Shown: positions 1 through 64,000 of the stretch, piece after piece | Numbering within the stretch: position 1 is the stretch's first letter | How the letters are laid out: the number at the start of each line of letters is the position of its first letter | Origin: Clostridia bacterium | GTDB lineage: Bacteria; Bacillota; Clostridia; TANB77; RGIG9151 | Assembly (NCBI GenBank): GCA_017450465.1 | Contig: JAFSUW010000003.1 | Location: 4,481-68,480, forward strand | Direction: 5' to 3' | Length of the DNA: 64,000 bases | Notes under the pieces: generated by a model | Told to the model about the DNA's origin: nothing | Seen by the model: only the letters and a program-made list of their open reading frames with translations | The model's database searches: none | Translations under genes and position numbers: made by a program

Positions 1-1185
1 CTTGCAAATAGTGATATAGAAGGTGCATACGAGATAATAGCAAAGAGTAGTTCACTTCCTGCAGTTTGTGGTAGAGTTTGCCCACAAGAAAATCAATGTG
101 AAGGTAAATGTGTGCGTGGTATAAAAGGTGAACCTGTTGCAATAGGTCGCCTTGAAAGATTTGTTGCAGACTATCATAGAAAGAATCTTACCCTAAAACC
201 TGAAATGCCAAAACTTAATGGACATAAAGTAGCCATTATTGGTTCTGGTCCTAGTGGGCTTGCTTGTAGTGGCGATTTGGTAAAAAAAGGTTATGATGTT
301 ACTATTTTTGAAGCACTTCATGTAGCAGGTGGTGTTTTAAGTTATGGAATACCTGAATTTAGGTTACCAAAAAATATAGTACAAAGTGAAATATATCATT
401 TGAAGGAACTAGGGGTTAAGATAGTTACTAATGCTGTAATTGGTAAGTCTATTACAATTGACGAATTATTTACCGAAGGCTTTGAAGCAGTTTTCATTGG
501 CTCTGGTGCGGGATTACCTAGATTTATGAATATAAAAGGTGAAGCATTAAATGGTGTTTATTCTGCAAATGAATTTTTAACAAGAGTAAATTTAATGAAG
601 GCATATAAAGAAGATTCTAAAACACCAATAAAATGTGGCAAAATTGTTGCAGTAGTTGGTGGTGGTAATGTTGCGATGGATGCAGCCCGTAGTGCATTAC
701 GTCTTGGAGCGGATCAAGTTTATATAGTTTATAGGCGTGGAGAAGCCGAACTTCCTGCAAGAAAAGAAGAAATAGAACATGCAAAAGAAGAAGGGATAAT
801 ATTTAAGACACTTACAAATCCTACTGAAATTTTGGGTGATGATAAGGGTAATGTATGTGGTATTAAATGCATTGAAATGGGACTTGGCGAGCCAGATAGT
901 TCGGGGCGTAGAAGACCAGTTGTTAAAGAAAATTCAGAATTCACAATTGATGTTGATACAGTAATCATGGCTATAGGAACTAGTCCAAACCCTTTAATAC
1001 TTAAAACAACTAATGGACTTAGTGCAAATGACCATGGCTGTATTGTAGCAGATGAGGTGGGCAAAACAACAAAAGAAGGAGTATATGCAGGTGGAGATAC
1101 TGTAACTGGTGCTGCAACTGTTATACTTGCTATGGGTGCTGGTAAAAAAGCAGCCGATGCAATAGATAAATTTTTAAGTAAGTAG
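1..1185 (+). CDS. NADPH-dependent glutamate synthase small-subunit-like FAD/NAD(P) oxidoreductase (GltD/SudA family), 5' truncated by window edge
   Basis: Frame is open from base 1. Cys cluster CGRVCPQENQCEGKC (4Fe-4S) then two GxGxxG dinucleotide folds (IIGSGPSGLA, VVGGGNVAMD). Stop at 1185. Confidence 0.65.
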   Translation, partial: LANSDIEGAYEIIAKSSSLPAVCGRVCPQENQCEGKCVRGIKGEPVAIGRLERFVADYHRKNLTLKPEMPKLNGHKVAIIGSGPSGLACSGDLVKKGYDVTIFEALHVAGGVLSYGIPEFRLPKNIVQSEIYHLKELGVKIVTNAVIGKSITIDELFTEGFEAVFIGSGAGLPRFMNIKGEALNGVYSANEFLTRVNLMKAYKEDSKTPIKCGKIVAVVGGGNVAMDAARSALRLGADQVYIVYRRGEAELPARKEEIEHAKEEGIIFKTLTNPTEILGDDKGNVCGIKCIEMGLGEPDSSGRRRPVVKENSEFTIDVDTVIMAIGTSPNPLILKTTNGLSANDHGCIVADEVGKTTKEGVYAGGDTVTGAATVILAMGAGKKAADAIDKFLSK

Positions 1186-1193
1186 GGATAAAA

Positions 1194-2030
1194 ATGGATG
1201 GCTTTTTGAATGTATATAAAGAAAAAGGTGCTACGTCACATGATATCGTGAATAAAATCCGAAAAATCTTTAATACTAAAAAAGTAGGACATACTGGTAC
1301 ATTAGACCCAAATGCAACAGGAGTGTTGGTAGTTGCAGTTGGGAAAGCAACTAAACTAATTGAATATTTAGAAAATGCTATAAAAACATATGAAGCAGAA
1401 CTTACACTTGGTATAACAACAGATACAGAAGATATATGGGGTAATGTTTTAACAAATAATAAAGTAGATGTAACAGATGAACAAATTGTTACGGCTATTA
1501 AATCATTTATAGGAAATATTAAACAAGTACCACCTATGTATTCGGCATTAAAGATTAATGGTAAAAAATTATATGAACTTGCACGTGAAGGCAAAGTTAT
1601 TGACAGACAACCACGTGATATAACGATTTACGATATTTATGATATAAAAATAAACGATGAAAAAGTAAGTTTTATTGTAAAATGCTCAAAGGGTACATAT
1701 ATAAGAACACTTTGCAAAGATATTGGCGAAAAGCTTTTGGTAGGTGCCACTATGAGTGAGTTAAAGCGTATTGAAGCGGGTAGTTTTACAATAGATAGTG
1801 CAAAAAAAGTAGACGATATAACCGAAAGTGATTTGATACCAATTAATGAAATGATTAAATTTATGCCAAAGATAGAGTTAAATGAAAATGAAGAGAGTAA
1901 ATATATAAATGGTATTAAGATTGAAAAAGATTTTACTGATGGCGAGTATGCAGTGTTTATAAAAGATGAGTTTTATGGTATTGGTGTAATAAAAGATAAA
2001 CTATTAAAAGGACATAAGAAAATACTGTAG
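1194..2030 (+). CDS. truB: tRNA pseudouridine(55) synthase TruB
   Basis: Translation has GHTGTLDPNATGVLVVAVGKATK (TruB catalytic Asp motif) and a PUA-like C-terminus. ATG is 8 nt after the previous stop. Confidence 0.85.
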   Translation: MDGFLNVYKEKGATSHDIVNKIRKIFNTKKVGHTGTLDPNATGVLVVAVGKATKLIEYLENAIKTYEAELTLGITTDTEDIWGNVLTNNKVDVTDEQIVTAIKSFIGNIKQVPPMYSALKINGKKLYELAREGKVIDRQPRDITIYDIYDIKINDEKVSFIVKCSKGTYIRTLCKDIGEKLLVGATMSELKRIEAGSFTIDSAKKVDDITESDLIPINEMIKFMPKIELNENEESKYINGIKIEKDFTDGEYAVFIKDEFYGIGVIKDKLLKGHKKIL

Positions 2031-2050
2031 GGGCGACCTGTGGTCGCCCG
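2027..2050. other. GC-rich hairpin GTAGGGGCGACC-tg-TGGTCGCCCG between truB and the SDR gene; no U-tract on plus strand
   Basis: Perfect 8-bp GC stem read directly from sequence. Near-identical hairpin recurs at 17808-17831. Confidence 0.5.
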
Positions 2051-2075
2051 CAAACAAACACATAAGGAGGAATAT

Positions 2076-2828
2076 ATGAAAGCTTTAGTTACTGGTGCAA
2101 GTTCGGGAATTGGACGAGATATGGCAAGAGTGTTAAGTAGTAAAGGATACGATTTAATACTTGTTGCGCGTAGAGTGGAACGGTTAGAGGAGCTAAAAAA
2201 AGAATTAAAAACAAATGTAGAAGTAATAGGAGCAGATTTATCCAAGGCAGATGAATGTATAGGATTATACGAAAAAGTAAAAAATAAGAATATAGATATT
2301 TTAATTAATAATGCTGGATTTGGAGTATTTGGCGAGTTTACTGAATCAGATTTAACTAAAGAACTTGCTATGATAGATGTTAATGTAAAAGCGGTTCATA
2401 TACTTACAAAATTGTTCTTAAAAGATTTTAAGAAAAGGGATAGTGGTTATATATTAAATGTAGCATCTAGTGCAGCATTTGCAGCAGGTCCATTACTTTC
2501 CTCATATTATGGAACTAAAAACTATGTACTTCGTCTTACAGAAGCGATATATGAGGAACTACGACATGATAAAAGTAAAGTGTATGTAGGTGTGTTATGC
2601 CCAGGACCAGTTGATACTGAATTTAATGATGTAGCGGATGTTAAATTTTCGGCAAAACCACTTACAAGTGAGTATGTTGCAAATTATGCAATAAAGATGA
2701 TGTTTAAGCGTAAATTGATTATATCTCCGGGTTTAGTTATGAAACTTGCAAGATTTGGTTGTAAAATTGCTCCTGAAAAATTGATGCTTAAAGTTTGTTA
2801 TGGAATTCAAAGAGCAAAAGAAGAATAA
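2076..2828 (+). CDS. short-chain dehydrogenase/reductase (SDR) family oxidoreductase
   Basis: MKALVTGASSGIGRDMA (TGxxxGIG NAD(P) motif), NNAG, YxxxK (YYGTKNY). AAGGAGG RBS sits 7 nt upstream of ATG 2076. The track start at 2040 lies inside the hairpin. Confidence 0.75.
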   Translation: MKALVTGASSGIGRDMARVLSSKGYDLILVARRVERLEELKKELKTNVEVIGADLSKADECIGLYEKVKNKNIDILINNAGFGVFGEFTESDLTKELAMIDVNVKAVHILTKLFLKDFKKRDSGYILNVASSAAFAAGPLLSSYYGTKNYVLRLTEAIYEELRHDKSKVYVGVLCPGPVDTEFNDVADVKFSAKPLTSEYVANYAIKMMFKRKLIISPGLVMKLARFGCKIAPEKLMLKVCYGIQRAKEE

Positions 2829-2846
2829 TGTAAAGGAGAGTGCAAT

Positions 2847-3821
2847 ATGAAAGTTTTAGTATTAGGTGGTGCTGGCTACATTGGTTCACATACAGTTTAT
2901 GAACTAATCGACAAAGGTTATGACGTAGTAATTGTAGACAATTTGTCTACCGGTCATATCGAGGCAGTTCATAAAGATGCGAAGTTTTATAAAGGCGACA
3001 TTCGCGATAAAGAATTTTTGAACAATGTCCTTAAAACAGAAAAGATTGATGCTGTTATACATTTTGCAGCCAATTCGTTAGTTGCAGAAAGTATGACAAA
3101 TCCATTAAAATACTATGATAATAACTTATGTGGCACGAAAGTATTACTTGATGCTATGGTAGAAAATAATATAGATAAAATAGTATTTTCTTCGACTGCT
3201 GCAGTATATGGAAATCCAAAGAATATTCCAATACTTGAAGACGATGAAACTAAACCGCTTAATACATATGGCGAAACAAAACTTTCCATGGAAAAAATGT
3301 TTAAGTGGGTGTCAAATGCATATAATATGCGATATGTGTCACTTAGATATTTTAATGCGTGTGGTGCACATATTAGTGGAAAGATAGGAGAAGCACATAA
3401 CCCGGAAAGTCATTTGATTCCTACGGTTTTAAAATCACTTATAAGTGATAACACTATAAAAATTTTTGGTGATGATTATAATACAAAGGATGGAACATGC
3501 GTTAGGGATTATATCCATGTAACTGATTTAGCAAATGCGCATATTTTGGCATTGGAATATTTAGCAAAAGGTAATGAAAGTAACATATTTAATTTAGGAA
3601 ATGGCGTAGGTTTTTCAGTAAAGGAAATTATAGATGCATCTGAAAAAGTGGCAGGTAAAGAAGTGCCTGTAGAGGTTACCAAACGTAGAGTAGGGGACCC
3701 CGATACATTAATTGCATCATCAGCCAAGGCCAAGGAATTACTAGGTTGGAAACCAGAATTTACGGATGTTTCAAAGATAATTGAAACTGCATATAAGTGG
3801 CATAAAAATAATAGATTTTAA
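2847..3821 (+). CDS. galE: UDP-glucose 4-epimerase
   Basis: MKVLVLGGAGYIGSHT Rossmann N-terminus, catalytic YGETK, about 324 aa, GalE-like throughout. Adjacent to galT. Confidence 0.85.
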   Translation: MKVLVLGGAGYIGSHTVYELIDKGYDVVIVDNLSTGHIEAVHKDAKFYKGDIRDKEFLNNVLKTEKIDAVIHFAANSLVAESMTNPLKYYDNNLCGTKVLLDAMVENNIDKIVFSSTAAVYGNPKNIPILEDDETKPLNTYGETKLSMEKMFKWVSNAYNMRYVSLRYFNACGAHISGKIGEAHNPESHLIPTVLKSLISDNTIKIFGDDYNTKDGTCVRDYIHVTDLANAHILALEYLAKGNESNIFNLGNGVGFSVKEIIDASEKVAGKEVPVEVTKRRVGDPDTLIASSAKAKELLGWKPEFTDVSKIIETAYKWHKNNRF

Positions 3822-3837
3822 GAAAGGACAATAAATT

Positions 3838-5325
3838 ATGAATAAGACAATAAAACAGTTAATTAATTATGCATTAAAAACAAATCTTATAGAACCAGAC
3901 GACGTAATATATACAATAAATTCAATTCTAGGTATACTAAACCTAAATGAATATGAAGACCCAGGGAATGTCGAAGAAATACCTTTAGAAAGCATATTAA
4001 AAAGTTTTAATGATTATGCTGCAAAAAATGGCTTGATACCTGAAGACACTGTAACATATCGTGATTTGTTTGATACAAAGATTATGGGCACACTAGTAAA
4101 AAAGCCAAGTGAAATTATTCATAAATTTAATGAACTTTATAAAATATCTCCCAAAGAGGCAATAGATTATTTTTATGAACTAAATAGAAATAGTGATTAT
4201 ATAAGAACTTATCGTATTGCTAAAGATATGAAGTGGGTAGTTAATACTGAATATGGCGACCTTGATATAACAATTAATTTATCTAAACCAGAAAAAAATT
4301 CTAAAGATATAGCAGCTGCTAAAAATGCAGCACAAAGTGGTTATCCAAAATGTTTACTTTGCGTAGAAAATGAGGGGTATTACGGTAGAACAAATCATCC
4401 TGCTCGTGAAACTATTAGGTTACTTCCCGTTAAATTAAATGGTGAAGAGTGGAGTATGCAATATTCTCCATATGTGTATTATAATGAGCATTGTATAGTG
4501 CTTAACAATAAGCATATTCCAATGAAAGTTGACGGAGATACATTAGTTAAGTTATTTGATTTTATTAAATTTTTACCACATTACTTTATTGGTTCTAATG
4601 CAGGATTACCTATTGTTGGTGGATCAATTCTAACACATGAACATTTCCAAGGGGGCAATTACACGTTTGCTATGACCAAAGCTCCTTTAGAGTATAGTTT
4701 TAAGGTTAATGGTTTTGATGATGTAGAAACAGGAGTATTAAAATGGCCTATGTCTGTAATTCAAATTAAAGGCATAGATGTAAATAGGGTAATCGAACTT
4801 GGTAAATATGTAATGAAAGTTTGGGAAAATTATACCGATGAAAGTGTTAATATTTTCGCAAAAACTAATGGCGAAAAGCATAATGCTATTACTCCTATAG
4901 CAAGAAAAGAAGGAGAAAAATATGTATTAGATATAGTACTTAGAAATAATTTAGTAACCGAAGAATATCCTGATGGTGTATTTCATCCGCATAAAGAACT
5001 TCAGCATATAAAAAAAGAAAACATTGGTCTTATCGAAGTAATGGGACTTGCGATACTACCACCACGTCTAAAAGAAGAAATGGAGATTTTGAAAGAGTAT
5101 ATGTTAGCTGGTAAGGATTTATACTCAAATGAAAAAATTGAAAAACATGCAAAATGGGGAAATGAAATTGTAAAAAAATATAGTGAAATTAATGCAAATA
5201 ATATAGATGAAATACTAAAAAAAGAGATAGGTTATGTATTCTTAGATGTATTAAAAGATGCCGGTGTATTTAAAACTGATGAGGCAGGGAAGAATGCATT
5301 TAAGCGTTTTGTAGAACAATTATAA
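3838..5325 (+). CDS. galT: galactose-1-phosphate uridylyltransferase (type 2, Firmicutes form)
   Basis: 495-aa protein, the length of Gram-positive family-2 GalT. Directly downstream of galE with a 16-nt gap. Confidence 0.75.
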   Translation: MNKTIKQLINYALKTNLIEPDDVIYTINSILGILNLNEYEDPGNVEEIPLESILKSFNDYAAKNGLIPEDTVTYRDLFDTKIMGTLVKKPSEIIHKFNELYKISPKEAIDYFYELNRNSDYIRTYRIAKDMKWVVNTEYGDLDITINLSKPEKNSKDIAAAKNAAQSGYPKCLLCVENEGYYGRTNHPARETIRLLPVKLNGEEWSMQYSPYVYYNEHCIVLNNKHIPMKVDGDTLVKLFDFIKFLPHYFIGSNAGLPIVGGSILTHEHFQGGNYTFAMTKAPLEYSFKVNGFDDVETGVLKWPMSVIQIKGIDVNRVIELGKYVMKVWENYTDESVNIFAKTNGEKHNAITPIARKEGEKYVLDIVLRNNLVTEEYPDGVFHPHKELQHIKKENIGLIEVMGLAILPPRLKEEMEILKEYMLAGKDLYSNEKIEKHAKWGNEIVKKYSEINANNIDEILKKEIGYVFLDVLKDAGVFKTDEAGKNAFKRFVEQL

Positions 5326-5344
5326 TTTTTTTGTTGTCAGAAGG

Positions 5345-5433
5345 GACGGGGGCAATTGACCACAATTATGTAGAGTGGTCAATTGCCCCCGTCCCTTCTG
5401 ACAAGCCCGTCCCTGTTGACCACTTTTATAAAT
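5345..5433. repeat. GC-rich palindromic intergenic repeat element, copy 1 (28-bp perfect inverted arms plus partial third arm)
   Basis: TGTCAGAAGGGACGGGGGCAATTGACCAC / GTGGTCAATTGCCCCCGTCCCTTCTGACA separated by a 12-nt loop, then AGCCCGTCCCTGTTGACCAC. Second copy at 51674-51767. Confidence 0.7.
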
Positions 5434-6325
5434 AAAAATCATGATTTCCGATTGTTTTATAAAACGTTCTATTTTCTATTATCCATTTGCTTTTTGCTAT
5501 TTTTGGGTTTAAGAAGTATAAACATTCTCCCACAATATTTTTACCAGTAAGTGCTGCTATTGCGGCTTTTTTACTTTCATCGCTCGGTGCGTTATATATT
5601 GTACCGTTTTCGGTTGGTTCAAATTGCACCCCATAGTTTGTGTCAAATATTACTCCCCAGATTGTGTTTGGGTAGTTTTCTGATTTTACTCGATTTAATA
5701 TTACATTTCCTACTGCAACTTTTCCTTCATAACTTTCGCCTTTGGCTTCGGCTTCAATTATTCGTGCAAGCCATAAAACTTCATCATCTGTATAATTTTT
5801 TGGTTTGGAAATAGTAGTAGAAGTAGTTGTTGGCTTACTATTGCTTTTTCGAGTAGGGGTAGAAGTGGTTTTATATGATGTGGAGGAGCTTTTTAAGGAA
5901 GCTTTTTTAGTGGTTATTGTTATGGTGTAAGTATCGCTATTAAATTGCGTTTCACTACCAAATAAATCGGATATAGTTCTTAGTGGAACAAATGTTCGCA
6001 AATTAAATATAAGTGGAGTTTTATTAAGCGAAGTATATACATTATTTACATATGCATAGTTCTTATTAATGAACAAAAGAATTCTTGTTGCATCTTTTTC
6101 AATTATTATAGATTTACTGTTTTCGTTCCAAGTTATTTTATCTACTTTTAAGGCATTACTAATAAAACGTAAGGGAACATAGGTAGTGCCGTTTAGTATA
6201 AATGGTTCTACGTCTCCTGAAACGACTTTGCCATCTACGACTATTTTTAAGTTGTTTGCAAACGTAGTAGAGATATTTAATAAAAAAATAAGTATAAAAA
6301 TAAATAAGAGTTTTTTCTTTTTCAT
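5426..6325 (-). CDS. secreted cell-wall hydrolase: copper-amine-oxidase-N-like stalk domain plus SleB-type (Hydrolase_2) C-terminal domain
   Basis: Signal peptide MKKKKLLFIFILIFLL. Ser/Thr-rich linker. C-terminal LWLARIIEAEAKGESYEGKVAVGNVILNRV resembles the SleB/CwlJ family core. GGAG RBS present. Confidence 0.6.
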   Translation of the reverse strand: MKKKKLLFIFILIFLLNISTTFANNLKIVVDGKVVSGDVEPFILNGTTYVPLRFISNALKVDKITWNENSKSIIIEKDATRILLFINKNYAYVNNVYTSLNKTPLIFNLRTFVPLRTISDLFGSETQFNSDTYTITITTKKASLKSSSTSYKTTSTPTRKSNSKPTTTSTTISKPKNYTDDEVLWLARIIEAEAKGESYEGKVAVGNVILNRVKSENYPNTIWGVIFDTNYGVQFEPTENGTIYNAPSDESKKAAIAALTGKNIVGECLYFLNPKIAKSKWIIENRTFYKTIGNHDFYL

Positions 6326-6423
6326 GTTATCAACTCCTTATATGTTCAACTTAAGGGTAACAAAAAAGGAAAATCTACTCAATGCAAAATTTATGGTAGC
6401 AGTGGAAAAAAAGGACAAAAAAA

Positions 6424-6450
6424 TCCCCAGGGGTTGCCTGGGGTATGGTT
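6424..6450 (-). terminator. intrinsic terminator of the 6457-7227 cassette (CCCCAGGGGTTGCCTGGGG plus U-tract on minus strand)
   Basis: Hairpin is followed by a T-run when read on the minus strand. Confidence 0.6.
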
Positions 6451-6456
6451 GCTTGT

Positions 6457-7227
6457 TTAATGTTTTGTTTTAATGAGCCAGAAGGGAATCTCGAGGGTTC
6501 TGAGTTCTTGCGGAGTGAAGTTTTGAATCGGGATAACCTCTTGGTAATGGCGGTCATCGACGCGGTCTTCGTAGTAGACATGGACCGATTTGTACGACGC
6601 GAGATAAACGAATTCAAACTTTTTCGTATGGTCCTCGGTCTCGAACTTGAATGCGAGGTCTTTGTAGAGAGACATGAGAATCGAATCGACTACACGCCAT
6701 TTGTGGAGTTCCTGATTCATGATTCTTTCCATCTCATTGGTGTCTTCTTCGGTTGCGTTGTAGAAGAACTTTTTTTCGTTCTCTCTTTTGACACCGCAGA
6801 GGAAAAGGTTTACGTCGCCGGTTCTTCCGAGGTAACGGATGAAGCTTTCCGGAACGTTCCTTTTTTTGAAGATGGGGAGCATCTTGGCAGGATGGAAGCG
6901 GTAGGTGTCGTACAGCTCCTCAATAATTTCTATAATCTTGAAAAGCTTGAAGTTGTGCTTCCAGATGATAGGATGATCTTCATACTTTAATCCCACTTCG
7001 ATGTGTCCATCATCTTCAAAGGAGATTGCGATGAGTTCATATAAAACTGTCTTGGGTTTCCTTTTTTTGTTTACGATGTGCTTTCGAGTTTCTTCTTCGA
7101 TAGGGGCGAATGCCCAGCCGATTTCTACCTCCTTGCCTTCGAGCTTTTTTGATGCGATGAGCTTTGCGAGCAAGATGTTTTTGATGATCTTGCTTTGAGT
7201 GTTCAGGTAGTACGCAACAGGCTGCAT
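6457..7227 (-). CDS. hypothetical 256-aa protein, atypical GC (about 45-50%, C-ending codons ATC/CTC/TTC/GAC), monocistronic cassette
   Basis: Long ORF with strong GAGGAGG RBS, own promoter and terminator. No family recognised from the translation. Confidence 0.55.
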   Translation of the reverse strand: MQPVAYYLNTQSKIIKNILLAKLIASKKLEGKEVEIGWAFAPIEEETRKHIVNKKRKPKTVLYELIAISFEDDGHIEVGLKYEDHPIIWKHNFKLFKIIEIIEELYDTYRFHPAKMLPIFKKRNVPESFIRYLGRTGDVNLFLCGVKRENEKKFFYNATEEDTNEMERIMNQELHKWRVVDSILMSLYKDLAFKFETEDHTKKFEFVYLASYKSVHVYYEDRVDDRHYQEVIPIQNFTPQELRTLEIPFWLIKTKH

Positions 7228-7297
7228 AAGTCCTCCTCGTTGTTCAACGTCCTACGCCAATGTGTTTTGGCGCATAAACATTTTTATTTTACACTTT

Positions 7298-7326
7298 ATA
7301 ATATCACATTTATAATTTTATGTCAA
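7298..7326 (-). promoter_or_regulatory. near-consensus sigma-A promoter: TTGACA, 17-nt spacer, TGaTATTAT
   Basis: Read on the minus strand. Shares the 15-mer TTTAGTTGACATAAA with the promoter at 28544-28572. Confidence 0.5.
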
Positions 7327-7600
7327 CTAAATAAAGGAATAAAAAAACTATAAACACTATATATAGTATTTATAGTTTTAAAAGTTTAATAATTCCAAAA
7401 CGACATCAGCTAATTTATCGTTTTGTGAGGCAAGTAAATCTTTAAAATTTTCTTGCACCTTATTTTTTAAGTTTTTTAATATACTACGCGTTTCCATGTA
7501 GTCAAGATTAAGGTAAAACATAATTTTCATTCCTTTCCATAGTCTACATAATTATTATCGGCAAAAATTATGGTAAACTTAATAGTTTTTGCATAAGAAT

Positions 7601-9632
<2,032 letters not shown>

Positions 9633-9641
9633 GGAGAATTT

Positions 9642-10751
9642 ATGAAAAAAATACTTATTTTAACCTCATACGTTACAGGCCATGGCCATAAAAGTATAAC
9701 AAATGCTCTTGAAAAGGCACTAGATACGCATTCTGATATCGAATATAAATCAGTAGAAGCATTTGAATTTGCGGGAAAAACTGGCGTAAGAATTGGTAAA
9801 TTATATGCGCCAATTATTAGAACTTCCGAAGATATGTGGAAGCTTATCTATAAAGTGTCTGCAAAAGGGCCAAATGCTGTAAGACGTACAGTAAGACAGC
9901 TTATGCGCCACAAATTTTATAAACTCATCGATGAGTATAAACCAGATTTAGTAGTGTCCGATCATCCGGCTTTTGTTAGTGCTGTTATTGATTTACTTCG
10001 CATGAAGAAATTAAAAATACCATTTGCGGTAGTAGTTGCAGATTTAATATCTCTTTCACCATTATGGATTGATACAAGAACCGATTTACTTATTGTGCCA
10101 ACTAAAGAAGCAAGTATTTATGCACAAAAACTTGGTATGCTAGAAAAACGTATAAGGGTTATTAATTTACCTGTTAGAAAAGAAATAGTTGATGTAGCAA
10201 AAGGAATTACAAATATTGATGAAGAGTATATAAAAAATAAGAAAGATATCAAATTCCTTGTTATGAGTGGTGGAGAAGGTTCTGGCGATATGGCTGATAT
10301 AGTGAATAAACTGCTTAAAGTAGAAAATGCCAAAATTTCTGTTATAGCCGGTAGAAATAAGAAAATGAAAGAAGGGCTTGAAGAAGAATTTAAGGATAAC
10401 CTAGACAGAATAACGGTTTATGGTTTTGTCGAGGATATGGGTTCTTTATTAAAAGCACAAGATATAGCAATAGTTCGTGGTAGTCCAAATGTACTTATGG
10501 AATGTGTAAGTTGTACTTTGCCAGTTGTTATTACTGGTACATTACCAGGACAAGAAGAGGGCAATATTGACTTTATATTAGGAAATAATTTAGGTGTTTT
10601 ATGGCATAAGAAAAATAGTTTTTCTATGATTATTAAAGATTTATTAAAAGATGACCGAAAAAAACTTATAGAGTTAAAGAAAAATGAGTTTAATTTTAGG
10701 GATTTATCTGCAGCAGAAAAAATAGCAGATGAACTTTCTAATATGTTATAA
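9642..10751 (+). CDS. MGDG-synthase/UgtP-like diacylglycerol glycosyltransferase (GT28 family)
   Basis: N-terminus ILILTSYVTGHGHKSI resembles UgtP/MGDG synthase. C-terminal GT-B half present. About 369 aa. Confidence 0.55.
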   Translation: MKKILILTSYVTGHGHKSITNALEKALDTHSDIEYKSVEAFEFAGKTGVRIGKLYAPIIRTSEDMWKLIYKVSAKGPNAVRRTVRQLMRHKFYKLIDEYKPDLVVSDHPAFVSAVIDLLRMKKLKIPFAVVVADLISLSPLWIDTRTDLLIVPTKEASIYAQKLGMLEKRIRVINLPVRKEIVDVAKGITNIDEEYIKNKKDIKFLVMSGGEGSGDMADIVNKLLKVENAKISVIAGRNKKMKEGLEEEFKDNLDRITVYGFVEDMGSLLKAQDIAIVRGSPNVLMECVSCTLPVVITGTLPGQEEGNIDFILGNNLGVLWHKKNSFSMIIKDLLKDDRKKLIELKKNEFNFRDLSAAEKIADELSNML

Positions 10752-10812
10752 TATTGCACGTTTACATAAAATATGGTAAAATATATAAAAATGTAAAGGA
10801 GGGGGAGATACT

Positions 10813-11607
10813 TTGGATTACTACAAGACTTTAGGTGTTGAAACCACTGCTACCGATAAAGAAATTAAAGATGCATATAGAAAATTAGCCAAAAAGTATC
10901 ACCCTGATACATACGAAGGCGATAAGAAATTTGCAGAAAACAAAATGAAAGAAATTAACGAAGCATACGATTTTCTTTCAAAACCAGAGAATAGAGAAAA
11001 GATAGTGGAAGAAGAGGAAACAGTTGTATATGCAGAAGAGTGGCAACCTCGTAATCCTAACGAAAGTAATTATGAAGAAGGAACTGTTTACGATTTTGAC
11101 AAACATTTTAAGGGAAAAACCTCTGCAAATCCATTTTATAACTATGATCATTATGTAGATGAAAATGACTACACAAATATGTACTATGTCGATTTTAATC
11201 AAATAAAAAACAATGTGGTTCATTCGTTAAAACGATTTATCGTAAAATCATTTATAACCTTTGTAATTTTATTAATTGTAATTATTATAGCGTTTAATAT
11301 GATTCTTGGCGGATTAAATAATTTATTTTCAAAACTTAATAATGTAAAGCCAACAGGTATTGGTTCTATTCCAGTAAGTAGTAAAGAGCCAGAAATACCA
11401 CCTGAATACCAAGAATATCAAAAGCAACTTAACGAAATTCAAAAATTTGATTTTGATGAAGAATATAAAAAAATACAAAATCAATATTCTAATTTTAATC
11501 TTGAAGATGCATTAAAAAGTTTTTCTGACGAACATAAAGACGATATAGAAAGCATTAAAGGTATATTTAATACAAAATTAAACGGTGAAACAGGAGAAGA
11601 TTTTTAA
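10813..11607 (+). CDS. J-domain (DnaJ-like) membrane protein
   Basis: DYYKTLGV...[12 protein letters not shown] contains the HPD motif. One TM segment ([15 protein letters not shown]). TTG start after an AAGGAGGGGGAG RBS. Confidence 0.6.
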
Positions 11608-11707
11608 ATTAATATAATATTAAACTGTTTGTAATACTACTGTAACATTAATGTATTATATTATAATCGTAAAATAAGTTTACTGTGTGTGAAAGGGTTT
11701 GATAACT

Positions 11708-12178
11708 TTGAAAAAGTTTTATTTATGTATATTGATGTTATTAGTTTTATTAATAACTCCGGCATATGCAATGCCAGAATTACTACCTGAAGATATAGGA
11801 AGTAATTCGGAGTTGATGGTAATATTAAATCCAGAAGATGAGGATATTATTTCTTATTCAGAAACATATTTAATATCATGTTTTGCTGAACCAGAAACAG
11901 AAGTAACATTATATAGACGTTTAATTGAAGATTTCTTCGTTCCAATGACAATTGATAACGAAGCAATAACAGGAGTTGTTGGAGAATCTGGAGTATTTGC
12001 AATCGATGTAACATTTGAACCAAATTCGACAAATGAAATTATGTTTTATGCAGAAAAAGATGGATCGTACCAAACAGTATTTAGAACAATTATAATTGCT
12101 GAAGAAGAAGAGAAACCAGTTGTAAAAAAACATAGAGCATTAAAAATTCGTGATTTTTTAGATTCAATATTTAATTAA
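11708..12178 (+). CDS. small secreted acidic protein, unknown function
   Basis: Signal peptide MKKFYLCILMLLVLLITPAYA. I prefer the TTG at 11708 (RBS spacing) to the track's 11699. Confidence 0.4.
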   Translation: MKKFYLCILMLLVLLITPAYAMPELLPEDIGSNSELMVILNPEDEDIISYSETYLISCFAEPETEVTLYRRLIEDFFVPMTIDNEAITGVVGESGVFAIDVTFEPNSTNEIMFYAEKDGSYQTVFRTIIIAEEEEKPVVKKHRALKIRDFLDSIFN

Positions 12179-12190
12179 AAGGGTATTCAA

Positions 12191-13579
12191 ATGAAGAAAA
12201 TACATTTTATTGATGTAACATTAGTATTTTTAATAGTTTTATCATTAGTTTTAACAGGAAGCTTATGGTTTGATAATTACCATGGGCTTTCTTTGGCTAT
12301 ATCAGAATTACCATTTTGGTTAAATGAAACTTTTGATTTTGGTGAAACTGAGTATACTGAACTTATAAAGCCATATAAAGTAACTTTAACTAATGGCGAT
12401 AATGGAAATTACATATATTATGCGTTTAGTGAAGGTAATGTTGAGGGCTTTAATACCGTTTTTTCAATACTAAATAATTTAACCAATTTGGCTATTGATG
12501 AAGCATTTCCTAGTGAATGGAATGAATTACTAACTAGGAAAAGTATTATATGCGAATTTGGTGGGGCGATTGATGCTAATTTACTTACATCGGTAATGTC
12601 AAATAGCACCATTCCTACTGATGTAGTTCAAAACATATCTGCAATAGCAGTAACCAAGGCATTAAATGGTGTAACGATATATATAAAGTGTGATGAAACT
12701 AAAATTTATAGAATGTCATTTGAAGGGGATATTACTCCATTTACTAATTACTTAAACGATTATTCTAAAAAAACAATATATGCAAAATATGTAAAACTTT
12801 CAGAAATGGGTACTACAACGTTCTATGGCAACAAAAAAGTATCCGAAAATTCGTATGTACTATTTCCAATGTCAGCAAAGCAGAGCAATAGAAGGTACGT
12901 TTCAGAAATAGTTTCTAAAAAGTTTTTTGATAATTACGATATGGATACACTTGAAAAGCTTGTTTCATCGTTTTTTTCAACAAATGAATATACCAAATTT
13001 ACAACAACGGATAATAGTTATATCTTCATAAAAGATGATGGCAGTACCGTAAAAGTGCTAAATAGTGGTATTTTTGAATATAATACTAAACTAGTTTACG
13101 ATGATACTATAGATAGCACGATAATGTCGTCTTTTAATGTTGCTCTTGACTATATAAATAAGTTTGGAGAAACTAGTGTGTATCTACTTTCAGGGCAAAA
13201 AGTAGATAATGCGTATGAATATAAATTTGGGATAAATAAAGATGATATCCCTGTCGTAAATAATTCACAGCCAATTGATGAAGATAGAAGAATATACATA
13301 CATATAAAAGTCTTAAACGATAAAGTAATCTACTGTAAACAAAGCTTAAATCGTTATGAAACCGTAAAAACATTGTCATATATAAGTAGTTTCGGGACAA
13401 ATATTTTGGATAACATTTTGGCTAACATTGAAAAAGATTCAGTAGTTACAGTAGAGAACTTAGATTTAGTATATGATGTATCAAGCAATAATAAATATCC
13501 ATTTTGGTATGCAAAATATAAAGTTTTAGATGATGAAAATTACATATTTACTTCTGCTGCAAAGAAAAAAATATATTAA
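12191..13579 (+). CDS. YycH-like membrane-anchored extracellular protein (possible two-component regulatory accessory)
   Basis: N-terminal TM anchor then about 430-aa extracytoplasmic domain. Size and topology match YycH; no alignment done. Confidence 0.35.
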   Translation: MKKIHFIDVTLVFLIVLSLVLTGSLWFDNYHGLSLAISELPFWLNETFDFGETEYTELIKPYKVTLTNGDNGNYIYYAFSEGNVEGFNTVFSILNNLTNLAIDEAFPSEWNELLTRKSIICEFGGAIDANLLTSVMSNSTIPTDVVQNISAIAVTKALNGVTIYIKCDETKIYRMSFEGDITPFTNYLNDYSKKTIYAKYVKLSEMGTTTFYGNKKVSENSYVLFPMSAKQSNRRYVSEIVSKKFFDNYDMDTLEKLVSSFFSTNEYTKFTTTDNSYIFIKDDGSTVKVLNSGIFEYNTKLVYDDTIDSTIMSSFNVALDYINKFGETSVYLLSGQKVDNAYEYKFGINKDDIPVVNNSQPIDEDRRIYIHIKVLNDKVIYCKQSLNRYETVKTLSYISSFGTNILDNILANIEKDSVVTVENLDLVYDVSSNNKYPFWYAKYKVLDDENYIFTSAAKKKIY

Positions 13580-13581
13580 AG

Positions 13582-14103
13582 GTGATGAGGTTTTTGGACT
13601 TAAAACGTGTAAAACTAATGCTTATATTTCTGTTTTTAATAATTAATATTTTTTTGATGTACATGCTTTATAAAGAAAACATCAAATCATATGCAGATAC
13701 AATAACAGCAATAAAAAATGTACTTGCTGTAAATAACGTAGAAGTTATACCAAACCTAAATATTATAGATAGAAGTATAAAAATGCAAAAACTAAATATT
13801 GTCGATAATACAGGCATTACAGAAGATTTATTAATAACCGAAGTAGAAGTAGAAGGGTATGAACTTATAGGAAAAAAGCGAAAAATAGTATCGGTTGCGA
13901 CACTTCTTGCTAATTTCATAAGAGACAATGCACCACATGATATAACAATAAAAGCGATTTCACGTGGTTATTTTTATGATAGTACGAAAGTATCCGAGAA
14001 CTTACTTACAGCTGAGGCAGAACCATGTTGGATAATTGAAACAAATGAAAAAACGTATTATTACAATGCGTATGGTGGAGAGTTAATAAAAATAGAAGAA
14101 TAA
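13582..14103 (+). CDS. YycI-like small membrane-anchored protein
   Basis: N-terminal TM (LMLIFLFLIINIFLMYMLY). Translationally coupled to the upstream gene with a 2-nt gap. Confidence 0.3.
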   Translation: MMRFLDLKRVKLMLIFLFLIINIFLMYMLYKENIKSYADTITAIKNVLAVNNVEVIPNLNIIDRSIKMQKLNIVDNTGITEDLLITEVEVEGYELIGKKRKIVSVATLLANFIRDNAPHDITIKAISRGYFYDSTKVSENLLTAEAEPCWIIETNEKTYYYNAYGGELIKIEE

Positions 14104-14150
14104 GAATATAAAAAACCAGTAACGTTTATACAAATGTTGCTGGTTTTACT

Positions 14151-14178
14151 TTACATAATTAATTCATTATGGTATAAT
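14151..14178 (+). promoter_or_regulatory. promoter TTACAT, 16-nt spacer, TGgTATAAT for the GC-rich cassette
   Basis: Extended -10 read from sequence, about 125 nt upstream of ATG 14305. Confidence 0.45.
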
Positions 14179-14304
14179 ATATATATGTTAAATTCTATAC
14201 TGACAAGAAAGGAGAAAGTTCTTCTTTTGGACGTTTAACCCGCTATGCACTGTGCTGAGTGCGTACGCAACCAGGACGTTTAAAAAAGAAGAACAAATCT
14301 AACC

Positions 14305-15075
14305 ATGACTGAAACTTACGTAATTCTCGCGGCGATGTGCATCATCGCAATTTTCGCGATTATCGCCCTCTGCGTTGGTAAGGCGAAAAAGACCACGACC
14401 ACGACGAAGAACGACCACATCTGCGTTGATGACACCGGTATGTACGGAGGACTCCGCGAGTACCACGAGCGGAACCGCACTACCGACGTCGATGAAGATG
14501 AGATCTACGAGACCGACGAAGAAGACTACGACGAACCCGATGAGCCGGAAAAGCCGAACCTTGATGCCTATATGAAGGCGGAAGAGGAAGCAGCCGAAAC
14601 CGGCGTTGAAGTCGAGAACGGAATCGAAGCCGAATCGGGCATCAAGGCGCAGAACATTGCGTACGCAGAGCCCGAAATGGTTGCTGAACCCGAAGCCGAG
14701 AACGAACCCGAGGTAATCGAACCGGAACCGGAGCCCGTAAGGGCGGTCGTGCCGGTAAGAAAGCCGACGGAACAGGAGTTTGCGAAACAGAGGCCGCGTG
14801 AAAAGACCGCCTGGGACAAGGCGAAGGCGTGGCTTTGGGCTGCGCTCATCGTACTCGCAATTGCGGTCATCTTGGCCCTCGCAGCCACGGCTTACGAGAC
14901 CCTGACGGGTCAGCCCATCGGCGTCAAGTTCTGGACCGTCGCACTCGCAATCATCGCCACCATCTTCATGGCCGTCTGCGCTATCAAATATCGGCGCGAC
15001 AAAGACGCCTGGGTATGGTGGACCATCGCAATCGTATGTGCGGTCGTTGCCGCATACGCGTGGTTCAAACTTTAA
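14305..15075 (+). CDS. hypothetical polytopic membrane protein with acidic Pro/Glu-rich linker, strongly atypical GC (about 55-60%)
   Basis: N-terminal TM, EPEAENEPEVIEPEPEP low-complexity linker, three C-terminal TM helices. GC3-rich codons. No obvious SD. Several long overlapping ORFs in other frames are GC artefacts. Confidence 0.55.
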   Translation: MTETYVILAAMCIIAIFAIIALCVGKAKKTTTTTKNDHICVDDTGMYGGLREYHERNRTTDVDEDEIYETDEEDYDEPDEPEKPNLDAYMKAEEEAAETGVEVENGIEAESGIKAQNIAYAEPEMVAEPEAENEPEVIEPEPEPVRAVVPVRKPTEQEFAKQRPREKTAWDKAKAWLWAALIVLAIAVILALAATAYETLTGQPIGVKFWTVALAIIATIFMAVCAIKYRRDKDAWVWWTIAIVCAVVAAYAWFKL

Positions 15076-15090
15076 CCCCCCTATCAGATA

Positions 15091-15121
15091 CCCCGTACAG
15101 CACTACGGGGTTTTGTTTTTT
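15091..15121 (+). terminator. intrinsic terminator CCCCGTA-cagcac-TACGGGG plus T-run
   Basis: 7-bp GC stem followed by TTTTGTTTTTT. Confidence 0.65.
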
Positions 15122-15146
15122 AAAAAATTTTGTGCAAATTATCGGT

Positions 15147-15178
15147 GATTTTGATTATGACCTGTCATAATCAAAATC
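15147..15178. promoter_or_regulatory. perfect 32-bp palindrome GATTTTGATTATGAC-CT-GTCATAATCAAAATC (candidate operator)
   Basis: The 15-nt arms are exact reverse complements. Confidence 0.4.
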
Positions 15179-15474
15179 TACATTTAGTAATTCTACATAA
15201 TTTACAGTTTAATAACAAAAAACAAATAAAGCGAATTCATCACGTAGTTTGTTAGCATTTTTCCAAAACAGCTTATGGTCGTCAAAAAAGCCGGATGCTT
15301 TTTTGAGTGAGTATGCGACATGGATGTCGTCATACGAGCGACCACCATTTGTTTTGGCAAAAAATGCAACAAATGAAGTGTTAGAATGAAGCGATTTGTT
15401 TTTTGTTATTTGTAAATTTCTTATACTTGCCAAACTTTATAAATAATAGTATCATTTACATTGAGGTGAAATAC

Positions 15475-17646
15475 TTGGTTACTTATAAAGGGGAAGTTAC
15501 TGAAATTATTTATAAAAATGAAGTATCGTATTATACGATTTTAAATATACTTACTGAAGATGAAGAATATATAACTGCAGTTGGGTTTATGCCTTATGTG
15601 CAAGTTGGCGAAGAAATTGCTGTTACAGGAAATATAGTAAAACATCCAGATTACGGAGAACAACTAAAGGTTGAGATGTTTGAAAAGTTTATGCCAAAAG
15701 GTGTAAATGCTATCGAAAAGTATTTAGCATCGGGCATCTTAAAAGGTGTTGGGCCAGCAACAGCAAAACGTATTGTGTCACGCTTTGGCGAAGATTCTAT
15801 AAACGTTATACGTAATCTTCCCGAAAAACTTACTGAAGTAAAAGGCATACATTTTGATAAAGCGATGGCTATAAGTAACACATTAAATGAGCAGTGGGAC
15901 TTGTGGCAACTTGCATCATTTGTAGGTAATTACGGCATAGGTAATAAAAATGCATTAAAACTTTATAAAGAATTTGGAATTGATGCAGTTAATATGGTTA
16001 AGAGTAACCCATATATCGTTTTAGAACTATGTAATGGTGTAGAGTTTAAAACTATAGATAAAATGGCTATTGATGTAGGGTATGACTTAAATAGCGATAC
16101 TCGTGCTGCCGCTGGCATTAAATATGCGTTAGGTGTTGCCTCAAGTGAGGGGCATACATATCTTCCTAAAGACGTACTTACTGAATATTTAATATCTTTT
16201 TTGAATATAGATGAAGACGCAATAACATCTGGAATAACACGTCTTGCTATGGATAATAAGATAACAATATACAACGAAAATAAAATATATTTATCGTCGC
16301 TTTATAATGCAGAAAAAAACATCGCAATAAAATTAAATAACATGAGCCAAATGAAAAACAAATATGATGTTGATACGATTGATGCAAATTTAGAAAACGG
16401 CATTACATTAAGCGAAGAACAGATAGATTGCATAAAAGAAGTGTTTAATAATCAAGTGTCAATCATTACTGGTGGACCGGGTACAGGTAAAACTACTATA
16501 GTAAAAGCAATTATAAAAATATTAGATGGTTTTGATGCAAAAGTTGTTTTATGTGCTCCAACAGGGCGTGCTGCCAAAAGGCTTACAGAAGCATCGGGTG
16601 TTGAAGCAAAAACAATACATAGATTACTTGAAATAAAGCATATAGATGATGATGACCGTAACGCGATAGCAGATATATCTGTTTCGCCAATAGAAGCAGA
16701 TGTAGTAATAGTTGACGAAGTTTCTATGATAGATATATTGCTAATGAATAACTTACTTAAAGCAATTAGTAAATCTACTATGCTAATACTTGTAGGAGAT
16801 GCTGACCAGTTGCCATCTGTAGGGCCAGGTAACGTACTTCGCGATTTAATTAATTCAAAAAAAATTGCATCTTGTGCACTTACAAAAATATTTAGGCAGG
16901 CAGAACAGAGTATGATAGTAGTTAATGCTCATAGCATTAACGAGGGTGAAATGCCAAGATTTAATGAAGAAAATACAGATAGTTTTTTAGTAAATGCTAC
17001 AACTTATGAAGACATTACAAATAAATTACTCACACTATGTACAGAGCGTTTACCACAGTTTAAGAAGGATATAACACAGGATGAAATACAAGTAATAACC
17101 CCTATGAGAAAAGGAAATTTGGGGGCAAATAACTTAAATAAAGAGCTACAAAAAGTGTTAAATCCGTATGCACATAATAAGCCACAAATAACAATTGGAG
17201 GCAAAACGTTTAGAGTATTTGACCGTGTAATGCAAATAAAAAATAACTACGATATTGGTTGGGTGTCAGAACTTGAAGAAGGCGTAGGAATATTTAATGG
17301 AGATATGGGTCGCATTACAGACATAGATGAAGATTTTGAAATAATTCGAGTGGTTTTTGATGATGGGAAAGAAGTAGATTATGATAGTGTGCAAGCAGAG
17401 GAACTCGATTTAGCATATGCTACTACAGTACATAAAAGTCAAGGAAGTGAGTTTAAGGTAGTTGTTATACCTGTATTTATGGGTGGGCAGCGTCTTATGA
17501 CAAGAAATTTATTATATACGGCAATGACAAGAGCACGTGAAATGCTCGTGTTTGTAGGAAATATCAGCAGTATAGAATATATGGTAAGAAACCTAAATAA
17601 AAAAGAAAGGTACTCGTCATTAGGTGATATGTTAAATGAACCATGA
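15475..17646 (+). CDS. recD2: RecD2-type SF1 ATP-dependent DNA helicase
   Basis: Walker A GGPGTGKTT. Motifs DEVSMID, GDADQLPSVGPG, ATTVHKSQGSEF, AMTRAR. Start reassigned to TTG 15475 behind a GAGGTG RBS. Confidence 0.8.
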   Translation: MVTYKGEVTEIIYKNEVSYYTILNILTEDEEYITAVGFMPYVQVGEEIAVTGNIVKHPDYGEQLKVEMFEKFMPKGVNAIEKYLASGILKGVGPATAKRIVSRFGEDSINVIRNLPEKLTEVKGIHFDKAMAISNTLNEQWDLWQLASFVGNYGIGNKNALKLYKEFGIDAVNMVKSNPYIVLELCNGVEFKTIDKMAIDVGYDLNSDTRAAAGIKYALGVASSEGHTYLPKDVLTEYLISFLNIDEDAITSGITRLAMDNKITIYNENKIYLSSLYNAEKNIAIKLNNMSQMKNKYDVDTIDANLENGITLSEEQIDCIKEVFNNQVSIITGGPGTGKTTIVKAIIKILDGFDAKVVLCAPTGRAAKRLTEASGVEAKTIHRLLEIKHIDDDDRNAIADISVSPIEADVVIVDEVSMIDILLMNNLLKAISKSTMLILVGDADQLPSVGPGNVLRDLINSKKIASCALTKIFRQAEQSMIVVNAHSINEGEMPRFNEENTDSFLVNATTYEDITNKLLTLCTERLPQFKKDITQDEIQVITPMRKGNLGANNLNKELQKVLNPYAHNKPQITIGGKTFRVFDRVMQIKNNYDIGWVSELEEGVGIFNGDMGRITDIDEDFEIIRVVFDDGKEVDYDSVQAEELDLAYATTVHKSQGSEFKVVVIPVFMGGQRLMTRNLLYTAMTRAREMLVFVGNISSIEYMVRNLNKKERYSSLGDMLNEP

Positions 17647-17807
17647 TTATGAGTTTGGCAAATATTTGCAATTTGGCTGCGTTAAACTTCGCATCGAAAA
17701 TCCTCAACATACAATTTGTATGCCTCCGGTTTTCTCGCTCGTTTGCCTTGCCAAATCATCAAATCTTTGCCAAACATAAAGTTCTATTCAATTTATTAAA
17801 AATAATT

Positions 17808-17831
17808 GTAGGGGCGAACTTTGTTCGCCCG
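17808..17831. other. GC-rich hairpin GTAGGGGCGAAC-ttt-GTTCGCCCG, probable recD2 terminator and member of a hairpin family
   Basis: 8-bp stem. Shares 12/12 of TGTAGGGGCGA with the hairpin at 2027. Confidence 0.5.
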
Positions 17832-17938
17832 TTAATATAAACGCTCACCTAAATAGCAATTTATCCAACTATTTCATACTTTCTACTAGTAAATCATACA
17901 AATTTATGGTAAAATAATCGTTAAAAGGAGGGATTGTC

Positions 17939-19408
17939 ATGAAAATATACAATACTATGACAAAGACAAAAGAAGATTTCATACCAATTGATGGTAATAA
18001 GGTAAAGATGTATGCATGTGGAATTACGGTATATGATGATTGTCATATGGGGCACGCAAAACAAGCCATTGTATATGACGTGATTTCCCAATATTTAAGA
18101 TTTAGGGGTTACGATGTTACATATGTTAGAAATTATACTGATGTTGACGACAAAATTATAAATCGTGCAAACGAACTTGGAATCAATGCACTAGACTATT
18201 CTGCTGAAAGAATTCATGAGGCAGAAAGAGTTTTGGGTGAACTTCGTGTTTGCCCTGCAGATATTAATCCAAAAGCATCAGAAAATATAGATAATATTAT
18301 AAATTTTGTACAAGATCTTATTGAAAAAGGTCATGCATATGCTACAGAAAAGGGCGATGTATATTTCTCAGTAAAAAGTTTCCCTGGTTATGGCAAACTT
18401 TCAAAAAGAAATACAGATGAATTATTAAATGGTGTGAGAAAAGACGTAGAAGAAGGAAAAACTGATCCGCTAGATTTTGCTCTTTGGAAATCTGCTAAAG
18501 AAGGAGAAATATCTTGGGATTCTCCTTGGGGCAAGGGACGTCCTGGTTGGCATATTGAATGTTCTACAATGATAAGGGCTAACCTTGGTGAGTCTATAGA
18601 TATTCATGGTGGCGGAAAAGATTTAGTATTCCCCCATCACGAAAACGAAATAGCGCAAAGTGAATCACTTACTGGCAAACCACTTGCAAAGTATTGGAGT
18701 CATAGTGGACTTATTACAATAAATGGGCAAAAAATGAGTAAATCTTTAGGTAATTCAAAAACAATTAAAGAGATGCTAGAAGTGTATAATCCTGAAGTTA
18801 TTCGTTATACTATGCTTTCTAAACACTATTCTACTGATACTGATTTGAGTGATAAAGAATTTGCATTATCTGAAAAACAAATGTTTTACTTCTACAATAC
18901 ATTAAATGATATAAATAACTTTGTAAAAGCAAACTTAACTGATGAGAACGCCAAGATTGTCGAAGAGGAAAATTATAATGCCATTGAAACTAACTTTATT
19001 GAAGCAATGGATGACGATTTTAATACATCATTAGCTCTTGCTGGATTGTTTACCGCTTGCAAAAATGCGAATAATTTAATGAAAGATAAAAAATATGACG
19101 CAAATACTCGTGCAGTAACATTAAAGAAAATGGCAGAAAAAATTGTTACGTTATATTCTGTAATAGGGCTATTAAAGGAAGAACCAACCGTATTTATTGA
19201 AAATCTTAAATTAAAACACTTAAAACTAAAAAATATGACTGTTGAAGAAGTAGAAAACCTTATTAATAAACGTAGTGATGCAAAAGCAAATAAAGATTAT
19301 GCTGTAGCAGATGCAATTAGAAATGAATTAGATACTAAAGGTATTATTCTTTTCGACAGCAAAGATGGTACAACATGGGGCATCAATGAATTATATAATA
19401 TAGGGTAA
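17939..19408 (+). CDS. cysS: cysteine--tRNA ligase
   Basis: HIGH motif (CHMGHA) and KMSKS (QKMSKSLGN). 489 aa. AAGGAGGGA RBS. Confidence 0.9.
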   Translation: MKIYNTMTKTKEDFIPIDGNKVKMYACGITVYDDCHMGHAKQAIVYDVISQYLRFRGYDVTYVRNYTDVDDKIINRANELGINALDYSAERIHEAERVLGELRVCPADINPKASENIDNIINFVQDLIEKGHAYATEKGDVYFSVKSFPGYGKLSKRNTDELLNGVRKDVEEGKTDPLDFALWKSAKEGEISWDSPWGKGRPGWHIECSTMIRANLGESIDIHGGGKDLVFPHHENEIAQSESLTGKPLAKYWSHSGLITINGQKMSKSLGNSKTIKEMLEVYNPEVIRYTMLSKHYSTDTDLSDKEFALSEKQMFYFYNTLNDINNFVKANLTDENAKIVEEENYNAIETNFIEAMDDDFNTSLALAGLFTACKNANNLMKDKKYDANTRAVTLKKMAEKIVTLYSVIGLLKEEPTVFIENLKLKHLKLKNMTVEEVENLINKRSDAKANKDYAVADAIRNELDTKGIILFDSKDGTTWGINELYNIG

Positions 19409-19417
19409 TTTTATGGG

Positions 19418-19446
19418 TGAACTTTGGTTCGCCCATTTTTTATATA
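19418..19446 (+). terminator. intrinsic terminator GGGTGAAC-tttg-GTTCGCCC plus ATTTTTTAT
   Basis: Same hairpin family as 17811. Confidence 0.65.
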
Positions 19447-19457
19447 GGAGGAGTATT

Positions 19458-19958
19458 ATGATAAGACCTGCTGATATTTCGGATGCAAAAGCTATAGCGC
19501 ATATTAGAGTAGATGGTTGGAAAACTACATATAAAGGAATGATGCCGGATAGCTTTTTATCAAAACTAAACTATGAGGAAGAAGAAGACCGAGATAAAAA
19601 AAGACTACTTGGAAATGATAATAATTTTACAAGCAAAATAGTTGTTTATGAAGAAAATAACGAAATACTAGGTTTTGCTTTTTATGGTAATGCAATAGAT
19701 AGTAGTTATGATGGAGAAATACTTGCGTTATATGTAAAACCAGATATGAAAAGACATGGTATAGGCAATAAATTAGTAAATTACATAAAACAAGAATTAA
19801 AAAATAATGGAAAAACCAATATGATTATTTGGTGTTTAAAAGAAAACATAAATTCAATTAAGTTTTATGAAAAAATGGGCGGGAAGCCACTAGATACACG
19901 TAATATAAATATTGCTGGTACTAATTTGACTGAAGTGGGATTAGTATATGAATTATAA
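19458..19958 (+). CDS. GNAT family N-acetyltransferase
   Basis: Acetyl-CoA binding motif KRHGIGNKLV (Q/RxxGxG/A). About 166 aa. GGAGGAG RBS before ATG 19458. Confidence 0.7.
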   Translation: MIRPADISDAKAIAHIRVDGWKTTYKGMMPDSFLSKLNYEEEEDRDKKRLLGNDNNFTSKIVVYEENNEILGFAFYGNAIDSSYDGEILALYVKPDMKRHGIGNKLVNYIKQELKNNGKTNMIIWCLKENINSIKFYEKMGGKPLDTRNINIAGTNLTEVGLVYEL

Positions 19959-20074
19959 ATAGACCGAAATAAATCGATCTATTTTTTCAATACAAACTTT
20001 AACTTATTTTACTTGTAATTTTTATGTAGAATGATATAATATTTTTGTAAAAGTATAAACTCTGGAGGAATATT

Positions 20075-23000
20075 ATGTCGGATAAAAAATTATATGAACT
20101 AACTGAGCAGCAACAAGGAATGTGGTATACTGAAAAACTTTATCCTAATACAAGCATGGGTTCAATTACTGGTATAATAAAAATAAAGGATACTATTAAT
20201 TTTGAAGTTTTAGAAAAAGCTATAAATAAATTTGTTGAAAAAAATGATGCAATGCGATTAATAATTACCGAAGAAAATGGTAATCCAATGCAATATGTAT
20301 CTGACTTTAAGTATTCAAAACTAAAATTTATAGATTTTTCTAAAAAAGATACCAAAGATTTATATGAATGGGAAGAAAACGAAGCTAAAAAAGCATTTGA
20401 TATACATAATTCTTTGCTTTTTGAATTTGTTATGTTCAAAGCAGCAAATGAGGGTGGTTTTGTAATTAGAGTACACCATATTATTTCTGATGCTTGGAGT
20501 TTGGTAAATCTTTCTAGTAAAGTTATCGAAAATTACATTAAAATGAAGAACAATGCATACGCTGAAGAAAATAATGCACCTTCATATATTGATTTCATAA
20601 ATAGTGAAAAAGAATATTTAGCTTCAAAACGTTTTAATTTAGATAAGAAGTACTGGGAAGATAAACTTAGTATTTTTGAAGATATAACAACACTAAAAGA
20701 AAATAAATCTGACAATACAAGTATAAAATCAAAAAGAAAAACTTTTGTATTACCTGAAAAACTTTCAAATAAGATCCGGGAATTTTGCAAAGAGAAAAAG
20801 GTTTCAGAGTATACTTTATTTATTGCGGCAATTTCTATGTACATAAATAGAACGAGAAATAAAGAAGATATGTTCTTTGGAACATCTTTATTAAACCGTT
20901 CTACAAAGGCCGAAAAAGAAACAATGGGTATGTTTGTAAATGCTGCTGTTCCTGTACACGTTAAAGTAAATGGCGAAAGCAATTTCGATGATTTTATTGA
21001 ATCTATTTCTAAAGAACTACTATCTACACTCAAACATCAAAAATATCCATACTCTGAAATGACTAAGTTTACTAAGAAAACTAAACTTTTCGATATCGTA
21101 TTAAACTACCAAAATGCTAAACTTAATCACAAATTAGATTTAGATTACTTAACTCGTTGGGTTGTTAATGATTCACAAATAGAATCTTTAATAGTAAATG
21201 TAAACGATAGAGATGGCGAAGGTAATCTAATTATCGACTATGATTATTTAACTGATTTATTTTATGCTAAAGAAGTTGATTTCATACATCAACATATTAT
21301 AAATATCTTGTGGCATGCACTTGATAACTGCAAGAAACCAATTGCAGATTTAGAAATGCTTTCTGAAGTTGAAAAAGACAAGATTTTGCATAAGTTTAAT
21401 GATGACAACGCAACATATGACCACAATATAACTATTCATGAAATATTTGAAAAGCAAGTAGAAAAATATCCAAATAATATTGCCTTAACATTTGATGGCA
21501 AAAACATGACATATAAAGAGTTAAATGAAAAAGCAAATGCTCTTGCACATATTTTGCGTAAAAACGGCTTAAAACGTGAAGATATAGTTTGTATGATACT
21601 AGATAAATCGTTTAATACAATTATATCTATTTTGGCTATCTTAAAATCAGGCGGAGCATATTTACCAATTTTACCTGATTACCCAACTGAAAGAATAGAT
21701 TTTATGCTTGCAGATAGTGGCTCCAAGTTTTTAATCACACAAAAAGAATATAAAGGCAAATATAAATTTGATGGACTGATTTTATGTGCTGATGATGAAA
21801 AAATTTATAACGAAGATAAAACAAATTTACCAAATGTAAATAAGCCAGAAGATTTGCTTTACATAATTTATACTTCTGGTTCAACAGGTAAGCCAAAAGG
21901 CGTTATGCTTGAGCATAGAAATGTTGTACGTCTTTTATATAATAGTGCGTTCCAATTTGATTTTAATGACAAAGATGTTTGGACTATGTTCCATTCATAT
22001 TGCTTTGATTTCTCGGTTTGGGAAATGTACGGTGCATTATTATATGGTGGGCGCCTTGTTATAATACCTAAAGAAATCTCTCGTGATGTCCAAGAATTCT
22101 TAAAGGTACTTCGTAAAGAAAAAGTTACAATATTAAATCAAACACCAAACGTATTTTATAATTTAGTAAATGAAGAAGTTAAAGAAAAAAATGCTGATTT
22201 AGTTATTAGATATATTGTTTTTGGTGGAGAGGCATTAAAACCTACAATGCTAAAGCCATTTAGGGATAAATATCCAAAAACAAAACTAATCAATATGTAT
22301 GGAATAACTGAAACAACAGTTCACGTTACTTTTAAGGATTTATCCGATGAAGATATCGCAAGTAGTAAGAGTAATATAGGTAAACCAATACCTACACTTA
22401 AAACTTACATCATGGACAAAAACTTAAAACTTTTACCTGTAAATACTCCAGGTGAAATTTGCGTAACTGGTGCTGGTGTTGCAAGAGGTTACTTAAATAG
22501 ACCTGAACTAACAAAAGAAAAATTTGTTGTAAACCCTTATAATCCTACTGAGCGTATGTATCGTTCTGGAGATCTCGGAAGATACTATGCTGAAGGTGAT
22601 ATCGAATATTTAGGAAGAATAGACAATCAAGTAAAAATTCGTGGTTTTAGGGTTGAACTTGATGAAATTGAACGTACTATTCTTACTTTTGATGGTGCAA
22701 AAAATGCACTCGTAATGGCTAAAAAGGATAACAATGAAAAGAATTTCCTTTGTGCATATGTTGTAAAAACTAAAGATATTGATGTACAAAAATTAAGAGA
22801 ACATTTAGCAAAAACTTTACCAGACTATATGGTACCGGCTTATTATGTATTTTTAGATGCGTTTCCGCTTACTGTAAATGGTAAAATAGATAGAAAAAAT
22901 CTACCTGAACCAGAAGCAGTTGACAATACTATATATATTGCACCTGTAACTGAAACCGAGAAAATACTTGCAAGCACTTTTGCTGAGGTACTAAATAAAG

Positions 23001-24367
23001 AAAAAGTCGGAACAGATGATAATTTGTTCCACATTGGCGGCGATTCACTAACTGTTATTCAATTATTAACACGGCTATATAAATATAATTTCAAACTCAC
23101 GGCAGCAGATTTTTATGAATATCCAACAATAAAATTACTAGCAAGCAAAATTGATGGCGAAGTAAAGAAAGAAAAGAAAGTATCTAGTAAAGAAGAAATT
23201 TTAAAACCATTGCCATACAAAGAAGTTAGTAAAATAGAACCTCAAAAATTATCTGGGAATGTGCTTTTAACTGGTGCCACTGGATTTTTAGGCTCACACA
23301 TTTTAAAAGAATTACTTGATACTACAGATTCTACTATGTACTGTTTAATTCGTTCGAATAAAGAAAAATCTTCACTTGAAAGATTAAAAGATACAATGAA
23401 GTTCTATTTTAAGGACAAAATTAATTATAACAGAATTAAAGTATTAGATGGCGATATAACTGAAGACTATTTAGGATTATCCGAAAAAGAATATGACGAA
23501 CTTGGCAAAGATATAAGGACAATAATACATACTGCAGCACTCGTTAAATACTATGGAGATTATAGTGACTTCGAAAGAATTAACGTTGGTGGTGTAGCAA
23601 ATGTTATAAAACTTGCTAAAAAATATGACATCAAATTAAATCATATTTCTACAATTGGTATTTCTGGAAGTTACCTTGTTGACTGCGACAAAAAGGGCTT
23701 AATTCTTACTGAAAAAGACTTGTTTGTTGGTCAAAATTATAAAGAAAACGTATATGTACATAGTAAATTTGAAGCTGAAAAACTAATTATTCAAGAAGAA
23801 AAGAATGGACTTAAGGCAACCGTATTTAGAATGGGTAACTTGACTGGTCGAAATAGCGATGGTCAGTTCCAGAAAAATATGAATGATAATGCATTTAATA
23901 ATATTATCAAAACTGTAGTATTACTAAAAACAGTGCCTGAAAGTTTAATGGATACTGATGTTGAATTTACACCTGTAGATTTGGCAGCAAAATCATTATT
24001 AAAAATTGCTGCTACTAAAGAATCTACTAATAGAATATTCCATATAACAAACTTCAAAGAAATTAAGTTTAATGTTGTAATGGAAATGCTAAAAAAGATG
24101 TCACTAAATTTAACAGTTCTTTCAAATGATGAATTTAAGAATTTTGTTACAAAAGTTTCTGAAAATAACGACAAGAATAAATACTTAGTAGGTATAATTC
24201 CAGACATGAGTAACTCAAAAGATTTGACTTATGATGTCCCTGTAAAAGTGCATTGTGAAATAACTGAAAGCTTCTTAAAACTTTTAGGATTTGAATGGCC
24301 TGATATTGACTACACATACGTAGAAAAAGTAATTAAACACTTACAAGATAGACATTTCTTTGAATAA
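20075..24367 (+). CDS. single-module non-ribosomal peptide synthetase, C-A-T-R (condensation, adenylation, thiolation, terminal thioester reductase)
   Basis: C3 HHIISDAWS. A-domain cores LKSGGAYLPI, YTSGSTGKPKGV, FDFS, NMYGITETT, GEICVTGAGVARGYL, YRSGDLGRY, GRIDNQVKIRGFRVELDEIE, NGKIDR. PCP site GGDSL. R domain GATGFLGSHIL plus YVHSK. Confidence 0.85.
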   Translation: MSDKKLYELTEQQQGMWYTEKLYPNTSMGSITGIIKIKDTINFEVLEKAINKFVEKNDAMRLIITEENGNPMQYVSDFKYSKLKFIDFSKKDTKDLYEWEENEAKKAFDIHNSLLFEFVMFKAANEGGFVIRVHHIISDAWSLVNLSSKVIENYIKMKNNAYAEENNAPSYIDFINSEKEYLASKRFNLDKKYWEDKLSIFEDITTLKENKSDNTSIKSKRKTFVLPEKLSNKIREFCKEKKVSEYTLFIAAISMYINRTRNKEDMFFGTSLLNRSTKAEKETMGMFVNAAVPVHVKVNGESNFDDFIESISKELLSTLKHQKYPYSEMTKFTKKTKLFDIVLNYQNAKLNHKLDLDYLTRWVVNDSQIESLIVNVNDRDGEGNLIIDYDYLTDLFYAKEVDFIHQHIINILWHALDNCKKPIADLEMLSEVEKDKILHKFNDDNATYDHNITIHEIFEKQVEKYPNNIALTFDGKNMTYKELNEKANALAHILRKNGLKREDIVCMILDKSFNTIISILAILKSGGAYLPILPDYPTERIDFMLADSGSKFLITQKEYKGKYKFDGLILCADDEKIYNEDKTNLPNVNKPEDLLYIIYTSGSTGKPKGVMLEHRNVVRLLYNSAFQFDFNDKDVWTMFHSYCFDFSVWEMYGALLYGGRLVIIPKEISRDVQEFLKVLRKEKVTILNQTPNVFYNLVNEEVKEKNADLVIRYIVFGGEALKPTMLKPFRDKYPKTKLINMYGITETTVHVTFKDLSDEDIASSKSNIGKPIPTLKTYIMDKNLKLLPVNTPGEICVTGAGVARGYLNRPELTKEKFVVNPYNPTERMYRSGDLGRYYAEGDIEYLGRIDNQVKIRGFRVELDEIERTILTFDGAKNALVMAKKDNNEKNFLCAYVVKTKDIDVQKLREHLAKTLPDYMVPAYYVFLDAFPLTVNGKIDRKNLPEPEAVDNTIYIAPVTETEKILASTFAEVLNKEKVGTDDNLFHIGGDSLTVIQLLTRLYKYNFKLTAADFYEYPTIKLLASKIDGEVKKEKKVSSKEEILKPLPYKEVSKIEPQKLSGNVLLTGATGFLGSHILKELLDTTDSTMYCLIRSNKEKSSLERLKDTMKFYFKDKINYNRIKVLDGDITEDYLGLSEKEYDELGKDIRTIIHTAALVKYYGDYSDFERINVGGVANVIKLAKKYDIKLNHISTIGISGSYLVDCDKKGLILTEKDLFVGQNYKENVYVHSKFEAEKLIIQEEKNGLKATVFRMGNLTGRNSDGQFQKNMNDNAFNNIIKTVVLLKTVPESLMDTDVEFTPVDLAAKSLLKIAATKESTNRIFHITNFKEIKFNVVMEMLKKMSLNLTVLSNDEFKNFVTKVSENNDKNKYLVGIIPDMSNSKDLTYDVPVKVHCEITESFLKLLGFEWPDIDYTYVEKVIKHLQDRHFFE

Positions 24368-24395
24368 ATTATATTGAAAGGATGCGTAAATACAT

Positions 24396-26369
24396 ATGAA
24401 AAAACACAATTATTTAGCTAAAATAATTATGGTGTATAACATTATATTTATTGTTCTTGGTGTAGTATTCTACTTTGTATCACCAGAAATATTAAACTTC
24501 CCACCATATTCAATAAATAACGAATTTGAACGTTCTATGGATTCTGGTCTTAATTTTTACCAACAGTATCTTATAGGAATGCTTGCCCTAATGTTTATTG
24601 GTGACTTATTTGTTTACTTTAGTTTGCGTGGTATTGGTAAATATGCACAAGCAAATCCTGAAGAATTAGAAAAAATAAAAAGAAAATGTTTTACAATTCC
24701 TTATAGATTATATGTTATTCAAACATTGTTACCATTTATTATAGTAACTATATTACTTTACTTAACTGAAACAAAGCCAATTTTAATACTTAAAACAGTT
24801 GCATTAATATTCACATTCTCGACTTTAGTATCAGTAATATCTTATTTGTATTCAAAAAAAGTATTGAAACATTTATTGTTCTCGTTAAATAATTCAGAGG
24901 CATTCAAAAATAAATTACACTTTAATTTTAGAGCAAGAATTTTATTACAATTTTTACCACTTATAGTCGTAGCAATATTATTCCCATCAGTTGCTGGTTA
25001 TTCTTCACTAAACCGTGAACGTGGTGAACTTATTTTCGAAGAATATCAATATTTGTTAAATGATAAATTACAAAACGAATATAAATCACTTAGTGAGTTG
25101 ATGTTAGAATTAAAAGAAATTCCAATGAGAAATGAGCAAGATAGTATCTTCATTGTAGATATAAATAGAAAAGTTCATTATCCTGCTGATGAAGAATTAA
25201 GTGAATTCTTTATTAACTATGTATTCCAAGTATCAGACAAATTAGATGGTCACGTCTATGACTATTGGGGATCAGACACCGAAGGTATTGTTATAAAGAA
25301 GATATTTATAGATGGAATGGAATATTATGCGGGTGTTATTTATCCAGCATATTCATATTCTGGCTTAAAATTCTTACTTGTTAGTGTAATAGCAATTTTA
25401 ACTGGTTGTATTTTGTTTTTACTATATTTTTCAAAAGATATTGCAACAGATATTTCTAATGTGTCAGAAATGTTGGCACTATTATCTACACAAGCCGAAA
25501 TTGATTATGATAAAAAGATACCAGTTACATCAAACGATGAAATAGGAGACCTGATAGTCTCATTCAATAAAATACTCGACCTTGAAAAACACAACATAGC
25601 GACTATATCGCGTAACCAAGAAATAATGGTCGAACAAGAACGTTTGTCGTCACTTGGTCAATTAATTGGTGGTATTGCGCACAACCTAAAAACTCCTATC
25701 ATGTCGATAGCAGGAGCAGTAGAAGGGCTTACAGATTTAATTAAAGAGTATGATGAATCAGTTGAAGATAAATCAGTAACACCACAAGATCATCATGAAA
25801 TTGCGCACGACATGCAAGAGTGGGTTGATAAAATAAGACCATACTTAAGTTATATGACTGAAGTTATTGATACAGTTAAAGGTCAGGCCGTTTCAATGAA
25901 TGCAACAACTATGACAAGCTTTAGTGCAAAAGAACTTATGTCTAGAACGCAGATTTTACTTCGTGATGAATTAAAACGTAGACATTGTACATTAAACTTG
26001 AAGTTTGAAGTCGATGAAAACAGTAATATAGCTGGAGAAATAAGTGCTATAGTTCAAGTCATTGATAACTTAATAATTAACGCTATGGACGCTTATAAAG
26101 GCGAACCTGGTACAATTGATATATTAGTCCATGAAGATGCCAAGAAGATATATATCGACGTTAAAGACTATGCTGGAGGAATTCCAAAACACGTTCAAGA
26201 ACGTTTGTTTAAAGAGATGGTAACGTCAAAAGGTAAAAATGGTACTGGTCTTGGATTATATATGTCATATTCAACTATTAAAGGCAAATTTAATGGTGAT
26301 ATGCGTTACGAAACAAAAGAAGGAGAAGGTACAACATTCTTCATTGAATTAAATAAATATAAAGGATAA
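24396..26369 (+). CDS. polytopic membrane sensor histidine kinase (orphan; no response regulator nearby)
   Basis: At least six N-terminal TM helices. H-box GGIAHNLKTP, N-box NLIINAMDA, G1 DYAGGIP, G2 GTGLGL. Starts 28 nt after the NRPS stop. Confidence 0.8.
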   Translation: MKKHNYLAKIIMVYNIIFIVLGVVFYFVSPEILNFPPYSINNEFERSMDSGLNFYQQYLIGMLALMFIGDLFVYFSLRGIGKYAQANPEELEKIKRKCFTIPYRLYVIQTLLPFIIVTILLYLTETKPILILKTVALIFTFSTLVSVISYLYSKKVLKHLLFSLNNSEAFKNKLHFNFRARILLQFLPLIVVAILFPSVAGYSSLNRERGELIFEEYQYLLNDKLQNEYKSLSELMLELKEIPMRNEQDSIFIVDINRKVHYPADEELSEFFINYVFQVSDKLDGHVYDYWGSDTEGIVIKKIFIDGMEYYAGVIYPAYSYSGLKFLLVSVIAILTGCILFLLYFSKDIATDISNVSEMLALLSTQAEIDYDKKIPVTSNDEIGDLIVSFNKILDLEKHNIATISRNQEIMVEQERLSSLGQLIGGIAHNLKTPIMSIAGAVEGLTDLIKEYDESVEDKSVTPQDHHEIAHDMQEWVDKIRPYLSYMTEVIDTVKGQAVSMNATTMTSFSAKELMSRTQILLRDELKRRHCTLNLKFEVDENSNIAGEISAIVQVIDNLIINAMDAYKGEPGTIDILVHEDAKKIYIDVKDYAGGIPKHVQERLFKEMVTSKGKNGTGLGLYMSYSTIKGKFNGDMRYETKEGEGTTFFIELNKYKG

Positions 26370-26392
26370 AAATCCAAATTGCGCAAAATGAA

Positions 26393-26420
26393 AAGGGGAG
26401 AACAGAAGTTCTCTCCTTTT
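26393..26420. terminator. bidirectional intrinsic terminator AGGGGAGAAC-agaa-GTTCTCTCCTTTTT
   Basis: Sits between the convergent HK and recombinase genes. Confidence 0.65.
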
Positions 26421-27397
26421 TAATCATCTTTTTCTTCTTGTTCAAAATCAGCAAGAGGATTTTTATTTACTGCATCTTTTAATTGTTCTTTATTAGTATG
26501 CGTATAAATTTCTGTAGTTGCGACGCTTTCATGACCAAGAATTTCCTGCAAAGACCTTATATCAACATTACCATACTGATACATCAAAGTGGCAGCGGTA
26601 TGACGAAGTTTATGGGGAGTTATTTTGTCAGTATCAAGACCGGCCTCAGCAAGGTATTTTTTGACTATATATTGAACGGCACGAGGACTGATACGCTTTT
26701 TTCGTTCACTTAAGAATAATGCATTTCTATCTTTAACACCTTCGCGTGGACGGACGCGCATATATTCGTTTAGGGCGGTTTTTGAGGCATGGTTAAGGTA
26801 AACGGTCCTCTCTTTATTGCCCTTGCCTATAACGGTCAATTTGTCGTCCTTGATTTGGTTAATATTTATTGAAATTAGCTCACTAAGCCGCAATCCGCAG
26901 TTTAAGAATAGGGTAATAATAGCATAGTCACGTTCCTTATTATCGCCATCAATGGCATTAAGTAGCTGTTTACTCTCATCAACGTTTAAGTATTTAGGTA
27001 TACGTTTGCCAAGTTTCGGCGATTCAAGCTCTTTAGCAGGGTTTTGATCGAGTATTTTGGCTTTAACAGTAAGATAATTAAACAGTGAACGTATAGATGC
27101 AACTTTACGAGCCCTTGAAACAACTTTGTTGGATCTATCTAACTCTAAATAATTCATGTACGCATAAAGGTCGCTTAAATCGATTTTTTTCATAAATTCG
27201 ATATCTATGTCATAAACTTCAATAGACTCGAAATTTGAGGAAACAGGAACGAGTCGAAAATGAAGTTTCAAAAACCTTAAAAAATTCCTGAGGTCATAAT
27301 GATATTCACGAATAGTATTAGATGATTTGCCTTTAATAGTACTCATATAACTTAAGAAATCTTGTACGAATGCTGGAACGTCTGTATAATCGGTCAT
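26420..27397 (-). CDS. XerC/XerD-family tyrosine site-specific recombinase
   Basis: C-terminal catalytic region HKLRHTAATLMYQYG...LGHESVATTEIYTH (R-H-R-Y signature). N-terminal SAM-like domain. 325 aa. Confidence 0.8.
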   Translation of the reverse strand: MTDYTDVPAFVQDFLSYMSTIKGKSSNTIREYHYDLRNFLRFLKLHFRLVPVSSNFESIEVYDIDIEFMKKIDLSDLYAYMNYLELDRSNKVVSRARKVASIRSLFNYLTVKAKILDQNPAKELESPKLGKRIPKYLNVDESKQLLNAIDGDNKERDYAIITLFLNCGLRLSELISININQIKDDKLTVIGKGNKERTVYLNHASKTALNEYMRVRPREGVKDRNALFLSERKKRISPRAVQYIVKKYLAEAGLDTDKITPHKLRHTAATLMYQYGNVDIRSLQEILGHESVATTEIYTHTNKEQLKDAVNKNPLADFEQEEKDD

Positions 27398-27530
27398 TTT
27401 GCGCCTCCTTCTATCGTTTTTCGCAAAATTTTTATTTTGCGCAATTAGGAATATACAAAAACAAGGATAAATTTACTACTACCACTACTGCTATCAATGA
27501 AAAAATATATTTTAGAAAGGATCGGTAATT

Positions 27531-27959
27531 ATGCAAAAAATAAATTTTAAAATAATTTTTATATTTTCCTTACTTATAATTATCGGCTTTTGTATAGTTT
27601 TTTATTATATTGAACTTGCAAATACTATAATTATAACTAAGGATAATTATATAGAAATTTTGCGTAATTGTCACGATAACATCGATGATTTTGTTGGCAA
27701 AAAAATTGTTGTTTCAGGTTATGTCTACTTGCAAGACAATTTTAGTTTTAATCATTTTGTTATTGCCAAAAATTTAGTTGTAATGCCTGGAGGTGAACCA
27801 TATGTTGTAGGTTTTTTATGTGAAAATTTGACTGACTACTCCTTCTACTCTAACGATACCATAAGAATTAAAGGAAAAATAGTTAAAGGAAACTTTAACG
27901 GTATTGATTACCCTATTATACAGTTTAAAAATTTTGAATTTGTGCCATATAAAACATGA
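27531..27959 (+). CDS. small membrane-anchored hypothetical protein
   Basis: N-terminal TM (IIFIFSLLIIIGFCIVFYYI) then an approximately 110-aa soluble domain. Confidence 0.4.
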   Translation: MQKINFKIIFIFSLLIIIGFCIVFYYIELANTIIITKDNYIEILRNCHDNIDDFVGKKIVVSGYVYLQDNFSFNHFVIAKNLVVMPGGEPYVVGFLCENLTDYSFYSNDTIRIKGKIVKGNFNGIDYPIIQFKNFEFVPYKT

Positions 27960-28012
27960 TTTAAAAGAAAAAAAGCGGATAGAATGCAAATTCTATCCAC
28001 TCGGCAAAAGAT

Positions 28013-28480
28013 TCATGAAAAATCTCGTCTATTAAACTGGATCCCGCAGCGTACGTTTGTGTGTGACCCGATGAAGTCGTTGAATATTATGTTGCAATGT
28101 CTACTGCATTTATCACACACGCCTTTTGGAAGTTCCTTCATCGAAACCAGCGCCTTGAAATACATGTTTACCGAATCGTCGTCTTGGTTTACGAACTTAA
28201 AATCGTGAGGGTCAATTACTCTGTTAAATATTGCACCAGAATAGTTACAAACAACATCTTTCTTACCCGCAATGTAGCTTAAGTACAGCTGATTTTTTCT
28301 GGTATCCTTAGCAATATTTACTCGTACACTTATTTCTTTATTACGCGGGCATACTAAATTGTTTACCGCTGAAAGTCGTTCTCCTGTCCACTCATGCCAT
28401 TCGTTGCAAAAAGGACAAAGCCATTTTACTGGCCTTAGCTTTGATAGTTTTCTGAACATAATGTCTCCTTTTTTGTACAT
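28013..28480 (-). CDS. hypothetical Cys-rich (zinc-ribbon-like) 155-aa protein; 3' half has raised GC; monocistronic cassette
   Basis: CPFC...C and CDKCSRHC clusters. AAAGGAG RBS, own consensus promoter and terminator. Confidence 0.45.
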   Translation of the reverse strand: MYKKGDIMFRKLSKLRPVKWLCPFCNEWHEWTGERLSAVNNLVCPRNKEISVRVNIAKDTRKNQLYLSYIAGKKDVVCNYSGAIFNRVIDPHDFKFVNQDDDSVNMYFKALVSMKELPKGVCDKCSRHCNIIFNDFIGSHTNVRCGIQFNRRDFS

Positions 28481-28543
28481 AGGTGTTTTATACGACCTTG
28501 GGTTTTAAGTTTGCCAATATGTTCATCAAAATGAACAGAATGA

Positions 28544-28572
28544 ATTATATCACCAAAATATATTTATGTCAA
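28544..28572 (-). promoter_or_regulatory. consensus sigma-A promoter TTGACA, 17-nt spacer, TGaTATAAT
   Basis: Read on minus strand. Contains the same 15-mer TTTAGTTGACATAAA as 7317-7331. Confidence 0.55.
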
Positions 28573-28607
28573 CTAAAGAAAAAGGGCGATTATTACTCGC
28601 CCCTGTA

Positions 28608-29759
28608 CTACTCTTCTACTTCTTCTGCTTCTTTTACCTCTTCTACTTCAAATATATCTTTAATCATACCTCTCGTATAAATACCGCTTAGAATACTCTT
28701 TAATATAATAAGCACAATTGGTCCAACGATAAGACCAAATACGCCAATTAATTGTACACCAGTATACATCGCAATTAATGTAAGTAATGGATAAATTCCA
28801 ATCTGACTTCCTACTATCTTTGGTTCTAATAACTGACGCATAACTGTTACAAACAAGTACATGATGATTAAATAAAATGCCATTTGATAATTACCTGTTA
28901 TTAAACATACCAAAGCCCATGGTATTAAAACCGTTCCTGTTCCTAGTATTGGCAATGCATCAATGATTGCAATAACTATTGCTAAAATTAATGCATATTC
29001 AATTTTATATAATGTAAAGAATATGAATAATTCAAAACACGTGATAGACATCATTATAAGTTCTGCTTTTACATATCCGCCAAGTGCTGCAAATAAATCA
29101 TTTATAACACTTGATAATTTGTCTAACCATTTCTTAGGCACATGATTTTCAAGTGATTCTCTAATATATTTATTATCTGAACTTATAAAGAATGTTGCTA
29201 AAAATGTAATAATTATATAAACAAGTACTTGTGGTAATGAAACAACAAAGTTATATATTCCCGTAACAAGTATATTTAAGAAATTAGAAAACGCAGTTAA
29301 AATTGTGCTGATTGCACTTGAAAACGAATTTTCTATAGTATCTATTACATCTTGCGATAAATCAAGACCTTTATAGAAAAACGTAAATCTGCTAATTAAG
29401 TCCATAATTGTGTTATATGCTTTTGGTACTAAATGCGATGATGATTGTGATAACGAAACAATTTCTCGTATTAGTGATGAGAAGAATAAATATCCGATAC
29501 CACCAATTATTGTAATAAATAAAATTATACAAAGTATAACTGAAATTGCTTTAGGAAGCTTAAATTTCTTTACCAAAAATTCACTAGGTCTCTTTATTAA
29601 TTTATAAATTATGTAAGCAATTAAAAATGGCATATAGAATATGGCAAGTTTAAATGCTAAATATACTCCTACAACGAATAATACTAAATATAAAAGCATC
29701 ATCAATATTTTTTTATACGACAACTTTAATTTGTTTTCCACGTCATTCACCTCGTACAC
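28608..29759 (-). CDS. AI-2E family (UPF0118/PerM-like) membrane transporter
   Basis: 383 aa, about eight TM helices, acidic C-terminal tail EEVKEAEEVEE. Terminator hairpin GGGCGATTATTACTCGCCC downstream. Confidence 0.7.
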   Translation of the reverse strand: MYEVNDVENKLKLSYKKILMMLLYLVLFVVGVYLAFKLAIFYMPFLIAYIIYKLIKRPSEFLVKKFKLPKAISVILCIILFITIIGGIGYLFFSSLIREIVSLSQSSSHLVPKAYNTIMDLISRFTFFYKGLDLSQDVIDTIENSFSSAISTILTAFSNFLNILVTGIYNFVVSLPQVLVYIIITFLATFFISSDNKYIRESLENHVPKKWLDKLSSVINDLFAALGGYVKAELIMMSITCFELFIFFTLYKIEYALILAIVIAIIDALPILGTGTVLIPWALVCLITGNYQMAFYLIIMYLFVTVMRQLLEPKIVGSQIGIYPLLTLIAMYTGVQLIGVFGLIVGPIVLIILKSILSGIYTRGMIKDIFEVEEVKEAEEVEE

Positions 29760-29838
29760 ATTTTAACATATTGAATAGGAATATTAAAGTAGTTTTGGAT
29801 AAAAAAATATACCTCCGAAGAGGTATATTTTAAGTTAA

Positions 29839-30114
29839 TTACTTATTAACGCTTGCTTTTAATGCTTTACCAGCTTTGAATACAGGAGCATTCTTTGCAG
29901 GAATCTTGATTGTTTTCTTTGTTTGTGGGTTGATTCCTTCTCTTGCTTTTCTTGTTCTTACTTCAAAAGTACCGAAACCAACAAGACCTACTTTATCACC
30001 TTTCTTTAATCTCTCTGTAACTGTTGCAACGAATGCATTTAATGCACATTCTGAATCCTTCTTTGTTAAATTTGTTTTTTCTGCAATACTTGCGATTAAT
30101 TCGGCTTTGTTCAT
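29839..30114 (-). CDS. hup: DNA-binding protein HU
   Basis: MNKAELIASIAEKT...GFGTFEVRTRKAREGINPQT, about 91 aa. Followed by a hairpin plus T-run terminator at 29786-29815. Confidence 0.9.
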   Translation of the reverse strand: MNKAELIASIAEKTNLTKKDSECALNAFVATVTERLKKGDKVGLVGFGTFEVRTRKAREGINPQTKKTIKIPAKNAPVFKAGKALKASVNK

Positions 30115-30267
30115 CTTAAAATTACCTCCCTTAAAATTTTGTTAATTTCTAACTTCCATTGTATTTATCGGCAATCCATGGAAAACTTTATAGTATTTTA
30201 CTAAAAAAATAAATTTTTCTCGTAAAATATTGTTGCCATAAATTTGGAAAATATTCAGGAAGTTTAG

Positions 30268-30840
30268 TTATTTTTTACAAACACCTTTAGCATTCGCACT
30301 TTTTTGCTTCCAACTCGCTTTTTTAGTGTCCTGCTCTGTGCTTCTTTCATTATATCTATTCAAAACGTATTTTTCAAGAGGTCTTTTTAATTTTGTTACA
30401 AAAATATCTTTTATTGAAATTTGTTCGACCAGAATTGTTAGCATATTTAAGCGATTACCACCATATACATCTGTAAAAATCTGATCCCCTACTACTGCTA
30501 CTTCAGTATTATTTATATCCATTTCATTCATTGCTTGCACTAATCCTTTTTTTAATGGCTTTGCAGCATGAAAAACATATTTTAACGATAATTTATTTGC
30601 TATTTCATTTACTCGTTCTTTCGAATTATTAGATACTAGATATACTTTTATATCATTCTTCTTTGCAGTATCTATCCATTCTATAGTAGATTCACGAATG
30701 TTTTTATAATAGTCAATTAGTGTATTATCTATGTCTAGTATCATTCCTTTTATGCCTTTGTTTTTTAAGTTGTCAAAATTTATATCTTCTACTTTCTTAA
30801 CATACATGTCTGGGAAAAAACGTTCTATCATTTTTAACAT
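30268..30840 (-). CDS. yqeG: YqeG-family HAD-IIIA phosphatase
   Basis: DIDNTLI (HAD motif I), VSNN, GDQIFTD. Basic C-terminal extension. Overlaps the dusB stop by 7 nt. Confidence 0.65.
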   Translation of the reverse strand: MLKMIERFFPDMYVKKVEDINFDNLKNKGIKGMILDIDNTLIDYYKNIRESTIEWIDTAKKNDIKVYLVSNNSKERVNEIANKLSLKYVFHAAKPLKKGLVQAMNEMDINNTEVAVVGDQIFTDVYGGNRLNMLTILVEQISIKDIFVTKLKRPLEKYVLNRYNERSTEQDTKKASWKQKSANAKGVCKK

Positions 30841-31802
30841 CCTTTCATTGTATTTAAAATTTTAATAAGTTCGCTACTATCTGTAATTGTTGATATTTTA
30901 TTTCGCATTTCTGCAGCACCTGGCATATTTTTTATATATGCGAAAAGATTTTTCCTTATTTCACGAACCGCAGTATATTCGCCTTTATTCTCAATTAAAA
31001 GTTTTAAGTGGTAAATTGCTAAGTCTATTTTCTCGTCAAAATTAGGTCCAGTGTAAGTACCATCAGTTAAGTATGTGAGTATATTTTTGAAAATCCAAGG
31101 ATTACCCATACTACCTCTTGCAATCATTATACCATCTACACCGGTATAATCAAACATATTTTTTGCTTCTTCCGGAGTTGTTATATCACCATTTCCAATA
31201 ACAATAATGTTTACCGCTTCTTTTACTTTTTTTATAATATTTAAGTCACACTTACCCGTGTAACCTTGTTCTCTTGTTCTGCCATGAATTGTTATTTGCG
31301 GCAAACCGCATTGTTCTGCAATTTTTGCAAGTTCTACAGCGTTTATATTATTTTCGTCATATCCTTTTCTCATCTTTACTGTAACAGGTACTTTTGACGC
31401 CTTTACTACTTCTTTAATAATTTTTTCAGCAAGTGTTAAGTCTTTCATTAAGGCTGAGCCCTCGCCATTTTTAATAATTTTATTTGCAGGGCAACCCATA
31501 TTTATATCTATTATATCTGCAGTTTCGCTTAATTGTTCAGCAGTTTTAGCCATAGTAAGTGGATCTGAACCAAAAATTTGTACACCAATAGGATGTTCTG
31601 CTTCATCTATTTCACACAAAGTCATTGTTTTCTTACTACCGTATGAAATTGCTTTAGAACTAACCATTTCGGTATACATCATACCAGCGCCAAAATCTTT
31701 ACAAATTTTTCGATATGCTAAATCGGTAACACCTGCCATTGGTGCTAGAAATATATTATTTTTAGTTTCAACATTACCTATTTTCAATGGTTTTATGTAC
31801 AT
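30834..31802 (-). CDS. dusB: tRNA-dihydrouridine synthase
   Basis: FLAPMAGVTD, IDINMGCP, Dus-type TIM barrel. 322 aa. Confidence 0.85.
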   Translation of the reverse strand: MYIKPLKIGNVETKNNIFLAPMAGVTDLAYRKICKDFGAGMMYTEMVSSKAISYGSKKTMTLCEIDEAEHPIGVQIFGSDPLTMAKTAEQLSETADIIDINMGCPANKIIKNGEGSALMKDLTLAEKIIKEVVKASKVPVTVKMRKGYDENNINAVELAKIAEQCGLPQITIHGRTREQGYTGKCDLNIIKKVKEAVNIIVIGNGDITTPEEAKNMFDYTGVDGIMIARGSMGNPWIFKNILTYLTDGTYTGPNFDEKIDLAIYHLKLLIENKGEYTAVREIRKNLFAYIKNMPGAAEMRNKISTITDSSELIKILNTMKGC

Positions 31803-31852
31803 AATTCACCTCACAAAACAAAAAAATACACGCAAGTTTTGCGTGCATTCTC

Positions 31853-31929
31853 TGGTAGCGGCAGTCGGAGTCGAACCAACGACACTTCGGGTATGAACCG
31901 AATGCTCTAGCCAACTGAGCTATGCCGCC
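31853..31929 (-). tRNA. tRNA-Met (anticodon CAU; elongator-like)
   Basis: Reverse complement GGCGGCATAGCTCAGTTGGCTAGAGCATTCGGTTCATACCCGAAG...GGTTCGACTCCGACTGCCGCTACCA. Anticodon loop TTCATAC. Encoded CCA. Terminator hairpin CACGCAA-gtt-TTGCGTG plus T-run at 31818-31845. Confidence 0.8.
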
Positions 31930-32001
31930 GTAATCAAGTACCTTAATAGTATAACCATTTATAAGGAAATAGTCAAGTAGTTTTAGGAAAAAACATATAA
32001 A

Positions 32002-32301
32002 TCACATAAACCACAAATATATAATAGTTGCAATTTGAGCAATTAAAATCATTGGCATACCATACACGAAGGTATTGTGCTGTGTTTTATGTCTAAAAAA
32101 ATACATTCCCCATATTGAACCAATGCTACCGCCTATTAAAGCAATTGTAAATAGAGTTTTTTCCTTTGTACGCCACATACCATGTTGTGCTTTTGTTTTA
32201 TCTATTCCCATACTTAAAAAGCCCACCAAATTTATTACGAATAAATATAATATTACCATTCCAATGTTATCAAGTATTAAATCACGTATTGCTTCTGCCA
32301 T
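32002..32301 (-). CDS. DUF1294-family small membrane protein
   Basis: 99 aa. GIDKTKAQHGMWRTKEKTL motif typical of DUF1294. Two TM helices. Confidence 0.55.
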   Translation of the reverse strand: MAEAIRDLILDNIGMVILYLFVINLVGFLSMGIDKTKAQHGMWRTKEKTLFTIALIGGSIGSIWGMYFFRHKTQHNTFVYGMPMILIAQIATIIYLWFM

Positions 32302-32303
32302 TT

Positions 32304-33164
32304 TTACTCCTCCTCATTTATAGATAGCACCATGTAACTTCCATAATCGTCACTAGATGGTGCATTACTTACTATTCGATGTTCTAATGTACTTACCTTA
32401 TTAAAACCTCTTAGTTTGGCATATTCGAGTATTATTGAAAGTGCTTCCCTAGCATCTAAGTTTTTAGAATCTTTTTGCCTTAATTCTATTGTATCAAAAT
32501 TATTTACTAATTTTAATGTTTCTTCATCATACATAGCAGTATCTTGGTAATTTTGATAATGTGAAAAATCCATAGAACCAAGTATTAATATGTTCTTCTC
32601 TTGAGACAAATTATATAATACTTCTGATACTTTTGCTATATCATTTGTAGTCATTCTTTTCGTAAATAACATAGTTGTTACAGGTGTATCAGGGAAATAT
32701 TTTTTTATATACGGCATTAAAACCGATGCTGAATGGTCTTCTTCTACTATCTCATACTCTTCAATTACATTTTCAATTAAGCTATTCTTGATATATTCCT
32801 TTGTTTCAACGTCACCACGAACTACACCAAGCGTTGTATTAAAGTCTGCACTAGCAAGTAGCATTTTTCCTACTTTTGCTTTATGATTTATGCTAAGTAA
32901 AACTATAGAGTCATAATCATATTCTTTTGCAGTTTCAAGTGCAGATGCTGTCATATCCATTATACACTCGTTATGAGGAACTGTTATTGCAATTACTTTT
33001 CCTGGCACATCATATTTACTTGCTTTTGATAAGTTAGTTAAAAATAGTTTTTCATTATAATAGTTACAAGATAACATAATATTATTATGGTTATCTTTTA
33101 CACTTTCGGAAGCACAACTAGTAAATATCAATAAAATGATAAAAATATATATAATTTTTTTCAT
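32304..33164 (-). CDS. MEMO1/AmmeMemoRadiSam-B-like lipoprotein
   Basis: Lipobox FTSC. ITVPHNECIMDM and GSMDFSHYQ resemble Memo-family metal-site motifs. Confidence 0.45.
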   Translation of the reverse strand: MKKIIYIFIILLIFTSCASESVKDNHNNIMLSCNYYNEKLFLTNLSKASKYDVPGKVIAITVPHNECIMDMTASALETAKEYDYDSIVLLSINHKAKVGKMLLASADFNTTLGVVRGDVETKEYIKNSLIENVIEEYEIVEEDHSASVLMPYIKKYFPDTPVTTMLFTKRMTTNDIAKVSEVLYNLSQEKNILILGSMDFSHYQNYQDTAMYDEETLKLVNNFDTIELRQKDSKNLDAREALSIILEYAKLRGFNKVSTLEHRIVSNAPSSDDYGSYMVLSINEEE

Positions 33165-33182
33165 AAATTCTCCTATAAAACA

Positions 33183-33300
33183 AGGGCGGGCCAGGAAATG
33201 TGAGACCCCAAATGTGGGCGGGCCAGGAGACCCGCCCCTACATTTGGCTGGTCGAAGTTTCGTCGTTTACGACCGACCCGCCCCTACATTAGTTGTGAAA
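33183..33300. repeat. GC-rich compound repeat/hairpin: direct repeats GGGCGGGCCAGGA x2 and GACCCGCCCCTACATT x2, plus nested long hairpin
   Basis: AAATGTGGGCGGG...CCCGCCCCTACATTT stem read from sequence. Lies between convergent 3' and 5' ends of minus-strand genes. Confidence 0.6.
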
Positions 33301-33310
33301 GATTTAATTT

Positions 33311-36300
33311 CTATCGTTCATAAATTTCGTAACTACCTGCTGTTGAATAACCATGCGAATTATCTTCATAATTTTCTGCTACTGCACTATCTACATAATA
33401 ACTACCTGGTAATAAGTTTCTTACCGTATATGTAATAGTTGCTTCGTTACTATTCTTATAGTTGTTCTTATATACTTCAAAGTATAACTTCTGCCCTTCC
33501 TTATTTAACAAATACCAATTATTTGATGAATAACTTGAACCATTAGTATGTGTAAATCTCATACCTGTTGGTACGACATCAGATATCAAATATCTTGCAT
33601 TTTCAGAATTTGCTGGGAATTTAACGTTAATTGTTACTGTTACTTCGTCCCCAACATTTCTTCCACCTGAAATACTCTTTTTAATGCTTATCTTGTTTTC
33701 GTCTACAACGTCAGTTAAGTTTCCAAAGTAGAATGCTTTACATTTAACACCACTATGAGCCGTTACTTTGAAGCTATTTAAGTCATTTTCATTTAATACT
33801 AATCTATAAAATCTTTTGCCTGAAAAATCTACGTTTTCTTTTTCGCCGTTTAGTTTATATTCTAATGTACCTTTATGGTCTGTCTTAGGGTTAAATACCT
33901 TTAAGTAAGAAGCAAGGTCAAGAGCTGGAGTATACTTATCTGATTTATTATCTATAACATACCTTAAGAAATCTTTCATATCGGTATTATTACATTTAAT
34001 TAATGCAATTAGTAAACTTGAAGTTGCTTCATAGTTTTCATCGTTATTACCAATTTGGATATAACGTGAACCACTGTTTCCTTTAACACTACCACTTAAT
34101 AATTTTACATACCACTGCGTTGCTCCATTAATATCTCCAATGTATGCAAGACCAGATATTAAGTTTATATTATCTCTCATTGTAAATCCACTATTGTTAG
34201 TTAATAAATAATTTATATCATTTAATACTGGTTCTTTTAAGGCAGCAAGTCCAAAGTACGCTGCGCTTACTTCTTCACTTGTTGCATCTTTCTTAGCTAA
34301 TATGTTATTGAAATAATATTTAGCTTCTTTTGCATCTAAATACTCAGGCGCAATAGCACATAATTTTGCTGTAAATAATACATCTGCATCTGCATATGAA
34401 AGTATTTGTGCACCACCAGTATAAGATTGTATATCATTAAATTCTTCTATTTCGTAAATATCTTCACCTGCAAATGTATTAAATCTTTCATAAACAAGAT
34501 TTCTTGCTATTTTTTGGTCATTGGTTCTGCCCCAACTTGTTGCAAGTATTTTGCTTATGTTATCGTAATATAAACCGTTTTCTTCATTATAGAATGTTAA
34601 AGTTACAGGGAAACGTGCCGCTTCTATATCTAATGCTTTAGATAAATTTACATCACTTACTATAGGTATTTCATGTAATGACGAAAGTACTGTAATAGGT
34701 TTCTTTATACCATCTGTATAATTTCCAGCAGCCACTTTAACACTTACATCGTAAGTACCTTCAGGTAATTTCCCAAAATTAAATACTGCTATATCATTTT
34801 TATTTTTTGTTAATTCAATTTCTTGATCTTTACCATTACCACTGATTTTTGCAACATATTTTACATCATCAGGTACATTTTTCTTGTCACTACCAGCTAT
34901 TCTTGCAGTAAATACAACATCATCATCTTTTGCATATTTTGTATTTATTACTTGGTTAACAAAGAATGGCAACCCGCAAGTTATATTTTTAGTAGCAGAA
35001 CCTGCACGAATGTTGTCTGTAATACCAACAGCAGTTATTCTCCAAGAAGTTAAATTGTCTGGTAATTTAAATGATGCAGTTGTCTTTCCGTTACTACCAG
35101 TAGTTATGTTGATAAAGGCTGCAGTATCTGCAAAATCACTTCTATAACCTTCATCGCCACCTTCACCACCTGCTTCTGCAGTAGTGTAATTTCTTCTTAT
35201 TACATTTGAAACATATTGAGTAACACTATGATAATCGTATGAATATAATCTAGATAAAACATATACTTCTTGATTTCTTATGGCAAATGCTGCTTCATCT
35301 ACAACACTCATTATAAGTTTTGTTTTAGCATATTTCCCGCTTTTATCTTTTGCTTCTACTGTCATATTTACTGTATCTCCAGGATTATATGCTTCTTTAT
35401 CAGTTGAAATTGTAATATCTAAACTTCTATCATTATATTCAAAATATACATGTCTATCACTTAATGCATAAACATTTTTACCATCAAAGTATGCTCCTGC
35501 TACTCCAATATCTGGAACATATTCTTCCTTAAAGGTAAATGAAATTTCATCTTTATTTGTAACTGCACTTTCTAGCAAAGTATCATTATATAATGTGTAC
35601 AATATTTTGCCATCATTAGTAATACGATTACCTTTTTTATTAAGGAATAATTTTACTTCATCTTTTACAGAATATGTCCATTCATCATTTTCAGTACTTA
35701 ATGAATAATAATCTCCATAATAGTAATCATCATCATCATAGTACGCTGAATCATATTTAAACCAATTATAAAGAGTTGTCTTACCTTTAAATCCATCTTT
35801 TAAGGTATATTCTAATTCTGCAGTATACCATACATTCTTTTCATCAGGATATGTAGTAGTAATTTTAGTTTCACCATTTACAGTAAACGGAATTGTATCA
35901 ATGGTAGTTGTTTCAGTTCTATAATTATATTTTTTACGATTTACTCTATTAATATAGTCATAGTATTCTCCTGCTTCTTCTCTAATTGACTCATGTTTTA
36001 TTACTTTTATAGTACCTGTTGCAGTTGATCCTGCACCTTTTAACTTATCGTAATTGCCATAAGTATATTCATCCCATTTTCCAAAATTGATACTATTAGT
36101 TGATAATGTAATTTCATTATTTACCCAATCTGCTTCAAACATATAGTTTGAAGGGAAAAATGTTGCATAGCACTCAGTCCATGCATTATTCTCGTCATCT
36201 CCAGTGGTACTAATCTCTTGCCATATAGTAGTTGGATGCCAAGAAGTAGCCGGATATCTAAATGCACTATTTTGTAAAACTCTTGTTACTTCTTTTGTTC

Positions 36301-38065
36301 CAAATTTATCGAGTGTAACATCTTTACTTTCTCCATTAGAATATACACTCACTTCTAAACCATCTGCTGGAGTTCCATCATAAAAAGTGCCTGTTATAGT
36401 TGTTTTAGCTGTTTCTCCTTCTTTATAATATTTTTTATCAAATGAAGCACTTAAAATATATGTTGGTTTAGTATATTCTGTTATTTCAATAGATTTCATA
36501 AAAATCTCTTTATCATTTATCTTCATATCTATATCATAATAGTTAGAAACTATTTTTGAAAATTCAAAATTACCAACAAATGTTCCATCAGAGTTTATAT
36601 TTACTTTTTGTGTAGCGATATCACTAAAGGCAATATCTACTGTTTTTGGAGCAACAGCACTACTCTTCTTTGGCAAAATTACTCCCCAAAAATTTATCTT
36701 ATCGGTTGGTAAATATACTTCTCTATCAGTATAAAAATAAGTATAGTATAAGTCATTTAAGGTTTCTTCTTCTTTATCTTCTAAATAAATATATTCTGCA
36801 AAACGCTTACCATCAGTAGATGTTACATATAATGGTACACATTTCCCAGGTGTGTAATAAAAAATTGCAACACCATTTTCATTAGTTTTAGCACTCATAG
36901 TATCAAGCTTAACTGTAGCATTTGCAACAGGTGCTCCTGTTACACTATCATTACACCATATTACCGTACTACCTGAACCACTTTGAACATAAGTTACAAT
37001 ATCTGTGATTTGTAAACATAATTGCATATGTTGATTTTTTAACTTACCAACGCCTTCGCCAGTTTTTATATCTACCACATAATAACCTGCAGGTAGTGGC
37101 TCTGGGAATACAATCATTCTTGAATAATCATAATCACTTTCATTCTCATCAATAAGTTTAGTTTCGAAATGAAGTGCTGATTTCAAACCTTCAATTGATA
37201 TTTTATCCGATACTTGTTCGATGTATTGTTCTGGCATACCCACATTATATACATCAACAAAAAATGTTTCGTTTCTCCAATCAGTATAGCTTGTACCACC
37301 TATATCTATAATAGGAGTTTCTTTTGTTGAATAAGAAATGTTGTCTTCATTTAATAAATATAACTGCGTTCCACTATTACCCGTATATTCTTTCGAAGTT
37401 GTAAATGAATATATATAATCTTTTCCAAGTTCAGTGCCATCTATTGCCTTATAGTTTGGCGAAATTGTTATTTCATACTTTGTAGAATACGTTAATGATT
37501 CAGAAGGTATAAAGCAAACCTTCTTACCTATTATTTCAAATTTACCATTTACTTTTGGTGAAATTGTAAAGAATCCTGACATATCTGTAGGAACTTTTGA
37601 AAAATACATCTCAATTCCTGTATTTATTGGCACACCAGTACGTTCATCTGCAGGCAAAGTTGATGTTACTTTGAAATCTGCTTTTGTTTGGAATGCCCAA
37701 GAAAGACCTGGTTCTTCTTCGGACTCAGTATATATATTATAAACTGTGTTATCTGCAAGTGCTACCTTTGGCTTTAAGTAATAATTTCCACTACCTTTTT
37801 TAGTGATATCAAAATCTACAGTAGGTGAAATTTTTATTACTTTTTCTAGTTCGTCTACTGGATAATCTTCATTAGAACTAATGTAAAACCCCGTACCTAC
37901 ATCAATACCAGCATTTGTATCGTTTTCTGCTACGACTGTAAATTTATAATTTTTTGCTACTTCTATAACATTGTTTACGTTTTTGAATAGTATTGTTGAT
38001 ACTGCAATCATGACTATTAGCACAACTACTCCTGCACCAATCAAAACTTTTTTCTTAAGATCCAT
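33311..38065 (-). CDS. giant (1584 aa) membrane-anchored alpha-2-macroglobulin-like surface protein, thioester motif not seen
   Basis: N-terminal TM anchor. LPDNLTSWRITAVG matches the conserved A2M-family motif (LPDsITtW...). Long run of beta-rich MG-like repeats. No CxEQ found on reading. GGGGAGGA RBS 37 nt after murD stop. Confidence 0.5.
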   Translation of the reverse strand: MDLKKKVLIGAGVVVLIVMIAVSTILFKNVNNVIEVAKNYKFTVVAENDTNAGIDVGTGFYISSNEDYPVDELEKVIKISPTVDFDITKKGSGNYYLKPKVALADNTVYNIYTESEEEPGLSWAFQTKADFKVTSTLPADERTGVPINTGIEMYFSKVPTDMSGFFTISPKVNGKFEIIGKKVCFIPSESLTYSTKYEITISPNYKAIDGTELGKDYIYSFTTSKEYTGNSGTQLYLLNEDNISYSTKETPIIDIGGTSYTDWRNETFFVDVYNVGMPEQYIEQVSDKISIEGLKSALHFETKLIDENESDYDYSRMIVFPEPLPAGYYVVDIKTGEGVGKLKNQHMQLCLQITDIVTYVQSGSGSTVIWCNDSVTGAPVANATVKLDTMSAKTNENGVAIFYYTPGKCVPLYVTSTDGKRFAEYIYLEDKEEETLNDLYYTYFYTDREVYLPTDKINFWGVILPKKSSAVAPKTVDIAFSDIATQKVNINSDGTFVGNFEFSKIVSNYYDIDMKINDKEIFMKSIEITEYTKPTYILSASFDKKYYKEGETAKTTITGTFYDGTPADGLEVSVYSNGESKDVTLDKFGTKEVTRVLQNSAFRYPATSWHPTTIWQEISTTGDDENNAWTECYATFFPSNYMFEADWVNNEITLSTNSINFGKWDEYTYGNYDKLKGAGSTATGTIKVIKHESIREEAGEYYDYINRVNRKKYNYRTETTTIDTIPFTVNGETKITTTYPDEKNVWYTAELEYTLKDGFKGKTTLYNWFKYDSAYYDDDDYYYGDYYSLSTENDEWTYSVKDEVKLFLNKKGNRITNDGKILYTLYNDTLLESAVTNKDEISFTFKEEYVPDIGVAGAYFDGKNVYALSDRHVYFEYNDRSLDITISTDKEAYNPGDTVNMTVEAKDKSGKYAKTKLIMSVVDEAAFAIRNQEVYVLSRLYSYDYHSVTQYVSNVIRRNYTTAEAGGEGGDEGYRSDFADTAAFINITTGSNGKTTASFKLPDNLTSWRITAVGITDNIRAGSATKNITCGLPFFVNQVINTKYAKDDDVVFTARIAGSDKKNVPDDVKYVAKISGNGKDQEIELTKNKNDIAVFNFGKLPEGTYDVSVKVAAGNYTDGIKKPITVLSSLHEIPIVSDVNLSKALDIEAARFPVTLTFYNEENGLYYDNISKILATSWGRTNDQKIARNLVYERFNTFAGEDIYEIEEFNDIQSYTGGAQILSYADADVLFTAKLCAIAPEYLDAKEAKYYFNNILAKKDATSEEVSAAYFGLAALKEPVLNDINYLLTNNSGFTMRDNINLISGLAYIGDINGATQWYVKLLSGSVKGNSGSRYIQIGNNDENYEATSSLLIALIKCNNTDMKDFLRYVIDNKSDKYTPALDLASYLKVFNPKTDHKGTLEYKLNGEKENVDFSGKRFYRLVLNENDLNSFKVTAHSGVKCKAFYFGNLTDVVDENKISIKKSISGGRNVGDEVTVTINVKFPANSENARYLISDVVPTGMRFTHTNGSSYSSNNWYLLNKEGQKLYFEVYKNNYKNSNEATITYTVRNLLPGSYYVDSAVAENYEDNSHGYSTAGSYEIYER

Positions 38066-38102
38066 TTTTTATCCTCCCCTTCAAGATTTATATCGGAAAA
38101 AA

Positions 38103-39440
38103 TTATAGATTATTAATTACTCTTTTAAAATCTTCTCCACGGTCTTCAAACTTCTTGTATTGGTCCCATGAAGCACATGCAGGGCTAAGTAAAATTGTGT
38201 CCCCACTTGACGCATGATTATATGCAGCAGTAGTTGCTTCTTCTAGTGTCTCTACTACTATACAATCCATTTTTATATTATCTGCAAATTCTTTAATTCT
38301 TTCTTTAGTCTGGCCATAGCAAACTATTAATTTAGTATTTTTTAAGTAACTTACAAGCCCTTCAAATGAATGACCGCGGTCAAGTCCACCAAGTAATAAA
38401 ATTGTAGGTGTGTTAAACGAACTAAGCGCGATTTGTGTAGATTTTATATTGGTTGCCTTAGAGTCATTGTAAAATGCGATGCCATTTTTAGTTGTTACAT
38501 ATTCAAGTCTATGCTCTACACCCTTAAACTCTTTTAAAACTTCGTTTATTACATCATTTGAAACGTTAAACTGCTTTACTACCATTATTGCACACATTAT
38601 ATTTTCATAGTTGTGATTGCCTTTTAATAAGATATCTTTTAATGCAATTACTTTTTCGCCTTTATAACATATATAACCGTCTTCTATATATGCATCCTTT
38701 TTACTTGATATTGAAAAATATTCTTTAGTAGAAGGAATTTTGTTATCATATTCCATAGAATCTTTATCATCAAAATTTAATATACCGATGTCATTTTTAG
38801 TATGTCTATTAAAAATCTTAACTTTTTGATTTTTATAATTTTCGTAAGTACCGAAATGATCAAGATGTACTTCACTTAAATTTGTAAGTACACTTATATC
38901 TGTTTTGAAATTAATAATATCATTTAATTGGTGCGAAGATATTTCTAATACCAGTGTATCTCCTTCTTTTACATTACCAATTAATGATGATACTGGATAA
39001 CCAATATTACCGCCTAAAACAACAGGAAGACCTGCTCTTTTCATTATTTCATAAGTAATAGTTGTAGTAGTTGTTTTACCATTAGAACCTGTTATGCCGA
39101 CTATTTTTACGTTATTAGGAAGTAAGCTATATGCCACTTCTACTTCGTTTGTAACTGGTATATTTAGCTTATTTGCTTTAATACAAACAATGTGATTTGG
39201 ATGAACACCAGGATTTTTAATTACATAATCAAATGAATCATCTAGTAAATCTTCTGGTTTGTCTGTTAATACAAATTTAATTCCTAAACTTTCGAGTTCT
39301 TTTACATGATCTTCATCTTGTTCCTTAAAATCTGTAATTAAGATTTCATTATTGTAGTTATGAAGTAACTTTGCTGCTGCATAACCGCTCTTTGCCATAC
39401 CAAGAATAAAAATCTTTTTGTTTTCAAACATAATTATCAC
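38103..39440 (-). CDS. murD: UDP-N-acetylmuramoylalanine--D-glutamate ligase
   Basis: N-terminal Rossmann KIFILGMAKSGYAAAKLL, Mur ligase P-loop GITGSNGKTTTT. 445 aa. Confidence 0.8.
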   Translation of the reverse strand: MIIMFENKKIFILGMAKSGYAAAKLLHNYNNEILITDFKEQDEDHVKELESLGIKFVLTDKPEDLLDDSFDYVIKNPGVHPNHIVCIKANKLNIPVTNEVEVAYSLLPNNVKIVGITGSNGKTTTTTITYEIMKRAGLPVVLGGNIGYPVSSLIGNVKEGDTLVLEISSHQLNDIINFKTDISVLTNLSEVHLDHFGTYENYKNQKVKIFNRHTKNDIGILNFDDKDSMEYDNKIPSTKEYFSISSKKDAYIEDGYICYKGEKVIALKDILLKGNHNYENIMCAIMVVKQFNVSNDVINEVLKEFKGVEHRLEYVTTKNGIAFYNDSKATNIKSTQIALSSFNTPTILLLGGLDRGHSFEGLVSYLKNTKLIVCYGQTKERIKEFADNIKMDCIVVETLEEATTAAYNHASSGDTILLSPACASWDQYKKFEDRGEDFKRVINNL

Positions 39441-39462
39441 CCTTTTAATAAATTTTGTTAAA

Positions 39463-42054
39463 TTATAATTTTTCTTTTAACCTATACAAAATATTTAACG
39501 AATCAATTGGTGTAACTCCATTTAAGTCAAGTTTTTCTAATTCTGTTGCTATTGCTGCACCTTTATAATTAAATAAATCAACTTGACCAGAAACAAATGT
39601 ATTTGTCTTCTTATTAATTTCTTTGGTATTTTTCTTATTAATGTCTGAATCTTCAAGTTGTTTTAATACTTCTTTTGCTCTATTTACAACAGCATATGGT
39701 ACACCAGCTAACTTTGCTACATGGATACCATAACTACCATCTGCACCGCCACGAATTATCTTTCTAAGGAAAATTACGTCATCTCCCTTTTCTTTAACTG
39801 AAATACAATAATTTTTTACATTACTTATTTTATTCTCAAGCTCAGTAATTTCGTGATAATGAGTCGCAAAAAGTGTTCTTGCACCAATAGTTTCACTCAT
39901 ATATTCAATAACTGACCATGCGATACTTAAACCATCAAAAGTACTTGTCCCACGACCAATTTCATCAAGTATAACCAAACTTTTTTTAGTTGCATTATTT
40001 AATATATTTGCTACTTCAGTCATCTCAACCATAAAAGTAGATTGACCCATAGCAAGATCGTCTGATGCTCCAACCCTTGTAAAAATTCTATCTGTGATTC
40101 CTATATGTGCTGCTGTGGCAGGGACGAAACTTCCTATTTGAGACATAAGTGTAATAAGTGCAACCTGTCGCATATACGTAGATTTACCAGCCATATTTGG
40201 TCCAGTAATAATATTTATTGTATTATCTTCTAAATCAAGTACCGTATCATTTGGTATAAATTCGCCTTCAGCTAACATTTTTTCTACTACTGGATGTCTT
40301 CCATCAGTTATTTCTATCACATTACTATCATCAACAACTGGTTTTGCATAATTATTTTTTTCAGCCGTTTCTGTAAGCGATATAATCGCATCTAAATTTG
40401 CAACCGATGCTGCTGTTCTTTGTAAACGTTCAACCTGCTTTGCTATATATTCACGAATTTTTGTAAATTCCTCGTACTCAAGTAATATTACTTTCTCTTC
40501 AGCACCAAGGATTGTTTCTTCCATCTCTTTTAGTTCTGGAATAATATATCTTTCACCTGTGGTTAAGGTTTGTTTTCTAATATAATTTGCAGGTACTTGA
40601 CTTAGGTTTGATTTAGTTACTTCTATATAGTAGCCAAACACTTTGTTAAAACTGATTTTTAAGTTCTTTATTCCTGTATTTTCACGTTCTCTTGCCTCTA
40701 ATTCAGCAAGCCACGTTTTACCATTGTTACCTGCATTTTTAAGTTTATCTATTTCAGCATTATAGCCCTTTTTAATAATTCCGCCTTCTTTTACTGAAAT
40801 AGGTGGTTCTTCTTCTATTGCCTTTTCAATTAAATCACGAACATCCGTAAGTAAGTCAAAATTATCAAGCAATTTATTTATGAATGCATCGTCTATCGTT
40901 TTTAATAGTTCTAAAAGGCCGGGTAATTGATTGAGCGAAAGCTTTAATGCAATTAAATCTCTAGCATTTGAACTGCCATACACAACTTTACCTGTAAGTC
41001 GTTCTATATCATATATTTTATTCAATTTTTCAATAATATCCGCCCTAAGTATAGGGTCTTTTTTTAGTGTTTCAATACAGTTTAATCGCTCATTTATTTT
41101 ATTTACATCAATAAGTGGCATATCAACCCATGAACGAAGCATTCTTGCACCCATTGCTGTATTTGTATTGTCTAAAACCCAAAGAAGTGTTCCTTTTTTA
41201 CTTTTATCACGCATTGTTTCAGTAATTTCAAGATTTCTTCTTGTAGATATATCAAGTGTCATGTATCTATCTGTACTATAAACTTGCAATTTATTAATAT
41301 GCTCAAGATTAGATTTTTGAATTTCTTCTAAATATTTAAGTAAAATTCCTGTTGCAATATATCCGCTAGACATTTTTTCTTGTTCGATAAAATTATCGAT
41401 ATGTTGTTTTATTTTTGAAAGACAAATATCTCTGTTATATTCTTCTTCATTAAATTTTGAAATATAACTATTAAAACGTTTTTTAACTGCACTTATTTCA
41501 GCAGAATCAAAAAATGCCTCATTTACAACAATTTCAGATGGACTAAGTCTTGCTAGTTCATCAAGCATTGTAGATATTGCATTAACACCACTTAGCTCTG
41601 TACACATAAGTTCACCTGTTGTAACATCTGCAAAAGCAAATCCAATATAATTTGCTATTTTATATATTGAAACAATATAGTTATTTTTTCTTTCATCAAG
41701 CATAGCAGACTCTGTTACAGTACCAGGAGTTACTATTCTTGTAATTTCTCTTTTTACTAAACCTTTGGCTAGTTTTGGGTCTTCCATTTGCTCACAAATA
41801 GCTACTTTATAACCTTTTTTTATAAGACGAACAAGATAATTTTCAATTGCATGATAAGGAATACCGCACATAGGTGCACGTTCTTCTTGCCCACAATCTT
41901 TACCTGTTAATGTAAGTTCTAATTCTCTTGATACAGTAATTGCATCATCAAAAAACATTTCGTAAAAATCACCTAAACGAAACATAAGGATTGAGTCTTT
42001 ATTTTCAGATTTTATTTTTAAGTATTGTTTCATCATCGGTGTAAACTCTGCCAT
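39463..42054 (-). CDS. mutS: DNA mismatch repair protein MutS
   Basis: N-terminal TPMMKQYLKIKSE...GDFYE mismatch-binding motif. Walker A GPNMAGKST. 863 aa. Confidence 0.9.
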   Translation of the reverse strand: MAEFTPMMKQYLKIKSENKDSILMFRLGDFYEMFFDDAITVSRELELTLTGKDCGQEERAPMCGIPYHAIENYLVRLIKKGYKVAICEQMEDPKLAKGLVKREITRIVTPGTVTESAMLDERKNNYIVSIYKIANYIGFAFADVTTGELMCTELSGVNAISTMLDELARLSPSEIVVNEAFFDSAEISAVKKRFNSYISKFNEEEYNRDICLSKIKQHIDNFIEQEKMSSGYIATGILLKYLEEIQKSNLEHINKLQVYSTDRYMTLDISTRRNLEITETMRDKSKKGTLLWVLDNTNTAMGARMLRSWVDMPLIDVNKINERLNCIETLKKDPILRADIIEKLNKIYDIERLTGKVVYGSSNARDLIALKLSLNQLPGLLELLKTIDDAFINKLLDNFDLLTDVRDLIEKAIEEEPPISVKEGGIIKKGYNAEIDKLKNAGNNGKTWLAELEARERENTGIKNLKISFNKVFGYYIEVTKSNLSQVPANYIRKQTLTTGERYIIPELKEMEETILGAEEKVILLEYEEFTKIREYIAKQVERLQRTAASVANLDAIISLTETAEKNNYAKPVVDDSNVIEITDGRHPVVEKMLAEGEFIPNDTVLDLEDNTINIITGPNMAGKSTYMRQVALITLMSQIGSFVPATAAHIGITDRIFTRVGASDDLAMGQSTFMVEMTEVANILNNATKKSLVILDEIGRGTSTFDGLSIAWSVIEYMSETIGARTLFATHYHEITELENKISNVKNYCISVKEKGDDVIFLRKIIRGGADGSYGIHVAKLAGVPYAVVNRAKEVLKQLEDSDINKKNTKEINKKTNTFVSGQVDLFNYKGAAIATELEKLDLNGVTPIDSLNILYRLKEKL

Positions 42055-42079
42055 AGTAAACTCCCTTTCTTTTGCTACA

Positions 42080-43060
42080 TTATCTTCCTAAACCAATTTT
42101 TTGTTTCATTACTTCATATTTTTGCTTAAATAATTCAGTAGTTCTATCGCGTCCTTTATTAAGAATGTCTTCTATATAGTCACTACCTACAATTGTTTTA
42201 TATCTTTCTTGAATACCTGAAAGTTCATTAACAACTACATCTGCTACTTCTTTTTTGAATGTTCCATAATTTGCTCCATCAAATTTCTTTTCAACCTCTT
42301 CAACAGTTTCGCCAGTTAAACTTATATAAATATTTATCAAATTTGATATCCCTGGCTTATTTTCTGGGTCAAATTTAATTAACATGTCACTATCAGTTGT
42401 TGCAGACATTATTTTTTTACGAACAAGATTTAAATCTTCTAACACACAAATAACGCCTTTTTTATTCTCTGCAGATTTACTCATCTTTACAGTAGGATTT
42501 TGTAAATCCATTATTTTAGTACCTTCTTTAGCAATAAGTGGCTCTGGCATTACAAAAGTATCACCATACTTTTTATTGAAACGTTCTGCTATATCACGTG
42601 CAAGCTCAACATGTTGCTTTTGGTCAATACCAACAGGCACATAATCTGTATCTACTCCTATGATATCTGCAGCCATAAGTACAGGATAAGTAAGTAGCCC
42701 AGATGTAAAATTAGTGTGCTTTAAGCTCTTATCCTTAAATTGCGTCATACGACTTAGTTCACCATAATATGTATTACATTCAAGTAACCATGAAACTGCT
42801 GGAATATATGGATTTTCCGACTGAATGTATATCGTATTTTTATCTGGATCAATACCACACGCAATGTATATAGCAATCAAGCTCTTTATATTCTCGCGAA
42901 GCTCATCCGGCTCCTGCGGAATTGTAATAGAATGAAGGTCTGCTACAAACAAAAATGAGTCATATTCATTTTGATAAACCTTCATCTGCCTGATTGCTCC
43001 TATATAATTTCCAAGTGTTATTACGCCAGTAGGTTGTAAACCTGTTAAAACTCTTTTCAT
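42080..43060 (-). CDS. trpS: tryptophan--tRNA ligase
   Basis: TGLQPTGVITLGNYIGA (HIGH-class variant), KMSKS. 326 aa. Confidence 0.9.
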   Translation of the reverse strand: MKRVLTGLQPTGVITLGNYIGAIRQMKVYQNEYDSFLFVADLHSITIPQEPDELRENIKSLIAIYIACGIDPDKNTIYIQSENPYIPAVSWLLECNTYYGELSRMTQFKDKSLKHTNFTSGLLTYPVLMAADIIGVDTDYVPVGIDQKQHVELARDIAERFNKKYGDTFVMPEPLIAKEGTKIMDLQNPTVKMSKSAENKKGVICVLEDLNLVRKKIMSATTDSDMLIKFDPENKPGISNLINIYISLTGETVEEVEKKFDGANYGTFKKEVADVVVNELSGIQERYKTIVGSDYIEDILNKGRDRTTELFKQKYEVMKQKIGLGR

Positions 43061-43177
43061 AAAAACTCCTCATTTCAAAAATATTCTCAAGATATTTTAT
43101 CATAAAAATAGTGATTGTTACAAGTTTTTTAAGAAATTTACTCATAAAAAAGAGACCTAATTAGGTCTCTTTTAATT

Positions 43178-46100
43178 TTAATTACCAAACGTATCTACAC
43201 ATTTTGAAGAAATTATCATTGCTTGTTCTCTTGTTGCTGTTCCAAGTACTCCAAACAAATTATTTCCCATACCTTTTATTATGTCTTTACCTGACATAAA
43301 GTATATTGCTCCTCTTGACCAACTTTGCATTAAATCATCATCTGCAAATTTTTCTACACTATCGAAATCTACAGATGTATCAATTCCAGCTTTTGTTAAT
43401 GCGTTTTCTATCATTCTTGCCATTTGCTCACGAGTTATTTCAGCATCTGGTGTAAATGTTGTGGTGCTTGTTCCACTTGTAATACTTAAGTTAAATGCTT
43501 TTAATACTTCGATATCATCTGTATCTGTAAATGGGTTCTTTGCAACTGGTATAGCTTTTTGACCAGTTAATTTTTCATATAGTTTTACTGCTACATGTGC
43601 AAATTCTTTTCTTGTTATATTTTTGGTCATGTCTTCTCCGTCAAACAATTTTGGCATTATTCCTTGATTATTTGCATTTTTCAAAAACTCTACTGCCCAA
43701 TCTGATGCATTACTCCAAGTTGCATTGCCATTATCTTTCGCTTCCTCTTCTTCGTTAACTTCTACATCTTTTATAATTTCCATTTCTTTTTCAAGTACTG
43801 GGAAAGTATATGAAATTGTTGCAGTATTTCCACCAAGTGTTATTTCTGCTGGTTCATGATTTACTGTAGCAGTTACCTTTTTAGAGAATTTATATCCATC
43901 TGCTAATTCTACTTTAGCAGTAAATACATAGCCAACACCTTCTTCAAAACGGCTATCTGTATCCCATTCACCTAGTGCTGGTGTTAATGCCTTTGTATTT
44001 GAAACGCTAAATGTTACATCTGGTGTTCCACCTATTTCAGGCATCGAAACATCAACTATAGAAACATCAGAAATTAAGTTGCTTGCTGCTTGTGCAAGTA
44101 CATATACCGTATACCATGTTTCTCCACCTTCAGTTTTATAACCGTCATATGCAGCATCGCTTACAAAAGTAATTGCATCATCTGCTACATAGTATTTGCC
44201 TGACGAGAAACCAAGTTCTAAATCATATCTTTCTTCTGGCTCTACTGACATACTAAAGAAATCATCTAATGTTCCATTATCGTTATATAATGACCATTCT
44301 CCCTTTGGATTACGTTTTACAAAATAATAGTCATCTTCACCATACTTTTGAACTTTAATTTGCATATTGCTTGTTGCCTTACCTGCGACATTAGATTCAA
44401 TTCCTTTAATGAAGTCTTCCATTGTCATTCCAGGTGCTAGTGCAGGCATATATACATCTGCATTTGCACTTTCATGTGCTACTATTCTGAATGTGCCTAT
44501 TAATACGTTATCATCTGCAGAGCTTGTTCCTTTAGCAACTGCAGCACATGCCATAACTGCATTGTCTTTAAAATAATATCCATCGTTTGCTCTAGCTCTT
44601 GCTATTAAATAATACACTTCGTTATCTTCGTATTTTTCTAATGCATCTATCTTTTCGCCATCTATTTCATCCTTATGCCATTCATAGCTCATTATTTTAG
44701 CATAATCTTTATATTCATCTGTAACTTCCGGTATAGGAAGTTTTTCGCCACCTTTAGCTACTGGCACATTTATAACTAAACCATTTAATGCGATTCTGTC
44801 ATTTTCTTCATCATATGAATATCCGCATGTTCTACATGTATATGTAGTAATATTTCCAAAATTATCTCCTCCGTCAAATATATGACGTTCTTCAATTATT
44901 TTCTCTCCACAAACTGAACATTGTTGATAGTGAATAGTTCCCTCAAAGTGTATTTCACTATCTTGATTATAACTATGGTCACATTCAAATTCGTACTCTT
45001 TTGAATAAATATATGCGTATTTACCATCATCAGAAACAGTAATTTTTTCAGGTGTTTTACCCATAATAACGAATTTTGTATTGTTAGTAAAACTATATCC
45101 ATTACCGGCAGTTAAAGTTGCCATTGCTGAATATTTTCCTGCTAATGCTTCCTGTTCTTCAGTAAGTGCTACACCATTATGATACCAAGTTGTTTTTATA
45201 TTTTTAATGCCTGTATCAGAACATTTTAAGGCATTTGCATCAAGAACCATACCATTTGCCATAGTGCCTAATATTTTAGCAGATGATATTTCTTTTGGAT
45301 TATTAGCATTACGTTTTGTTCTTAACCAATTTGAATTGTTTTTATAGTTTACAACTATTGTAGCTACATCCTTTGTATTATATAAATGCTTTGCATCCCA
45401 TTCATTACTTGGGAGTTCTTCACCATCTTTTGTAACCACATGAGTGTCAGGGCTTAATGCTTCGTAAGGGAAATGTATACTTCCTGGATCAGAAGCTGGA
45501 TTATAATAACCTTCATATTTTTTCTCTGTTCCAACTACCCAACCGTTTAATCGTGAATATCTAACATTAATCGTTGGTATATTTAATACTCTTAAATGAT
45601 TAGTTGAAAATACACCAGATTTTATTTTACCAGTTACTGAACCGCCATTATATGCATTTTTTGATAAAGCAAAAAGATCTGCATTACCTTTTGCTAAAAA
45701 TTCACCATTATTTATGTTTAATACTCCCTCTGTTGCTCTTATTACTGCGGCTCTTGAATAATCTAATCTAACATCCATATCTTCTTCGTAAGGGTTCAAA
45801 TCACTAAAACCTCTACCTAGAAAAATACCATCGTTAATAGTTACTTCACCGCCATCTAATGTAATACAATCACCATTTACTTGTTGCCAAGCATATCCAT
45901 CAAAACGTGCTCCAATAGCCCAACCTAAAACACCAAATTGAAGGGCATAATCTAATTGATGATCATAGTTTTCAATATCCATTCCACCTGTTATCCAAAT
46001 TTCTTTAGAGCGTCCTGCTTCTAATGTACCACCATTTACAGTTAATTTTCCGCCATCAACATGAATAACATTTCTGTATTTTACATCTTTATTTGAATAA

Positions 46101-46501
46101 TCAAGACCATATCTACCTGGATGATCAATTCTACCATAGCAGAATAGTTTACCTGAATTATTACCGCTAGAATCGTTAACAATAAGTTCAGAACCTTCTT
46201 CAATTTTAATCATTGTAGTTTCAAATCCAGTTTCAGCATTTAATTCAACTGAATGCCCATTTAAATCAAGAGTTTTACGACCTTTGCCAAGTGTTATCCA
46301 ATATGGACCAGTTTTCATCGTAGTTGTTGTATAGATGATATCTGATACAACTTTAATTGTAACATCTCCATCCATACTTAAATATTTTGTAAGTGATTGT
46401 GGTCCTGCAATTTCTTGATATTCCTCTTCAGCAAAAGCTGTAAAAGGTAGAACACAAAAAACTGCAACAATAAAGAGAACAAGTAACTTTCTCATTTTCA
46501 T
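43178..46501 (-). CDS. large (1107 aa) secreted surface protein with C-terminal triple SLH (S-layer homology) anchor, beta-helix-like middle region and a Cys-rich zinc-ribbon-like insert
   Basis: Signal peptide. C-terminal repeats FTDTDD..., FTPDAEITREQMARMI, FGVLGTATREQAMII typical of SLH. Hairpin plus T-run terminator at 43143-43175. Confidence 0.7.
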   Translation of the reverse strand: MKMRKLLVLFIVAVFCVLPFTAFAEEEYQEIAGPQSLTKYLSMDGDVTIKVVSDIIYTTTTMKTGPYWITLGKGRKTLDLNGHSVELNAETGFETTMIKIEEGSELIVNDSSGNNSGKLFCYGRIDHPGRYGLDYSNKDVKYRNVIHVDGGKLTVNGGTLEAGRSKEIWITGGMDIENYDHQLDYALQFGVLGWAIGARFDGYAWQQVNGDCITLDGGEVTINDGIFLGRGFSDLNPYEEDMDVRLDYSRAAVIRATEGVLNINNGEFLAKGNADLFALSKNAYNGGSVTGKIKSGVFSTNHLRVLNIPTINVRYSRLNGWVVGTEKKYEGYYNPASDPGSIHFPYEALSPDTHVVTKDGEELPSNEWDAKHLYNTKDVATIVVNYKNNSNWLRTKRNANNPKEISSAKILGTMANGMVLDANALKCSDTGIKNIKTTWYHNGVALTEEQEALAGKYSAMATLTAGNGYSFTNNTKFVIMGKTPEKITVSDDGKYAYIYSKEYEFECDHSYNQDSEIHFEGTIHYQQCSVCGEKIIEERHIFDGGDNFGNITTYTCRTCGYSYDEENDRIALNGLVINVPVAKGGEKLPIPEVTDEYKDYAKIMSYEWHKDEIDGEKIDALEKYEDNEVYYLIARARANDGYYFKDNAVMACAAVAKGTSSADDNVLIGTFRIVAHESANADVYMPALAPGMTMEDFIKGIESNVAGKATSNMQIKVQKYGEDDYYFVKRNPKGEWSLYNDNGTLDDFFSMSVEPEERYDLELGFSSGKYYVADDAITFVSDAAYDGYKTEGGETWYTVYVLAQAASNLISDVSIVDVSMPEIGGTPDVTFSVSNTKALTPALGEWDTDSRFEEGVGYVFTAKVELADGYKFSKKVTATVNHEPAEITLGGNTATISYTFPVLEKEMEIIKDVEVNEEEEAKDNGNATWSNASDWAVEFLKNANNQGIMPKLFDGEDMTKNITRKEFAHVAVKLYEKLTGQKAIPVAKNPFTDTDDIEVLKAFNLSITSGTSTTTFTPDAEITREQMARMIENALTKAGIDTSVDFDSVEKFADDDLMQSWSRGAIYFMSGKDIIKGMGNNLFGVLGTATREQAMIISSKCVDTFGN

Positions 46502-46626
46502 AAATAATCTCTCCCTTTTCTTATGTATTTTTATTAAACCAAAAATATTATATATTTTTGATTTCTTTATTTCAAGATTAATAACTTTTTTTATAAAAAA
46601 GCCAAACCTTTCGGCTTGGCTTAATT

Positions 46627-49600
46627 TTACTTCTTTAATCCATCTATTACTTGATTATTTGTCTTTAACAAAATTGTTCCTGGTTCAAATTGTTCACCAT
46701 TATTTGTAACTCTTGCTCTATATGTTAAAACAGTTTTTGTTTCATTTGGACTCCATTTTGGATCATATGGATTCCAATAACTAATTGTAAGTTTTTGACC
46801 ATTCTGACTTCTTAAGTATCCACAGAAACCAGTTCCATATAAATACTCTACAAATGTCATATTATTCGGAATAGCATCTTCAATTATTGCACTATATTTA
46901 TTACCATCATCGTATAATTTCTTATTATCTATCGTAATTGATACTTCTACAATATCTCCTTCTTTAGCATTTGTATTACTATAAGTTTTTGAAATAATAT
47001 ATTTGTTCTTTGGAACAGTTGTAAAGTCTACTGGTTTATATTCTTCTAGCATCACACTTAAGTTATTGGTTATGCTATCTACAGCAATATCATTCTTACG
47101 AGCAAGTAAAACACGCTTAAATCCAATACCTTTTACTTCTACTTCTTCTATATTACCATTTACGTTTAATTTTAGTACACCCTTTTTGTAATTCTTAGAA
47201 ACTGCATTTTGAACGTAATATAACTTAATAAAATCACTATGTTCAGGTAAACTTTCCTTTGCCATAAATGTTCTATATAAATCGTTTCTTTCATTTAAGT
47301 TTAACTTAATTGCAAGTATTGTTTTAAGTTCAAACTCTATTTCTTCTTTTTCAGTTATAGTGTTACTTACAATATCATAAATTTCTTTTGCATCATCATA
47401 TGAACCCAAATCTGCAAAAGCAAGTGCTAAATATAATACTCTTTCTTTAGTGAATGCACCTTTATTCTTAAGCATTTCTTCTTTTGCTTCACGAAGTTCT
47501 TTAAGTGAAACATCATCTAAGTTTACTTTTGCCCAAAGTACTGCTTCATCTCCAAGGCGAACTTCTATCTTTTCTAGCACTTTTTCTTTTTCATAATCGG
47601 ATATACGCACTGATTTTGTTCCTAACATACGAAGAGCAAGACGTGCATCATCAGAACTATTTTTTAGTACTTTAAACAGGCGTGTATTTGCATCATACAT
47701 ATATGATTTACTATAATCAAACTCGGTGCCGTTATATAAGTTACCTAGTATTCTTGATGCTTCTTTTGAAATAAGAGATGTGTCATTTCTTTCAGCATTA
47801 AATAAATATGATAATTCAAATATAGTTGGTAAAACTTCTTTTAAGTCAGTATTTACTAAATATAAATATCCTTTTGGTGAAACTATAGTAATTTTATCAC
47901 CTGAATGCAAAATGATGTCTTTACGCATTGTAGCATCAAGTAAACTTTCTGTTACTTCTATCTCATCAATCAAAGTATCTTTTAAGCCATTACACGTGCC
48001 TGTTATTTTTATCTTATAAGTTCCCTTTTCTTTTATTGGCTTCTTTATCTTATATGATAAAACTTGTGCTACTTTTGCATTTACAGTGTCTTTTTCAAGA
48101 GTTTCATTGTTTTCGTTTAATATTTCTATATCAAATTTTACATCTTTACCACTATAAAGTTTTGAAAAACTCTTAATGTTAAATCCAAAGTTCTCTCCAA
48201 CTAAATATCTATCTTTATGATTTACATTTACGAAGAAATCTTTACTTACTTTAATCTTCTTTTCGTCTTCTTTTACTTTATAGTCATCGGATATTGCTTG
48301 TACAGTAATTGTCCATTCTGTAATGTTGTCTGGAAGTTTAATCTTTATGGTTGCTTCGCCATTTTCATCTGTCACAACATTTTCAAAGAACGCAGTAACT
48401 CGTAAATCATCTCTTACTGTACTACCTTCACTACTACTTTCAGCCATATCCAATGCAGCTTCTTCCATTACAGCTCCAGCAGCAAAATTAACCGAATCTG
48501 TCAAATTCATAATTCCCATTTCTTTTGTCATCACACGCATACTATTGCTACTTGAATTTATTCTATATGCATTTTGAAGTGTACTAATCATATCTGTGTA
48601 TACTGAACCATTAGCATCAATATATGCTGTATCAAGTGCCGATAAATTAATACCTGTTTTAACTCCCTTGCCATCAGATGTTGCTTTTATCTTTACAATC
48701 ATTTCATCCTTTGGCTCATAAACTTCTTTATCTAGAGTAACGCTTAAATCGAGTGTTAATGCTTCTTCGCAAAGTGATATAGTTGGCGAATAAGGATACC
48801 ACATATAATCATCAAAAGCAAACATTGAATAGTAAATGCCTACATTTGAAGTTGGCGAATATGTTTTTCTCGAGTCATATAATAATGTATATGTGCTAGC
48901 GTTTGCTCCCATTTCCTTAGTAAATGTAAAATGAGGAGCTTCACCTTTGTTGTGGTATATTTTATTTCCATCGGCAGATACAACTAGTGTATAGAAATCA
49001 AATTTTGAATAGTCATTAATACGTCTACCATGGTCATCTTTTAAGTAAAATTTAACTTCGTCACCAACTTTTAATTTGTCATTTCTTTCATAAGCAATTG
49101 CATAACTTAATTCATCATTTATAATTGGTGCTACATACTCTATTTCCTCATATTGTGTTGTAGAATTAACTGTTTTATATGAGTATGAATAAATACCACC
49201 ATCATATCCAAGTGCAAGTTCTTTTCCTGTGTCTGTAATTAAATATGCCTTAAAAGTATAATAACAATTTTTATCCTTCTTATAATTTTCAAGTTTGTAT
49301 GTGCCTTTACCATTTTTCATATCAACAATAAATGTTTTATTGTAACTAGGTTCAGCAACTTGGTCATATCTTACGACGTCTTCCATTTCTTTTGTATATT
49401 TATTATATCTTTGACCTGTAACGGTTCTTACAGTCTTATATGCACTCGCTACTACTTTAATTTTATCGTTTGCAGGTTTTGTACGGTCTAAGGATAAATA
49501 TTCGTTGAATTCGAAGTGATATTTATTTTCATCAACTATAAACCTAGCACCACCATCTGCTGAATGTTTATATGGGTACACCGTAAACGTAAATGTTTCT

Positions 49601-51594
49601 TGCTCGCCATCTATGTACGAATTAAGTATTGTAACTCTTGCAGTCTCGGGACGTAAATTTGTCTTTTCTTTAGCAATTACAAGAGGTACTTTCACAACTG
49701 CGTTACCTGAAGCATCTGTTTTTACAGTTCCTTTTTGTGGCTTCATAGAATCATTATAGTAATACTTATTATTGATTTCATATTCAAAATCTAGGTCAGT
49801 AAGTGGTGTTCCATCATAAGTTGCAGCAGTAATGTTTATAACACCTTCTTCACCTGTTAAATAGCTTGTCTTTTCTGGTTTTATTTCTATTTGATACTGC
49901 TTTAATTCATAATTTCGTATGCTTATATATCTTGAATAAATTTGCTTATCACCAATATAAAGTCTTGCCTGTAAACTTCCCTCATCATTCACATCAGTAA
50001 TTTCAAAATCTGTCTCAAATGTACCAACATCAGTTAGTGTAAGCGGTATTTCTTGCAAAACATCATCGTAATTTGAAATTATTTTTAATGTTGCATTATC
50101 TACTTTTACTTTACGATTTCTTGCATAACCCCAAAAATGAGCCGTTTCACCTACTTTATATGTATTTCTATCTACATATAGGTAACCATTGTTAAATCTA
50201 CTAAGTGAAGTTAATGAATTTTCACCATTAAATTTACTATACACTTGATATGAAATGTCTACTATATAATGCTTGTTACCACCATCAAATTCTATATAAT
50301 TAAATTCGTCTTCTAAATTTACTATCTTCCTAAACTCTTCAAGATAAAGCATACCATCGTTAGATGTTGTACCTAATTTTTGATTATTTAAGTACACATC
50401 AACACTATTATTGTTTCCATCTTTACCTTTGTAAAGGATCATGAAATTATCATCTGCAAGTGTTGAAACAGTGGCTACTGTGTTATTTATTTGGAACAAA
50501 GCTACCTCAGTATCATCATTTAATGTAAGTACTGCTAAATAGTAACCTTCTTCTTTTAAGGTTAAATTAGATTCAACAGAAATTTCATCTGAATAATAGT
50601 ACCTTTTCGTTTTTTTGGCCTCAGCATACCTATTCATTATTTCAGACTTGATATCTTTTTTATAAACTTCATTATACGATTTTGTATCATATGTATTTGT
50701 CAAATTTTCGCCTAGATCTATTTCTTTCATAAGTTTTAAGAAATTTTCTTTAGTTTTTACGTTAAATATTTTTACTTCTGCTTTCTTTAAGGAAAGTTCT
50801 TTATCCATGTCTATATATAAATTAAGTGATAAATCTATTTTAGAAGTTGGAGTATAACGATTTAATAGTAATAAAGTGCCATAAACATCTTCTGATTTTT
50901 CGTTTGCTACTAAAAAGCTATATTTATAATCTTCTCTTAATTCATTGCCATCTACATCTTTTAGGCCTTTTTTTACAGTAACTGTATAAGTTTTTCCCAT
51001 AGTAAAATTAGTATTATGTTCAAAACGATAATTATAAGTATAACTTTTTACCCATTTACCATTTACTTTTGGCTCTATTTCTACATATTTAGATAAATCT
51101 TCTACATTTACTTCTCCATTAAAACTGATTTCTGGTACTCCTTTTTCACCTAACACCTGATTATTATCTGGATATGTATAATCTACCTCAAAGATTCTCT
51201 CAGTTTGGAAAGCCCATCTTTTAGTTCCATCAGTCGTTTTTTCAATAACATTATAAACTTGATCTTCTTCTAAATCAGTTACTGGAGTAATTTTGTAGTT
51301 TTTACTATCTACTTTAGTTATTTCAATTTCAGTACGAGGTTTTAATGAAAATGTGTTATATACATATTCATCAGTAACATCCTTATCAAACTTTAAGTCA
51401 AAAGTAGTTTTAATAGGTATTTTACTATCTACCTCATCACTTGATACGATTTTTACATCACAAATTTTGTCAAATACTTCTTTCTCAGTAATATTGCTTG
51501 CAAGCTTAATTGCTGCTTTGCTTTCATTATTTGCTGCACAACCACACATAAGCATCATACAACATACAAATAAAAGAATCTTAAAATATCGCAT
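46627..51594 (-). CDS. giant (1655 aa) alpha-2-macroglobulin-like lipoprotein, paralog of 33311-38065, thioester motif not seen
   Basis: Lipoprotein signal MLMCGC. LPDNITEWTITVQAIS A2M-family motif. MG-like repeats. Terminator AAGCCAA...TTGGCTT at 46600-46626. Confidence 0.5.
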   Translation of the reverse strand: MRYFKILLFVCCMMLMCGCAANNESKAAIKLASNITEKEVFDKICDVKIVSSDEVDSKIPIKTTFDLKFDKDVTDEYVYNTFSLKPRTEIEITKVDSKNYKITPVTDLEEDQVYNVIEKTTDGTKRWAFQTERIFEVDYTYPDNNQVLGEKGVPEISFNGEVNVEDLSKYVEIEPKVNGKWVKSYTYNYRFEHNTNFTMGKTYTVTVKKGLKDVDGNELREDYKYSFLVANEKSEDVYGTLLLLNRYTPTSKIDLSLNLYIDMDKELSLKKAEVKIFNVKTKENFLKLMKEIDLGENLTNTYDTKSYNEVYKKDIKSEIMNRYAEAKKTKRYYYSDEISVESNLTLKEEGYYLAVLTLNDDTEVALFQINNTVATVSTLADDNFMILYKGKDGNNNSVDVYLNNQKLGTTSNDGMLYLEEFRKIVNLEDEFNYIEFDGGNKHYIVDISYQVYSKFNGENSLTSLSRFNNGYLYVDRNTYKVGETAHFWGYARNRKVKVDNATLKIISNYDDVLQEIPLTLTDVGTFETDFEITDVNDEGSLQARLYIGDKQIYSRYISIRNYELKQYQIEIKPEKTSYLTGEEGVINITAATYDGTPLTDLDFEYEINNKYYYNDSMKPQKGTVKTDASGNAVVKVPLVIAKEKTNLRPETARVTILNSYIDGEQETFTFTVYPYKHSADGGARFIVDENKYHFEFNEYLSLDRTKPANDKIKVVASAYKTVRTVTGQRYNKYTKEMEDVVRYDQVAEPSYNKTFIVDMKNGKGTYKLENYKKDKNCYYTFKAYLITDTGKELALGYDGGIYSYSYKTVNSTTQYEEIEYVAPIINDELSYAIAYERNDKLKVGDEVKFYLKDDHGRRINDYSKFDFYTLVVSADGNKIYHNKGEAPHFTFTKEMGANASTYTLLYDSRKTYSPTSNVGIYYSMFAFDDYMWYPYSPTISLCEEALTLDLSVTLDKEVYEPKDEMIVKIKATSDGKGVKTGINLSALDTAYIDANGSVYTDMISTLQNAYRINSSSNSMRVMTKEMGIMNLTDSVNFAAGAVMEEAALDMAESSSEGSTVRDDLRVTAFFENVVTDENGEATIKIKLPDNITEWTITVQAISDDYKVKEDEKKIKVSKDFFVNVNHKDRYLVGENFGFNIKSFSKLYSGKDVKFDIEILNENNETLEKDTVNAKVAQVLSYKIKKPIKEKGTYKIKITGTCNGLKDTLIDEIEVTESLLDATMRKDIILHSGDKITIVSPKGYLYLVNTDLKEVLPTIFELSYLFNAERNDTSLISKEASRILGNLYNGTEFDYSKSYMYDANTRLFKVLKNSSDDARLALRMLGTKSVRISDYEKEKVLEKIEVRLGDEAVLWAKVNLDDVSLKELREAKEEMLKNKGAFTKERVLYLALAFADLGSYDDAKEIYDIVSNTITEKEEIEFELKTILAIKLNLNERNDLYRTFMAKESLPEHSDFIKLYYVQNAVSKNYKKGVLKLNVNGNIEEVEVKGIGFKRVLLARKNDIAVDSITNNLSVMLEEYKPVDFTTVPKNKYIISKTYSNTNAKEGDIVEVSITIDNKKLYDDGNKYSAIIEDAIPNNMTFVEYLYGTGFCGYLRSQNGQKLTISYWNPYDPKWSPNETKTVLTYRARVTNNGEQFEPGTILLKTNNQVIDGLKK

Positions 51595-51673
51595 TAGTAT
51601 CCCCCTTTTCTTTATACATTAATAATACCTTTTTAAAATAAAATTTGCCACACAAAAAATAAAAAAATTTTAG

Positions 51674-51767
51674 TTGTCAGCGGGGACAGCTTGTCAGAAG
51701 GGACGGGGGCAACTGACCACTTTGCTTTACATAAATGTGGTCATTTGCCCCCGTCCCTATTGACAGA
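51674..51767. repeat. GC-rich palindromic intergenic repeat element, copy 2 (inverted orientation relative to copy 1)
   Basis: TTGTCAGAAGGGACGGGGGCAACTGACCAC / GTGGTCATTTGCCCCCGTCCCTATTGACAG arms with partial extra arm GTTGTCAGCGGGGACAGC on the opposite side from copy 1. Confidence 0.7.
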
Positions 51768-51790
51768 AAACACCGTTTTTGTTTTTTAAG

Positions 51791-51819
51791 TTGCATTTTT
51801 CACCATATTCTGTTAAAAT
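51791..51819 (+). promoter_or_regulatory. promoter TTGCAT, 17-nt spacer, TAAAAT
   Basis: Read from sequence. TAGGAGGT RBS 8 nt before ATG 51901. Confidence 0.45.
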
Positions 51820-51900
51820 TAATTTGGTAGACGTAACGTAGCAAGTATGAATGAGTTAAAAATTATTCAGGACGTAAGGCATAAATAGGAGGTATTTATT

Positions 51901-52365
51901 ATGCCAGTTGTATTAAAAGTTGAAACCGGATGGATTCTCCCAACAGGAGAAAAAATCCTGCTCGGCAACAAGTATCACTCTGATATTGTCGCGTTATTTT
52001 TGACCGGGCTACTCGAAGTTGATCCTTCTTTGGGCCGATACTGCATAAACCAACTGAAAAATTACGCAAAGCAGTTTCCTGCCCTGGGGACTACCGACAT
52101 CATCGAGGATTTCGCGGTCTTCCGTCTTCGATGGATCAAAATCGGCAACAATCGTGGATACAACAACAACATGACAATCACGATTGCTCGATACGATTTT
52201 TATGCCGAAACCATCAAGCGGTATCAGAACCAGGGTTATTTCGTAAATGTCGTAACCCCTCCGGCCGGTCACACCTATGAAGCAATCGAAGCACGCGAAT
52301 ATGAGAAACTCAACATCCAGGGGGTATTAAGCAAAGGAAATTTAAATTTAACACTTGACAACTAA
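51901..52365 (+). CDS. hypothetical 154-aa protein, atypical GC (about 45%), monocistronic cassette
   Basis: Strong RBS, own promoter, terminator AAAGGCACT...AGTGCCTTTT at 52369-52400. No family recognised. Confidence 0.5.
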   Translation: MPVVLKVETGWILPTGEKILLGNKYHSDIVALFLTGLLEVDPSLGRYCINQLKNYAKQFPALGTTDIIEDFAVFRLRWIKIGNNRGYNNNMTITIARYDFYAETIKRYQNQGYFVNVVTPPAGHTYEAIEAREYEKLNIQGVLSKGNLNLTLDN

Positions 52366-52399
52366 TAAAAAGGCACTTCCTATCAAAAGGGAGTGCCTT

Positions 52400-53407
52400 T
52401 TACATTGTATTTCCTAAAAACTCCATATACTGTTTTACTTTTTCATTATCAGGTGCATATATATTTAGTTTATCAAGTATATTTATCCATAATAAGTCCT
52501 GTTTTTCTACCAATTCTTCAAATAGCTTTATTGCACCGTCAACATTAAATCCACGTGGCTTTTCTAATTCTTTTTTAGTATGCTCCTCATTAAAGAAATC
52601 TGGATTACTAAAATATTTTTCTTTGGTTTCACCTTTTATAATTCTCTTTACTTGATTAAATGTTTCTTCATAGAAAGCTTTCTCAAAATGTGCCCCATTA
52701 AAATTATCCCAAAAATTTTCATCTACCATAAAATATTTAGATAAATCGACTACATATGGATTATATTTGTCTATAATATGCTGCTCAAGTTCCGTCAAAG
52801 TTTTGTTATATTTATCGTTTGAATGAAATGGCTTTTTATAGTCGTTAGGTATTAGAGCTATATCGCCATTTTTTGTTAAATAATAAGTACTAGAGCGAAA
52901 TCTATTTAAGATAATATGATTACTATCATATTTTTGCATAATCTTTTCAAAAAACAAATCTACATATCCATACCATGCCCATTTTGGTAGTCCCATAAAA
53001 TTCGCTAACTCAATTCCGTTTGCATATTTCTTACACAAAGCCGTATTAAAAAACTCATGTGCACATGTAGAGAACATTGTTTTACCATATATTGCGAAAT
53101 CATTTTGCATGTCAAATAAATCCATAACTAAGTACTCAGCATCAGATTCAAGTAGCATCTTTACTGTATCTTTCGTTAAACATTGTTTTAATGACTTTAA
53201 TCTTGTTTTATCCCAAAGTTCCTCTTCTTTTATTGTTTCTACTTCTTCACGAGAAAAAGGTGCCGAGGTCATTGCACAAACGATATTTTGCTTATCTAAA
53301 AAATAATCCATAGAAATATCTTTATCCGCAATATTATGCCCTGCTTTATCTCCGTCTAACATAGAAAGACGTGATATACACGAACCTAGTATATTTACTT
53401 TTGGCAT
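52400..53407 (-). CDS. hypothetical protein of the glycopolymer locus (N-terminus ILGSCISR resembles capsule-locus DUF families)
   Basis: 335 aa. AAGGAGG RBS. Start is 4 nt downstream of the amidase gene end (53411), without overlap. Confidence 0.35.
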   Translation of the reverse strand: MPKVNILGSCISRLSMLDGDKAGHNIADKDISMDYFLDKQNIVCAMTSAPFSREEVETIKEEELWDKTRLKSLKQCLTKDTVKMLLESDAEYLVMDLFDMQNDFAIYGKTMFSTCAHEFFNTALCKKYANGIELANFMGLPKWAWYGYVDLFFEKIMQKYDSNHIILNRFRSSTYYLTKNGDIALIPNDYKKPFHSNDKYNKTLTELEQHIIDKYNPYVVDLSKYFMVDENFWDNFNGAHFEKAFYEETFNQVKRIIKGETKEKYFSNPDFFNEEHTKKELEKPRGFNVDGAIKLFEELVEKQDLLWINILDKLNIYAPDNEKVKQYMEFLGNTM

Positions 53408-53410
53408 GTT

Positions 53411-54220
53411 TTACCTCCTTAACCCGAATAACGAAAAGATGAGTGAAATTATAAAGTTATCATCAAGTAATTTATTATCCTCTTCTACTATTTCTTCTTC
53501 GACATAATCTTCTTTTAAAAAGTCAGTAACTCCAATCATTATACTATCTATAAAATCATATCGCATATCACTTGTAAGATATGAATCCATATTTTCTAAA
53601 AATTTTTTATCATCTTTGTTTGTTAAAAAACCGCATTCGATAAATATACTTGGGACGGTAGACCAATTAAGCCCTGTTAAATCATCTCTTTCGAATGTTT
53701 TTACTGTATGCTTTTTACTCATTTGTTTTTCAATTAAACTAGCAAGTTTTTTACTTGGCTCACAAATACTTTTTTCGCCAACATTTTTTTCTGAAGGTAT
53801 AAGTAACCATATTCCTGCTGCTTTTTGGTTATCGGCTGCATTACAATGTATGTTAAGCACCAAATCTGCCTTATTACCCATTAATGCTCTTTCTTTATTA
53901 CTTATGTTTACATCTTCTGTCTCACGAATCATTATAACCTTTGCACCTAGTGCTTCAAATTCTTCTTTTAAAATCTTTGAAACAGTTAAATTAATCTTTG
54001 ATTCGCCATTAGCACCATATGTTACCTTTGCTTTTTTCTTATTTATCACTGGCGAAGAATCTTCAAGCTCAAGATTACCCTTCTTTTGATGCCCTGCATT
54101 TATGCAAATAGTTTTACCTTTATAGTATTTATAAAAATCTGTATGCGTATCTGCAATAAGTGCAAATGAATTTTGAAATATGAATATGGTAAATATAAAT
54201 AAACAAATTATTTTTTTCAT
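53411..54220 (-). CDS. N-acetylmuramoyl-L-alanine amidase (Amidase_3 family), secreted
   Basis: Signal peptide. ICINAGH, ADLVLNIHCNAAD, ECGFLTN correspond to Amidase_3 Zn-site motifs. Confidence 0.7.
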   Translation of the reverse strand: MKKIICLFIFTIFIFQNSFALIADTHTDFYKYYKGKTICINAGHQKKGNLELEDSSPVINKKKAKVTYGANGESKINLTVSKILKEEFEALGAKVIMIRETEDVNISNKERALMGNKADLVLNIHCNAADNQKAAGIWLLIPSEKNVGEKSICEPSKKLASLIEKQMSKKHTVKTFERDDLTGLNWSTVPSIFIECGFLTNKDDKKFLENMDSYLTSDMRYDFIDSIMIGVTDFLKEDYVEEEIVEEDNKLLDDNFIISLIFSLFGLRR

Positions 54221-54322
54221 GAATTCTCCTTATTAAATTTATGTTTAGCGTGGAGCACAGCGTGCTCCGCTACAAGTTTGCGGATTTTTCTAATTTTATT
54301 TTTTTCCCCTATAAAAATAAAT

Positions 54323-55276
54323 TTACTTTATTTCTGCAATAATATCCCTATACATCTGCTCCAAATTCTTACTAGGCATCCAACCAAGTCCTCTTAATTT
54401 TTCAGCAGACATCCTTGCTTGTTTTTCTGGAGCATATCCAAACTTATCTGCCACTTTATTTTCACAAATCACTTTTATATTACCCTCAGCAACTTTCTTA
54501 GCTACAAGGTTTGCCATCTCTTTTACACGCATTGTATTTTCTTCGTTTACTACATTATAAGTTTCGTTACTCTCTCCTTTAGTAAGTATAGTGAAAACTG
54601 CACTTACCATATCCTCAGATGCGCAGTAATTGCCCATTGACATGCCTGATGTATGTAAAACTATATCTTTTTTATCTACAACAGATTTAGCAATTTGCAT
54701 GAAGATACGAGTATCATCTTTTCGTACACCTGTACCAAAAACTTGTGCAAGACGTGCTATTTTTACAGGCACCTCGTATTCTTGCCAATATAAATGACAA
54801 TAATGTTCTGCAATACGTTTAGATAATGGATAGCAGCTCCTTATTGATGTTAAACTTATATTGCCTAATTCATTTTCGGTAAGTAAATCTTCACTTTTTT
54901 TATCTCCATATACTTCCCATGAAGAAACATATACCATAGATTTTATCTTCTTTTTCTTTGCAAGTTCTAAAATATTTTTAGTGCCGATTACTATTCCATC
55001 TGCTACTTCTACCGGTTTTTCAATCATTTCATTTGATCTAGTAATAGCAGCACAATGAATTATATAGTCTATTTTGTAAGAAATGTTACATAGCTCCTCC
55101 AAATTTGTCTTTACAAAAACAATTTTCTTATCATTGTACATCTTTTTCGCTTTAGTTAAATTTCTAACTGGAAGTATGATTTTTTTACAAACATCTTTTT
55201 TCAAAAAACTATTTACAAGTAGACTACCTATAAAACCAGTTCCACCGGTAATTAAGACATTTGAATTTTTATCCAT
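54323..55276 (-). CDS. NAD-dependent sugar epimerase/dehydratase (extended SDR)
   Basis: VLITGGTGFIGSLL Rossmann N-terminus. YxxxK (YPLSK). 317 aa. Confidence 0.7.
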   Translation of the reverse strand: MDKNSNVLITGGTGFIGSLLVNSFLKKDVCKKIILPVRNLTKAKKMYNDKKIVFVKTNLEELCNISYKIDYIIHCAAITRSNEMIEKPVEVADGIVIGTKNILELAKKKKIKSMVYVSSWEVYGDKKSEDLLTENELGNISLTSIRSCYPLSKRIAEHYCHLYWQEYEVPVKIARLAQVFGTGVRKDDTRIFMQIAKSVVDKKDIVLHTSGMSMGNYCASEDMVSAVFTILTKGESNETYNVVNEENTMRVKEMANLVAKKVAEGNIKVICENKVADKFGYAPEKQARMSAEKLRGLGWMPSKNLEQMYRDIIAEIK

Positions 55277-55299
55277 ATTACTCTTCCTTTCTCTTTTGT

Positions 55300-56919
55300 T
55301 TAATTATTTAATATTCTTGTGAAATCAGAATCTGAAATACTATAAAACTTAATCTTATCATTTATAGTCTTTTTATAATCTTTAAGCATATCTATAATTT
55401 CGTTATGCAGTATATTCATTTCTCCTACATCTAACGATGCCTTTAATGTACCTTCTGAATAATTTTTATCGCTTCTATATCCATCAAACCCTACAATGTC
55501 TATCTTTTCAGGAAGTATATCACGCATAAGTCGTAAAAACATTATCATAGAATTATCGTAATACTTCCAACCACGTTTTAAAATATCATTGTAGTTAATT
55601 ATTATTTCGTCATTATCCCCTAAAGTTTTAATATTTGACGTGATTATTTTTTTCGAATTTTCAAATTTTTCTTTATACGTTTCCTTTGCATACTCGTATT
55701 TTACTTCATTCGTGAAGAATAAATAATCATAATTGTAATCAGGAATAATTGAATTTATACCAACTACTACCGGCTTTTCGGTATCTATTATTTTTTGAGT
55801 TTCAATGAGTTTTTCTTTTGCTGAACTACCAGGGAGCACTGCCAATATAGTTTTATTTGAAAGAGCATTTTTTAGTATTTCCTTACTAGGTAAATCATCT
55901 ACTACTTTATTTTGATACTCAGCATAAACATTTTCTAGATTATCATAATCATAGTGTCTTCTAGTTTCCTTATCTAGCGCATCAAATATTATTTTTATAT
56001 CTTTACTTGCTGTTCTATGAGTTTTAGTTAAATATGCCACATTATTTACATGGCATTCGTAAATACCTGAAATTAAATATGGTATCTGATAACCCCACTT
56101 AAAATTATCCATAAATGGAGTTATATACATATCTATTGCATCCATTATCATGTTCATATCATAATCAGTCGAGTATGCCTTATTTAAGTAATTTGCAATA
56201 AGTTCAAGTGGTGTATTTCCTGCGCCACGTCCCATTCCAGTTAAACTTCCATCCACTATAATTTCTCTATCCGTTTCATATAAGAAATCTACAAACTCCA
56301 TAGAAAGCGCATAAGACAACTGCTGATTATTATGCGAATGAAAACCAAGTTTTATATCTTTATCAAGATAATTATTTAATACTTCAAGTATCCTAAATAA
56401 ATCTTTTTTATACATAGCGCCAAAAGTATCTACAATTGAAAGTCCTTCTGGCTTTAATTTGTTCACTTTAAGAGCAAGTTCAATTAAATCAGTATCCGAA
56501 TATCCAAGTGTGTTTGCTGCCTGTAAATAAACTTTATACCCTTTTTCTCTAATAGGAGTAACTAAACTTAAACCCTCATCTACTTTATCACATGGAAACA
56601 CAATACGAATTGCATCTATAACACTCGTATCACACATTGGTAAATTATTCACGTCATATCGATTATAATCAATCATCGCTACATACGTCGTAAATTTACG
56701 TTTTGGCACTAATTTATATTGTTCTAAATCACTAGGCACATGATAATAAGTTGTACCTACTTTATGTTCAGGGTCTTTTAACCAACCGCATTCAATTATA
56801 TCTACATTCGCATTTTGGAGCTTTTGAATAACACCTCCAATAGTTGTAGTACCAAATTCTCCATTTACTATATATGCACCATCACGCAAAGTACAATCAA
56901 GTAGATTAATCTTCTTCAT
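55300..56919 (-). CDS. HMGL-like (pyruvate carboxyltransferase/aldolase TIM-barrel) protein with C-terminal extension
   Basis: N-terminal DCTLRDGAY resembles the DxxLRDGxQ motif of HMGL-like aldolases. 539 aa. Confidence 0.4.
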   Translation of the reverse strand: MKKINLLDCTLRDGAYIVNGEFGTTTIGGVIQKLQNANVDIIECGWLKDPEHKVGTTYYHVPSDLEQYKLVPKRKFTTYVAMIDYNRYDVNNLPMCDTSVIDAIRIVFPCDKVDEGLSLVTPIREKGYKVYLQAANTLGYSDTDLIELALKVNKLKPEGLSIVDTFGAMYKKDLFRILEVLNNYLDKDIKLGFHSHNNQQLSYALSMEFVDFLYETDREIIVDGSLTGMGRGAGNTPLELIANYLNKAYSTDYDMNMIMDAIDMYITPFMDNFKWGYQIPYLISGIYECHVNNVAYLTKTHRTASKDIKIIFDALDKETRRHYDYDNLENVYAEYQNKVVDDLPSKEILKNALSNKTILAVLPGSSAKEKLIETQKIIDTEKPVVVGINSIIPDYNYDYLFFTNEVKYEYAKETYKEKFENSKKIITSNIKTLGDNDEIIINYNDILKRGWKYYDNSMIMFLRLMRDILPEKIDIVGFDGYRSDKNYSEGTLKASLDVGEMNILHNEIIDMLKDYKKTINDKIKFYSISDSDFTRILNN

Positions 56920-56943
56920 ATTGTGCTCCTTTCAAAACTTTGT

Positions 56944-57615
56944 TTACTTTTCCATCAACTTATACATAAACTCTGCCATTAAAAAATCATACTCATCATC
57001 AATATCTAGTGCTTCAAACTTATTTATTTCGCATAAATATGGCTTTGGTCCATAAACAAATCCCCAACGTGCCATATCAGCCGTTTTGGCAATGAAAAAG
57101 CCATTGGTTATCGTATGCCAATTAGGAAGTTTCTGACTTGGAACATGATGTTCGATTGAAAAATTTACTGGCCCTTTTTCATCGAACAAATATTCTTTTG
57201 TGAGCATTGCCGTCACAATTGAATCAGCATCAAGTTCCCCTGTTAATGTTTTTTTATATAAATTAATACCTTCATTAAACTTGTCTTCTTTAACTAAAGG
57301 ACAAACACATGGTGCCCACATCATAGTGTCTGTATCTACTTCATTTTCGGCGACGAAACGCACTACTTCATTAAATGTTTTAGATTTTTCATCACAGTAC
57401 TCATCTGGTCTTTTTTTAGGAATAACACCGTTCCTTTTGGCAATCTCAAGCATTTCATCACTATCTGATGATACTATAATTTTGCTTATTCCTTCTACTC
57501 TTTTTAATTGATTTATTTTTATTTCTAATAAACTGCTCCCCGCAAATGGTTTTATATTTTTATTTTTTACTCTAGTGCTACCGGCACGAACCGGTATAAC
57601 TGCAGTTATCTCCAT
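56944..57615 (-). CDS. CMP-sugar (acylneuraminate-type, CTP_transf_3) cytidylyltransferase
   Basis: AVIPVRAGSTRVKNKNIKPFAGSSLL matches NeuA/KdsB-family N-terminal signature. 223 aa. Confidence 0.7.
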   Translation of the reverse strand: MEITAVIPVRAGSTRVKNKNIKPFAGSSLLEIKINQLKRVEGISKIIVSSDSDEMLEIAKRNGVIPKKRPDEYCDEKSKTFNEVVRFVAENEVDTDTMMWAPCVCPLVKEDKFNEGINLYKKTLTGELDADSIVTAMLTKEYLFDEKGPVNFSIEHHVPSQKLPNWHTITNGFFIAKTADMARWGFVYGPKPYLCEINKFEALDIDDEYDFLMAEFMYKLMEK

Positions 57616-57627
57616 AATAGGCCTCCT

Positions 57628-59688
57628 TTACACATCATAAATCTTGGTTATTGGTATTATATTTAAGTCATTTCTTATTTTTAGCAAGTTTTCTTTTATA
57701 TCATCAAATTCATCAATTATTGTGACTACCACAGTTTTTATTCTTGGATATTTTAATATGTCTTCGGGATTAATAACGTCTACATTCTTTAACTTTGGCA
57801 TTGTAGAATGCAAATCAATAAATGCTCCTACTCTTTCAATGAAGCTATCATCAAAGAAAATTATTTTTGAAACTGTACCTACTCCGTAAATAAAAACCTT
57901 ATCTTCATTTTCTAATATTGGTAAATCATTTACCTTCCCACAAAGCCATTTTACCAAACTATAATGCTGCCCTTGAAGCTTGTCCGTTACTTTATCATTT
58001 ATAGTCGTATTATATAACCAACAATAGTATTTTTCCATTTTATCATAATACTCTTTTGCTTCATCAATACGTCCCATTTTGTATAAGTATGTAATAATCA
58101 TATAAAAGGCACGAGTTTTATTATTAGACATATCAGAAACTTCTTTTACATAGTCCCTGCTAAGTGTTATTTCAAGATATTTTTTTAGCTCCTCCACCAA
58201 TATATTTTTATCCTCAAAAGTATCATATGCTACAAATCCCCTAAATAAATGATATGCACCTATATCTTTCTTTTCAAAATTTCGTATATCATCAAAACGT
58301 CTTAAAGCATATAACGCATTTAAGTAGATACCTGCGTCAACATCATTTGCCATTAATGCATCTTTATTTTCCGCAATACACTCATCCCTATATACTCTTA
58401 TATCTCGTATATATTCTTTCATTTTTTCATCAGATATTTCTTTGTTTTCTTGCATATATTTAATTTTGGCAACAATTTTATCTACATTTAGTTTTGCCTC
58501 TATATTATAATCAATAAGTATAAATACATTATAAACAAACTGATTTATAAATCTTTGCCTTATTACTTCATCCCAAGTAGCTTCATTATCTACTTTTATC
58601 TTTTCTTTATAATCTTTGTATAAACAGTCAACATACTTTGGAAATAAACCTTTTTTATAAAAGTTTTCGACTAAGTACTCTGTAACTTCAGTTATCTTAT
58701 CTGCAACATTTTCTTTTTCAGCTAGTAAATAATGAAAATATTCATCACTACACTTTACTCCGTCTGGCAATATTTTTGCTACATCTTTATAATTTATTAG
58801 TGCACCAGAGCCCTCCATATGCGTACGGAGTTTATATGTTTTGTTTAGTCTTAAATCATAATTGTCCTCATCTTTAATGCCCTCTAATATAACAAGTCCT
58901 TTGTCACTTGCATATGCGCCAACAAATGCTGTTGTGTACATGCATATTACTGTATGCGATGATTCAATAAGTTCTTGTAAATCTTTATGTTCCGTAAGCA
59001 TCGTTAAATTTTTAGGCAAGTTATTATTAGTTTCATTTTTTAATACATCAAATAAATGTAATCCATTTTTATGTGTAAATATTTTATCTGTTGGTAAAAA
59101 TCTTGGCTTTATAACAAGTTCATAATCAGGAAATTTTTCGCAAATATTTAATAATGTTCTTGCAAGTTCCCTTTTACCTTCAGGGCCAAATGGGCGATGT
59201 CCACTATCTATAAATAAAAATCTTTTTAATTCTTTTGCATCTTTCTTTATATTATCGTACTTTGGCTCGCCGATGCCTATTTTGTGATTTGTAAAATATT
59301 CATCAAAATCTGACACCAAAGTTGGCAGTGACGGAGCAAAACAAAAATCTCCACGCCATTGTATCGTTTTATCTATTAAATATGACTGTGTAAAAATTGG
59401 CTTATGTGCCGTCATTACAATAGTATCAATTAAATAATATGCTGCAACAGTTGATGTTACTATTACATCTACTTCATCTATGTCTTTTTGTGTCAGCATA
59501 CTTAGTGGTTTCATATCTATTTTCTCATCGAAAAAGCGCAGTACACTTTTATCAAAAAAGACAGCAAACAATTTGACTGTATGCCCGTTTCTTATATACG
59601 CATCAGCCATTTTAGATAAAGATATATTAGCTGCATCCTTTTCTGAAATCATTAATATCTTCATAACTTGCCCCCTGTTATTCGTCAA
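57628..59688 (-). CDS. large putative glycopolymer transferase (possibly TagF-like glycerophosphotransferase), Rossmann-like C-terminus
   Basis: 686 aa. C-terminal VFIYGVGTVSKII block is shared with the two paralogs upstream. No confident family assignment. Confidence 0.3.
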   Translation of the reverse strand: MTNNRGQVMKILMISEKDAANISLSKMADAYIRNGHTVKLFAVFFDKSVLRFFDEKIDMKPLSMLTQKDIDEVDVIVTSTVAAYYLIDTIVMTAHKPIFTQSYLIDKTIQWRGDFCFAPSLPTLVSDFDEYFTNHKIGIGEPKYDNIKKDAKELKRFLFIDSGHRPFGPEGKRELARTLLNICEKFPDYELVIKPRFLPTDKIFTHKNGLHLFDVLKNETNNNLPKNLTMLTEHKDLQELIESSHTVICMYTTAFVGAYASDKGLVILEGIKDEDNYDLRLNKTYKLRTHMEGSGALINYKDVAKILPDGVKCSDEYFHYLLAEKENVADKITEVTEYLVENFYKKGLFPKYVDCLYKDYKEKIKVDNEATWDEVIRQRFINQFVYNVFILIDYNIEAKLNVDKIVAKIKYMQENKEISDEKMKEYIRDIRVYRDECIAENKDALMANDVDAGIYLNALYALRRFDDIRNFEKKDIGAYHLFRGFVAYDTFEDKNILVEELKKYLEITLSRDYVKEVSDMSNNKTRAFYMIITYLYKMGRIDEAKEYYDKMEKYYCWLYNTTINDKVTDKLQGQHYSLVKWLCGKVNDLPILENEDKVFIYGVGTVSKIIFFDDSFIERVGAFIDLHSTMPKLKNVDVINPEDILKYPRIKTVVVTIIDEFDDIKENLLKIRNDLNIIPITKIYDV

Positions 59689-62020
59689 AGAAAGTTATAA
59701 ACTTAAAATCTTTTTTTATATCACACATTTGATTATATATGCTATCTCTTAAATCTTTTCTAGCTATAGTACAAAAATATATGTTACTATCAAATTTATG
59801 TCCCATCCCATATATCTTCTTACCATAAATAGATAAACCATGCTTAAAAGCATTATTATCTATAATACCTTCTACTAAATCTAGTTTCCCTAAAGATTTC
59901 AAAATACAAATTAAAGTTTTAGTATTACTTCCCGCTCCAATAAGAACAAATTTGTTATCATTAATCTTTTCAAGTATGCGTTTTGTCAAAATAACAACCG
60001 AATAGAAATAATGATTATGAAATATATTTGATACATTTTCATAATGAACAGTAGGATTTTTAAGTACATCTAATGCTGCATACCACTCATTAATATCTGG
60101 ATTAAATTTATGCTTTAATTCAAGCATATCTGTGCCTTCACCTATAAGCATAGGGTTTAATATCGGCACAAAAACATTTGCACCAAAATTTTGATCAAAT
60201 ACTACATCTTTTAATAAATTTACTTCACTAAGTTCTGGATAACAAAACATTCTATTCATAATTCTACATACATCAATATTTGAATTATCCCAATTACTTA
60301 GCATAGGTTTCTTCTTTTTATACGCCAAATACACTTTTTGAAATTCAAGTATACCTTCTTGAATTTTATTCATAACATCGATTTGCCATTTTGGATATTT
60401 TATATCTAATGTAATTGGTACAACCTTATCTTTTTTTCGCTCATACCGTACTGTAGTTCCATCAAGTGAAAATAAAAACATTTCTATTAAATTTATATAT
60501 ACTTCACTTACTTCCCTTGAAAACGAACCATAGTTACCTATAAACCCTCTTATATCACAGCCACTTATTGTATTATTTGCAACGTACGGGTCTGAAAAGG
60601 CAAAAAGATTAATAACATTTCCTTCTTTTTTTGCCACTTTAAAAATCTTATGCATTGTGCTTGGAACACTTCCGCGCCAGCCAATATCTACAGTTATGGA
60701 TTTTTGATTAAGCCCCATCTGTTCAAAATAATCTATTATATTTTTTGAATGTCCAGCACTTTTATTTTTTATTGATTTTATAACATCTGCGCTTATAAAA
60801 TAATTGTACAATTCATAAAGGTAACCTGAATTAATTATTTGTTCTGAAGTATAGTCTAAAATTTCTGGATATTTTTCTTTAACTTCTTCTTCGAGATCTA
60901 AAATCTCAGCTATTTTTCTTAAGGTTAAATTTGGTGTTATTAACATATTTTTTATGTCGTCACGTGTTATATACTCAAGCGTAGAGGTTTGTAGTGATAA
61001 CCTCGACAAATAAAGTGGTTCTATCGAATAATTTAAGCCACGCGCACTTTGAACATTTTTGAGGAGCTTAGTTAAGAACATCCCCTCACGCATAATAGGC
61101 CTTATAACACTAATGTTATTTTCTTGTGCAATATCAAGCACCCATTCTGAAAACAAGGTGAAAAATGGACCTATAACCATTGCGCCCATATCAAAATATT
61201 CTCTATCTTTTTCATCTTCGTATGGATTATGGCTAGTTGCAAGAAGTCTTAATGGAAATAGCTGCTGACCTTGAAAACTGTATGCCATTTCTTCCATTCT
61301 AAGATATGGATACTTAAAACTAGATTCAGTAATTAGCGTATAATAAAAACTATCGATATTTAATGCATTTGCGGCCCCTATATCACCATATATATCTGAA
61401 CCAACATGGAATAATTCATTACTTTTTATATTTAGTTTATCAAAAACAATCTTAAAAAGCCCACCATTTCTTTTTAATGCATTATACTCACATGAAATAA
61501 ATATATCAGTAAAAAGATTAATGTCTATGTTATTAGCTTTTAGTATCGTTTCAATTTGACTTTTGCTTAAATATATATCTGCAATAAGTATTACTTTAAG
61601 TTTTAATTTTTCTTTTATATATTTTATCGTTTCGTAAATATCATCATTCAAAAAGCATACTTCTTTTTCGCATTCAACTTCTAAATTCATTAATTTATCA
61701 GCATTCTTTTTGTAAGCGCTAGGAAGCATTTTATAAATCTCTGGCAAAGTTATTTCTACTGCCTCAACATCTACATTTTTTTTATTTACTCTAGCGACTT
61801 TTTCAGCAATTATTCTAGAATTTTTCCAATCGTACTTATTTGTATACTTAGGAAATAATTCCGGATTCATATCATACATTTTTAAAAACACAAAAGACGG
61901 ATTTGCTGCCGCTCTTAATATTAATGTATTTATGAGTTCGAAACTTACCACTTTTATTTCTTTATTATTTTGTATTTTCTCTATTAAATCGCTTAACATA
62001 AAAATCCTCCGTGAATACAA
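59678..62020 (-). CDS. large (780 aa) HAD-like-domain protein of glycopolymer locus, paralog A
   Basis: HAD motif-IV-like FHVGSDIYGDIGAANA, degenerate motif I VVSFELINTLI. C-terminal KFVLIGAGSNTKT Rossmann-like block. Overlaps downstream gene by 11 nt. Confidence 0.4.
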   Translation of the reverse strand: MYSRRIFMLSDLIEKIQNNKEIKVVSFELINTLILRAAANPSFVFLKMYDMNPELFPKYTNKYDWKNSRIIAEKVARVNKKNVDVEAVEITLPEIYKMLPSAYKKNADKLMNLEVECEKEVCFLNDDIYETIKYIKEKLKLKVILIADIYLSKSQIETILKANNIDINLFTDIFISCEYNALKRNGGLFKIVFDKLNIKSNELFHVGSDIYGDIGAANALNIDSFYYTLITESSFKYPYLRMEEMAYSFQGQQLFPLRLLATSHNPYEDEKDREYFDMGAMVIGPFFTLFSEWVLDIAQENNISVIRPIMREGMFLTKLLKNVQSARGLNYSIEPLYLSRLSLQTSTLEYITRDDIKNMLITPNLTLRKIAEILDLEEEVKEKYPEILDYTSEQIINSGYLYELYNYFISADVIKSIKNKSAGHSKNIIDYFEQMGLNQKSITVDIGWRGSVPSTMHKIFKVAKKEGNVINLFAFSDPYVANNTISGCDIRGFIGNYGSFSREVSEVYINLIEMFLFSLDGTTVRYERKKDKVVPITLDIKYPKWQIDVMNKIQEGILEFQKVYLAYKKKKPMLSNWDNSNIDVCRIMNRMFCYPELSEVNLLKDVVFDQNFGANVFVPILNPMLIGEGTDMLELKHKFNPDINEWYAALDVLKNPTVHYENVSNIFHNHYFYSVVILTKRILEKINDNKFVLIGAGSNTKTLICILKSLGKLDLVEGIIDNNAFKHGLSIYGKKIYGMGHKFDSNIYFCTIARKDLRDSIYNQMCDIKKDFKFITFFDE

Positions 62021-62023
62021 AAA

Positions 62024-64000
62024 TTACTTATTAAAAAAACTGATATATTTGATATTAGAACCTTTTGCCTCAACAATTTGTTTATATAAACTATCACTTG
62101 CGGTCCTACTGCTTATTGGGCAAAAATATGTATTTAATTCATAATCATGTTCAACTGCGTTTACTTCTATTCCATACATACGAACACCGTGAAGATTTTC
62201 ATCATTATCTACAATACCATAAACCATGTCTAATTTTTCCATAGATTTTAATAAGCTAAGCACCATTTTGGTATTAGCACCAGCAGTTACTAATATAAAC
62301 TTATTATCTCCTACTTCGCGTAGCATACGTTTTACTAACATTACCACTGAATAATACGCATATCTATGTATATTTTGTGCCTTTATTTCATAGTAGAATG
62401 TTGGATTTTTTAATACATTTAGTCCAGAATACCACTCTGGCCTTGTTGTCCTTGCTCTTGAATAAAACTCATTTATATCAACATCTTTTACTTTATCTAT
62501 CGCTTCATCACTTATAAGTGGCATAAGCATATTTGAACCATAGTTTTGATCAAACTGTACATCTTTTAATCTCTTTACTTCATTAAGTTCAGGGAAACAG
62601 AAAAGACGATTTAATATATTACATACTTCAATGTTATTGTTCTTCCAATTACGCAAATGTGGTTTTTTATTTGCAAGTTTTAAGAATTCATTTTGGAATG
62701 AAAGTATACCTTCTTGAAGTTTCTTTATGCCGTCGATTTGCCACTGTGGATATTCAATTTTTAATGTTTTTGGTACTACCTTACCATCTTCATACTTATA
62801 TCCTACAGTTGTACCTTCTTCGGCAAGTAAAAACATTTCCATTAAATATACATACACGTCTCCGATAAGCTTTTTATCTGCGCCATAATTGCCAATAAAC
62901 CCTCTTACATCGCCGCCACCTATTGTGTTTATAGCAACATCTGGGTGCGCAAAACACATTAAAGTTATTAAATCAAGGTCCTTAAACATCTTTGCAAGTG
63001 ACGTTGGGATAGTAGCTTTCCAACCAATATCTACTAATATGGCTTTTGATGTTATTCCAGCATCTTTAAAATAATCTTTAATTATCTTAGAATCCCCTTT
63101 ATTTTTTGTTCTAATAAGGTCTATAATTTCTTTACTTGTAAGAAATTCTTCAACTTCATCAAAAACTTTTTTACCGTTTATGTTTAATGTCCTAATTTCC
63201 TCTACTTTATATGAAATAATGTCTTTAAGTTTATCTCCAACCTCTTCTTCAATGTTTAATGTTTTTAAAATTGATTTAATTGTTAAACCGGTAGTAATTA
63301 ACATGTTTTTTATTGTCGGTGGCTCTATATACTCTAAAGCCGAAGTTTGCATTGCATATCTTGAAATATATAATGGTTCTACCGAATAATTAAGCCCTCT
63401 TGCCTCAGCTGCATTCCTAATCATTTTGGTTAAAAACATTCCTTCGCGCATTAAAGGTCTTATTACAGAGATATTATTTTTTATCGCATTATCTATTACC
63501 CATTCTGAAAACATAGTAAAGAATGGTCCTACTATCATAGCACCTATATCAAAAAATTCTTTATCTCTTTTATCCGTGTAAGGGTTTTTACTAGCACCAA
63601 GTAACCTTATTGGGCATATGGGCTGTGCTATTAAATCATATGCCATTTCTTCCATCGTAAAGAATGGAAATCTAGCATTTCCCTCACTTATAAAGTTATA
63701 GTAAAAATTCGGAATATTATGCTTGTTCGCAATTCCTATGTCACTATAGATGTTATCACCAACATGAAACATTTCTTCATTTTTTATTCCCATAGTTTTA
63801 GCTACTAAATCATATAAAGCGCCATCTCTTTTTGAAGTATCATAATCTACAGAAATAAATATTTGTTCAAATAAACTTAAATCTACGCCGTTATATTCTA
63901 GTATTTCTCCAATTATTTTGCCGCCAAGGTACATATCTGATGTAAGTATTACTTTTAAGTTTAGCACGTTTTTAATGTATTTTATTGTCTCATACATTTC
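62024..64000 (-). CDS. paralog B of 59678-62020 (HAD-like-domain large protein), 5' end beyond window
   Basis: Matching blocks throughout (FHVGDNIYSDIGIANKHNIPNFYY, MEEMAY, DIGWK, C-terminal KFILVTAGANTKM). ORF still open at the window edge. Confidence 0.4.
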   Translation of the reverse strand, partial: EMYETIKYIKNVLNLKVILTSDMYLGGKIIGEILEYNGVDLSLFEQIFISVDYDTSKRDGALYDLVAKTMGIKNEEMFHVGDNIYSDIGIANKHNIPNFYYNFISEGNARFPFFTMEEMAYDLIAQPICPIRLLGASKNPYTDKRDKEFFDIGAMIVGPFFTMFSEWVIDNAIKNNISVIRPLMREGMFLTKMIRNAAEARGLNYSVEPLYISRYAMQTSALEYIEPPTIKNMLITTGLTIKSILKTLNIEEEVGDKLKDIISYKVEEIRTLNINGKKVFDEVEEFLTSKEIIDLIRTKNKGDSKIIKDYFKDAGITSKAILVDIGWKATIPTSLAKMFKDLDLITLMCFAHPDVAINTIGGGDVRGFIGNYGADKKLIGDVYVYLMEMFLLAEEGTTVGYKYEDGKVVPKTLKIEYPQWQIDGIKKLQEGILSFQNEFLKLANKKPHLRNWKNNNIEVCNILNRLFCFPELNEVKRLKDVQFDQNYGSNMLMPLISDEAIDKVKDVDINEFYSRARTTRPEWYSGLNVLKNPTFYYEIKAQNIHRYAYYSVVMLVKRMLREVGDNKFILVTAGANTKMVLSLLKSMEKLDMVYGIVDNDENLHGVRMYGIEVNAVEHDYELNTYFCPISSRTASDSLYKQIVEAKGSNIKYISFFNK

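Follow-up and report, generated by a model that had tools for sequence, protein, structure and literature searches.

The described systems closest to the locus analyzed here are of several kinds. (i) Single-gene Abi and defense cassettes, such as the lactococcal Abi genes and the single-gene systems of PADLOC, are monocistronic, carry their own strong promoter and terminator, are atypical in composition, diverge fast, show a narrow and patchy distribution, and need no enzymatic signature. Abi genes usually exceed their host in AT content rather than in GC content. (ii) Compositional islets, which stand out by a sharp local change in GC content and codon usage and carry genes of no known function, are routinely scored as horizontal transfer. 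(iii) CsrA-controlled leaders, such as those of Bacillus subtilis hag and Clostridium difficile fliC, are about 65 to 90 nt long and contain one GGA site upstream and another overlapping the Shine-Dalgarno (SD) sequence; for C. difficile fliC, the sites BS1 and BS2 have been proposed to be TGACAAGGATGT and CTAAGGAGGG, respectively (PMC8523840). (iv) According to the fold rule, highly expressed prokaryotic genes prefer C in the pyrimidine-ending codons of 2/3-fold boxes and U over C in 4-fold codon boxes (Wald et al. 2012, PMC3424539). (v) The Pur-alpha/PUR (Whirly-like) fold consists of one chain with two repeats, in each of which a helix comes after a four-stranded antiparallel sheet.

The gene under study encodes a 256-aa protein (GenBank record MBQ7667744.1), and the features of its locus in the window, that is, the whole stretch of 64,000 nucleotides that was analyzed, are compiled in Table 1. 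The TTGACA-17-TGaTATTAT promoter, the GAGGAGG ribosome-binding site, and the gene's own terminator, all reported in the preliminary description, were confirmed on the minus strand. From the promoter, we infer a transcription start near position 7291 and hence a predicted 5' UTR of about 63 nt. The terminator stem-loop reads CCCCAGGcaaccCCTGGGG (6443-6425) and is followed by the T-run.

Table 1. Coordinates of the features of the 256-aa gene and of the small ORF upstream (positions of the window)
Feature	Position	Strand	Remarks
Intrinsic terminator	6415..6443	-	Stem of 7 bp (6 GC pairs), loop of 5 nt, T-run
CDS, 256 aa	6457..7227	-	ATG at 7227, TAA stop at 6459-6457; GC 0.44, GC3 0.59; small unnamed family
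Shine-Dalgarno sequence GAGGAGG	7232..7238	-	4 nt ahead of ATG
5'-UTR motif AGGACGTT (class AGGWCGTW)	7246..7253	-	ATG 26 nt further on
5'-UTR hairpin GCGCCAA-aacaca-TTGGCGT	7254..7273	-	In MFE fold; abuts motif
Extended -10 element TGaTATTAT	7298..7306	-	Spacer 17 nt; TG 7306-7305, TATTAT 7303-7298
-35 hexamer	7321..7326	-	TTGACA, perfect match to consensus
Small-ORF terminator	7341-7379	-	AT-rich hairpin and T-run, read from sequence
Small ORF, 47-50 aa	7378..7530	-	C-terminal KLADVV-ELL-F; separately transcribed and terminated
SigmaD-like promoter of small ORF, TAAG-N15-GCCGATAA	7555..7581	-	Conserved in three lineages; putative, assigned by consensus

The gene is monocistronic. The small ORF upstream is separately terminated, and the gene that follows downstream starts on its own. 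The unit is, as had been proposed at the outset, self-contained, strongly promoted, monocistronic, and of atypical composition. A stringent promoter test on both strands of the 64 kb, which demanded a -35 hexamer with at least 5 of 6 matches, the TG, and a -10 hexamer with at least 5 of 6 matches, was passed by 4 sites; 3 of these drive GC3-rich ORFans, including the 256-aa gene. The promoter of this gene is more than a chance match. Since at least six samples yielded a total of seven further contigs with this DNA at ≥99.8% identity, the locus is no assembly artefact. Loci L001 to L007 represent one strain or population and P0003 differs from the target protein by one residue, so that a comparison of strains is uninformative. 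A search of Rfam 15 returned no match within positions 6400 to 7340, either at the gathering threshold or at an E value of ≤10. The ORF codes for a protein, because it is conserved at the protein level and modeled confidently by AF2; for these reasons and given the lack of an Rfam match, a reading of the cassette as a structured RNA was dropped.

The composition of the gene is atypical for its host, in line with the preliminary description. The GC content of the coding sequence is 43.8% (0.38 to 0.47 in 200-bp windows) versus a mean of 0.313 for the whole window, and its GC3 of 0.59 compares with 0.195 ± 0.03 for 37 other ORFs, corresponding to a z-score of about 13. C occupies 40% of the third positions, versus 6 to 7% in housekeeping genes, and G-ending codons are likewise doubled. 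The atypical composition has sharp edges, one close to the UTR and the other at the terminator. This GC excess is purely synonymous: GC1 (0.48), GC2 (0.25), and the amino acid make-up are host-like, with FYMINK and GARP values of 0.387 and 0.152 versus host means of 0.369 and 0.172, both within the host range. A foreign signature at nonsynonymous sites or in the amino acid make-up was thus not found by GC1, GC2, FYMINK, or GARP. The amino acid composition is of the AT type in all members of the family.

This family is small (15 clusters in a set of 1.8 billion proteins), and the closest homologue (P0002; GCA_016648615.1) is 59% identical to the target. The nine homologues whose DNA was examined, which represent eight further clusters of the 15, are all found on AT-rich contigs. 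GC3 values in the family are 0.19, 0.25, 0.32, 0.35, 0.36, 0.36, 0.38, 0.43, 0.52, and 0.59, with neighboring genes at 0.12 to 0.31; the homologue with a value of 0.52 (L077; 26% identical to the target) adjoins an fhs gene with a GC3 of 0.18, and the L012 orthologue, which has the 5'-UTR motif, is native in GC3 at 0.19. The preliminary description had named an unchanged GC content of this gene in all close relatives as the mark of an ancient resident: the gene does look resident, but its GC3 varies by lineage from 0.19 to 0.59.

A number of features of the locus recur in relatives. (i) The small ORF is followed by the family gene and, further on, by a gene for a SleB-like hydrolase in both the target locus and L012, the only contig long enough for the SleB-like gene to be visible downstream (that of L014 ends past chromate-transporter genes). 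The small ORF and the family gene also occur together in L012/L013, L014, and the P0002 contig, where the copies of the small ORF are 49 to 51% identical to that of the target locus; the orthologues there follow the same small ORF, and absence of the gene from this site was not seen. (ii) The family protein is 37% identical between L012 and L014, versus 75 to 77% for the neighbors, and 28% identical between the target and L012, versus 60% for the SleB-like protein. The ranking of family identities parallels that of neighbor identities, and the family protein evolves about twice as fast as the neighbors. (iii) The -35 hexamer is TTGACA in L010, L012, L014, and L015 and TTGACT in L017, and promoter elements and motif are kept in orthologues although the rest of the intergenic DNA is unalignable. 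(iv) Across lineages, the family occupies at least four different contexts. Searches of phage, plasmid, and IMG/VR collections yielded no homologue of the 256-aa protein, and the unit is not flanked by an integrase, a tRNA gene, or a direct repeat. A scan of 185,579 species genomes, which covers only close relatives because exact 8-mers from the target protein were used, returned no relative. The home of the unit is an AT-rich uncultured clostridial lineage of rumen and gut samples. The alignment of the family is too divergent for a pattern-based search for loci.

The 5'-UTR motif links the gene to others in the window. Each of the four ORFs with the highest GC3 starts 26 to 39 nt downstream of a copy of AGGWCGTW, of which the window has five in all, and the chance that four of five copies fall in those 5' UTRs is about 4e-13 by position. 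Besides the 256-aa gene, whose leader contains AGGACGUU, three unrelated ORFans of the window combine this promoter type and this motif with a raised GC3. The motif also precedes the family genes in L012, L014, L008/L009, and L017, but is absent at four family loci (L010, L015, L016, and L077); further copies were not detected by a sequence-only motif model in L010, L015, L016, L076, and L077. In the RNA, (C)AGGWCGUW lies 37 to 50 nt past the -10 element and between a few and about 30 nt ahead of the SD. As the motif is missing at four loci and GC3 is 0.19 in L012, motif and recoding are not strictly coupled. The homologue of cassette C3 has a GC3 of 0.355, versus 0.50 for the copy in the window. 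In cassette 2, GC1, GC2, and GARP are raised too; this cassette looks truly foreign, which weakens a single in situ explanation for all cassettes.

Several identities were considered for the motif and rejected. A hairpin abuts it also in C3, L012, and L017, yet no consensus structure or hairpin is common to all loci of which it could be part. It is read as Q/K-D/V-V by short uORFs in C2, C3, C4, and L017, but these uORFs have no SDs and the conservation is at the nucleotide and not at the codon level, which argues against the end of a leader peptide. An ECF-sigma -10 element (CGTA/CGTC) was discarded for the lack of a consistent -35 element, and a Spo0A box, cre, a CtsR box, ops, and an integron core site for mismatches in each.

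The 256-aa protein has a mass of 30.8 kDa, a pI of 7.8 (7.8 to 9.6 in the family), and no hydrophobic segment. Two independent AF2 models (pLDDT of 93 to 94) agree in topology and predict two similar alpha/beta lobes, each consisting of a sheet of four strands between a long helix and a second helix. A comparison of the N- and C-terminal lobes by hhalign gave only a match of a 20-residue helix (E value of 0.058) and thus no detectable internal sequence repeat, so that an internal duplication was rejected. The invariant residues of the family are F, G, L, and P, those nearly invariant are K16, N17, W89, W142, and Y166, and no conserved catalytic-type residues were found. That the translation resembles nothing recognizable, as noted initially, was corroborated: the protein had no match in Pfam, NCBIfam, PADLOC, PHROG, and PDB sequences, where the 16 family members gave nothing significant or consistent, just scattered single-member matches. 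Foldseek searches of the PDB and BFVD with an E value of ≤1e-3 likewise gave no match, so the fold is confidently predicted and a solved relative was not found in these libraries.

The likeness to single-gene Abi and defense cassettes extends to transcription as a lone unit, composition, fast divergence, and narrow patchy distribution. The target differs from them in its conserved chromosomal position in relatives and in being GC-richer than its host. None of the 5,027 models of PADLOC-DB 2.0 matched the 256-aa protein, a single one of the 16 family members gave stray subthreshold matches, to "2TM effector" models, and no defense-island or mobile-element context was present at the locus. With respect to a candidate toxin-antitoxin or toxin-immunity pair, a conserved small ORF adjoins the target; it has its own promoter and terminator, and neither protein matched a toxin or antitoxin family. 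A role in defense or toxin immunity is without positive support, but the fast evolution of the protein would still fit a role in conflict.

The unit had initially been taken for a horizontally acquired one. Recent acquisition from a GC-richer donor or, in a weaker form, replacement of the resident allele by a divergent one from a GC-richer relative, possibly with a gene for defense or immunity, would account for a codon usage unlike that of bulk genes and of HU, for the sharp compositional edges, for the fast divergence of the protein, for the several contexts of the family, and for cassette 2, atypical at GC1 and GC2 too; in its local and sharp deviation and its lack of a known function, the gene also resembles the islets ascribed to transfer. 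It differs from these islets in that the deviation is synonymous only and the amino acid composition is of the type of an AT-rich proteome, in the lack of mobility genes and flanking repeats, and in having the same synteny in relatives, where promoter type and 5'-UTR motif are kept. With all examined homologues on AT-rich contigs, none in the phage, plasmid, and IMG/VR collections, no flanking integrase or tRNA gene, and no PADLOC match, the claim of acquisition is not supported. Any donor would have to be sought among AT-type relatives with a GC3-rich copy, which merely moves the puzzle, and we consider an import unlikely; an allele from an unsampled, GC-richer relative may nevertheless have replaced the resident one, since the codons of the target resemble those of GC-richer genomes. 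Ordinary translational selection, under which the gene would be among the most highly expressed and its codons the optimal ones of the organism, fits the consensus promoter, the strong SD, and the strong terminator, as well as the marked preference for C-ending codons for Phe, Tyr, Asn, Asp, Ile, and Cys. The C fraction of pyrimidine-ending codons in 2/3-fold boxes is 0.72 in the target and 0.45 in the HU gene (29839-30114), with 0.13 to 0.21 in housekeeping genes. Family homologues of other lineages conform to the fold rule: those of L008, L009, L015, and L017, as well as cassette 4, show an HU-like pattern (0.42 to 0.61 in 2/3-fold and 0.19 to 0.36 in 4-fold boxes). The target breaks the rule because C is as high in its 4-fold boxes (0.68; 38 C versus 18 T) as in the 2/3-fold boxes, whereas HU obeys it (0.06). 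Moreover, the target uses CTC, ACC, GTC, CCC, and CCG where HU has TTA, CTT, ACA, GTT, and CCA; CTC alone amounts to 68% of its Leu codons and is not used in HU. The codon bias of the target, including the doubled G-ending codons, differs from the translational optimum of the organism, for which the reference is a single gene, HU, with 90 codons. Plain expression bias is thus very unlikely. We favor, with somewhat less than even confidence, an old resident gene of the AT-rich lineage, the silent sites of which were recoded to C within the lineage and whose product may be an abundant, nonenzymatic binding protein controlled through its UTR.

Two more specific readings of the function were weighed against this one. 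The protein could be an abundant nucleic acid binder of the PUR/Whirly type or a PCNA-like two-lobed protein, associated with the nucleoid or with RNA. The two lobes with four strands and a helix in each, the mostly basic pI of the family, and expression signals like those of HU are in accordance with this idea, and Pur-alpha recurs top-ranked in Foldseek (probability of 0.35 for both models), although not significantly. The superposition on Pur-alpha (E values of 0.12 to 0.5, probability of ≤0.35, TM score of ≤0.29, and rmsd of 15 to 20 Å) is at the level of noise, the PUR and Whirly profiles of Pfam matched none of the 16 family members, and the lobes differ from PUR repeats in beginning with an extra helix of 25 to 30 residues and in being joined by a helical linker of about 50 residues. 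Considering also that a basic pI is common among AT-rich proteomes and that nucleoid proteins usually evolve slowly, which this protein does not, we judge this assignment quite unlikely. Even less can be said for an accessory role in the flagellar or motility regulon, in which case the mRNA of the gene would be under a CsrA-type repressor like flagellin mRNA. The target UTR, with GGA sites in AGGACGU and in the SD GAGGAGGAC, resembles the BS1/BS2 layout of C. difficile fliC and the CsrA-controlled leaders in general; the gene is associated in the genome with a sigmaD-type promoter through the small ORF, with its conserved TAAG-N15-GCCGATA(T/A) element, and once to flagellin, in L015, where the family gene is directly upstream of the flagellin gene. 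However, the motif does not always contain GGA, since the variant AGGUCGU exists in three lineages, and the L014 UTR is entirely devoid of GGA; the pair of a loop-borne upstream GGA and a second GGA overlapping the SD was therefore not found to be conserved across the orthologues, although the target has both GGA sites. In contrast to the known CsrA-controlled leaders, the motif is outside any hairpin loop and the promoter of the family gene itself is of the sigma-A type. Flagellar genes were not found in the window, and three unrelated ORFans carry the same motif. A place in the flagellar regulon is highly improbable.

According to the reading as a recoded resident, transcription would start at an extended -10 promoter of the sigma-A type that is close to consensus, include no other gene, and stop at a strong terminator; the product of the gene is therefore probably made in large amounts. 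The (C)AGGWCGUW element most likely gives posttranscriptional control, either by binding a factor or by stabilizing the message. The absence of catalytic-type residues and of relatives, together with fast evolution, leads us to read the product, a presumably soluble 31-kDa protein, as one with an abundant binding or structural role rather than as an enzyme; it may be a nucleic acid binder or a protein of genetic conflict. By elimination, our best guess at its function is an abundant, nonenzymatic binding protein under posttranscriptional control. The recoding toward C-ending codons would have arisen within the lineage, recurring to a differing degree in other family members and being common, in the same genome, to further ORFans that carry this promoter and this motif. 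As its driver, our preferred guess is selection that acts directly on the mRNA, where a lower frequency of U and A at wobble positions would reduce A-U pairing and the number of AU-rich targets of nucleases.

An extension of this view, which we hold to be rather doubtful, is a second codon dialect of co-regulated orphan genes, defined by the extended -10 promoter, the (C)AGGWCGUW leader, and recoding to C-ending codons against both the mutational bias and the translational optimum. The motif would then be the handle of a dedicated posttranscriptional program that acts via an RNA-binding factor or a processing step, and recoded mRNAs might be long-lived, or translatable when AU-rich messages or their tRNAs fail; candidate states are dormancy, sporulation, and RNase or tRNase activity induced by phages. 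One fast-evolving effector of this program could be the 256-aa protein. Were import or plain expression bias true, the finding would be an ordinary hypothetical gene. The GC and codon signal of the target is strong, yet synteny, amino acids, and regulatory elements indicate a resident. If resident recoding is true, callers of genomic islands that are based on GC content can be misled, and some force holds third-position C at 40% where about 6% is normal. The motif common to four unrelated ORFans offers a concrete handle for finding the regulator.

Two further observations concern the codons of the gene. Insulation from the loss of U34 tRNAs, as caused by anticodon nucleases or Cas13a (PMC11042736), was considered as a purpose of the recoding and is weakened by the codon counts, because AAA still accounts for 52% of the Lys codons and GAA for 68% of the Glu codons. 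The codon profile of the target, with ATC, CTC, ACC, AAC, and TAC, resembles the ordinary usage in genomes with a GC content of 45 to 50%.

Judged from its sequence, cassette 1, the GC-rich single-gene unit encoding GenBank entry MBQ7667744.1 of a "Clostridia bacterium" MAG, looks like a resident, fast-evolving orphan gene with recoded silent sites and a conserved leader motif. The promoter, ribosome-binding site, terminator, and monocistronic layout given in the preliminary description are all present, on the minus strand, and the atypical GC content that it reported was confirmed (43.8% for the coding sequence versus a window mean of 31.3%). Since the small ORF upstream, a conserved neighbor, is closed by its own AT-rich hairpin and T-run, the unit is monocistronic. 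Its promoter is among the 4 sites in 64 kb that pass a stringent test for the extended -10 consensus, and the strength of promoter and terminator suggests high transcription. DNA of the identical locus (at least 99.8%) was found in seven independently assembled contigs from several samples; the locus is thus not a chimera.

Features of cassette 1, of the other GC3-outlier cassettes, and of their surroundings
Feature	Position	Strand	Details
Cassette 1 -35	7326-7321	-	TTGACA
Cassette 1 -10	7303-7298	-	TATTAT; preceded by 17-nt spacer with TG at its end
Cassette 1 leader		-	~63 nt; holds hairpin, octamer, SD
Leader hairpin	7273-7254	-	cassette 1
Leader octamer	7253-7246	-	AGGACGTT
SD	7238-7232	-	GAGGAGG
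Cassette 1 ORF	7227-6457	-	256 codons
Terminator	6443-6425	-	GC-rich, then T-run; 3' of ORF
Small ORF	7378-7530	-	
SigmaD-like promoter	7555-7581	-	precedes small ORF
C2 unit	14135-15111	+	promoter TTTACA-17-TGgTATAAT; 130-nt leader
C2 leader repeats	14229, 14274	+	two copies of GGACGTTTAA within long inverted repeat
C2 ORF	14305-15075	+	256-aa membrane protein, acidic linker; GC3 0.69
TwoAYGGAY RNA	15240-15381	+	Rfam RF01731; 48.5 bits, gathering score 43, E 8e-5
C3 unit	51790-52395	+	promoter TTGCAT-17-TGtTAAAAT; leader with AGACGTAAC and AGGACGTAAG; terminator 3' of ORF
C3 ORF	51901-52365	+	154 aa; GC3 0.50
C4 unit	27985-28580	-	perfect promoter TTGACA-17-TGaTATAAT; leader with hairpin and AGGTCGTA
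C4 ORF	28013-28459	-	about 148 aa, Cys-rich, CxxC motifs; GC3 0.40; probable ATG at 28459
Palindromic element	5334-5404, 51689-51758		~70 bp, GC-rich; copies ~87% identical
NRPS-like gene	20075-24367	+	1430 aa, single module
Histidine-kinase-like gene	24396-26369		follows NRPS-like gene
XerC/D-type tyrosine recombinase	26420-27397		
Cumulative GC skew maximum	~27000-28500		
HU gene	29839-30114		
SigmaD-like promoter	30164-30190	-	precedes HU gene
Alpha-2-macroglobulin genes	33311-38065, 46627-51594	-	large paralogues

GC3 of the target is 0.59, compared to 0.195 ± 0.03 for 37 other ORFs (z-score of ~13); C occupies 40% of its third positions versus 6 to 7% in housekeeping genes, ATA provides 4% of its Ile codons (host, 49%), and G-ending codons are up twofold. 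The highly expressed reference was the HU gene of the window alone (90 codons), HU genes being textbook examples of high expression. Its codon usage follows the fold rule of highly expressed prokaryotic genes, under which 2/3-fold boxes favor C-ending and 4-fold boxes U-ending codons (PMC3424539); its C fractions are 0.45 and 0.06, respectively, and CTC is not used for Leu. The corresponding fractions in the target are 0.72 and 0.68, and CTC makes up 68% of Leu codons (host, 2%). The target codon bias departs from this ordinary expression bias, and the high C fraction in 4-fold boxes makes plain translational selection quite improbable. Family members elsewhere have GC3 values of 0.19 (locus L012, native), 0.25, 0.32, 0.35 to 0.38, and 0.43, most exceeding their neighbors; raised silent-site GC therefore recurs in this family within AT-rich hosts, the shift being strongest in the present genome. 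The family genes of loci L008, L009, L015, and L017 have HU-like codon patterns, those of L010, L012, and L016 are only slightly biased toward C-ending codons, and that of L077 (26% identical to the target) has a GC3 of 0.52 and adjoins an fhs gene with 0.18. The silent sites of the target may have been recoded in situ, perhaps via selection on the mRNA. The preliminary description instead proposed horizontal acquisition, which is not supported in view of synteny in relatives, host-like amino acid composition, and the lack of any mobile link. In L012/L013 and L014, two other lineages represented by contigs of JGI and ENA metagenomes, the family gene comes after a homologous 47- to 49-aa ORF, and the SleB-like hydrolase that neighbors the target downstream is found again further downstream in L012; on the contig of P0002, the closest homologous protein, a 50-aa gene lies just upstream. 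Between the target locus and L012, the hydrolases share 60% identity, the small ORFs 51%, and the family proteins 28%; between L012 and L014, the neighbors are 75 to 77% identical and the family proteins 37%. Family gene and neighbors therefore rank the loci in the same order of relatedness, but the family gene diverges about twice as fast. Across members only 24 to 28% identical (L012, L014, L008/L009, and L017), whose intergenic DNA is otherwise unalignable, a TTGACA -35, a TG-extended -10, and the octamer AGGWCGTW are kept, the latter 37 to 50 nt past the -10 and 26 to 43 nt ahead of the ATG. A donor of 45 to 50% GC should have altered GC1, GC2, and amino acid usage, and an imported gene is expected to be missing from relatives; neither was seen. 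GC2 of the target is 0.25, its FYMINK and GARP fractions are 0.387 and 0.152 (host means, 0.369 and 0.172), and all family members have an AT-type amino acid composition, the target being typical of an AT-rich proteome. Homologues were absent from 50,697 phage records, 72,556 plasmids, and IMG/VR, and the flanks of the unit are free of mobility genes, tRNA genes, and repeats. Given the retained promoter, octamer, and synteny, together with the AT-type composition, recent or allelic import is unlikely.

When 1.84 billion cluster representatives were searched with the target, 15 proteins were retrieved at an E value of ≤1e-3, and family members are nearly all of 254 to 272 aa and aligned end to end; a word-indexed search of 5.8 billion clusters returned the target itself and P0002 (59% identical). 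The AlphaFold2 model (16-sequence alignment; pLDDT 93, pTM 0.91) predicts two lobes joined by a helical linker, each with a 25- to 30-residue helix, a four-stranded sheet, and a short helix, and a second model, on a 28%-identical member, has the same topology (pLDDT 94). Neither an internal sequence repeat nor a hydrophobic segment was detected in the target; its pI is 7.8 (family, 8.3 to 9.6). Pfam, NCBIfam, PHROGs, PADLOC, and PDB sequences gave no significant or consistent match for target or family, and Foldseek against PDB and BFVD returned nothing at an E value of ≤1e-3, so the initial impression of a translation matching nothing recognized was upheld. The target is in no described family by any test run, which reflects ignorance as much as novelty. 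Pur-alpha and PCNA were the best recurring Foldseek suggestions, yet with TM scores of <0.3, and a PUR-like nucleic-acid binder is accordingly improbable. The invariant residues of the family are F, G, L, and P; because conserved polar residues are few (K16, N17, and a PAK-DK motif), nothing resembles a catalytic set. This and the predicted two-lobe fold suggest a non-enzymatic, binding or structural role. A flagellar accessory factor is very unlikely; the position of the L015 family gene beside flagellin and the sigmaD-like promoter of the small ORF are consistent with it. At L015 (1308-1790), the family gene has an mltG-like gene on one side and the flagellin gene on the other; the flagellin promoter is of the sigmaD type, and the flagellin leader has sites that contain GGA.

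Within this genome, the target is one of a small set of genes with similar architecture. AGGWCGTW occurs 5 times in the window, no more than chance overall, and 4 of the copies are placed 26 to 39 nt ahead of the start codon in precisely cassette 1 (C1) and the three other GC3-outlier ORFan cassettes (C2, C3, and C4). The positional probability of this placement is ~4e-13 for a degenerate motif defined post hoc, which was subsequently confirmed in other organisms. C2 to C4 are each monocistronic with their own terminator, have consensus-like extended -10 promoters, and encode products without a Pfam match; ATC, CTC, TTC, AAC, TAC, and ACC form a codon profile common to C1 to C3, whereas C4 is HU-like. 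The coupling of motif and recoding is not absolute, since L012 combines the motif with native codons and L077 is recoded without it. A hairpin abuts the motif in C1, C3, L012, and L017; no secondary structure is common to all loci, and no Rfam family matched. Its conservation points to leader-based post-transcriptional control. Likenesses to CsrA-type regulation are the GGA inside the motif of the target leader, the sigmaD-like promoter at the neighboring small ORF, and the flagellin gene at L015, and proposed C. difficile fliC sites resemble those of the target leader (PMC8523840). A CsrA-type site nevertheless fits the motif poorly: three lineages have AGGUCGU, and L014 lacks any GGA. The motif is treated here as a conserved leader element.

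C2 is the most foreign-looking cassette of the four: its GC reaches 63%, and GC1 (0.60) and GC2 (0.41) are atypical too. Its protein has one hydrophobic segment at the N-terminal end and three at the C-terminal end, the acidic linker is of low complexity, and no clear SD precedes the annotated ATG. The TwoAYGGAY RNA lies between C2 and a recD2-like gene. Among 5.8 billion clusters, C3 matched itself and one homologue (64% identical; GC3 of 0.355). The palindromic element (TTGTCAGAAGGGACGGGGGCAAyTGACCAC...) resembles a REP or MITE-like hairpin repeat; one copy separates the convergent galT and SleB-like genes, and the other is just upstream of the C3 promoter. Gene orientation flips from mostly plus to mostly minus at the skew maximum, and the replication terminus probably lies within the window; the target, small ORF, and SleB-like gene would therefore be head-on to replication. 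Both sigmaD-like promoters read TAA(A/G)-N14-15-GCCGATAA, and the one before the small ORF is conserved in L012 and L014. The NRPS-like protein comprises condensation, adenylation, carrier, and terminal reductase domains. The alpha-2-macroglobulin gene at 33311 adjoins a Memo-like gene, as in L012, where this pair is immediately beside the block of small ORF and family gene; the block is therefore rearranged relative to the present genome.

Follow-up and report, generated by a model that had tools for sequence, protein, structure and literature searches.

Does a sharply bounded stretch of GC-rich DNA in an AT-rich clostridial contig mark a gene brought in from a high-GC donor, or is its composition a property of the transcript that it encodes? 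The question is raised by positions 14205–15115 of the window (the whole 64-kb stretch of DNA analyzed), which are 55–61% GC inside DNA of ~31% GC. In 200-nt segments, GC content ranges from 0.46 to 0.61 between 14200 and 15100, against 0.31 for the window as a whole. Outside the island, 200-nt segments have a mean of 0.310 (sd 0.044) and a maximum of 0.47, and the island is the only stretch in the 64 kb to exceed 47% GC. Sliding-window GC content and codon usage thus bear out the sharp break that a sequence-only reading had picked out in ~30%-GC DNA. The label 'GC-skewed' given there is a misnomer, however, as (G–C)/(G+C) is ~0 in the island; G and C are balanced, and hence the DNA is GC-rich rather than GC-skewed. 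The ORF (14305–15075) has a GC content of 57% and a GC3 of 0.69–0.70, compared to 0.20–0.22 in the neighboring genes, and its codon choice is almost the mirror image of that of the host (CTC, 58% versus 1%; ATC, 77% versus 5%). Six independent assemblies have the same junctions between the AT-rich flanks and the island, which is thus neither an assembly artefact nor part of a chimeric contig.

The island corresponds to one transcription unit on the forward strand, with a near-consensus promoter, a leader of ~120 nt, an ORF of 256 codons and a terminator. On its left lies the terminator hairpin of the upstream 173-aa gene (14115–14152; a 12-bp stem plus T run), which also forms the left edge of a segment exchanged between lineages (see below). 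The promoter (14150–14178) consists of TTTACA, a 17-nt spacer and a TG-extended TATAAT, and matches the consensus at 11 of 12 positions, in addition to the TG. Its tandem TTTAC-TTTACATAA and TATAAT elements are kept in all relatives. These features confirm that the unit is self-contained and lies behind an AT-rich, host-type promoter, as had been surmised. Raised GC spans the leader, ORF and terminator, with the promoter excluded. Hairpin prediction places an intrinsic terminator at 15090–15121, made up of an 8-bp stem (ACCCCGUA/UACGGGGU), the loop CAGCAC (15098–15103) and a T run, and the stem covaries in relatives. The chromosomal slot of the unit follows genes for 462-aa and 173-aa membrane-anchored proteins and precedes recD2. 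The 'yycH/yycI-like' names previously attached to these neighbors found no backing in family searches.

The encoded product is predicted to be a fast-evolving membrane protein with four TM helices. Comparison of the window with a diverged homologue (P0002 in contig L001; 56% identity) gave mismatch frequencies of 0.30, 0.27 and 0.57 for the first, second and third codon positions. The dN/dS ratio is 0.19 in the ORF frame only; the two other frames contain stops, with dN higher than dS. AF2 places helices at residues 2–27, 169–201, 207–228 and 233–255 and leaves the rest disordered, with an acidic linker between the first two helices (pLDDT 58.7, low confidence). This agrees with the N-terminal TM helix, acidic linker and three C-terminal TM helices read earlier from the translation. 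Searches of Pfam, NCBIfam, PADLOC and PHROGs with the protein family returned sub-threshold matches only, driven by TM segments or low complexity. The full-length proteins of relatives have 167–245 aa (256 aa in the window), and short variants of 52–98 aa are also found in relatives. In two samples, a nonsense allele changes K114 to TAG, indicating that the full-length protein is not always needed.

Upstream of the ORF, the sequence GGACGTTTAA occurs exactly twice in the window, at 14229–14238 and 14274–14283, where 0.08 copies are expected. Its repetition had been noted before. We rejected the idea of a direct repeat, as the two copies are the two strands of one leader helix (P2); their pairing relies on the self-complementary ACGU and on G–U wobble pairs. 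Folding of the leader predicted a stable rod at 14218–14294, with a minimum free energy (MFE) of –34.5 kcal/mol (z = –3.75); the corresponding rod of L001 has –36.2 kcal/mol (z = –4.26). In the rod, P1 pairs a pyrimidine arm (14218–14228) with a purine arm next to the ATG (14285–14294), P2 pairs 14229–14236 with 14274–14282, and P3 pairs 14242–14251 with 14258–14268 at the rod tip. P3 is the GCACT/AGTGC hairpin that the sequence-only reading had recognized. The rod is unbranched, and its internal loops vary in sequence and length. RNAalifold analysis of seven leaders revealed compensatory changes in 12 of 24 pairs. In a nine-sequence model alignment, 88.9% of the cells were paired, compared to 44–62% in slid controls, and double changes were seen in 14 of the 24 pairs. 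Sequence conservation in P2 (GGACGUU/AGACGU) exceeds the level that pairing requires. The apical loop, GUGCUG (14252–14257), is kept in seven of nine leaders, the variants being GUGCCG in L001 and AUGCUG in L090.

A covariance model of the leader (R1) matched these leaders only in 129 kb scanned. Rfam searches of the leader returned no family, either for the window (E ≤ 10) or for eight relatives (E ≤ 0.01). In JGI metagenomes, the leader pattern gave 52 matches, all on contigs of 45–73% GC and none with the leader stems; these were set aside as chance or irrelevant, most of them lying inside one conserved coding region. A looser pattern gave 17 matches in GTDB genomes, all in high-GC taxa, and viral contigs gave zero matches to the leader pattern. 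The leader is a conserved RNA structure, and its action is very probably post-transcriptional.

What might the leader do to the start site? No GG-containing Shine–Dalgarno (SD) motif lies within 20 nt of the ATG, in line with the earlier view that this start codon has no SD. A good candidate in the window, AAGGAG (14209–14214), lies 91 nt upstream of the ATG, within an SD-like sequence at the 5′ foot of the rod, GAAAGGAG ('SD1'; 14207–14214). This GAAAGGA-type motif is kept in all leaders, with no conserved start codon after it, and in eight of eight leaders it is able to pair with the pyrimidine tract that follows. The pyrimidine tract can thus pair either with the purine arm or with GAAAGGAG, two mutually exclusive partners. 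In most relatives, the purine arm holds the only SD-like motif 5–10 nt from the AUG, such that the ribosome-binding site is closed once P1 forms. The window's own purine arm has decayed to AAGAAGAA, a poor SD, and hence SD sequestration is clearer in the relatives than in the window. Here, AAGGAG is the only good SD; it lies at the base of the rod on the 5′ side, and with the stem closed it is separated from the AUG by 3 + 10 nt. A mini-ORF in the leader (TTG-GAC-GTT-TAA) is present in only three of eight leaders, and no hairpin followed by a U run, as expected of a terminator, was found inside the leader. Of the earlier proposal of leader control, the conserved structured leader therefore stands, but neither a leader peptide nor attenuation does.

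The loop of the leader has a counterpart at the other end of the unit. Each of the four full-length members has a terminator loop that matches the reverse complement of its leader loop exactly. The window, L064 and L066 share the leader loop GUGCUG and the terminator loop CAGCAC, and L001 has GUGCCG and CGGCAC, a compensatory double change (UA to CG) at matching loop positions. Taking the two stems and the loop–loop helix together, standard pairs are formed at 18 of 18 positions (72 of 72 cells), and both stems covary while the loops stay fixed. CAGCAC occurs once in the window transcript, and the complement is unique per transcript in three of the four members; L001 has a second CGGCAC inside the CDS. 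There are nine copies of CAGCAC in the 64 kb, and the window's 15 other terminator-like hairpins all carry different loops. Units without the leader loop (L064 8458–8839 and L087) are also without the terminator loop, so that across six units the two loops are together present or together absent. Both loops are unpaired in a fold of the whole transcript (936 nt), and the energy of the 6-bp loop–loop helix is –7.8 / –9.3 kcal/mol. We also considered the loops as inverted repeats or transposon ends and rejected this reading, as the match stops at the 6-nt loops and does not extend into the stems, which are unrelated. With four full-length members, three of which have the same loops, the loop–loop helix rests on one compensatory event plus conservation. 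These data suggest a 5′–3′ kissing interaction between leader and terminator. In a non-exhaustive literature search, we found no case of a bacterial terminator loop kissing a leader loop.

One alternative is that the leader is real and the loop complementarity is coincidental, or that each loop has a separate partner (a protein or a trans RNA), with the leader alone serving as an SD-occluding hairpin, a thermometer or a protein-binding site. There is a single covarying event among four sequences, which leaves room for coincidence, and the conservation of P2 beyond pairing needs hints at recognition by a protein. Yet chance would place an exact 6-mer complement in the cognate terminator loop only about once in 4096. 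Moreover, the loops are fixed while stems and surroundings change, the change in L001 affects matching positions of both loops, and the loops are co-present or co-absent across the six units. In light of these observations, we consider separate or coincidental loops unlikely.

Relatives of the unit, reached via the neighboring 173-aa gene, allowed us to follow its composition. Wherever a contig spans the site, a gene of the same architecture (TM helix, disordered linker, three TM helices) occupies the slot between the 173-aa gene and recD2. Comparison of the syntenic interval thus showed the slot to be occupied in all relatives and empty in none. Examples are the genes of L066 (173 aa) and L064 (167 aa) and those of L088, L090, L085 and L092 (partial). 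The slot genes share the promoter, the terminator and, in most cases, the leader. Relatives have raised GC3 values of 0.40–0.48, with 0.66 in L001, compared to 0.13–0.23 for host genes. In addition, GC3 is 0.40–0.70 in members with the kissing leader and 0.27–0.30 in members without it, the latter being three shorter variants that have no conserved leader loop (L064 8543–8839, L087 and L062). Sample names of the clade point to ruminant-gut metagenomes, and a GTDB scan with the 462-aa neighbor gave no match, the clade seemingly being absent from that collection.

Four-fold degenerate sites were compared between the window and L001. In the flanking genes, these sites are near saturation (p = 0.566, F81 distance 1.68), with a GC4 of 0.14. 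Those of the cassette have turned over as well (p = 0.56), yet GC4 is 0.73 and the changes between strong and weak bases are balanced, which indicates that the composition is at an equilibrium of its own. Neutral decay at the flank rate from an ancestral GC4 of 1.0 would be expected to leave ~0.35. That calculation assumes strictly vertical descent, an assumption weakened by signs of cassette exchange. In L060 and L061, an allele 98% identical to that of the window lies behind a flank that is 21% diverged, and divergence between L060 and the window drops from 21.2% to 1.9% at the stop codon/terminator of the upstream gene (p = 1e-10). Judged by this breakpoint, the unit is exchanged between related lineages of the clade.

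What keeps the transcribed segment GC-rich? The native CDS of the window folds 24 kcal/mol better than dicodon-shuffled recodings, which preserve the protein, third-base usage and dinucleotide content (z = –3.70; 0 of 60 shuffles as stable). By the same measure, z is –2.14 for L001, 0.04 for L066 and –0.99 for a control gene; the excess folding is absent in L066 and L064. No conserved specific structure was found inside the CDS, as predicted pairs are not kept between the window and L001. Thus, either any selection there favors foldedness in general, or something else lies behind the z-scores. GC richness could instead be due to a recombination hot spot with GC-biased gene conversion, or to some other mutational bias of a heavily transcribed unit, with no selection at the RNA level. 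Such a process would fit the recombination breakpoint at the cassette edge, the lack of conserved CDS pairings, and a rise in GC that covers the non-coding leader and terminator besides the codons. But the shift in GC3 from 0.2 to 0.7, sharply bounded and 900 bp long, greatly exceeds, to our knowledge, any effect of biased gene conversion reported for bacteria. Nor would a purely mutational cause predict excess folding over dicodon shuffles. We regard biased conversion or mutation as an improbable source of the island's composition.

The most familiar explanation for such an island, put forward in the sequence-only reading, is recent horizontal import from a high-GC donor behind a host promoter, with amelioration still to come. 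The compositional break amounts to sevenfold the sd, codon usage is nearly the inverse of that of the host, and the unit moves between lineages. Its own promoter and terminator are reminiscent of phage 'morons' and genomic islets, likewise independent promoter–ORF–terminator units of deviant composition between two genes. Unlike morons and islets, however, it is kept at one slot across the clade, its composition is at equilibrium, and no source genome was identified. Moreover, 5.8 billion clustered proteins contain no homologue from outside its own uncultured, low-GC Clostridia clade, 1.84 billion representatives, searched in full with a HMMER profile, yielded clade members only, and the protein has no homologue in the phage and plasmid collections. 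Positional homologues at intermediate, raised GC occur in all relatives, and synonymous sites are saturated between the window and L001 while stationary at 73% GC. No target-site duplication was found at the cassette, and no integrase or tRNA gene adjoins it. The occurrence of TTTAACCC at both edges (14234 and 15071) had been taken as a hint of an insertion duplication, but the number of copies in the window (three, with 3.4 expected) is that of chance, and the sequence is not conserved in relatives. Import is therefore already largely refuted and, in our estimation, very improbable. The GC-rich membrane-protein gene is probably a conserved clade-specific gene rather than a recent foreign import.

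Pairing of the two ends of one message is known from type I toxin–antitoxin modules, where it gives a translationally inert form of the hok, aapA1 and aapA3 toxin mRNAs (PMC6733600, PMC5416894), and from icaR of Staphylococcus aureus, with the same outcome (PMC3868564). The unit could be a module of this kind, its mRNA encoding a membrane toxin and remaining inert until processed. The unit shares with hok and aapA a start region that appears occluded, complementary ends, a predicted membrane protein as its product and, possibly, the successive formation of alternative hairpins around the SD during transcription. The short variants in relatives and the nonsense allele in the wild are also in keeping with a toxin. 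On the other hand, at 167–256 aa, and with a long linker and four TM helices, the product is no peptide of <60 aa. In hok, aapA and icaR, a 3′ anti-SD acting on the SD, an antisense antitoxin and 3′ trimming come into play, and none of the three was found here; the 3′ partner pairs with the apical loop instead of the SD. A sequence scan revealed no minus-strand promoter inside the unit, and promoter-like sites downstream are not conserved in relatives, so that neither a conserved antisense promoter nor an antitoxin RNA emerged. A toxin–antitoxin module thus appears very unlikely. Hardly credible is a ligand-sensing riboswitch of an undescribed class, for which the conserved structured leader upstream of a membrane protein and the conserved nucleotides in P2 and the loop would speak, but which sits poorly with the lack of any Rfam match even at E ≤ 10, with a simple unbranched rod of variable internal loops, and with confinement to one locus in one clade, pattern scans elsewhere giving chance matches in high-GC coding DNA.

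On balance, we think it probable that the island is an autonomous, lineage-specific unit in which the two loops kiss and the leader rod is locked, and that the GC content of its transcript is held by selection or persistent bias, not left over from import. On this reading, which draws on comparative sequence data, the unit would be strongly transcribed, and its start region would close as the rod forms. Once the terminator is complete, its loop would kiss the leader loop in a TAR–TAR*-like manner, tying the 5′ and 3′ ends together. Ends tied in this way would be protected from RNase J1, RNase Y and 3′ exonucleases. In addition, the kiss might keep the rod closed, or place the stop codon close to the start. 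The outcome would be a compact, nuclease-resistant message, translated poorly or only under some condition. A GC-rich, over-folded body would remove single-stranded A/U-rich targets that are otherwise exposed on an untranslated message, and the GC richness of the transcribed segment would be kept by selection or persistent bias acting on the transcript. More tentatively, the unit may produce a bacterial 'closed-loop' mRNA, in which the kiss between terminator and leader loops combines with transcript-wide selected GC and folding to yield a long-lived message that is silent or conditionally translated. We offer this full version as a possibility, and a somewhat doubtful one.

Kissing hairpins such as TAR–TAR* and RNA I/RNA II of ColE1 have fully complementary loops of 6–7 nt that form a stable loop–loop helix. 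Those hairpins belong to separate molecules or are artificial, whereas both hairpins of the unit described here lie on one mRNA, ~850 nt apart. Genes 38 and 25 of phage T4 have split ribosome-binding sites, bridged by a hairpin of about 20 nt. A putative site of this type can be recognized in the leader, with the hairpin flanked by AAGGAG at its 5′ foot and by the AUG at its 3′ foot. It differs from the T4 sites in the length of the intervening hairpin, 77 nt versus about 20 nt; the spacing through the stem is 11–13 nt.

Two other messages provide further points of comparison. The B. subtilis hbs mRNA is strongly expressed and monocistronic, and its structured 5′ UTR pairs with its own 3′ UTR near the terminator; the resulting 14-nt duplex limits attack by RNase Y and RNase J1 (PMC5737220). 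The unit analyzed here resembles hbs as a Firmicute message of this general layout. The hbs duplex is linear, mostly A/U and located just upstream of the terminator, whereas the proposed contact here is 6 nt long, G/C-rich and made by the terminator's own loop. Additionally, hbs uses a very strong SD, in contrast to the closed start region predicted here. The stable cry3A mRNA of B. thuringiensis carries an SD-like sequence (STAB-SD) close to its 5′ end, a long way from the start codon, where 30S binding stabilizes the message against RNase J1 (PMC4113751). Similarly, the GAAAGGAG(G)-type sequence, at 91 nt from the ATG, has a position unsuited to translation initiation, and a stabilizing role for it is putative. 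Unlike STAB-SD, it abuts a pyrimidine tract able to sequester it.

Compositional islands are routinely read as horizontal transfer; in this case, the island appears instead to reflect a property kept up in a native, clade-specific transcript, a caution against that practice. For the leader, which has no Rfam entry, a new covariance model is now available. Should the loop contact prove real, the loops of intrinsic terminators can be carriers of regulatory information. The two ends of a bacterial mRNA could then be joined by a hairpin kiss, a mechanism known so far chiefly from RNA viruses and the antisense control of plasmids. If the closed-loop reading is true, the unit would represent a cis-regulatory architecture not described for bacteria, and GC content would be a selected property of one transcript, not a trace of ancestry.

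At the promoter of the GC-rich cassette, a tandem TTTAC-TTTACATAA occupies window positions 14145-14158 and is kept at the equivalent place in all relatives. Which copy acts as the -35 element goes with the spacing: the upstream TTTAC serves where the distance to TATAAT is 12 nt, and the downstream TTTAC serves in the window and in contig L001, whose spacer is 5 nt longer.

Two genes upstream (12191-13579 and 13582-14103), whose products each carry an N-terminal TM helix, are kept together with the cassette slot. The sequence-only reading had called these neighbours yycH-like and, by implication, yycI-like. Neither label found backing: Pfam and NCBIfam gave no match, and the products are clade-specific proteins. 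In L001, the 173-aa gene (window 13582-14103) contains an in-frame TGA at 875-877, where the window codon is CTT. Pseudogene formation, recoding and an error in sequencing are all possible explanations.

Downstream, between the cassette terminator and recD2, Rfam places a TwoAYGGAY RNA (RF01731) at 15240-15381 on the plus strand (48.5 bits; gathering score, 43). Four independent assemblies (L003, L004, L005 and L007) end at 15239-15246, exactly at the 5' edge of this RNA, which suggests a repeat or strain-variable junction there. Equivalent sites in the relatives gave no Rfam match. A short way 3' of the terminator lies a perfect 15-bp inverted repeat, GATTTTGATTATGAC-CT-GTCATAATCAAAATC (15147-15178). 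Hairpins of the GUAGUGCCGAUG...CAUCGGC type repeatedly adjoin the cassette in relatives (L064, 6895-6920; L066, 5985-6010 and 6095-6120; L088, 812-835; L085, 2181-2205), and these have no Rfam match.

Elsewhere in the window, another 256-aa ORF (6457-7227, minus strand) sits in the second most GC-rich stretch, reaching 46.5%. Its product, which has no family assignment, is a non-membrane protein without kinship to the cassette. The covariance model built from cassette leaders (R1) matches weakly nearby, at 6300-6384 (E 0.04); this match is probably spurious. Inverted copies of a ∼70-95-nt repeat, 80-87% identical, lie far apart at 5334-5404 and 51672-51765.

The cassette locus of relative L064 holds a second, paralogous unit (8458-8839). 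Its promoter is of the cassette type, and its leader has the outer stems (R1, 28.8 bits) with a different apical hairpin. The product is a 98-aa three-TM protein (GC3 0.30), followed by a terminator without the CAGCAC loop. An allele of the cassette itself, 98% identical to window 14305-14650, was found in two different samples (L060, 278-622; L061, 191-535). Besides a 3-nt insertion, it has TAG in place of the AAG that encodes residue 114 of the window protein; in the allele's own numbering this is codon 115. Either the TAG-bearing allele is a knockout that arose naturally, or it yields a truncated product.

Follow-up and report, generated by a model that had tools for sequence, protein, structure and literature searches.

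The alpha-hydroxyketone systems CqsA/CqsS of Vibrio and LqsA/LqsS of Legionella use PLP-dependent acyl-CoA transferases as synthases, and PvfC of Pseudomonas, an NRPS-like, reductase-terminated enzyme (A-T-R), leads to amino-aldehyde-derived pyrazine signals; the Pvf system is not known to have a C domain or a kinase of its own encoded alongside. Enzymes of the C-A-T-R/reductase family acylate a carrier-bound amino acid and then release it reductively. The Rpf/DSF system of Xanthomonas comprises the synthase RpfF, the fatty-acyl-CoA ligase RpfB, the polytopic sensor kinase RpfC and the REC-HD-GYP protein RpfG (PMC8042644). In agr, a hypervariable region covers the 3' part of agrB, agrD and the 5' part of agrC (PMC3673130), and comQXP has a comparable hypervariable pattern (PMC4408185). 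For gut Clostridia, an NRPS family of 47 BGCs is reported to yield dipeptide aldehydes and pyrazinones, and relatives of the NRPS family studied here reportedly produce peptide aldehydes with inhibitory activity on host cathepsins (PMC12282076).

We analysed a 64-kb stretch of clostridial DNA (the window), in which an NRPS gene is followed by the gene for a sensor histidine kinase (HK; Table 1). Going by the sequence comparisons set out below, we consider it rather probable that the two genes form a cassette, widespread in Clostridia, for signalling by a small molecule of the autoinducer type, with the NRPS as its synthase and the HK as its receptor. We found no description of an NRPS-kinase cassette in the searchable literature, and a mention in the primary gut-NRPS paper (Cell 2017) is possible.

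Table 1. Features of the NRPS-HK locus and its neighbours, in window positions.
Feature	Position (nt)	Strand	Remarks
GNAT gene	19458-19958		upstream of NRPS
Terminator-like hairpin and U-run after GNAT gene	19957-19987	+	-7.2 kcal/mol, z -3.8, then UUUUUU
Promoter-like site TTGTAA-16-(TG)TATAAT	20013-20040	+	35 nt upstream of NRPS start codon
NRPS ORF, one module C-A-T-R	20075-24367	+	1430 aa; Pfam and NCBIfam domains
NRPS C domain	~20087-21388	+	Pfam/NCBIfam
NRPS A domain	~21446-22885	+	Pfam/NCBIfam
NRPS T domain	~22967-23143	+	Pfam/NCBIfam
NRPS R domain	~23258-24358	+	Pfam/NCBIfam
NRPS-HK spacer	24368-24395	+	28 nt, RBS-like AAAGGA, no hairpin
Sensor histidine kinase ORF	24396-26369	+	657 aa
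HK TM1-5	24411-24998	+	residues 6-201
HK extracytoplasmic PDC/Cache-like domain	25008-25355	+	residues ~205-320
HK TM6 and HAMP	25356-25595	+	residues 321-400
HK DHp with His429, and CA	25596-26366	+	residues 401-657
Intrinsic terminator ending NRPS-HK operon	26389-26422	+	15-bp stem and T-run
AI-2E-family transporter gene	28608-29759	-	

The NRPS is a single complete C-A-T-R module, as the initial annotation had proposed. Pfam places a Condensation domain (PF00668, E 2e-84) at residues 5-438, AMP-binding (PF00501) at 458-807, AMP-binding_C (PF13193) at 864-937, PP-binding (PF00550) at 965-1023 and NAD_binding_4 (PF07993, E 6e-51) at 1065-1307. The A domain also matches TIGR01733 (443 bits, cut-off 317), and residues 1062-1428 match the thioester-reductase model TIGR01746 (225 bits, cut-off 213); by PF07993 and TIGR01746 the C-terminal domain, on which the original reading had hinged, is an SDR-type thioester reductase. 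Each motif quoted at the outset (HHIISDAWS, YTSGSTGKPKGV, FDFS, GGDSL, GATGFLGSHIL and YVHSK) is found in the translation, and the adenylation core motifs and the equivalent of Lys517 are in place. Of the C-domain HHxxxD, the second His is present in each of the 71 homologues aligned at this site (L076 is cut at the motif) and the full HH in 67 of 72, while the GGDSL Ser, the site of phosphopantetheine attachment, is conserved in 72/72, and the R-domain motifs GxTGFLG (here GATGFLG) and YxxxK (here YVHSK) are conserved across the same 72 proteins. The best solved relatives of the R domain are NRPS, MxaA and AusA reductases. Gut metagenomes contain many C-A-T-C-A-T-R proteins of 2,460-2,500 aa that are 33-44% identical to the window NRPS.

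The C domain is N-terminal and has no carrier ahead of it. Compared with the C domains of bimodular relatives, it shows 39-43% identity to the N-terminal ones and 20-23% to the internal ones, and its best solved matches are elongation C domains (SrfA-C 8f7h, BacC); 8f7h, considered as a surfactin starter domain, is actually an engineered SrfA-C elongation domain (PMC11142918). In 27 of 86 loci the NRPS has a fatty-acid-CoA ligase gene next to it, with two arrangements occurring, and the ligase of locus L001 scores 511 bits against NCBIfam PRK06187 (cut-off 476). The acyl donor is probably a fatty acyl-CoA or acyl-ACP that we infer to be supplied in trans, and the product is probably an N-acylated amino aldehyde or alcohol acting as an autoinducer.

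The 28-nt distance between the NRPS and HK genes and the lack of an earlier terminator, both claimed before, were borne out. The spacer is unstructured (-0.3 kcal/mol, no better than shuffles) and gave nothing in a terminator scan, and the first terminator of the unit is the strong one behind the HK (-20.2 kcal/mol, z -5.1), which is bidirectional and shared with a convergent recombinase gene. At the other end, the hairpin behind the GNAT gene marks the 5' boundary of the transcription unit, and the promoter-like site downstream of it, a consensus match only, agrees at 10 of 12 positions and carries an extended -10 TG. Comparative genomics strongly supports the core proposal for this locus, an NRPS and an HK that are transcribed together in an operon-like unit and coupled in function, with the NRPS product as a possible ligand of the kinase. 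The GNAT, located correctly by the initial annotation, had been suggested as a possible acylator of the product or source of self-resistance. We reject it as a cassette member: it is present in 0/86 related loci and is set apart from the NRPS by the hairpin and by the separate promoter-like site, and it is an unrelated neighbour, with nothing tying it to the NRPS product.

A scan of nearly all window ORFs with 120 aa or more detected neither a REC domain nor a PPTase, and tblastn over the whole 64 kb gave no match to an RR-HD-GYP protein, in agreement with the reported absence of a response regulator (RR) and PPTase nearby. The transporter said to be missing is represented by the AI-2E-family gene, which is not conserved in related loci. 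An acyl-CoA ligase was not found in the window either, and so far as these searches show, the pathway is incomplete at this locus, with RR, PPTase and ligase all missing. A riboswitch, for c-di-GMP or otherwise, was found upstream of the NRPS neither in the window nor in six related loci, and the idea of riboswitch feedback or an autoinduction loop at this position was dropped. Alpha-2-macroglobulin-like genes are also located in the window.

The HK had been taken for an intramembrane-sensing kinase with at least six TM helices and no periplasmic domain. The helix count agrees with AF2 models, which have six; the predicted structure also contains a folded, extracytoplasmic PDC/Cache-like domain of roughly 115 aa, and intramembrane sensing is rejected on this ground. 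The HATPase_c match (residues 550-653, 67.7 bits) exceeds its cut-off of 26.4, the HisKA match (residues 420-456, 24.0 bits) falls below its cut-off of 26.9, and neither His429 nor the N/G-box residues vary among 65 homologues. With an H-box His in the DHp and an ATP-binding CA domain, the protein is a two-component sensor histidine kinase, and a domain scan found no REC or HPt domain in it. The full-length model resembles HK cores in Foldseek and returned only kinase cores, so a sensor-only model was built. The sensor module (residues 1-345) is private to its kinase family; a search of 1.84 billion proteins gave only 215 representatives, nearly all of them HKs of ~620-700 aa or fragments.

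In a scan with one genome per species, at least 586 genomes carry a relative of the window kinase. Among the best 80 loci an NRPS adjoins the HK in 78, that is, in 78/78 assessable ones, the other two having less than 600 bp of upstream DNA and hence being unassessable. NRPS precedes HK on one strand in 74 of these 80, mostly with gaps of ~14-260 nt, and the order is reversed in 4. Starting from NRPS homologues, the HK is immediately downstream in 8/8 contexts from at least six unrelated neighbourhoods, whose NRPSs include bimodular R-terminated and TE-terminated types. Three HK homologues examined directly each lie beside an NRPS, and three bimodular NRPSs that were checked all belong to an NRPS-HK(-RR) cassette. 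The initial annotation had named missing synteny in relatives as grounds for abandoning the coupling; synteny proved essentially universal. Hundreds of Clostridia from gut, rumen and sediment share the gene pair, a pairing that is evidently not due to chance; the culturable Dehalobacter is among the carriers. The kinases beside NRPSs have one of two unrelated sensor architectures, 6TM+PDC or HisKA_7TM, joined to the same type of transmitter, which is 56% identical even between the window-type and 7TM-type kinase; this would fit sensing of the product without demanding it. When metagenomes were scanned with the 7TM-type kinase, most matches were unrelated kinases and L094-L097 alone were informative.

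Downstream of the HK, on the same strand, 59 of the best 80 loci encode a REC-HD-GYP regulator, with the REC Asp, the HD and the HHExxDGxGYP motif at least 90% conserved. Since the output of this regulator is enzymatic, not DNA-binding, it is no ordinary cluster-specific transcription regulator. The label of orphan kinase holds for the window locus, with no RR in 64 kb, and the nearest relatives of the window (L001, L005, L008, L014-L017) likewise have no adjacent RR; for the family as a whole it fails. In 49 loci a gene for an HtrA-like protease is found in the neighbourhood of the cassette. It is mostly 8-12 kb away, on the other strand, and is accompanied by Tex, ABC-F and CorA; judged by position, strand and housekeeping nature, all four were rejected as cassette members and attributed to clade synteny. 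Across related loci, the cassette has no conserved gene for immunity, efflux or resistance.

The 10-residue code of the window A domain, DFWNVGMVHK, reads as Thr by GrsA numbering and specificity-code tables. The code differs from one species to another (Thr 15, Asn 13, Ser 7, some Gly-like and several without assignment), while the His of the C domain, the Ser of the T domain and the motifs of the R domain are preserved. A plain correlation between sensor and A-domain identity (r 0.85) is confounded by phylogeny and was set aside in favour of nucleotide breakpoints and a comparison at fixed transmitter identity. For 130 locus pairs with transmitters at least 80% identical, the median sensor identity is 79% where the codes are the same (n=34) and 29% where they differ (n=96), against transmitter medians of 85% and 83%, respectively (Mann-Whitney p = 5e-14; label permutation p <= 2e-4). 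Judging from these alignments, the sensor half of the kinase co-varies with the A-domain code and the transmitter stays constant.

In five pairs of related genomes, the hypervariable block consists of the NRPS and the 5' part of the HK gene. Between L001 (Thr code) and L005 (Ser code), the flank is 98% identical until the NRPS start, the NRPSs are 41% identical (aa), and 88% identity resumes from HK codon ~268; between L035 and L041, a flank of 90% is followed by an NRPS and HK codons 1-410 that are unalignable and then by 96% identity through the RR. L008 and L016 have transmitters of 100% and A-T-R regions of ~42% aa identity, L021 and L028 show the same pattern, and L003 and L148 combine an RR of 96% with a sensor of 44% aa identity. 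Since synthetase and sensor half are swapped together as in known quorum sensing, the cassette looks like an undescribed form of cell-to-cell signalling. The 3' end of the NRPS lies directly against the 5' end of the HK, and a single recombination tract with its anchor in the conserved transmitter DNA could account for the co-variation even if product and kinase were not ligand and receptor.

The NRPS-kinase coupling first suggested for this locus thus survives in its synteny and in co-variation as one block; intramembrane sensing, orphan status beyond the locus and the role of the GNAT do not. In the mechanism that we propose, the C domain would transfer an acyl group onto T-bound L-threonine selected by the A domain, and the R domain would release N-acyl-threoninal or N-acyl-threoninol reductively. 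Being amphiphilic, the product could leave the cell without a dedicated exporter, and the co-transcribed kinase would sense it externally or at the surface of the membrane, using the membrane-proximal PDC/Cache-like domain together with the five TM helices at its N-terminus. The kinase would then phosphorylate the REC-HD-GYP regulator, encoded next door in most genomes and presumably elsewhere in the source genome, and so alter c-di-GMP hydrolysis. Different species or strains would hold different matched synthase/sensor pairs, resembling pherotypes. The product as kinase ligand, release as aldehyde or alcohol and the direction of the c-di-GMP change are all points that we infer. More tentatively, and with somewhat more doubt than confidence, we suggest that the clostridial NRPS family consists primarily of autoinducer synthases of a pherotyped quorum sensing, specific to strain and species, with the downstream HK as receptor and c-di-GMP hydrolysis via REC-HD-GYP as output; that family takes in mono- and bimodular, R- or TE-terminated enzymes and probably also the gut 'peptide aldehyde' clusters that have been read as inhibitors of host proteases.

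The joint replacement of sensor half and A-T-R in five pairs whose other parts are near-identical, and the tracking of the A-domain code by sensor identity at fixed transmitter identity, are left unexplained if the NRPS makes a protease-inhibiting aldehyde or another effector against competitors or the host and the HK/HD-GYP pair senses a different cue (envelope or proteolytic stress, a host or nutrient signal), the operon serving joint expression only. We regard this as unlikely, even though related gut NRPS clusters are reported to yield cathepsin-inhibitory peptide aldehydes (PMC12282076), PDC/Cache domains bind many small metabolites, and both the HtrA-like gene near 49 loci and the alpha-2-macroglobulin-like genes of the window are protease-related; the HtrA gene, given its distance, strand and company, looks like clade synteny.

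Less likely still, the product could be primarily an antimicrobial or a reactive electrophile, the kinase tuning the physiology or tolerance of the producer and not counting cells. Lantibiotics are antibiotic and autoinducer at once, detected by kinases such as NisK and SpaK, and aldehydes are reactive; the synteny and co-variation evidence is common to this explanation and to signalling, and the two differ in practice only in the purpose of the signal. Producer feedback or self-protection is, however, hard to match with a cassette that has no conserved immunity, efflux or resistance gene and whose output is to hydrolyse c-di-GMP and not to switch on a resistance operon. Finally, in Clostridium species orphan kinases phosphorylate Spo0A directly, and the absence of an RR from the 64 kb and from beside the HKs of L001, L005, L008 and L014-L017 would suit a sporulation-type kinase that feeds another pathway and adjoins the NRPS incidentally, but NRPS adjacency in 78/78 assessable genomes and a transmitter highly conserved with those of HD-GYP-paired kinases (56% even to the 7TM-type, 100% between L008 and L016) make this very improbable.

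To our knowledge, the well-established signals of strictly anaerobic Firmicutes are limited to peptides (agr-type) and AI-2. If the NRPS-HK cassette is indeed an autoinducer system, it would add a new chemical class of cell-cell signals there, short peptides and N-acyl amino aldehydes or alcohols made by NRPSs, tied directly to c-di-GMP control of lifestyle, and would be the NRPS-based equivalent, in Gram-positive bacteria, of DSF and AHL signalling. It would also give a native function to NRPS clusters of gut and rumen that are abundant and transcribed and have no settled ecological role. The matched hypervariable pairs would be orthogonal signal-receptor sets for engineering anaerobes, and suggest a design for testing cognate against non-cognate combinations.

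How does the cassette compare with known systems? In enzyme architecture, the window NRPS aligns end to end with MxcG of the myxochelin pathway (model positions 5-1428 of 1442) in the same C-A-T-R order, and its R domain is homologous to the solved reductases of MxaA and AusA. It is no MxcG orthologue: it scores 631.6 bits against the equivalog NF038078 (cut-off 2300), aryl-carrier and siderophore genes are absent, the code is Thr and not Lys, and the genomic partner is a kinase. With Cqs/Lqs the cassette shares a dedicated small-molecule synthase encoded beside a polytopic sensor kinase. Of the bimodular NRPSs from gut metagenomes, the three checked share the cassette context. The window NRPS has one module, so that an N-acyl amino aldehyde or alcohol is expected in place of a dipeptide aldehyde, and the published role of the gut Clostridia family is host protease inhibition and not self-signalling (PMC12282076). 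From agr (Staphylococcus, Clostridium) and ComQXPA (Bacillus) the cassette differs in that their signals are ribosomal peptides and their regulators, AgrA (LytTR) and ComA, bind DNA, whereas this system pairs an NRPS synthase with c-di-GMP turnover as its output. What it shares with them is a polytopic kinase as receptor and, in the loci of relatives, hypervariable signal gene(s) and a hypervariable 5' sensor part between conserved flanks, with transmitter and regulator conserved. Finally, the cassette is analogous to Rpf and no member of it. The synthase is an NRPS and not a crotonase such as RpfF, the HK is simple (6TM+PDC+HAMP or 7TM) and not a hybrid with REC and HPt such as RpfC, neither synthase nor sensor has sequence homology to Rpf proteins, and the hosts are Gram-positive anaerobes with a hypervariable synthase/sensor pair; a REC-HD-GYP gene accompanies the kinase in the family and not at the window locus. 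Yet the signalling logic appears to match that of Rpf/DSF: a signal synthase clustered with a multi-TM kinase and an HD-GYP c-di-GMP phosphodiesterase RR, a fatty-acyl-CoA ligase gene that is often adjacent, and, as proposed here, a lipid-like diffusible signal that would need no exporter.

The NRPS gene and the kinase gene that follows it occur together in many genomes (L numbers denote related loci elsewhere). The pairing was examined from both directions, outward from NRPS homologues and outward from kinase homologues. All 3 single-module NRPS homologues looked up (47-69% identical) have a kinase directly downstream, in unrelated neighbourhoods: L001 has HSP90 and acyl-CoA ligase genes upstream of the NRPS, L003 has mutS2 upstream and bipA downstream, and L004 has hyp genes downstream. 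Likewise, 3 of 3 kinase homologues (48-54% identity) adjoin a C-A-T-R NRPS of approximately 1430-1450 aa, the order being reversed in one. More distant NRPS homologues, including bimodular C-A-T-C-A-T-R and C-A-T-C-A-T-TE enzymes, have the same layout in 5 of 5 contexts, with the kinase 2-45 nt past the NRPS and usually a response regulator next; a PPTase precedes the NRPS twice. With the kinase-family alignment as query, one genome per species was scanned, and a kinase relative turned up in at least 586 genomes. The best 80 loci were fetched and scored for NRPS adjacency by tblastn, each NRPS domain being queried separately: an NRPS is adjacent in 78, and the other 2, whose upstream DNA is shorter than 600 bp, are not assessable. 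The kinase follows the NRPS on one strand in 74 loci, with gaps of mostly 14-260 nt or so (1.9 kb in L063 is the exception), and the order is kinase then NRPS in 4. The initial annotation had made its proposed NRPS-kinase coupling depend on synteny in relatives, and such synteny is present.

In the window, a helicase, cysS, GNAT, the NRPS and the kinase lie in this order on one strand between 15.4 and 26.4 kb. Since the NRPS-kinase spacer is unstructured, a strong hairpin occurs only 3' of the kinase and the GNAT gene is followed by a hairpin of its own, NRPS and kinase look like a single transcription unit that leaves GNAT outside; the earlier reading of a kinase starting shortly after the NRPS, without intervening terminator, agrees with this. 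The suggestion that the GNAT modifies the product or confers self-resistance is unsupported: the GNAT gene is found in 0 of 86 related loci and is transcriptionally apart from the NRPS, and it was rejected as a cassette member. This copy of the cassette is minimal and lies in a housekeeping region adjoining a GC-skew switch, and no PPTase (as already noted), acyl-CoA ligase or regulator gene is present within the 64-kb window. A transporter gene, said to be lacking nearby, does exist (AI-2E family), though it is not conserved in other loci.

Features of the window in and around the NRPS-kinase cassette
Feature	Position	Strand	Remarks
256-aa ORF	14305-15075		in high-GC stretch; no Pfam match
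TwoAYGGAY RNA (Rfam RF01731)	15240-15381	+	48.5 bits vs gathering score 43; just 5' of helicase
RecD2-like helicase		+	first gene of the 15.4-26.4 kb series
cysS	17939-19408	+	
Terminator-like hairpin	19413-19436		behind cysS
GNAT, 166 aa	19458-19958	+	RBS AGGAGG
AT-rich hairpin with U-run			after GNAT; -7.2 kcal/mol, z -3.8, then U6
Promoter-like site TTGTAA-16-tgTATAAT	20013-20040		between GNAT hairpin and NRPS ORF
NRPS ORF, 1430 aa	20075-24367	+	
NRPS-kinase spacer, 28 nt			-0.3 kcal/mol, not better than shuffled sequence
Kinase ORF, 657 aa	24396-26369	+	HAMP, HisKA, HATPase_c domains
Strong terminator	26389-26422		-20.2 kcal/mol, z -5.1; common to convergent recombinase gene
XerC/D-like tyrosine recombinase	26420-27397	-	
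DUF1980 C-terminal-domain protein	27531-27959	+	past recombinase; not conserved next to cassette elsewhere
AI-2E-family transporter	28608-29759	-	just past recombinase
Alpha-2-macroglobulin-like protein, 1584 aa	33311-38065	-	Big_5, MG2, A2M
SLH-domain protein, 1107 aa	43178-46501	-	
Alpha-2-macroglobulin-like protein, 1655 aa	46627-51594	-	Big_5, MG2, A2M
Three consecutive ORFs, 686/780/657 aa	57628-63997	-	no Pfam match at E <= 1e-5

Several neighbours deserve mention in their own right. In the whole-window profile, GC skew changes from positive (left) to negative (right) at approximately 27-28 kb, where gene orientation also flips from + to -; since both match converging replication forks, this point is probably the replication terminus. 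The recombinase gene sits exactly at the flip, convergent with the NRPS-kinase operon. GC content is 0.42 at 14-16 kb and about 0.31 elsewhere. The alpha-2-macroglobulin-like genes have a link to proteases, as has the activity reported for peptide aldehydes; L008 and L009 have such a gene, too, approximately 7 kb 3' of the cassette, which may be shared synteny only. A gene for an HtrA-like protease (trypsin plus PDZ) occurs near the cassette in 49 of 86 loci: in L149 (4498-5634) and L150 (4705-5835) it is the immediate divergent neighbour of the NRPS gene, in L011 and L012 it lies directly downstream, and in many others it is found 8-12 kb upstream. We treat it as synteny, although it may be functionally linked to an aldehyde product; HtrA, Tex, ABC-F and CorA were rejected as cassette members, their recurrence being confined to the neighbourhoods of one clade. 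The three large ORFs at the right end and the cytidylyltransferase, HMGL-like and epimerase genes that come after them may be part of a surface-polysaccharide or teichoic-acid locus.

Pfam and NCBIfam agree with the one-module call: the NRPS ORF is a complete C-A-T-R module, every motif originally quoted is in the translation, and the R domain is homologous to the NRPS, MxaA and AusA reductases. The alignment of the NRPS to the MxcG model is end-to-end, yet the score falls far short of that model's cut-off. Ten code residues were extracted by alignment to GrsA-PheA numbering, which, like the code tables, reportedly goes back to Stachelhaus et al. 1999. The window code, DFWNVGMVHK, is one conservative change from DFWNIGMVHK, which we take to be the canonical Thr code, so that the A domain reads as Thr-specific. 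The code varies across 72 NRPS homologues: by the same tables, 15 have one of these two Thr codes, 13 DLTKIGEVGK (Asn), 7 DVWHFSLVDK (Ser) and about 8 a DILQ-type, Gly-like code, the rest having DIFLIGLVYK, DSELTAEVCK, DVYYGGMVGK, DVAYLGGICK or DIFQMAGIFK (all unassigned). What is kept are the C-domain catalytic His, the carrier Ser and the reductase GxTGFLG and YxxxK motifs. Conservation of the catalytic His suggests that the C domain is under selection to act, and therefore that a donor would be supplied in trans. An adjacent acyl-CoA ligase and the resemblance of the C domain to N-terminal C domains suggest that the donor is a fatty acyl group: in 27 of 86 loci a fatty-acid-CoA ligase gene adjoins the NRPS, either co-directional with a 19-25 nt gap (L001, L005) or divergent (24 loci), the L001 ligase passing NCBIfam PRK06187 (511 bits, cut-off 476), and the window C domain is 39-43% identical to the N-terminal and 20-23% to the internal C domains of bimodular relatives. 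Its top solved-structure match is an engineered SrfA-C elongation domain, which does not type the subtype. The sequence is compatible with both two-electron (aldehyde) and four-electron (alcohol) release, and the predicted product is N-acyl-L-threoninal or N-acyl-L-threoninol.

AlphaFold models of the kinase (full-length pLDDT 83.5; residues 1-370 pLDDT 89.9, pTM 0.83) have five N-terminal TM helices, a long helix, an alpha/beta domain (residues approximately 205-320) and a sixth TM helix leading into HAMP. The distribution of basic residues, read from sequence, is compatible with an N-in topology, which would place the alpha/beta domain and a conserved loop (33-53) outside the cell. The count of at least six helices thus stands, whereas an intramembrane-sensing kinase devoid of a periplasmic domain is at odds with the PDC-like domain predicted to be external. 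Near-invariant sensor residues are largely aromatic and located in the external loop and this domain. The sensor module (345 residues) belongs to this kinase family alone: in a search of 1.84 billion proteins it matched only 215 representatives, and nearly all of these are kinases of 620-700 aa or fragments of such. The same distinctive transmitter also occurs fused to another, unrelated type of sensor (Pfam HisKA_7TM); the two transmitters are 56% identical over residues 399-652 and have the H-box QERLxSLGQLIGGIAHNLKTPIMS in common, and the HisKA_7TM kinases likewise adjoin NRPSs and an HD-GYP regulator.

A third gene completes the cassette in most loci. A response regulator with receiver, sometimes DUF3369, and HD-GYP domains lies just 3' of the kinase on the same strand in 59 of 80 loci and upstream in 3 more; in 10 of the 18 loci lacking it, the sequence extends less than 1.6 kb downstream. 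Conservation over 66 copies is at least 90% for the receiver Asp region, the HD motif and HHExxDGxGYP, and the regulator looks like a catalytically active c-di-GMP phosphodiesterase. No HD-GYP regulator gene is present anywhere in the 64-kb window, nor did a scan of nearly all its ORFs of 120 aa or more reveal a receiver domain; the window's nearest relatives (L001, L005, L008, L014-L017) have no adjacent regulator either. Their transmitters are strongly constrained (L008 and L016 are 100% identical in aa sequence) and other relatives have the regulator, so that "orphan", correct for this locus, fails for a kinase family mostly paired with REC-HD-GYP proteins; we infer that the partner is encoded elsewhere in the genome. 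Some loci are more elaborate. L056 (2376-20502) has a bimodular NRPS, a kinase, a regulator, a second kinase and a second, one-module NRPS, in that order, which suggests two signal channels converging on a single HD-GYP regulator. L022 has a second transmitter-like match downstream of the regulator, and in the TE-terminated bimodular cassettes L151 and L152 an Sfp-type PPTase gene (ACPS; 5313-6014 and 5114-5785, respectively) lies immediately 5' of the NRPS (overlapping it in L151), giving a four-gene PPTase-NRPS-kinase-regulator unit.

Pairwise identities for 70 loci reveal that the sensor varies with the synthase: sensor identity correlates with that of the A (r 0.85), R (0.89) and C (0.78) domains, and weakly with that of the kinase's own transmitter (0.34). 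Because the raw correlation is confounded by relatedness, the comparison was restricted to pairs with transmitters at least 80% identical (n = 130). Pairs with the same A-domain code (n = 34) have a median sensor identity of 79% (range 53-99%; transmitter median 85%), compared with 29% (23-87%; transmitter 83%) for different codes (n = 96), where the high values are single-residue code variants (Mann-Whitney p = 5e-14; label-permutation p <= 2e-4). Nucleotide comparison of locus pairs located the block boundaries. Between L001 and L005, HSP90 and ligase are 98.3% identical up to exactly the NRPS start, the NRPSs share 41% aa identity (Thr versus Ser code), and identity returns (87.9%) from kinase codon ~268. 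L035 and L041 are 90% identical in the upstream flank, essentially unalignable over NRPS and kinase codons 1-410, and 96% identical beyond over 4.5 kb of transmitter, regulator and further DNA. L008 and L016 share 89% across upstream flank and C domain and about 64-69% over A-T-R and the first 100 kinase codons, before a transmitter 100% identical in protein; L021 and L028 follow this pattern. At the same site, L003 and L148 (mutS2 93%, regulator 96%, transmitter 87% protein identity) have a one-module and a two-module NRPS, respectively, and sensors only 44% identical. In two Dehalobacter chromosomes (CP148031, NZ_CP157399), DNA is 92% identical over the whole 19-kb locus, and the code differs at 4 of 10 positions, with 60% protein identity in the external PDC-like loop and 95% in the transmitter; this looks like in-situ co-diversification, not block replacement. 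Synthase and sensor vary together, and "synthase plus sensor" is the unit exchanged and retained. As the 3' end of the NRPS gene and the 5' end of the kinase gene form one continuous stretch of DNA, recombination anchored in the conserved transmitter could co-move both without any ligand-receptor relation.

We consider it probable that the cassette is a signal-receptor system, in which the NRPS would make a diffusible signal, the co-encoded kinase would be its receptor and the REC-HD-GYP regulator the output, via c-di-GMP. An amphiphilic N-acyl amino aldehyde or alcohol could cross membranes unaided, which would account for the lack of a conserved transporter in related loci, and a sensor of TM helices plus a membrane-proximal, aromatic-rich domain would suit such a ligand. 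The enzymatic HD-GYP output argues against a cluster-situated transcription regulator; no riboswitch closing a c-di-GMP feedback loop was found upstream of the NRPS. An effector product with a kinase sensing a separate cue is unlikely, even though related gut peptide aldehydes are reported protease inhibitors (PMC12282076). Producer feedback or self-protection seems more doubtful still, and an incidental orphan kinase is very improbable.

The cassette is very widespread; the signal-receptor reading leads to a clear prediction that can be tested, and a prominent family of gut NRPS clusters may have to be assigned a different native role. A full-text literature search gave no description of an NRPS-kinase-HD-GYP cassette or its hypervariable structure, although the primary gut-NRPS paper may mention the adjacent kinase. 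The component families are all known, and the signalling logic has precedents in Rpf, agr/com and Cqs/Lqs. In Rpf/DSF, too, a synthase, a polytopic kinase and an acyl-CoA ligase are clustered with a REC-HD-GYP regulator, which lowers c-di-GMP (PMC8042644); the present cassette differs in having an NRPS as synthase and agr-like variability. The hypervariable block has the same architecture as that of agr, which spans 3' agrB, agrD and 5' agrC (PMC3673130), and of the comQXP pherotypes (PMC4408185), where it reflects co-evolving signal and receptor.

Follow-up and report, generated by a model that had tools for sequence, protein, structure and literature searches.

Bacterial alpha-2-macroglobulins (A2Ms) are described as a periplasmic defence of Gram-negatives, in which type I proteins go together with PBP1c and type II proteins with a Mag/Yfa operon (PMC12939704). 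They are still portrayed as Gram-negative proteins, also in a 2026 review (PMC12939704, PMC5764988). The type II protein MagD, which lacks the CxEQ thioester motif, traps a protease non-covalently after cleavage of its bait, and among type II proteins trapping is experimentally known for MagD only (PMC5764988). The stretch of 64,000 nucleotides analysed here (the window; contig JAFSUW010000003.1 of a Clostridia bacterium) encodes two A2M-like proteins, A2M1 and A2M2. The comparisons described below make it reasonably probable that these represent one large uncharacterised branch of the superfamily with MagD-like trapping, that a Memo-like partner works with the A2M1-type proteins, and that the position of A2M1 next to murD is accidental.

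An earlier note, made from the sequence alone, had read the two genes as giant paralogues with an LPDN-type A2M signature and without a thioester, one anchored by a transmembrane helix and the other a lipoprotein. This reading is confirmed. The two proteins on the minus strand (Table 1) are only 24% identical (blastp, E 4.6e-27) and are therefore old paralogues rather than the product of a recent duplication. A2M1 is identical to an NCBI entry named 'MAG: Ig-like domain-containing protein [Clostridia bacterium]', and about 20 orthologues of A2M2 (55-62% identity) occur in Clostridia MAGs. Pfam matches above the gathering score are Big_5, A2M_BRD (38.9 bits), A2M and MG2 in A2M1, where bMG10 falls just under the cut-off, and A2M, MG2 and Big_5 in A2M2. 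The A2M family (PF00207) scored 35.2 and 43.3 bits in the two proteins (cut-off 21) and MG2 scored 35.6 and 38.1 bits (cut-off 32.8). Pfam gave no match in either protein to PF07678, the TED family, nor to A2M_recep, the family of receptor-binding domains, and NCBIfam holds no model matching A2M1, A2M2 or the 1107-aa SLH protein encoded between them. A motif search of both proteins located the signatures LPDNLTSWRITA at residue 1001 and LPDNITEWTITV at residue 1087.

Table 1. Features of the locus, in window positions
Feature	Position	Strand	Basis and remarks
A2M1, thioester-less alpha-2-macroglobulin-like, N-terminal signal-anchor helix	33311..38065	(-)	1584 aa; ORF, Pfam, AlphaFold/Foldseek
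A2M1 hydrophobic helix, residues 7-27, VLIGAGVVVLIVMIAVSTILF	37985..38047	(-)	Kyte-Doolittle 2.84, no lipobox; predicted membrane anchor
A2M1 bait-like disordered loop, residues 948-972 (...RRNYTTAEAGGEGGDE)	35150..35224	(-)	pLDDT <50 at model residues 519-543
A2M1 helical TED-like domain, residues ~1161-1390	33896..34585	(-)	Helices at model residues 732-961; hhalign to type I TED
A2M1 thioester-site equivalent T1181-N-D-Q1184, Cys to Thr	34514..34525	(-)	hhalign to type I, hmmalign
A2M2, thioester-less A2M-like lipoprotein, distant paralogue of A2M1	46627..51594	(-)	1655 aa; ORF, Pfam
A2M2 lipobox LMCGC, lipidated Cys19 predicted	51538..51552	(-)	PROSITE PS51257-type pattern, FVCCMMLMCGC
A2M2 thioester-site equivalent R1269-N-D-T, Cys and Gln both lost	47779..47790	(-)	Family alignment, hmmalign
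Intrinsic-terminator-like hairpin after A2M2 (AAGCCAAGCCGAAAGGTTTGGCTT and T-run)	46599..46622	(-)	
Memo-like (AmmeMemoRadiSam-B-like) lipoprotein, 286 aa, lipobox FTSC	32304..33164	(-)	Pfam Memo 1.4e-19; TIGR04336
GC-rich structured spacer between A2M1 and Memo-like gene, 146 nt	33165..33310	(-)	Two copies of AATGTAGGGGCGGGTC, nested hairpins, ends CCCGCCCUUGUUUUAU
trpS-mutS-murD, closely packed housekeeping genes preceding A2M1	38103..43060	(-)	Pfam, NCBIfam
trpS	42080-43060	(-)	
mutS	39463-42054	(-)	
murD	38103-39440	(-)	TIGR01087, 409 bits
murD-A2M1 intergenic region, 37 nt	38066..38102	(-)	RBS GGGGAGG 8 nt before ATG; no terminator
SLH-anchored surface protein, 1107 aa, conserved Cys/His cluster	43178..46501	(-)	Pfam SLH 1.2e-11; AlphaFold pLDDT 80.6

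A single-sequence phmmer search against the PDB gave nothing meaningful, and related structures were reached only with a profile of the family. This profile matched YfhM structures with an E value of 4e-37 and, in hhalign, 17 thioester-type bacterial A2Ms with a probability of 100 and E values of 4e-100 to 9e-97, the alignment being collinear over residues 49-1583 with 1460-1489 columns aligned. The AlphaFold model of A2M1 residues 430-1584 (pLDDT 85.7, pTM 0.73) found ECAM (5a42, 1.4e-50) and Salmonella A2M (1.5e-49) as its best Foldseek matches. Chance resemblance is excluded by the hhalign values of about 1e-97 to 4e-100 and the Foldseek value for ECAM. On the strength of profile and model, both proteins are true members of the A2M superfamily that keep its full layout: an array of Ig/MG domains at the N-terminus, a disordered loop in the place of the bait, immediately followed by an LPDNxTSW block, then a compact TED-like domain of helices and, at the C-terminus, an MG10-like domain. 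The loop of A2M1 directly precedes a conserved R-x-DF-x-DTA-F / LPDN block, and the family consensus at this loop is Gly/acid-rich (xGxEGGGGG) and fairly conserved. Superposition of the model is better with protease-activated ECAM (TMq 0.51 with 4ziq and 0.53 with 4rtd, which is also N-terminally truncated, so its score may be inflated) than with the native form (0.33), and no spring-loaded resting state is therefore evident.

The closest described fold is that of the type I proteins ECAM (YfhM) and Sa-A2M (5a42, 4ziq, 4rtd, 4u48). They share with the window proteins the collinear domain order, a similar size (1653 aa in ECAM, 1584-1655 aa here), the LPDNxT..R block and bait-position loop, a homologous TED including its Q..GG motif, and an extracytoplasmic, membrane-tethered position, which for the window proteins is a prediction. 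Pairwise identity is below phmmer detection, and the proteins described here come from Bacillota, Chloroflexota and Patescibacteria instead of Gram-negatives. A further difference is the thioester. A motif search for C.EQ or C..Q found neither anywhere in A2M1 and A2M2, and both hhalign and hmmalign place the experimentally defined C1187-L-E-Q1190 of ECAM opposite T1181-N-D-Q1184 of A2M1 (YPYGCLEQ against SWGRTNDQ). At the position of the Cys, 155 family sequences have Arg in 142 cases, Thr in 12 and Cys in none, with similar figures for 146 independent representatives (Arg 135, Thr 6, Cys 0); over about 300 family sequences the residue is Arg in about 92% or Thr, and never Cys. The C.EQ motif was absent from 72 family proteins, while most of the distant matches outside the family do have PYGCxEQ. 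Thr is confined to the subclade of A2M1, where 9 of the 10 relatives nearest to A2M1 keep T-x-[DE]-Q. As judged from these alignments CxEQ is replaced family-wide by R-x-[DE]-Q, and since the motif has become TNDQ in A2M1 and RNDT in A2M2, covalent capture through a thioester is impossible.

Similar architecture is also found in the eukaryotic A2M/C3/TEP proteins (TEP1 2pn5, CD109 8s3o, human A2M), which match the profile and share the MG-ring/TED arrangement (Foldseek 1e-40 to 1e-47) at an identity of 10-14%. Unlike these, the window proteins are bacterial and membrane-tethered, lack the thioester and have no Pfam match to A2M_recep. Hydropathy and lipobox pattern predict that A2M1 and A2M2 are exported and stay tethered to the cytoplasmic membrane on its outer side. 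Close relatives of A2M1 have an N-terminus of the same kind, and both types of anchor, helix and lipobox, are found across the family.

The family is large. With the helical domain as sole query, 668 representatives of 50%-identity clusters were retrieved, and at least 335 stretches with relatives came up when genomes were scanned. Full-length homologues number in the hundreds; conservation extends from end to end and includes invariant residues. The hosts belong to Bacillota (Clostridia and relatives), Chloroflexota and Patescibacteria, phyla that are generally regarded as lacking an outer membrane. Our literature search found nothing relevant on A2Ms in Gram-positives or CPR, nor on an association of Memo with A2M; coverage was incomplete, so novelty is not proven in either case.

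Directly downstream of A2M1 lies a gene for a Memo-like lipoprotein (TIGR04336, 74 bits, cut-off 26; Pfam PF01875, 70.8 bits, cut-off 27), which the earlier note overlooked. Of 79 family loci, 46 from three phyla have a homologue in this position and orientation, often overlapping the A2M-like gene by 1-4 nt; the usual arrangement in relatives is an overlap or a gap of less than 100 nt. The Memo-like lipoprotein gene is the recurrent partner of the A2M1-type branch. All 48 Memo-like partners start with a signal, a lipobox or a TM segment, and H64, H94, D199, H202, D237 and Y277 are invariant among them. The likeness to MEMO1 and AmmeMemoRadiSam protein B consists of a significant family match and of these invariant His/Asp residues, whereas the partner found here is exported or lipidated and paired with a giant A2M-like gene. 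The TIGR04336 family is defined by its occurrence in genomes together with genes for AMMECR1-like and radical-SAM (protein A) proteins. Neither type of gene was found beside the Memo-like gene among the flanking ORFs scanned, where its neighbours in the window are A2M1, tRNA-Met, Dus and a HAD hydrolase, and clustering of the neighbours at 90 loci gave no recurrent annotated cluster assignable to AMMECR1 or radical-SAM. In this window A2M1 and the Memo-like gene are separated by a terminator-like spacer with a folding energy of -63.6 kcal/mol (z -5.3). In some Patescibacteria the partner is fused to a PGA_cap domain. PGA_cap was considered as a general third partner and rejected, as it occurs at only 5 loci, of which 4 are Memo fusions in Collierbacteria-like genomes. 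Four close relatives of A2M1 are immediately followed by a P-type ATPase gene; this is consistent with local synteny, and the ATPase was likewise not retained as a partner. The A2M2 branch has no conserved neighbour and no partner at 14 orthologue loci.

The type II proteins MagD of P. aeruginosa and YfaS of E. coli (PMC5764988, PMC3735191) resemble the family in lacking CxEQ while keeping a bait-position loop, and in their association with the cytoplasmic membrane and with accessory genes. The family profile scores YfaS higher (191 bits) than YfhM (130 bits), and YfaS matches both window genes in tblastn (2.8e-13 and 2.3e-8). The TED-like region and RxDQ motif align to YfhM and type I, not to YfaS. 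Host phyla differ, and in place of the other products of the six-gene mag/yfa operon (MagA-F) the partner is a Memo-like protein: YfaP, YfaQ, YfaT and YfaA (DUF2135, DUF2300, DUF1175, DUF2138) gave no blastp or tblastn match in the window and 90 neighbourhoods. The gene partner of type I was not encountered either, as tblastn with E. coli PbpC finds no pbpC in the window, the window ORFs scanned have no transglycosylase or transpeptidase Pfam match, and a class A PBP-like ORF occurs near 1 of 90 loci.

In view of the PBP1c pairing in Gram-negatives, the position of A2M1 after murD could be taken as a substitute link to the cell wall. The earlier note proposed such a link, with A2M1, A2M2, the SLH protein and trpS-mutS-murD forming a surface protease-defence/adhesion module in which co-transcription with murD couples A2M1 to peptidoglycan precursors. 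Its description of the DNA is accurate: the gaps are 25 nt between trpS and mutS, 22 nt between mutS and murD and 37 nt between murD and A2M1, which has its own RBS. Terminators of the hairpin and T-run type follow the A2M2 and SLH genes and none occurs between trpS and A2M1, which is compatible with a possible trpS-mutS-murD-A2M1 transcription unit. A promoter-like TTTAAA-16-TATAAT at 38129-38102 directly before A2M1, its TATAAT overlapping the murD stop codon, speaks against the module, but promoter-like matches in this AT-rich DNA are no commoner than in shuffled sequence (100 observed, 111 expected), so that sequence cannot decide on co-transcription. Rfam found tRNA-Met only in the region of 31-53 kb, with no T-box, riboswitch or other RNA. 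The proposed link finds no support in other genomes, since murD, mutS and SLH homologues are each adjacent to a family gene in none of 88 independent loci. Among these loci mutS is never nearby and trpS once, and murD lies within 10 kb once (L006), 8 kb upstream and accompanied by alr; a Mur-ligase-like ORF at L075 (21% identical, opposite strand) was left out of the murD count. In the five closest relatives of A2M1 (51%, 39%, 37%, 35% and 32% identity) the upstream gene is a different one each time, and no neighbour is common to the 14 loci of A2M2 orthologues. Some envelope genes do occur near the family: an amidase and a surface-glycan cluster upstream of A2M2, alr and a gene of MurJ type after an A2M2 orthologue (L008, with an SLH-domain match about 9 kb off), and murA (TIGR01072, 463 bits) after the A2M-Memo pair, together with a convergent gene for an HtrA protease, at 6 loci of one other clade. 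These murA loci appear to be one related clade, and thus probably one event. We therefore regard the module, a juxtaposition in one genome, as improbable. The murD position is a lineage-specific accident of gene order that may give read-through and is not evidence of coupling to peptidoglycan precursors; it provides no new link between A2M and cell-wall synthesis.

By analogy with MagD, protease trapping is the most likely function of the family. A foreign protease would cut the exposed loop at the bait position, after which the MG ring and TED would rearrange and hold the protease sterically and non-covalently, as in type II. Such trapping would shield membrane-proximal envelope proteins. An A2M1-type protein would work with the exported Memo-like metal-site lipoprotein encoded directly downstream, which may stabilise, mature or process it in the manner of the Mag/Yfa accessory proteins. 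Several features do not fit this scheme well. The loop is Gly/acid-rich and fairly conserved, whereas baits of the classical kind are hypervariable, and a GGEGGGGG-like sequence is a target of few proteases. That an almost invariant Arg has taken the place of the Cys suggests a new role for the site, the A2M2 branch lacks any partner, and in the window a structured 146-nt spacer precedes the Memo-like gene. The proteins could instead be envelope sensors or scaffolds and not inhibitors, with an ectodomain that reports proteolytic or other damage, or presents substrate to the Memo-like enzyme. The conserved loop and Arg, unlike those of a generic bait and trap, would agree with this, as would the enzyme-like His/Asp site that the partner keeps and its fusion to PGA_cap in some Patescibacteria. 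Moreover, at seven loci (Bacillota, Patescibacteria) the A2M-like gene comes immediately after an ECF sigma gene or overlaps it, and the A2M-like protein has a cytoplasmic N-terminus of 60-110 aa before the TM helix. This anti-sigma-like topology points to signalling for some members, in which the A2M-like part would be an anti-sigma ectodomain and loop cleavage would correspond to site-1 proteolysis. The window proteins, with 5-6 cytoplasmic residues, cannot bind a sigma factor, no ECF sigma gene is present among the scanned window ORFs, and the sigma-linked members contain no known anti-sigma Pfam domain. The whole MG/TED trap architecture is also retained, for which a simple sensor has no need, and we consider the sensor or scaffold role possible, though unlikely.

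The RxDQ-type A2M-like protein and its exported Memo-like partner could also make up a hitherto unrecognised envelope surveillance system of Bacillota, Chloroflexota and Patescibacteria. Cleavage of, or binding to, the conserved Gly/acid-rich loop would be the input, the Memo-like metalloprotein would act on or with the macroglobulin, and sigma-linked members would be protease-sensing anti-sigma factors; a sub-variant adds a Thr-Gln oxo-ester in the A2M1 subclade (TxEQ). Such a system seems rather doubtful. Taken alone, an oxo-ester could allow slower covalent capture or act as a stabilising cross-link, like the Thr-Gln ester bonds of Gram-positive surface proteins (PMC8382745; bioRxiv 10.1101/2025.03.26.645365). 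T1181 and Q1184 align exactly with C1187 and Q1190 of ECAM and the motif persists among close A2M1 relatives, but the prevalence of Arg at this site and the loss of Gln in A2M2 indicate that family function is independent of a cross-link. In known ester bonds, moreover, the fold is Ig-like rather than that of a TED, and a dedicated catalytic set of His and acid residues is required. This chemistry is very improbable. That the proteins are decaying relics of thioester A2Ms without current function, as the loss of the catalytic Cys and the missing conserved context of A2M2 could imply, is hardly credible in view of intact ORFs of 1584 and 1655 codons, full-length conservation in hundreds of homologues, conservation of the replacement motif RxDQ itself, and translational coupling to the partner gene in many lineages.

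MagD-like trapping, as the preferred reading, would have consequences beyond this locus. The family forms a third, large branch of bacterial A2Ms, in Bacillota, Chloroflexota and Patescibacteria, with its own RxDQ motif and its own Memo-like partner. If its members trap proteases, rudimentary bacterial innate immunity would extend to bacteria with membrane proteins exposed through the cell wall, and the poorly understood Memo family would gain a testable extracytoplasmic context.

The SLH protein encoded between A2M1 and A2M2 is a neighbour and not a conserved partner; apart from the SLH-domain match at L008, no related A2M locus has a homologue of it in the vicinity. The earlier description as an SLH-anchored beta-helix protein with a Cys-rich insert holds for the C-terminal SLH domain triplet, which also matches 3pyw (B. 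anthracis Sap SLH) in Foldseek with TMt 0.73, and for the insert, whose cluster consists of C507, H509, H524, C528, C531, H540, C556 and C559; the beta-helix finds weak support in a Foldseek match to 7xz7 (E 1.4e-2). Homologues of this protein number 55.

Both large surface proteins of the window, A2M1 and A2M2, are almost certainly members of the alpha-2-macroglobulin (A2M) superfamily that lack a thioester. Matches above the Pfam gathering score were obtained to Big_5, A2M_BRD, A2M and MG2 for A2M1 and to A2M, MG2 and Big_5 for A2M2, and the TED family PF07678 gave no Pfam match in either protein. The motif LPDN(L/I)T(S/E)W is present in both, at residue 1001 of A2M1 and residue 1087 of A2M2. 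A2M1 starts with a strongly hydrophobic helix without a lipobox, and A2M2 carries a PROSITE-type lipobox pattern that predicts Cys19 as the lipidated residue. The contig is carried by the runs SRR12529396 and SRR12529377. All six ORFs reported from this part of the window are present, every one on the minus strand, with intergenic gaps of 25, 22 and 37 nt in order from trpS through A2M1. On these grounds the observation of the earlier note is confirmed. The two proteins share 24% identity across about 1200 residues and are therefore ancient paralogues.

Features of the window and, where a locus number (L) is given, of related loci
Feature	Coordinates	Strand	Basis or remark
A2M2, 1655 aa	46627-51594	-	ORF + Pfam
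SLH protein, 1107 aa	43178-46501	-	ORF
trpS	42080-43060	-	ORF
mutS	39463-42054	-	ORF
murD	38103-39440	-	TIGR01087, 409 bits
A2M1, 1584 aa	33311-38065	-	ORF + Pfam
Memo-like protein	32304-33164	-	lipobox FTSC; Pfam 1.4e-19; TIGR04336 74 bits vs cut-off 26
GC-rich repeat AATGTAGGGGCGGGTC, two copies	33229-33290		A2M1-Memo spacer
GC-rich palindromic element TTGTCAGAAGGGACGGGGGCAAYTGACCAC + inverted partner, two copies	5343-5395 and 51700-51757		intergenic
NRPS-like protein, 1430 aa	20075-24367
Tyrosine recombinase, XerC/D type	26420-27397
Cell-surface cluster	52400-64000		upstream of A2M2
Tandem ORF, 780 aa	59678-62020
Tandem ORF, 657 aa	62024-63997
Sigma-linked loci L013, L033, L034, L035, L060, L077, L087	~9000-10200 in most; 2025-2700 in L035
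Memo-PGA_cap fusions L067, L069, L070, L072	~15160-16940 or equivalent position
Separate PGA_cap gene adjoining Memo-like gene	L019:10028-10912		Dehalococcoidia
Thioester-type A2M, 1685 aa	L008:1-2278		Clostridia MAG GCA_002308995.1

Single-sequence searches of PDB sequences with A2M1 and A2M2 found nothing. With a profile built from 51 family members, four collinear segments match E. coli YfhM (ECAM), at 4e-37, and profile-profile comparison with 17 thioester-type bacterial A2Ms gave a probability of 100 and E-values of about 1e-97 to 4e-100 over residues 49-1583. Structure prediction, which the earlier note had suggested, was run on A2M1 and returned a macroglobulin fold. The AlphaFold model, confident at pLDDT 85.7 and pTM 0.73, covers residues 430-1584. 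Several beta domains in a row are seen, with a helical domain (about 1161-1390) and two further beta domains at the C-terminus. Stretches 770-784 and 948-972 are disordered, the latter at the position of the bait region. Structurally it comes closest to ECAM (1.4e-50) and Salmonella A2M (1.5e-49), then to CD109, C3/C4/C5 and TEP1. Its fit to ECAM in the protease-activated state (4rtd, TMq 0.53; 4ziq, 0.51) is clearly better than its fit to the native forms of ECAM or Sa-A2M (0.33), which may be an artefact of modelling or truncation or may reflect a different resting conformation of the thioester-less family.

The claimed absence of CxEQ from A2M1 and A2M2 holds both by motif search and by alignment to ECAM. 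The proven thioester of ECAM, YPYG-C1187-L-E-Q1190, lies opposite SWGR-T1181-N-D-Q1184 in A2M1, on which hhalign and hmmalign agree; the equivalent site of A2M2 reads R-N-D-T. At the position equivalent to the thioester Cys, 142 of 155 non-identical family sequences have Arg, 12 have Thr and not one has Cys, and an independent set of 146 cluster representatives gave Arg 135, Thr 6 and Cys 0. Threonine at this position is confined to the A2M1 subclade. Because no Cys occurs at the aligned site across the family, thioester loss is an old, family-wide trait, and judging from the alignments the replacement motif R-x-[DE]-Q is conserved in its own right. Outside the family, most of the more distant database matches carry PYGCxEQ. 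Clostridia also have thioester-type A2Ms, as follows from the intact GCFEQ of an A2M with TED_complement and A2M_recep Pfam matches, encoded about 8 kb upstream of an A2M2 orthologue in the same MAG.

The family is large. A genome scan found at least 335 stretches that encode relatives, and the helical TED-like domain alone as query retrieved the representatives of 668 clusters formed at 50% identity, almost all of them 1550-1880 aa long. Hosts among the matches listed include Oscillospiraceae, Anaerotruncus colihominis, Sedimentibacter, Peptococcaceae, Dehalobacter, Vallitalea, Dehalococcoidia and many Patescibacteria. Cultured carriers of an orthologue are Sedimentibacter acidaminivorans DSM 24004 and Anaerotruncus colihominis. 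Both TM-helix and lipobox anchors are found throughout. A2M1 itself is identical to an NCBI entry labelled 'MAG: Ig-like domain-containing protein [Clostridia bacterium]', and the names given to other members are 'alpha-2-macroglobulin family protein' or that of COG2373. Several Patescibacteria members (P0020, P0023, P0029, P0030, P0038, P0040, P0042, P0044, P0048 and P0113) contain intein/Hint-type Pfam domains (PF07591, PF14890, PF05203, PF14623) inside the A2M-like protein, with BLAST query coverage down to about 60%.

The earlier note linked A2M1 to cell-wall synthesis through murD, as part of a trpS-mutS-murD/SLH module. A2M2 and the SLH gene are each followed by a terminator (hairpin plus T-run). 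The trpS-A2M1 run contains none; because no terminator separates A2M1 from murD, their co-transcription is possible from the sequence. GGGGAGG precedes the A2M1 start codon, and a promoter-like TTTAAA-16-TATAAT shares bases with the stop codon of murD. Matches of this kind are as frequent as background in the AT-rich DNA of the window. The 117 nt upstream of trpS (within 42055-43177) contain the SLH-gene terminator and a promoter-like TTGTAA-17-TGATAAAAT; a search of 31-53 kb with Rfam gave no T-box leader for trpS, the sole match being tRNA-Met. As a functional partner murD fails on comparison: it is adjacent to the A2M gene in none of 88 independent loci and lies within 10 kb in one (L006, 8 kb upstream), a count that leaves out a Mur-ligase-like ORF in L075 (21% identical, opposite strand). 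The proposed module fares no better, with mutS near none of the 88 loci, trpS near one and an SLH-protein homologue near none. Upstream of A2M1 relatives the neighbours vary: a divergent patatin gene (51% identity to A2M1), a NAPRTase gene with trpS two genes further up (39%), gltX (37%), an SDF transporter gene (35%) and, as nearest called gene at about 450 nt, ytfJ (32%). The 14 A2M2 orthologue loci have no neighbour in common.

Clustering of all ORFs from 90 neighbourhoods without prior assumption revealed one family alone that recurs widely near A2M genes. Its members are Memo-like proteins of about 300 aa, whose genes follow immediately 3' and in the same orientation at 46 of the 79 A2M genes with at least 1 kb of downstream sequence, often with a gap of -4, -1, 0 or +2 nt. 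Such pairs are found in three phyla: Bacillota, Chloroflexota and Patescibacteria. All of the partners start with a signal sequence, a lipobox or a TM segment, and H64, H94, D199, H202, D237 and Y277 never vary among them. A2M1 and the Memo-like gene of the window are separated by 146 nt of GC-rich sequence that forms a nested hairpin and ends like a terminator; built of a GC-rich repeat, this spacer may be an insertion. In several close A2M1 relatives the Memo linkage is lost and a P-type ATPase gene stands 3' instead. Collierbacteria-like genomes encode the Memo-like partner and a PGA_cap (CapA-like) domain as one fusion protein of 560-625 aa, and a Dehalococcoidia locus has the two as adjoining genes. 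What stands of the earlier note is thus the A2M identity and the thioester loss; the murD link and the module do not, and the Memo-like gene had escaped notice there.

Comparison with known systems places the family apart from both types of bacterial A2M. Type I proteins (ECAM, Sa-A2M) have CxEQ and a pbpC neighbour. For the present family, no PbpC homologue was found in the window, and of 90 loci one alone has a class A PBP-like ORF nearby. Type II proteins (MagD, YfaS) have no CxEQ, belong to a six-gene operon and trap proteases non-covalently after bait cleavage (PMC5764988). The family resembles type II in lacking the thioester, and its profile scores E. coli YfaS at 191 bits and YfhM at 130 bits. 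Homologues of YfaP, YfaQ, YfaT and YfaA were found neither in the window nor in the 90 neighbourhoods. A 2026 review gives bacterial A2Ms as Gram-negative only (PMC12939704), and we found no description in the literature of this A2M branch or of a Memo-A2M association. A third variant of bacterial A2M is the description that fits the branch best.

From computation, the proteins are predicted to be exported and tethered; the A2M architecture is complete, the loop in the bait position is disordered, the thioester is absent and an exported partner is conserved. Such proteins could trap proteases sterically and non-covalently at the membrane surface, triggered by bait cleavage as in MagD, with the Memo-like protein in an accessory role of the kind that MagB has for MagD, in its processing or stability. 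As an overall explanation of A2M1 and A2M2 this is moderately probable, with protease trapping itself about evenly balanced. Unlike a classical bait, however, the loop in that position is fairly conserved and rich in Gly and acidic residues. Further caveats are the Arg in place of the lost Cys, for which no explanation is apparent, and the closeness of the A2M1 model to activated rather than native ECAM. Another group of relatives hints at signalling. Seven loci from Bacillota and Patescibacteria have an ECF sigma gene immediately before, or overlapping, an A2M-like gene whose product has 60-110 cytoplasmic N-terminal residues before the TM helix. This is an anti-sigma-like topology, combined here with the ectodomain of a macroglobulin; Pfam detected no known anti-sigma domain in these members. 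In one Oscillospiraceae-like clade murA (TIGR01072) lies 3' of the A2M-Memo pair in five loci (L020, L028, L030, L049, L052) and directly 3' of the A2M gene in a sixth (L038). A convergent gene for an HtrA-type serine protease is found in five of these six loci, with an SH3 protein gene also next. The sigma and murA contexts point to an envelope theme, without rescuing the murD hypothesis.

The SLH protein has no link to A2M genes elsewhere. Its family comprises about 55 members, all 'S-layer homology domain-containing' proteins of Ruminococcaceae and Clostridia MAGs. It consists of an N-terminal beta-rich region, Ig/FN3-like repeats and a C-terminal SLH triplet; of its description as an SLH-anchored beta-helix protein the SLH part holds, and the N-terminal region matches beta-helix only weakly. 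Residues 507-559 contain an invariant extracellular Cys/His cluster (C507, H509, H524, C528-x2-C531, H540, C556-x2-C559) that in sequence resembles a double zinc-ribbon, which would be unusual in a secreted, S-layer-anchored protein.

The cell-surface cluster encodes DUF6270, an Amidase_3 N-acetylmuramoyl-L-alanine amidase, a sugar epimerase/dehydratase, an HMGL-like protein and a cytidylyltransferase. It includes tandem paralogous ORFs with DNA repeats spaced 2355 nt, neither with a convincing Pfam match (HAD_2 is below threshold in the 657-aa ORF). One copy of the palindromic element falls in the 306-nt region upstream of A2M2; its arms gave 4 matches versus 0 expected, the GC content of the genome being about 31%. 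The NRPS-like protein is a stand-alone single module with condensation, AMP-binding, PP-binding and terminal reductase domains, and a histidine kinase gene comes next. At about 27-28 kb (window 26000-28500) the GC skew changes from positive to negative with a peak in cumulative skew, gene orientation switches from plus to minus strand at the same point, and the tyrosine recombinase gene is located here; the region looks like a replication terminus.
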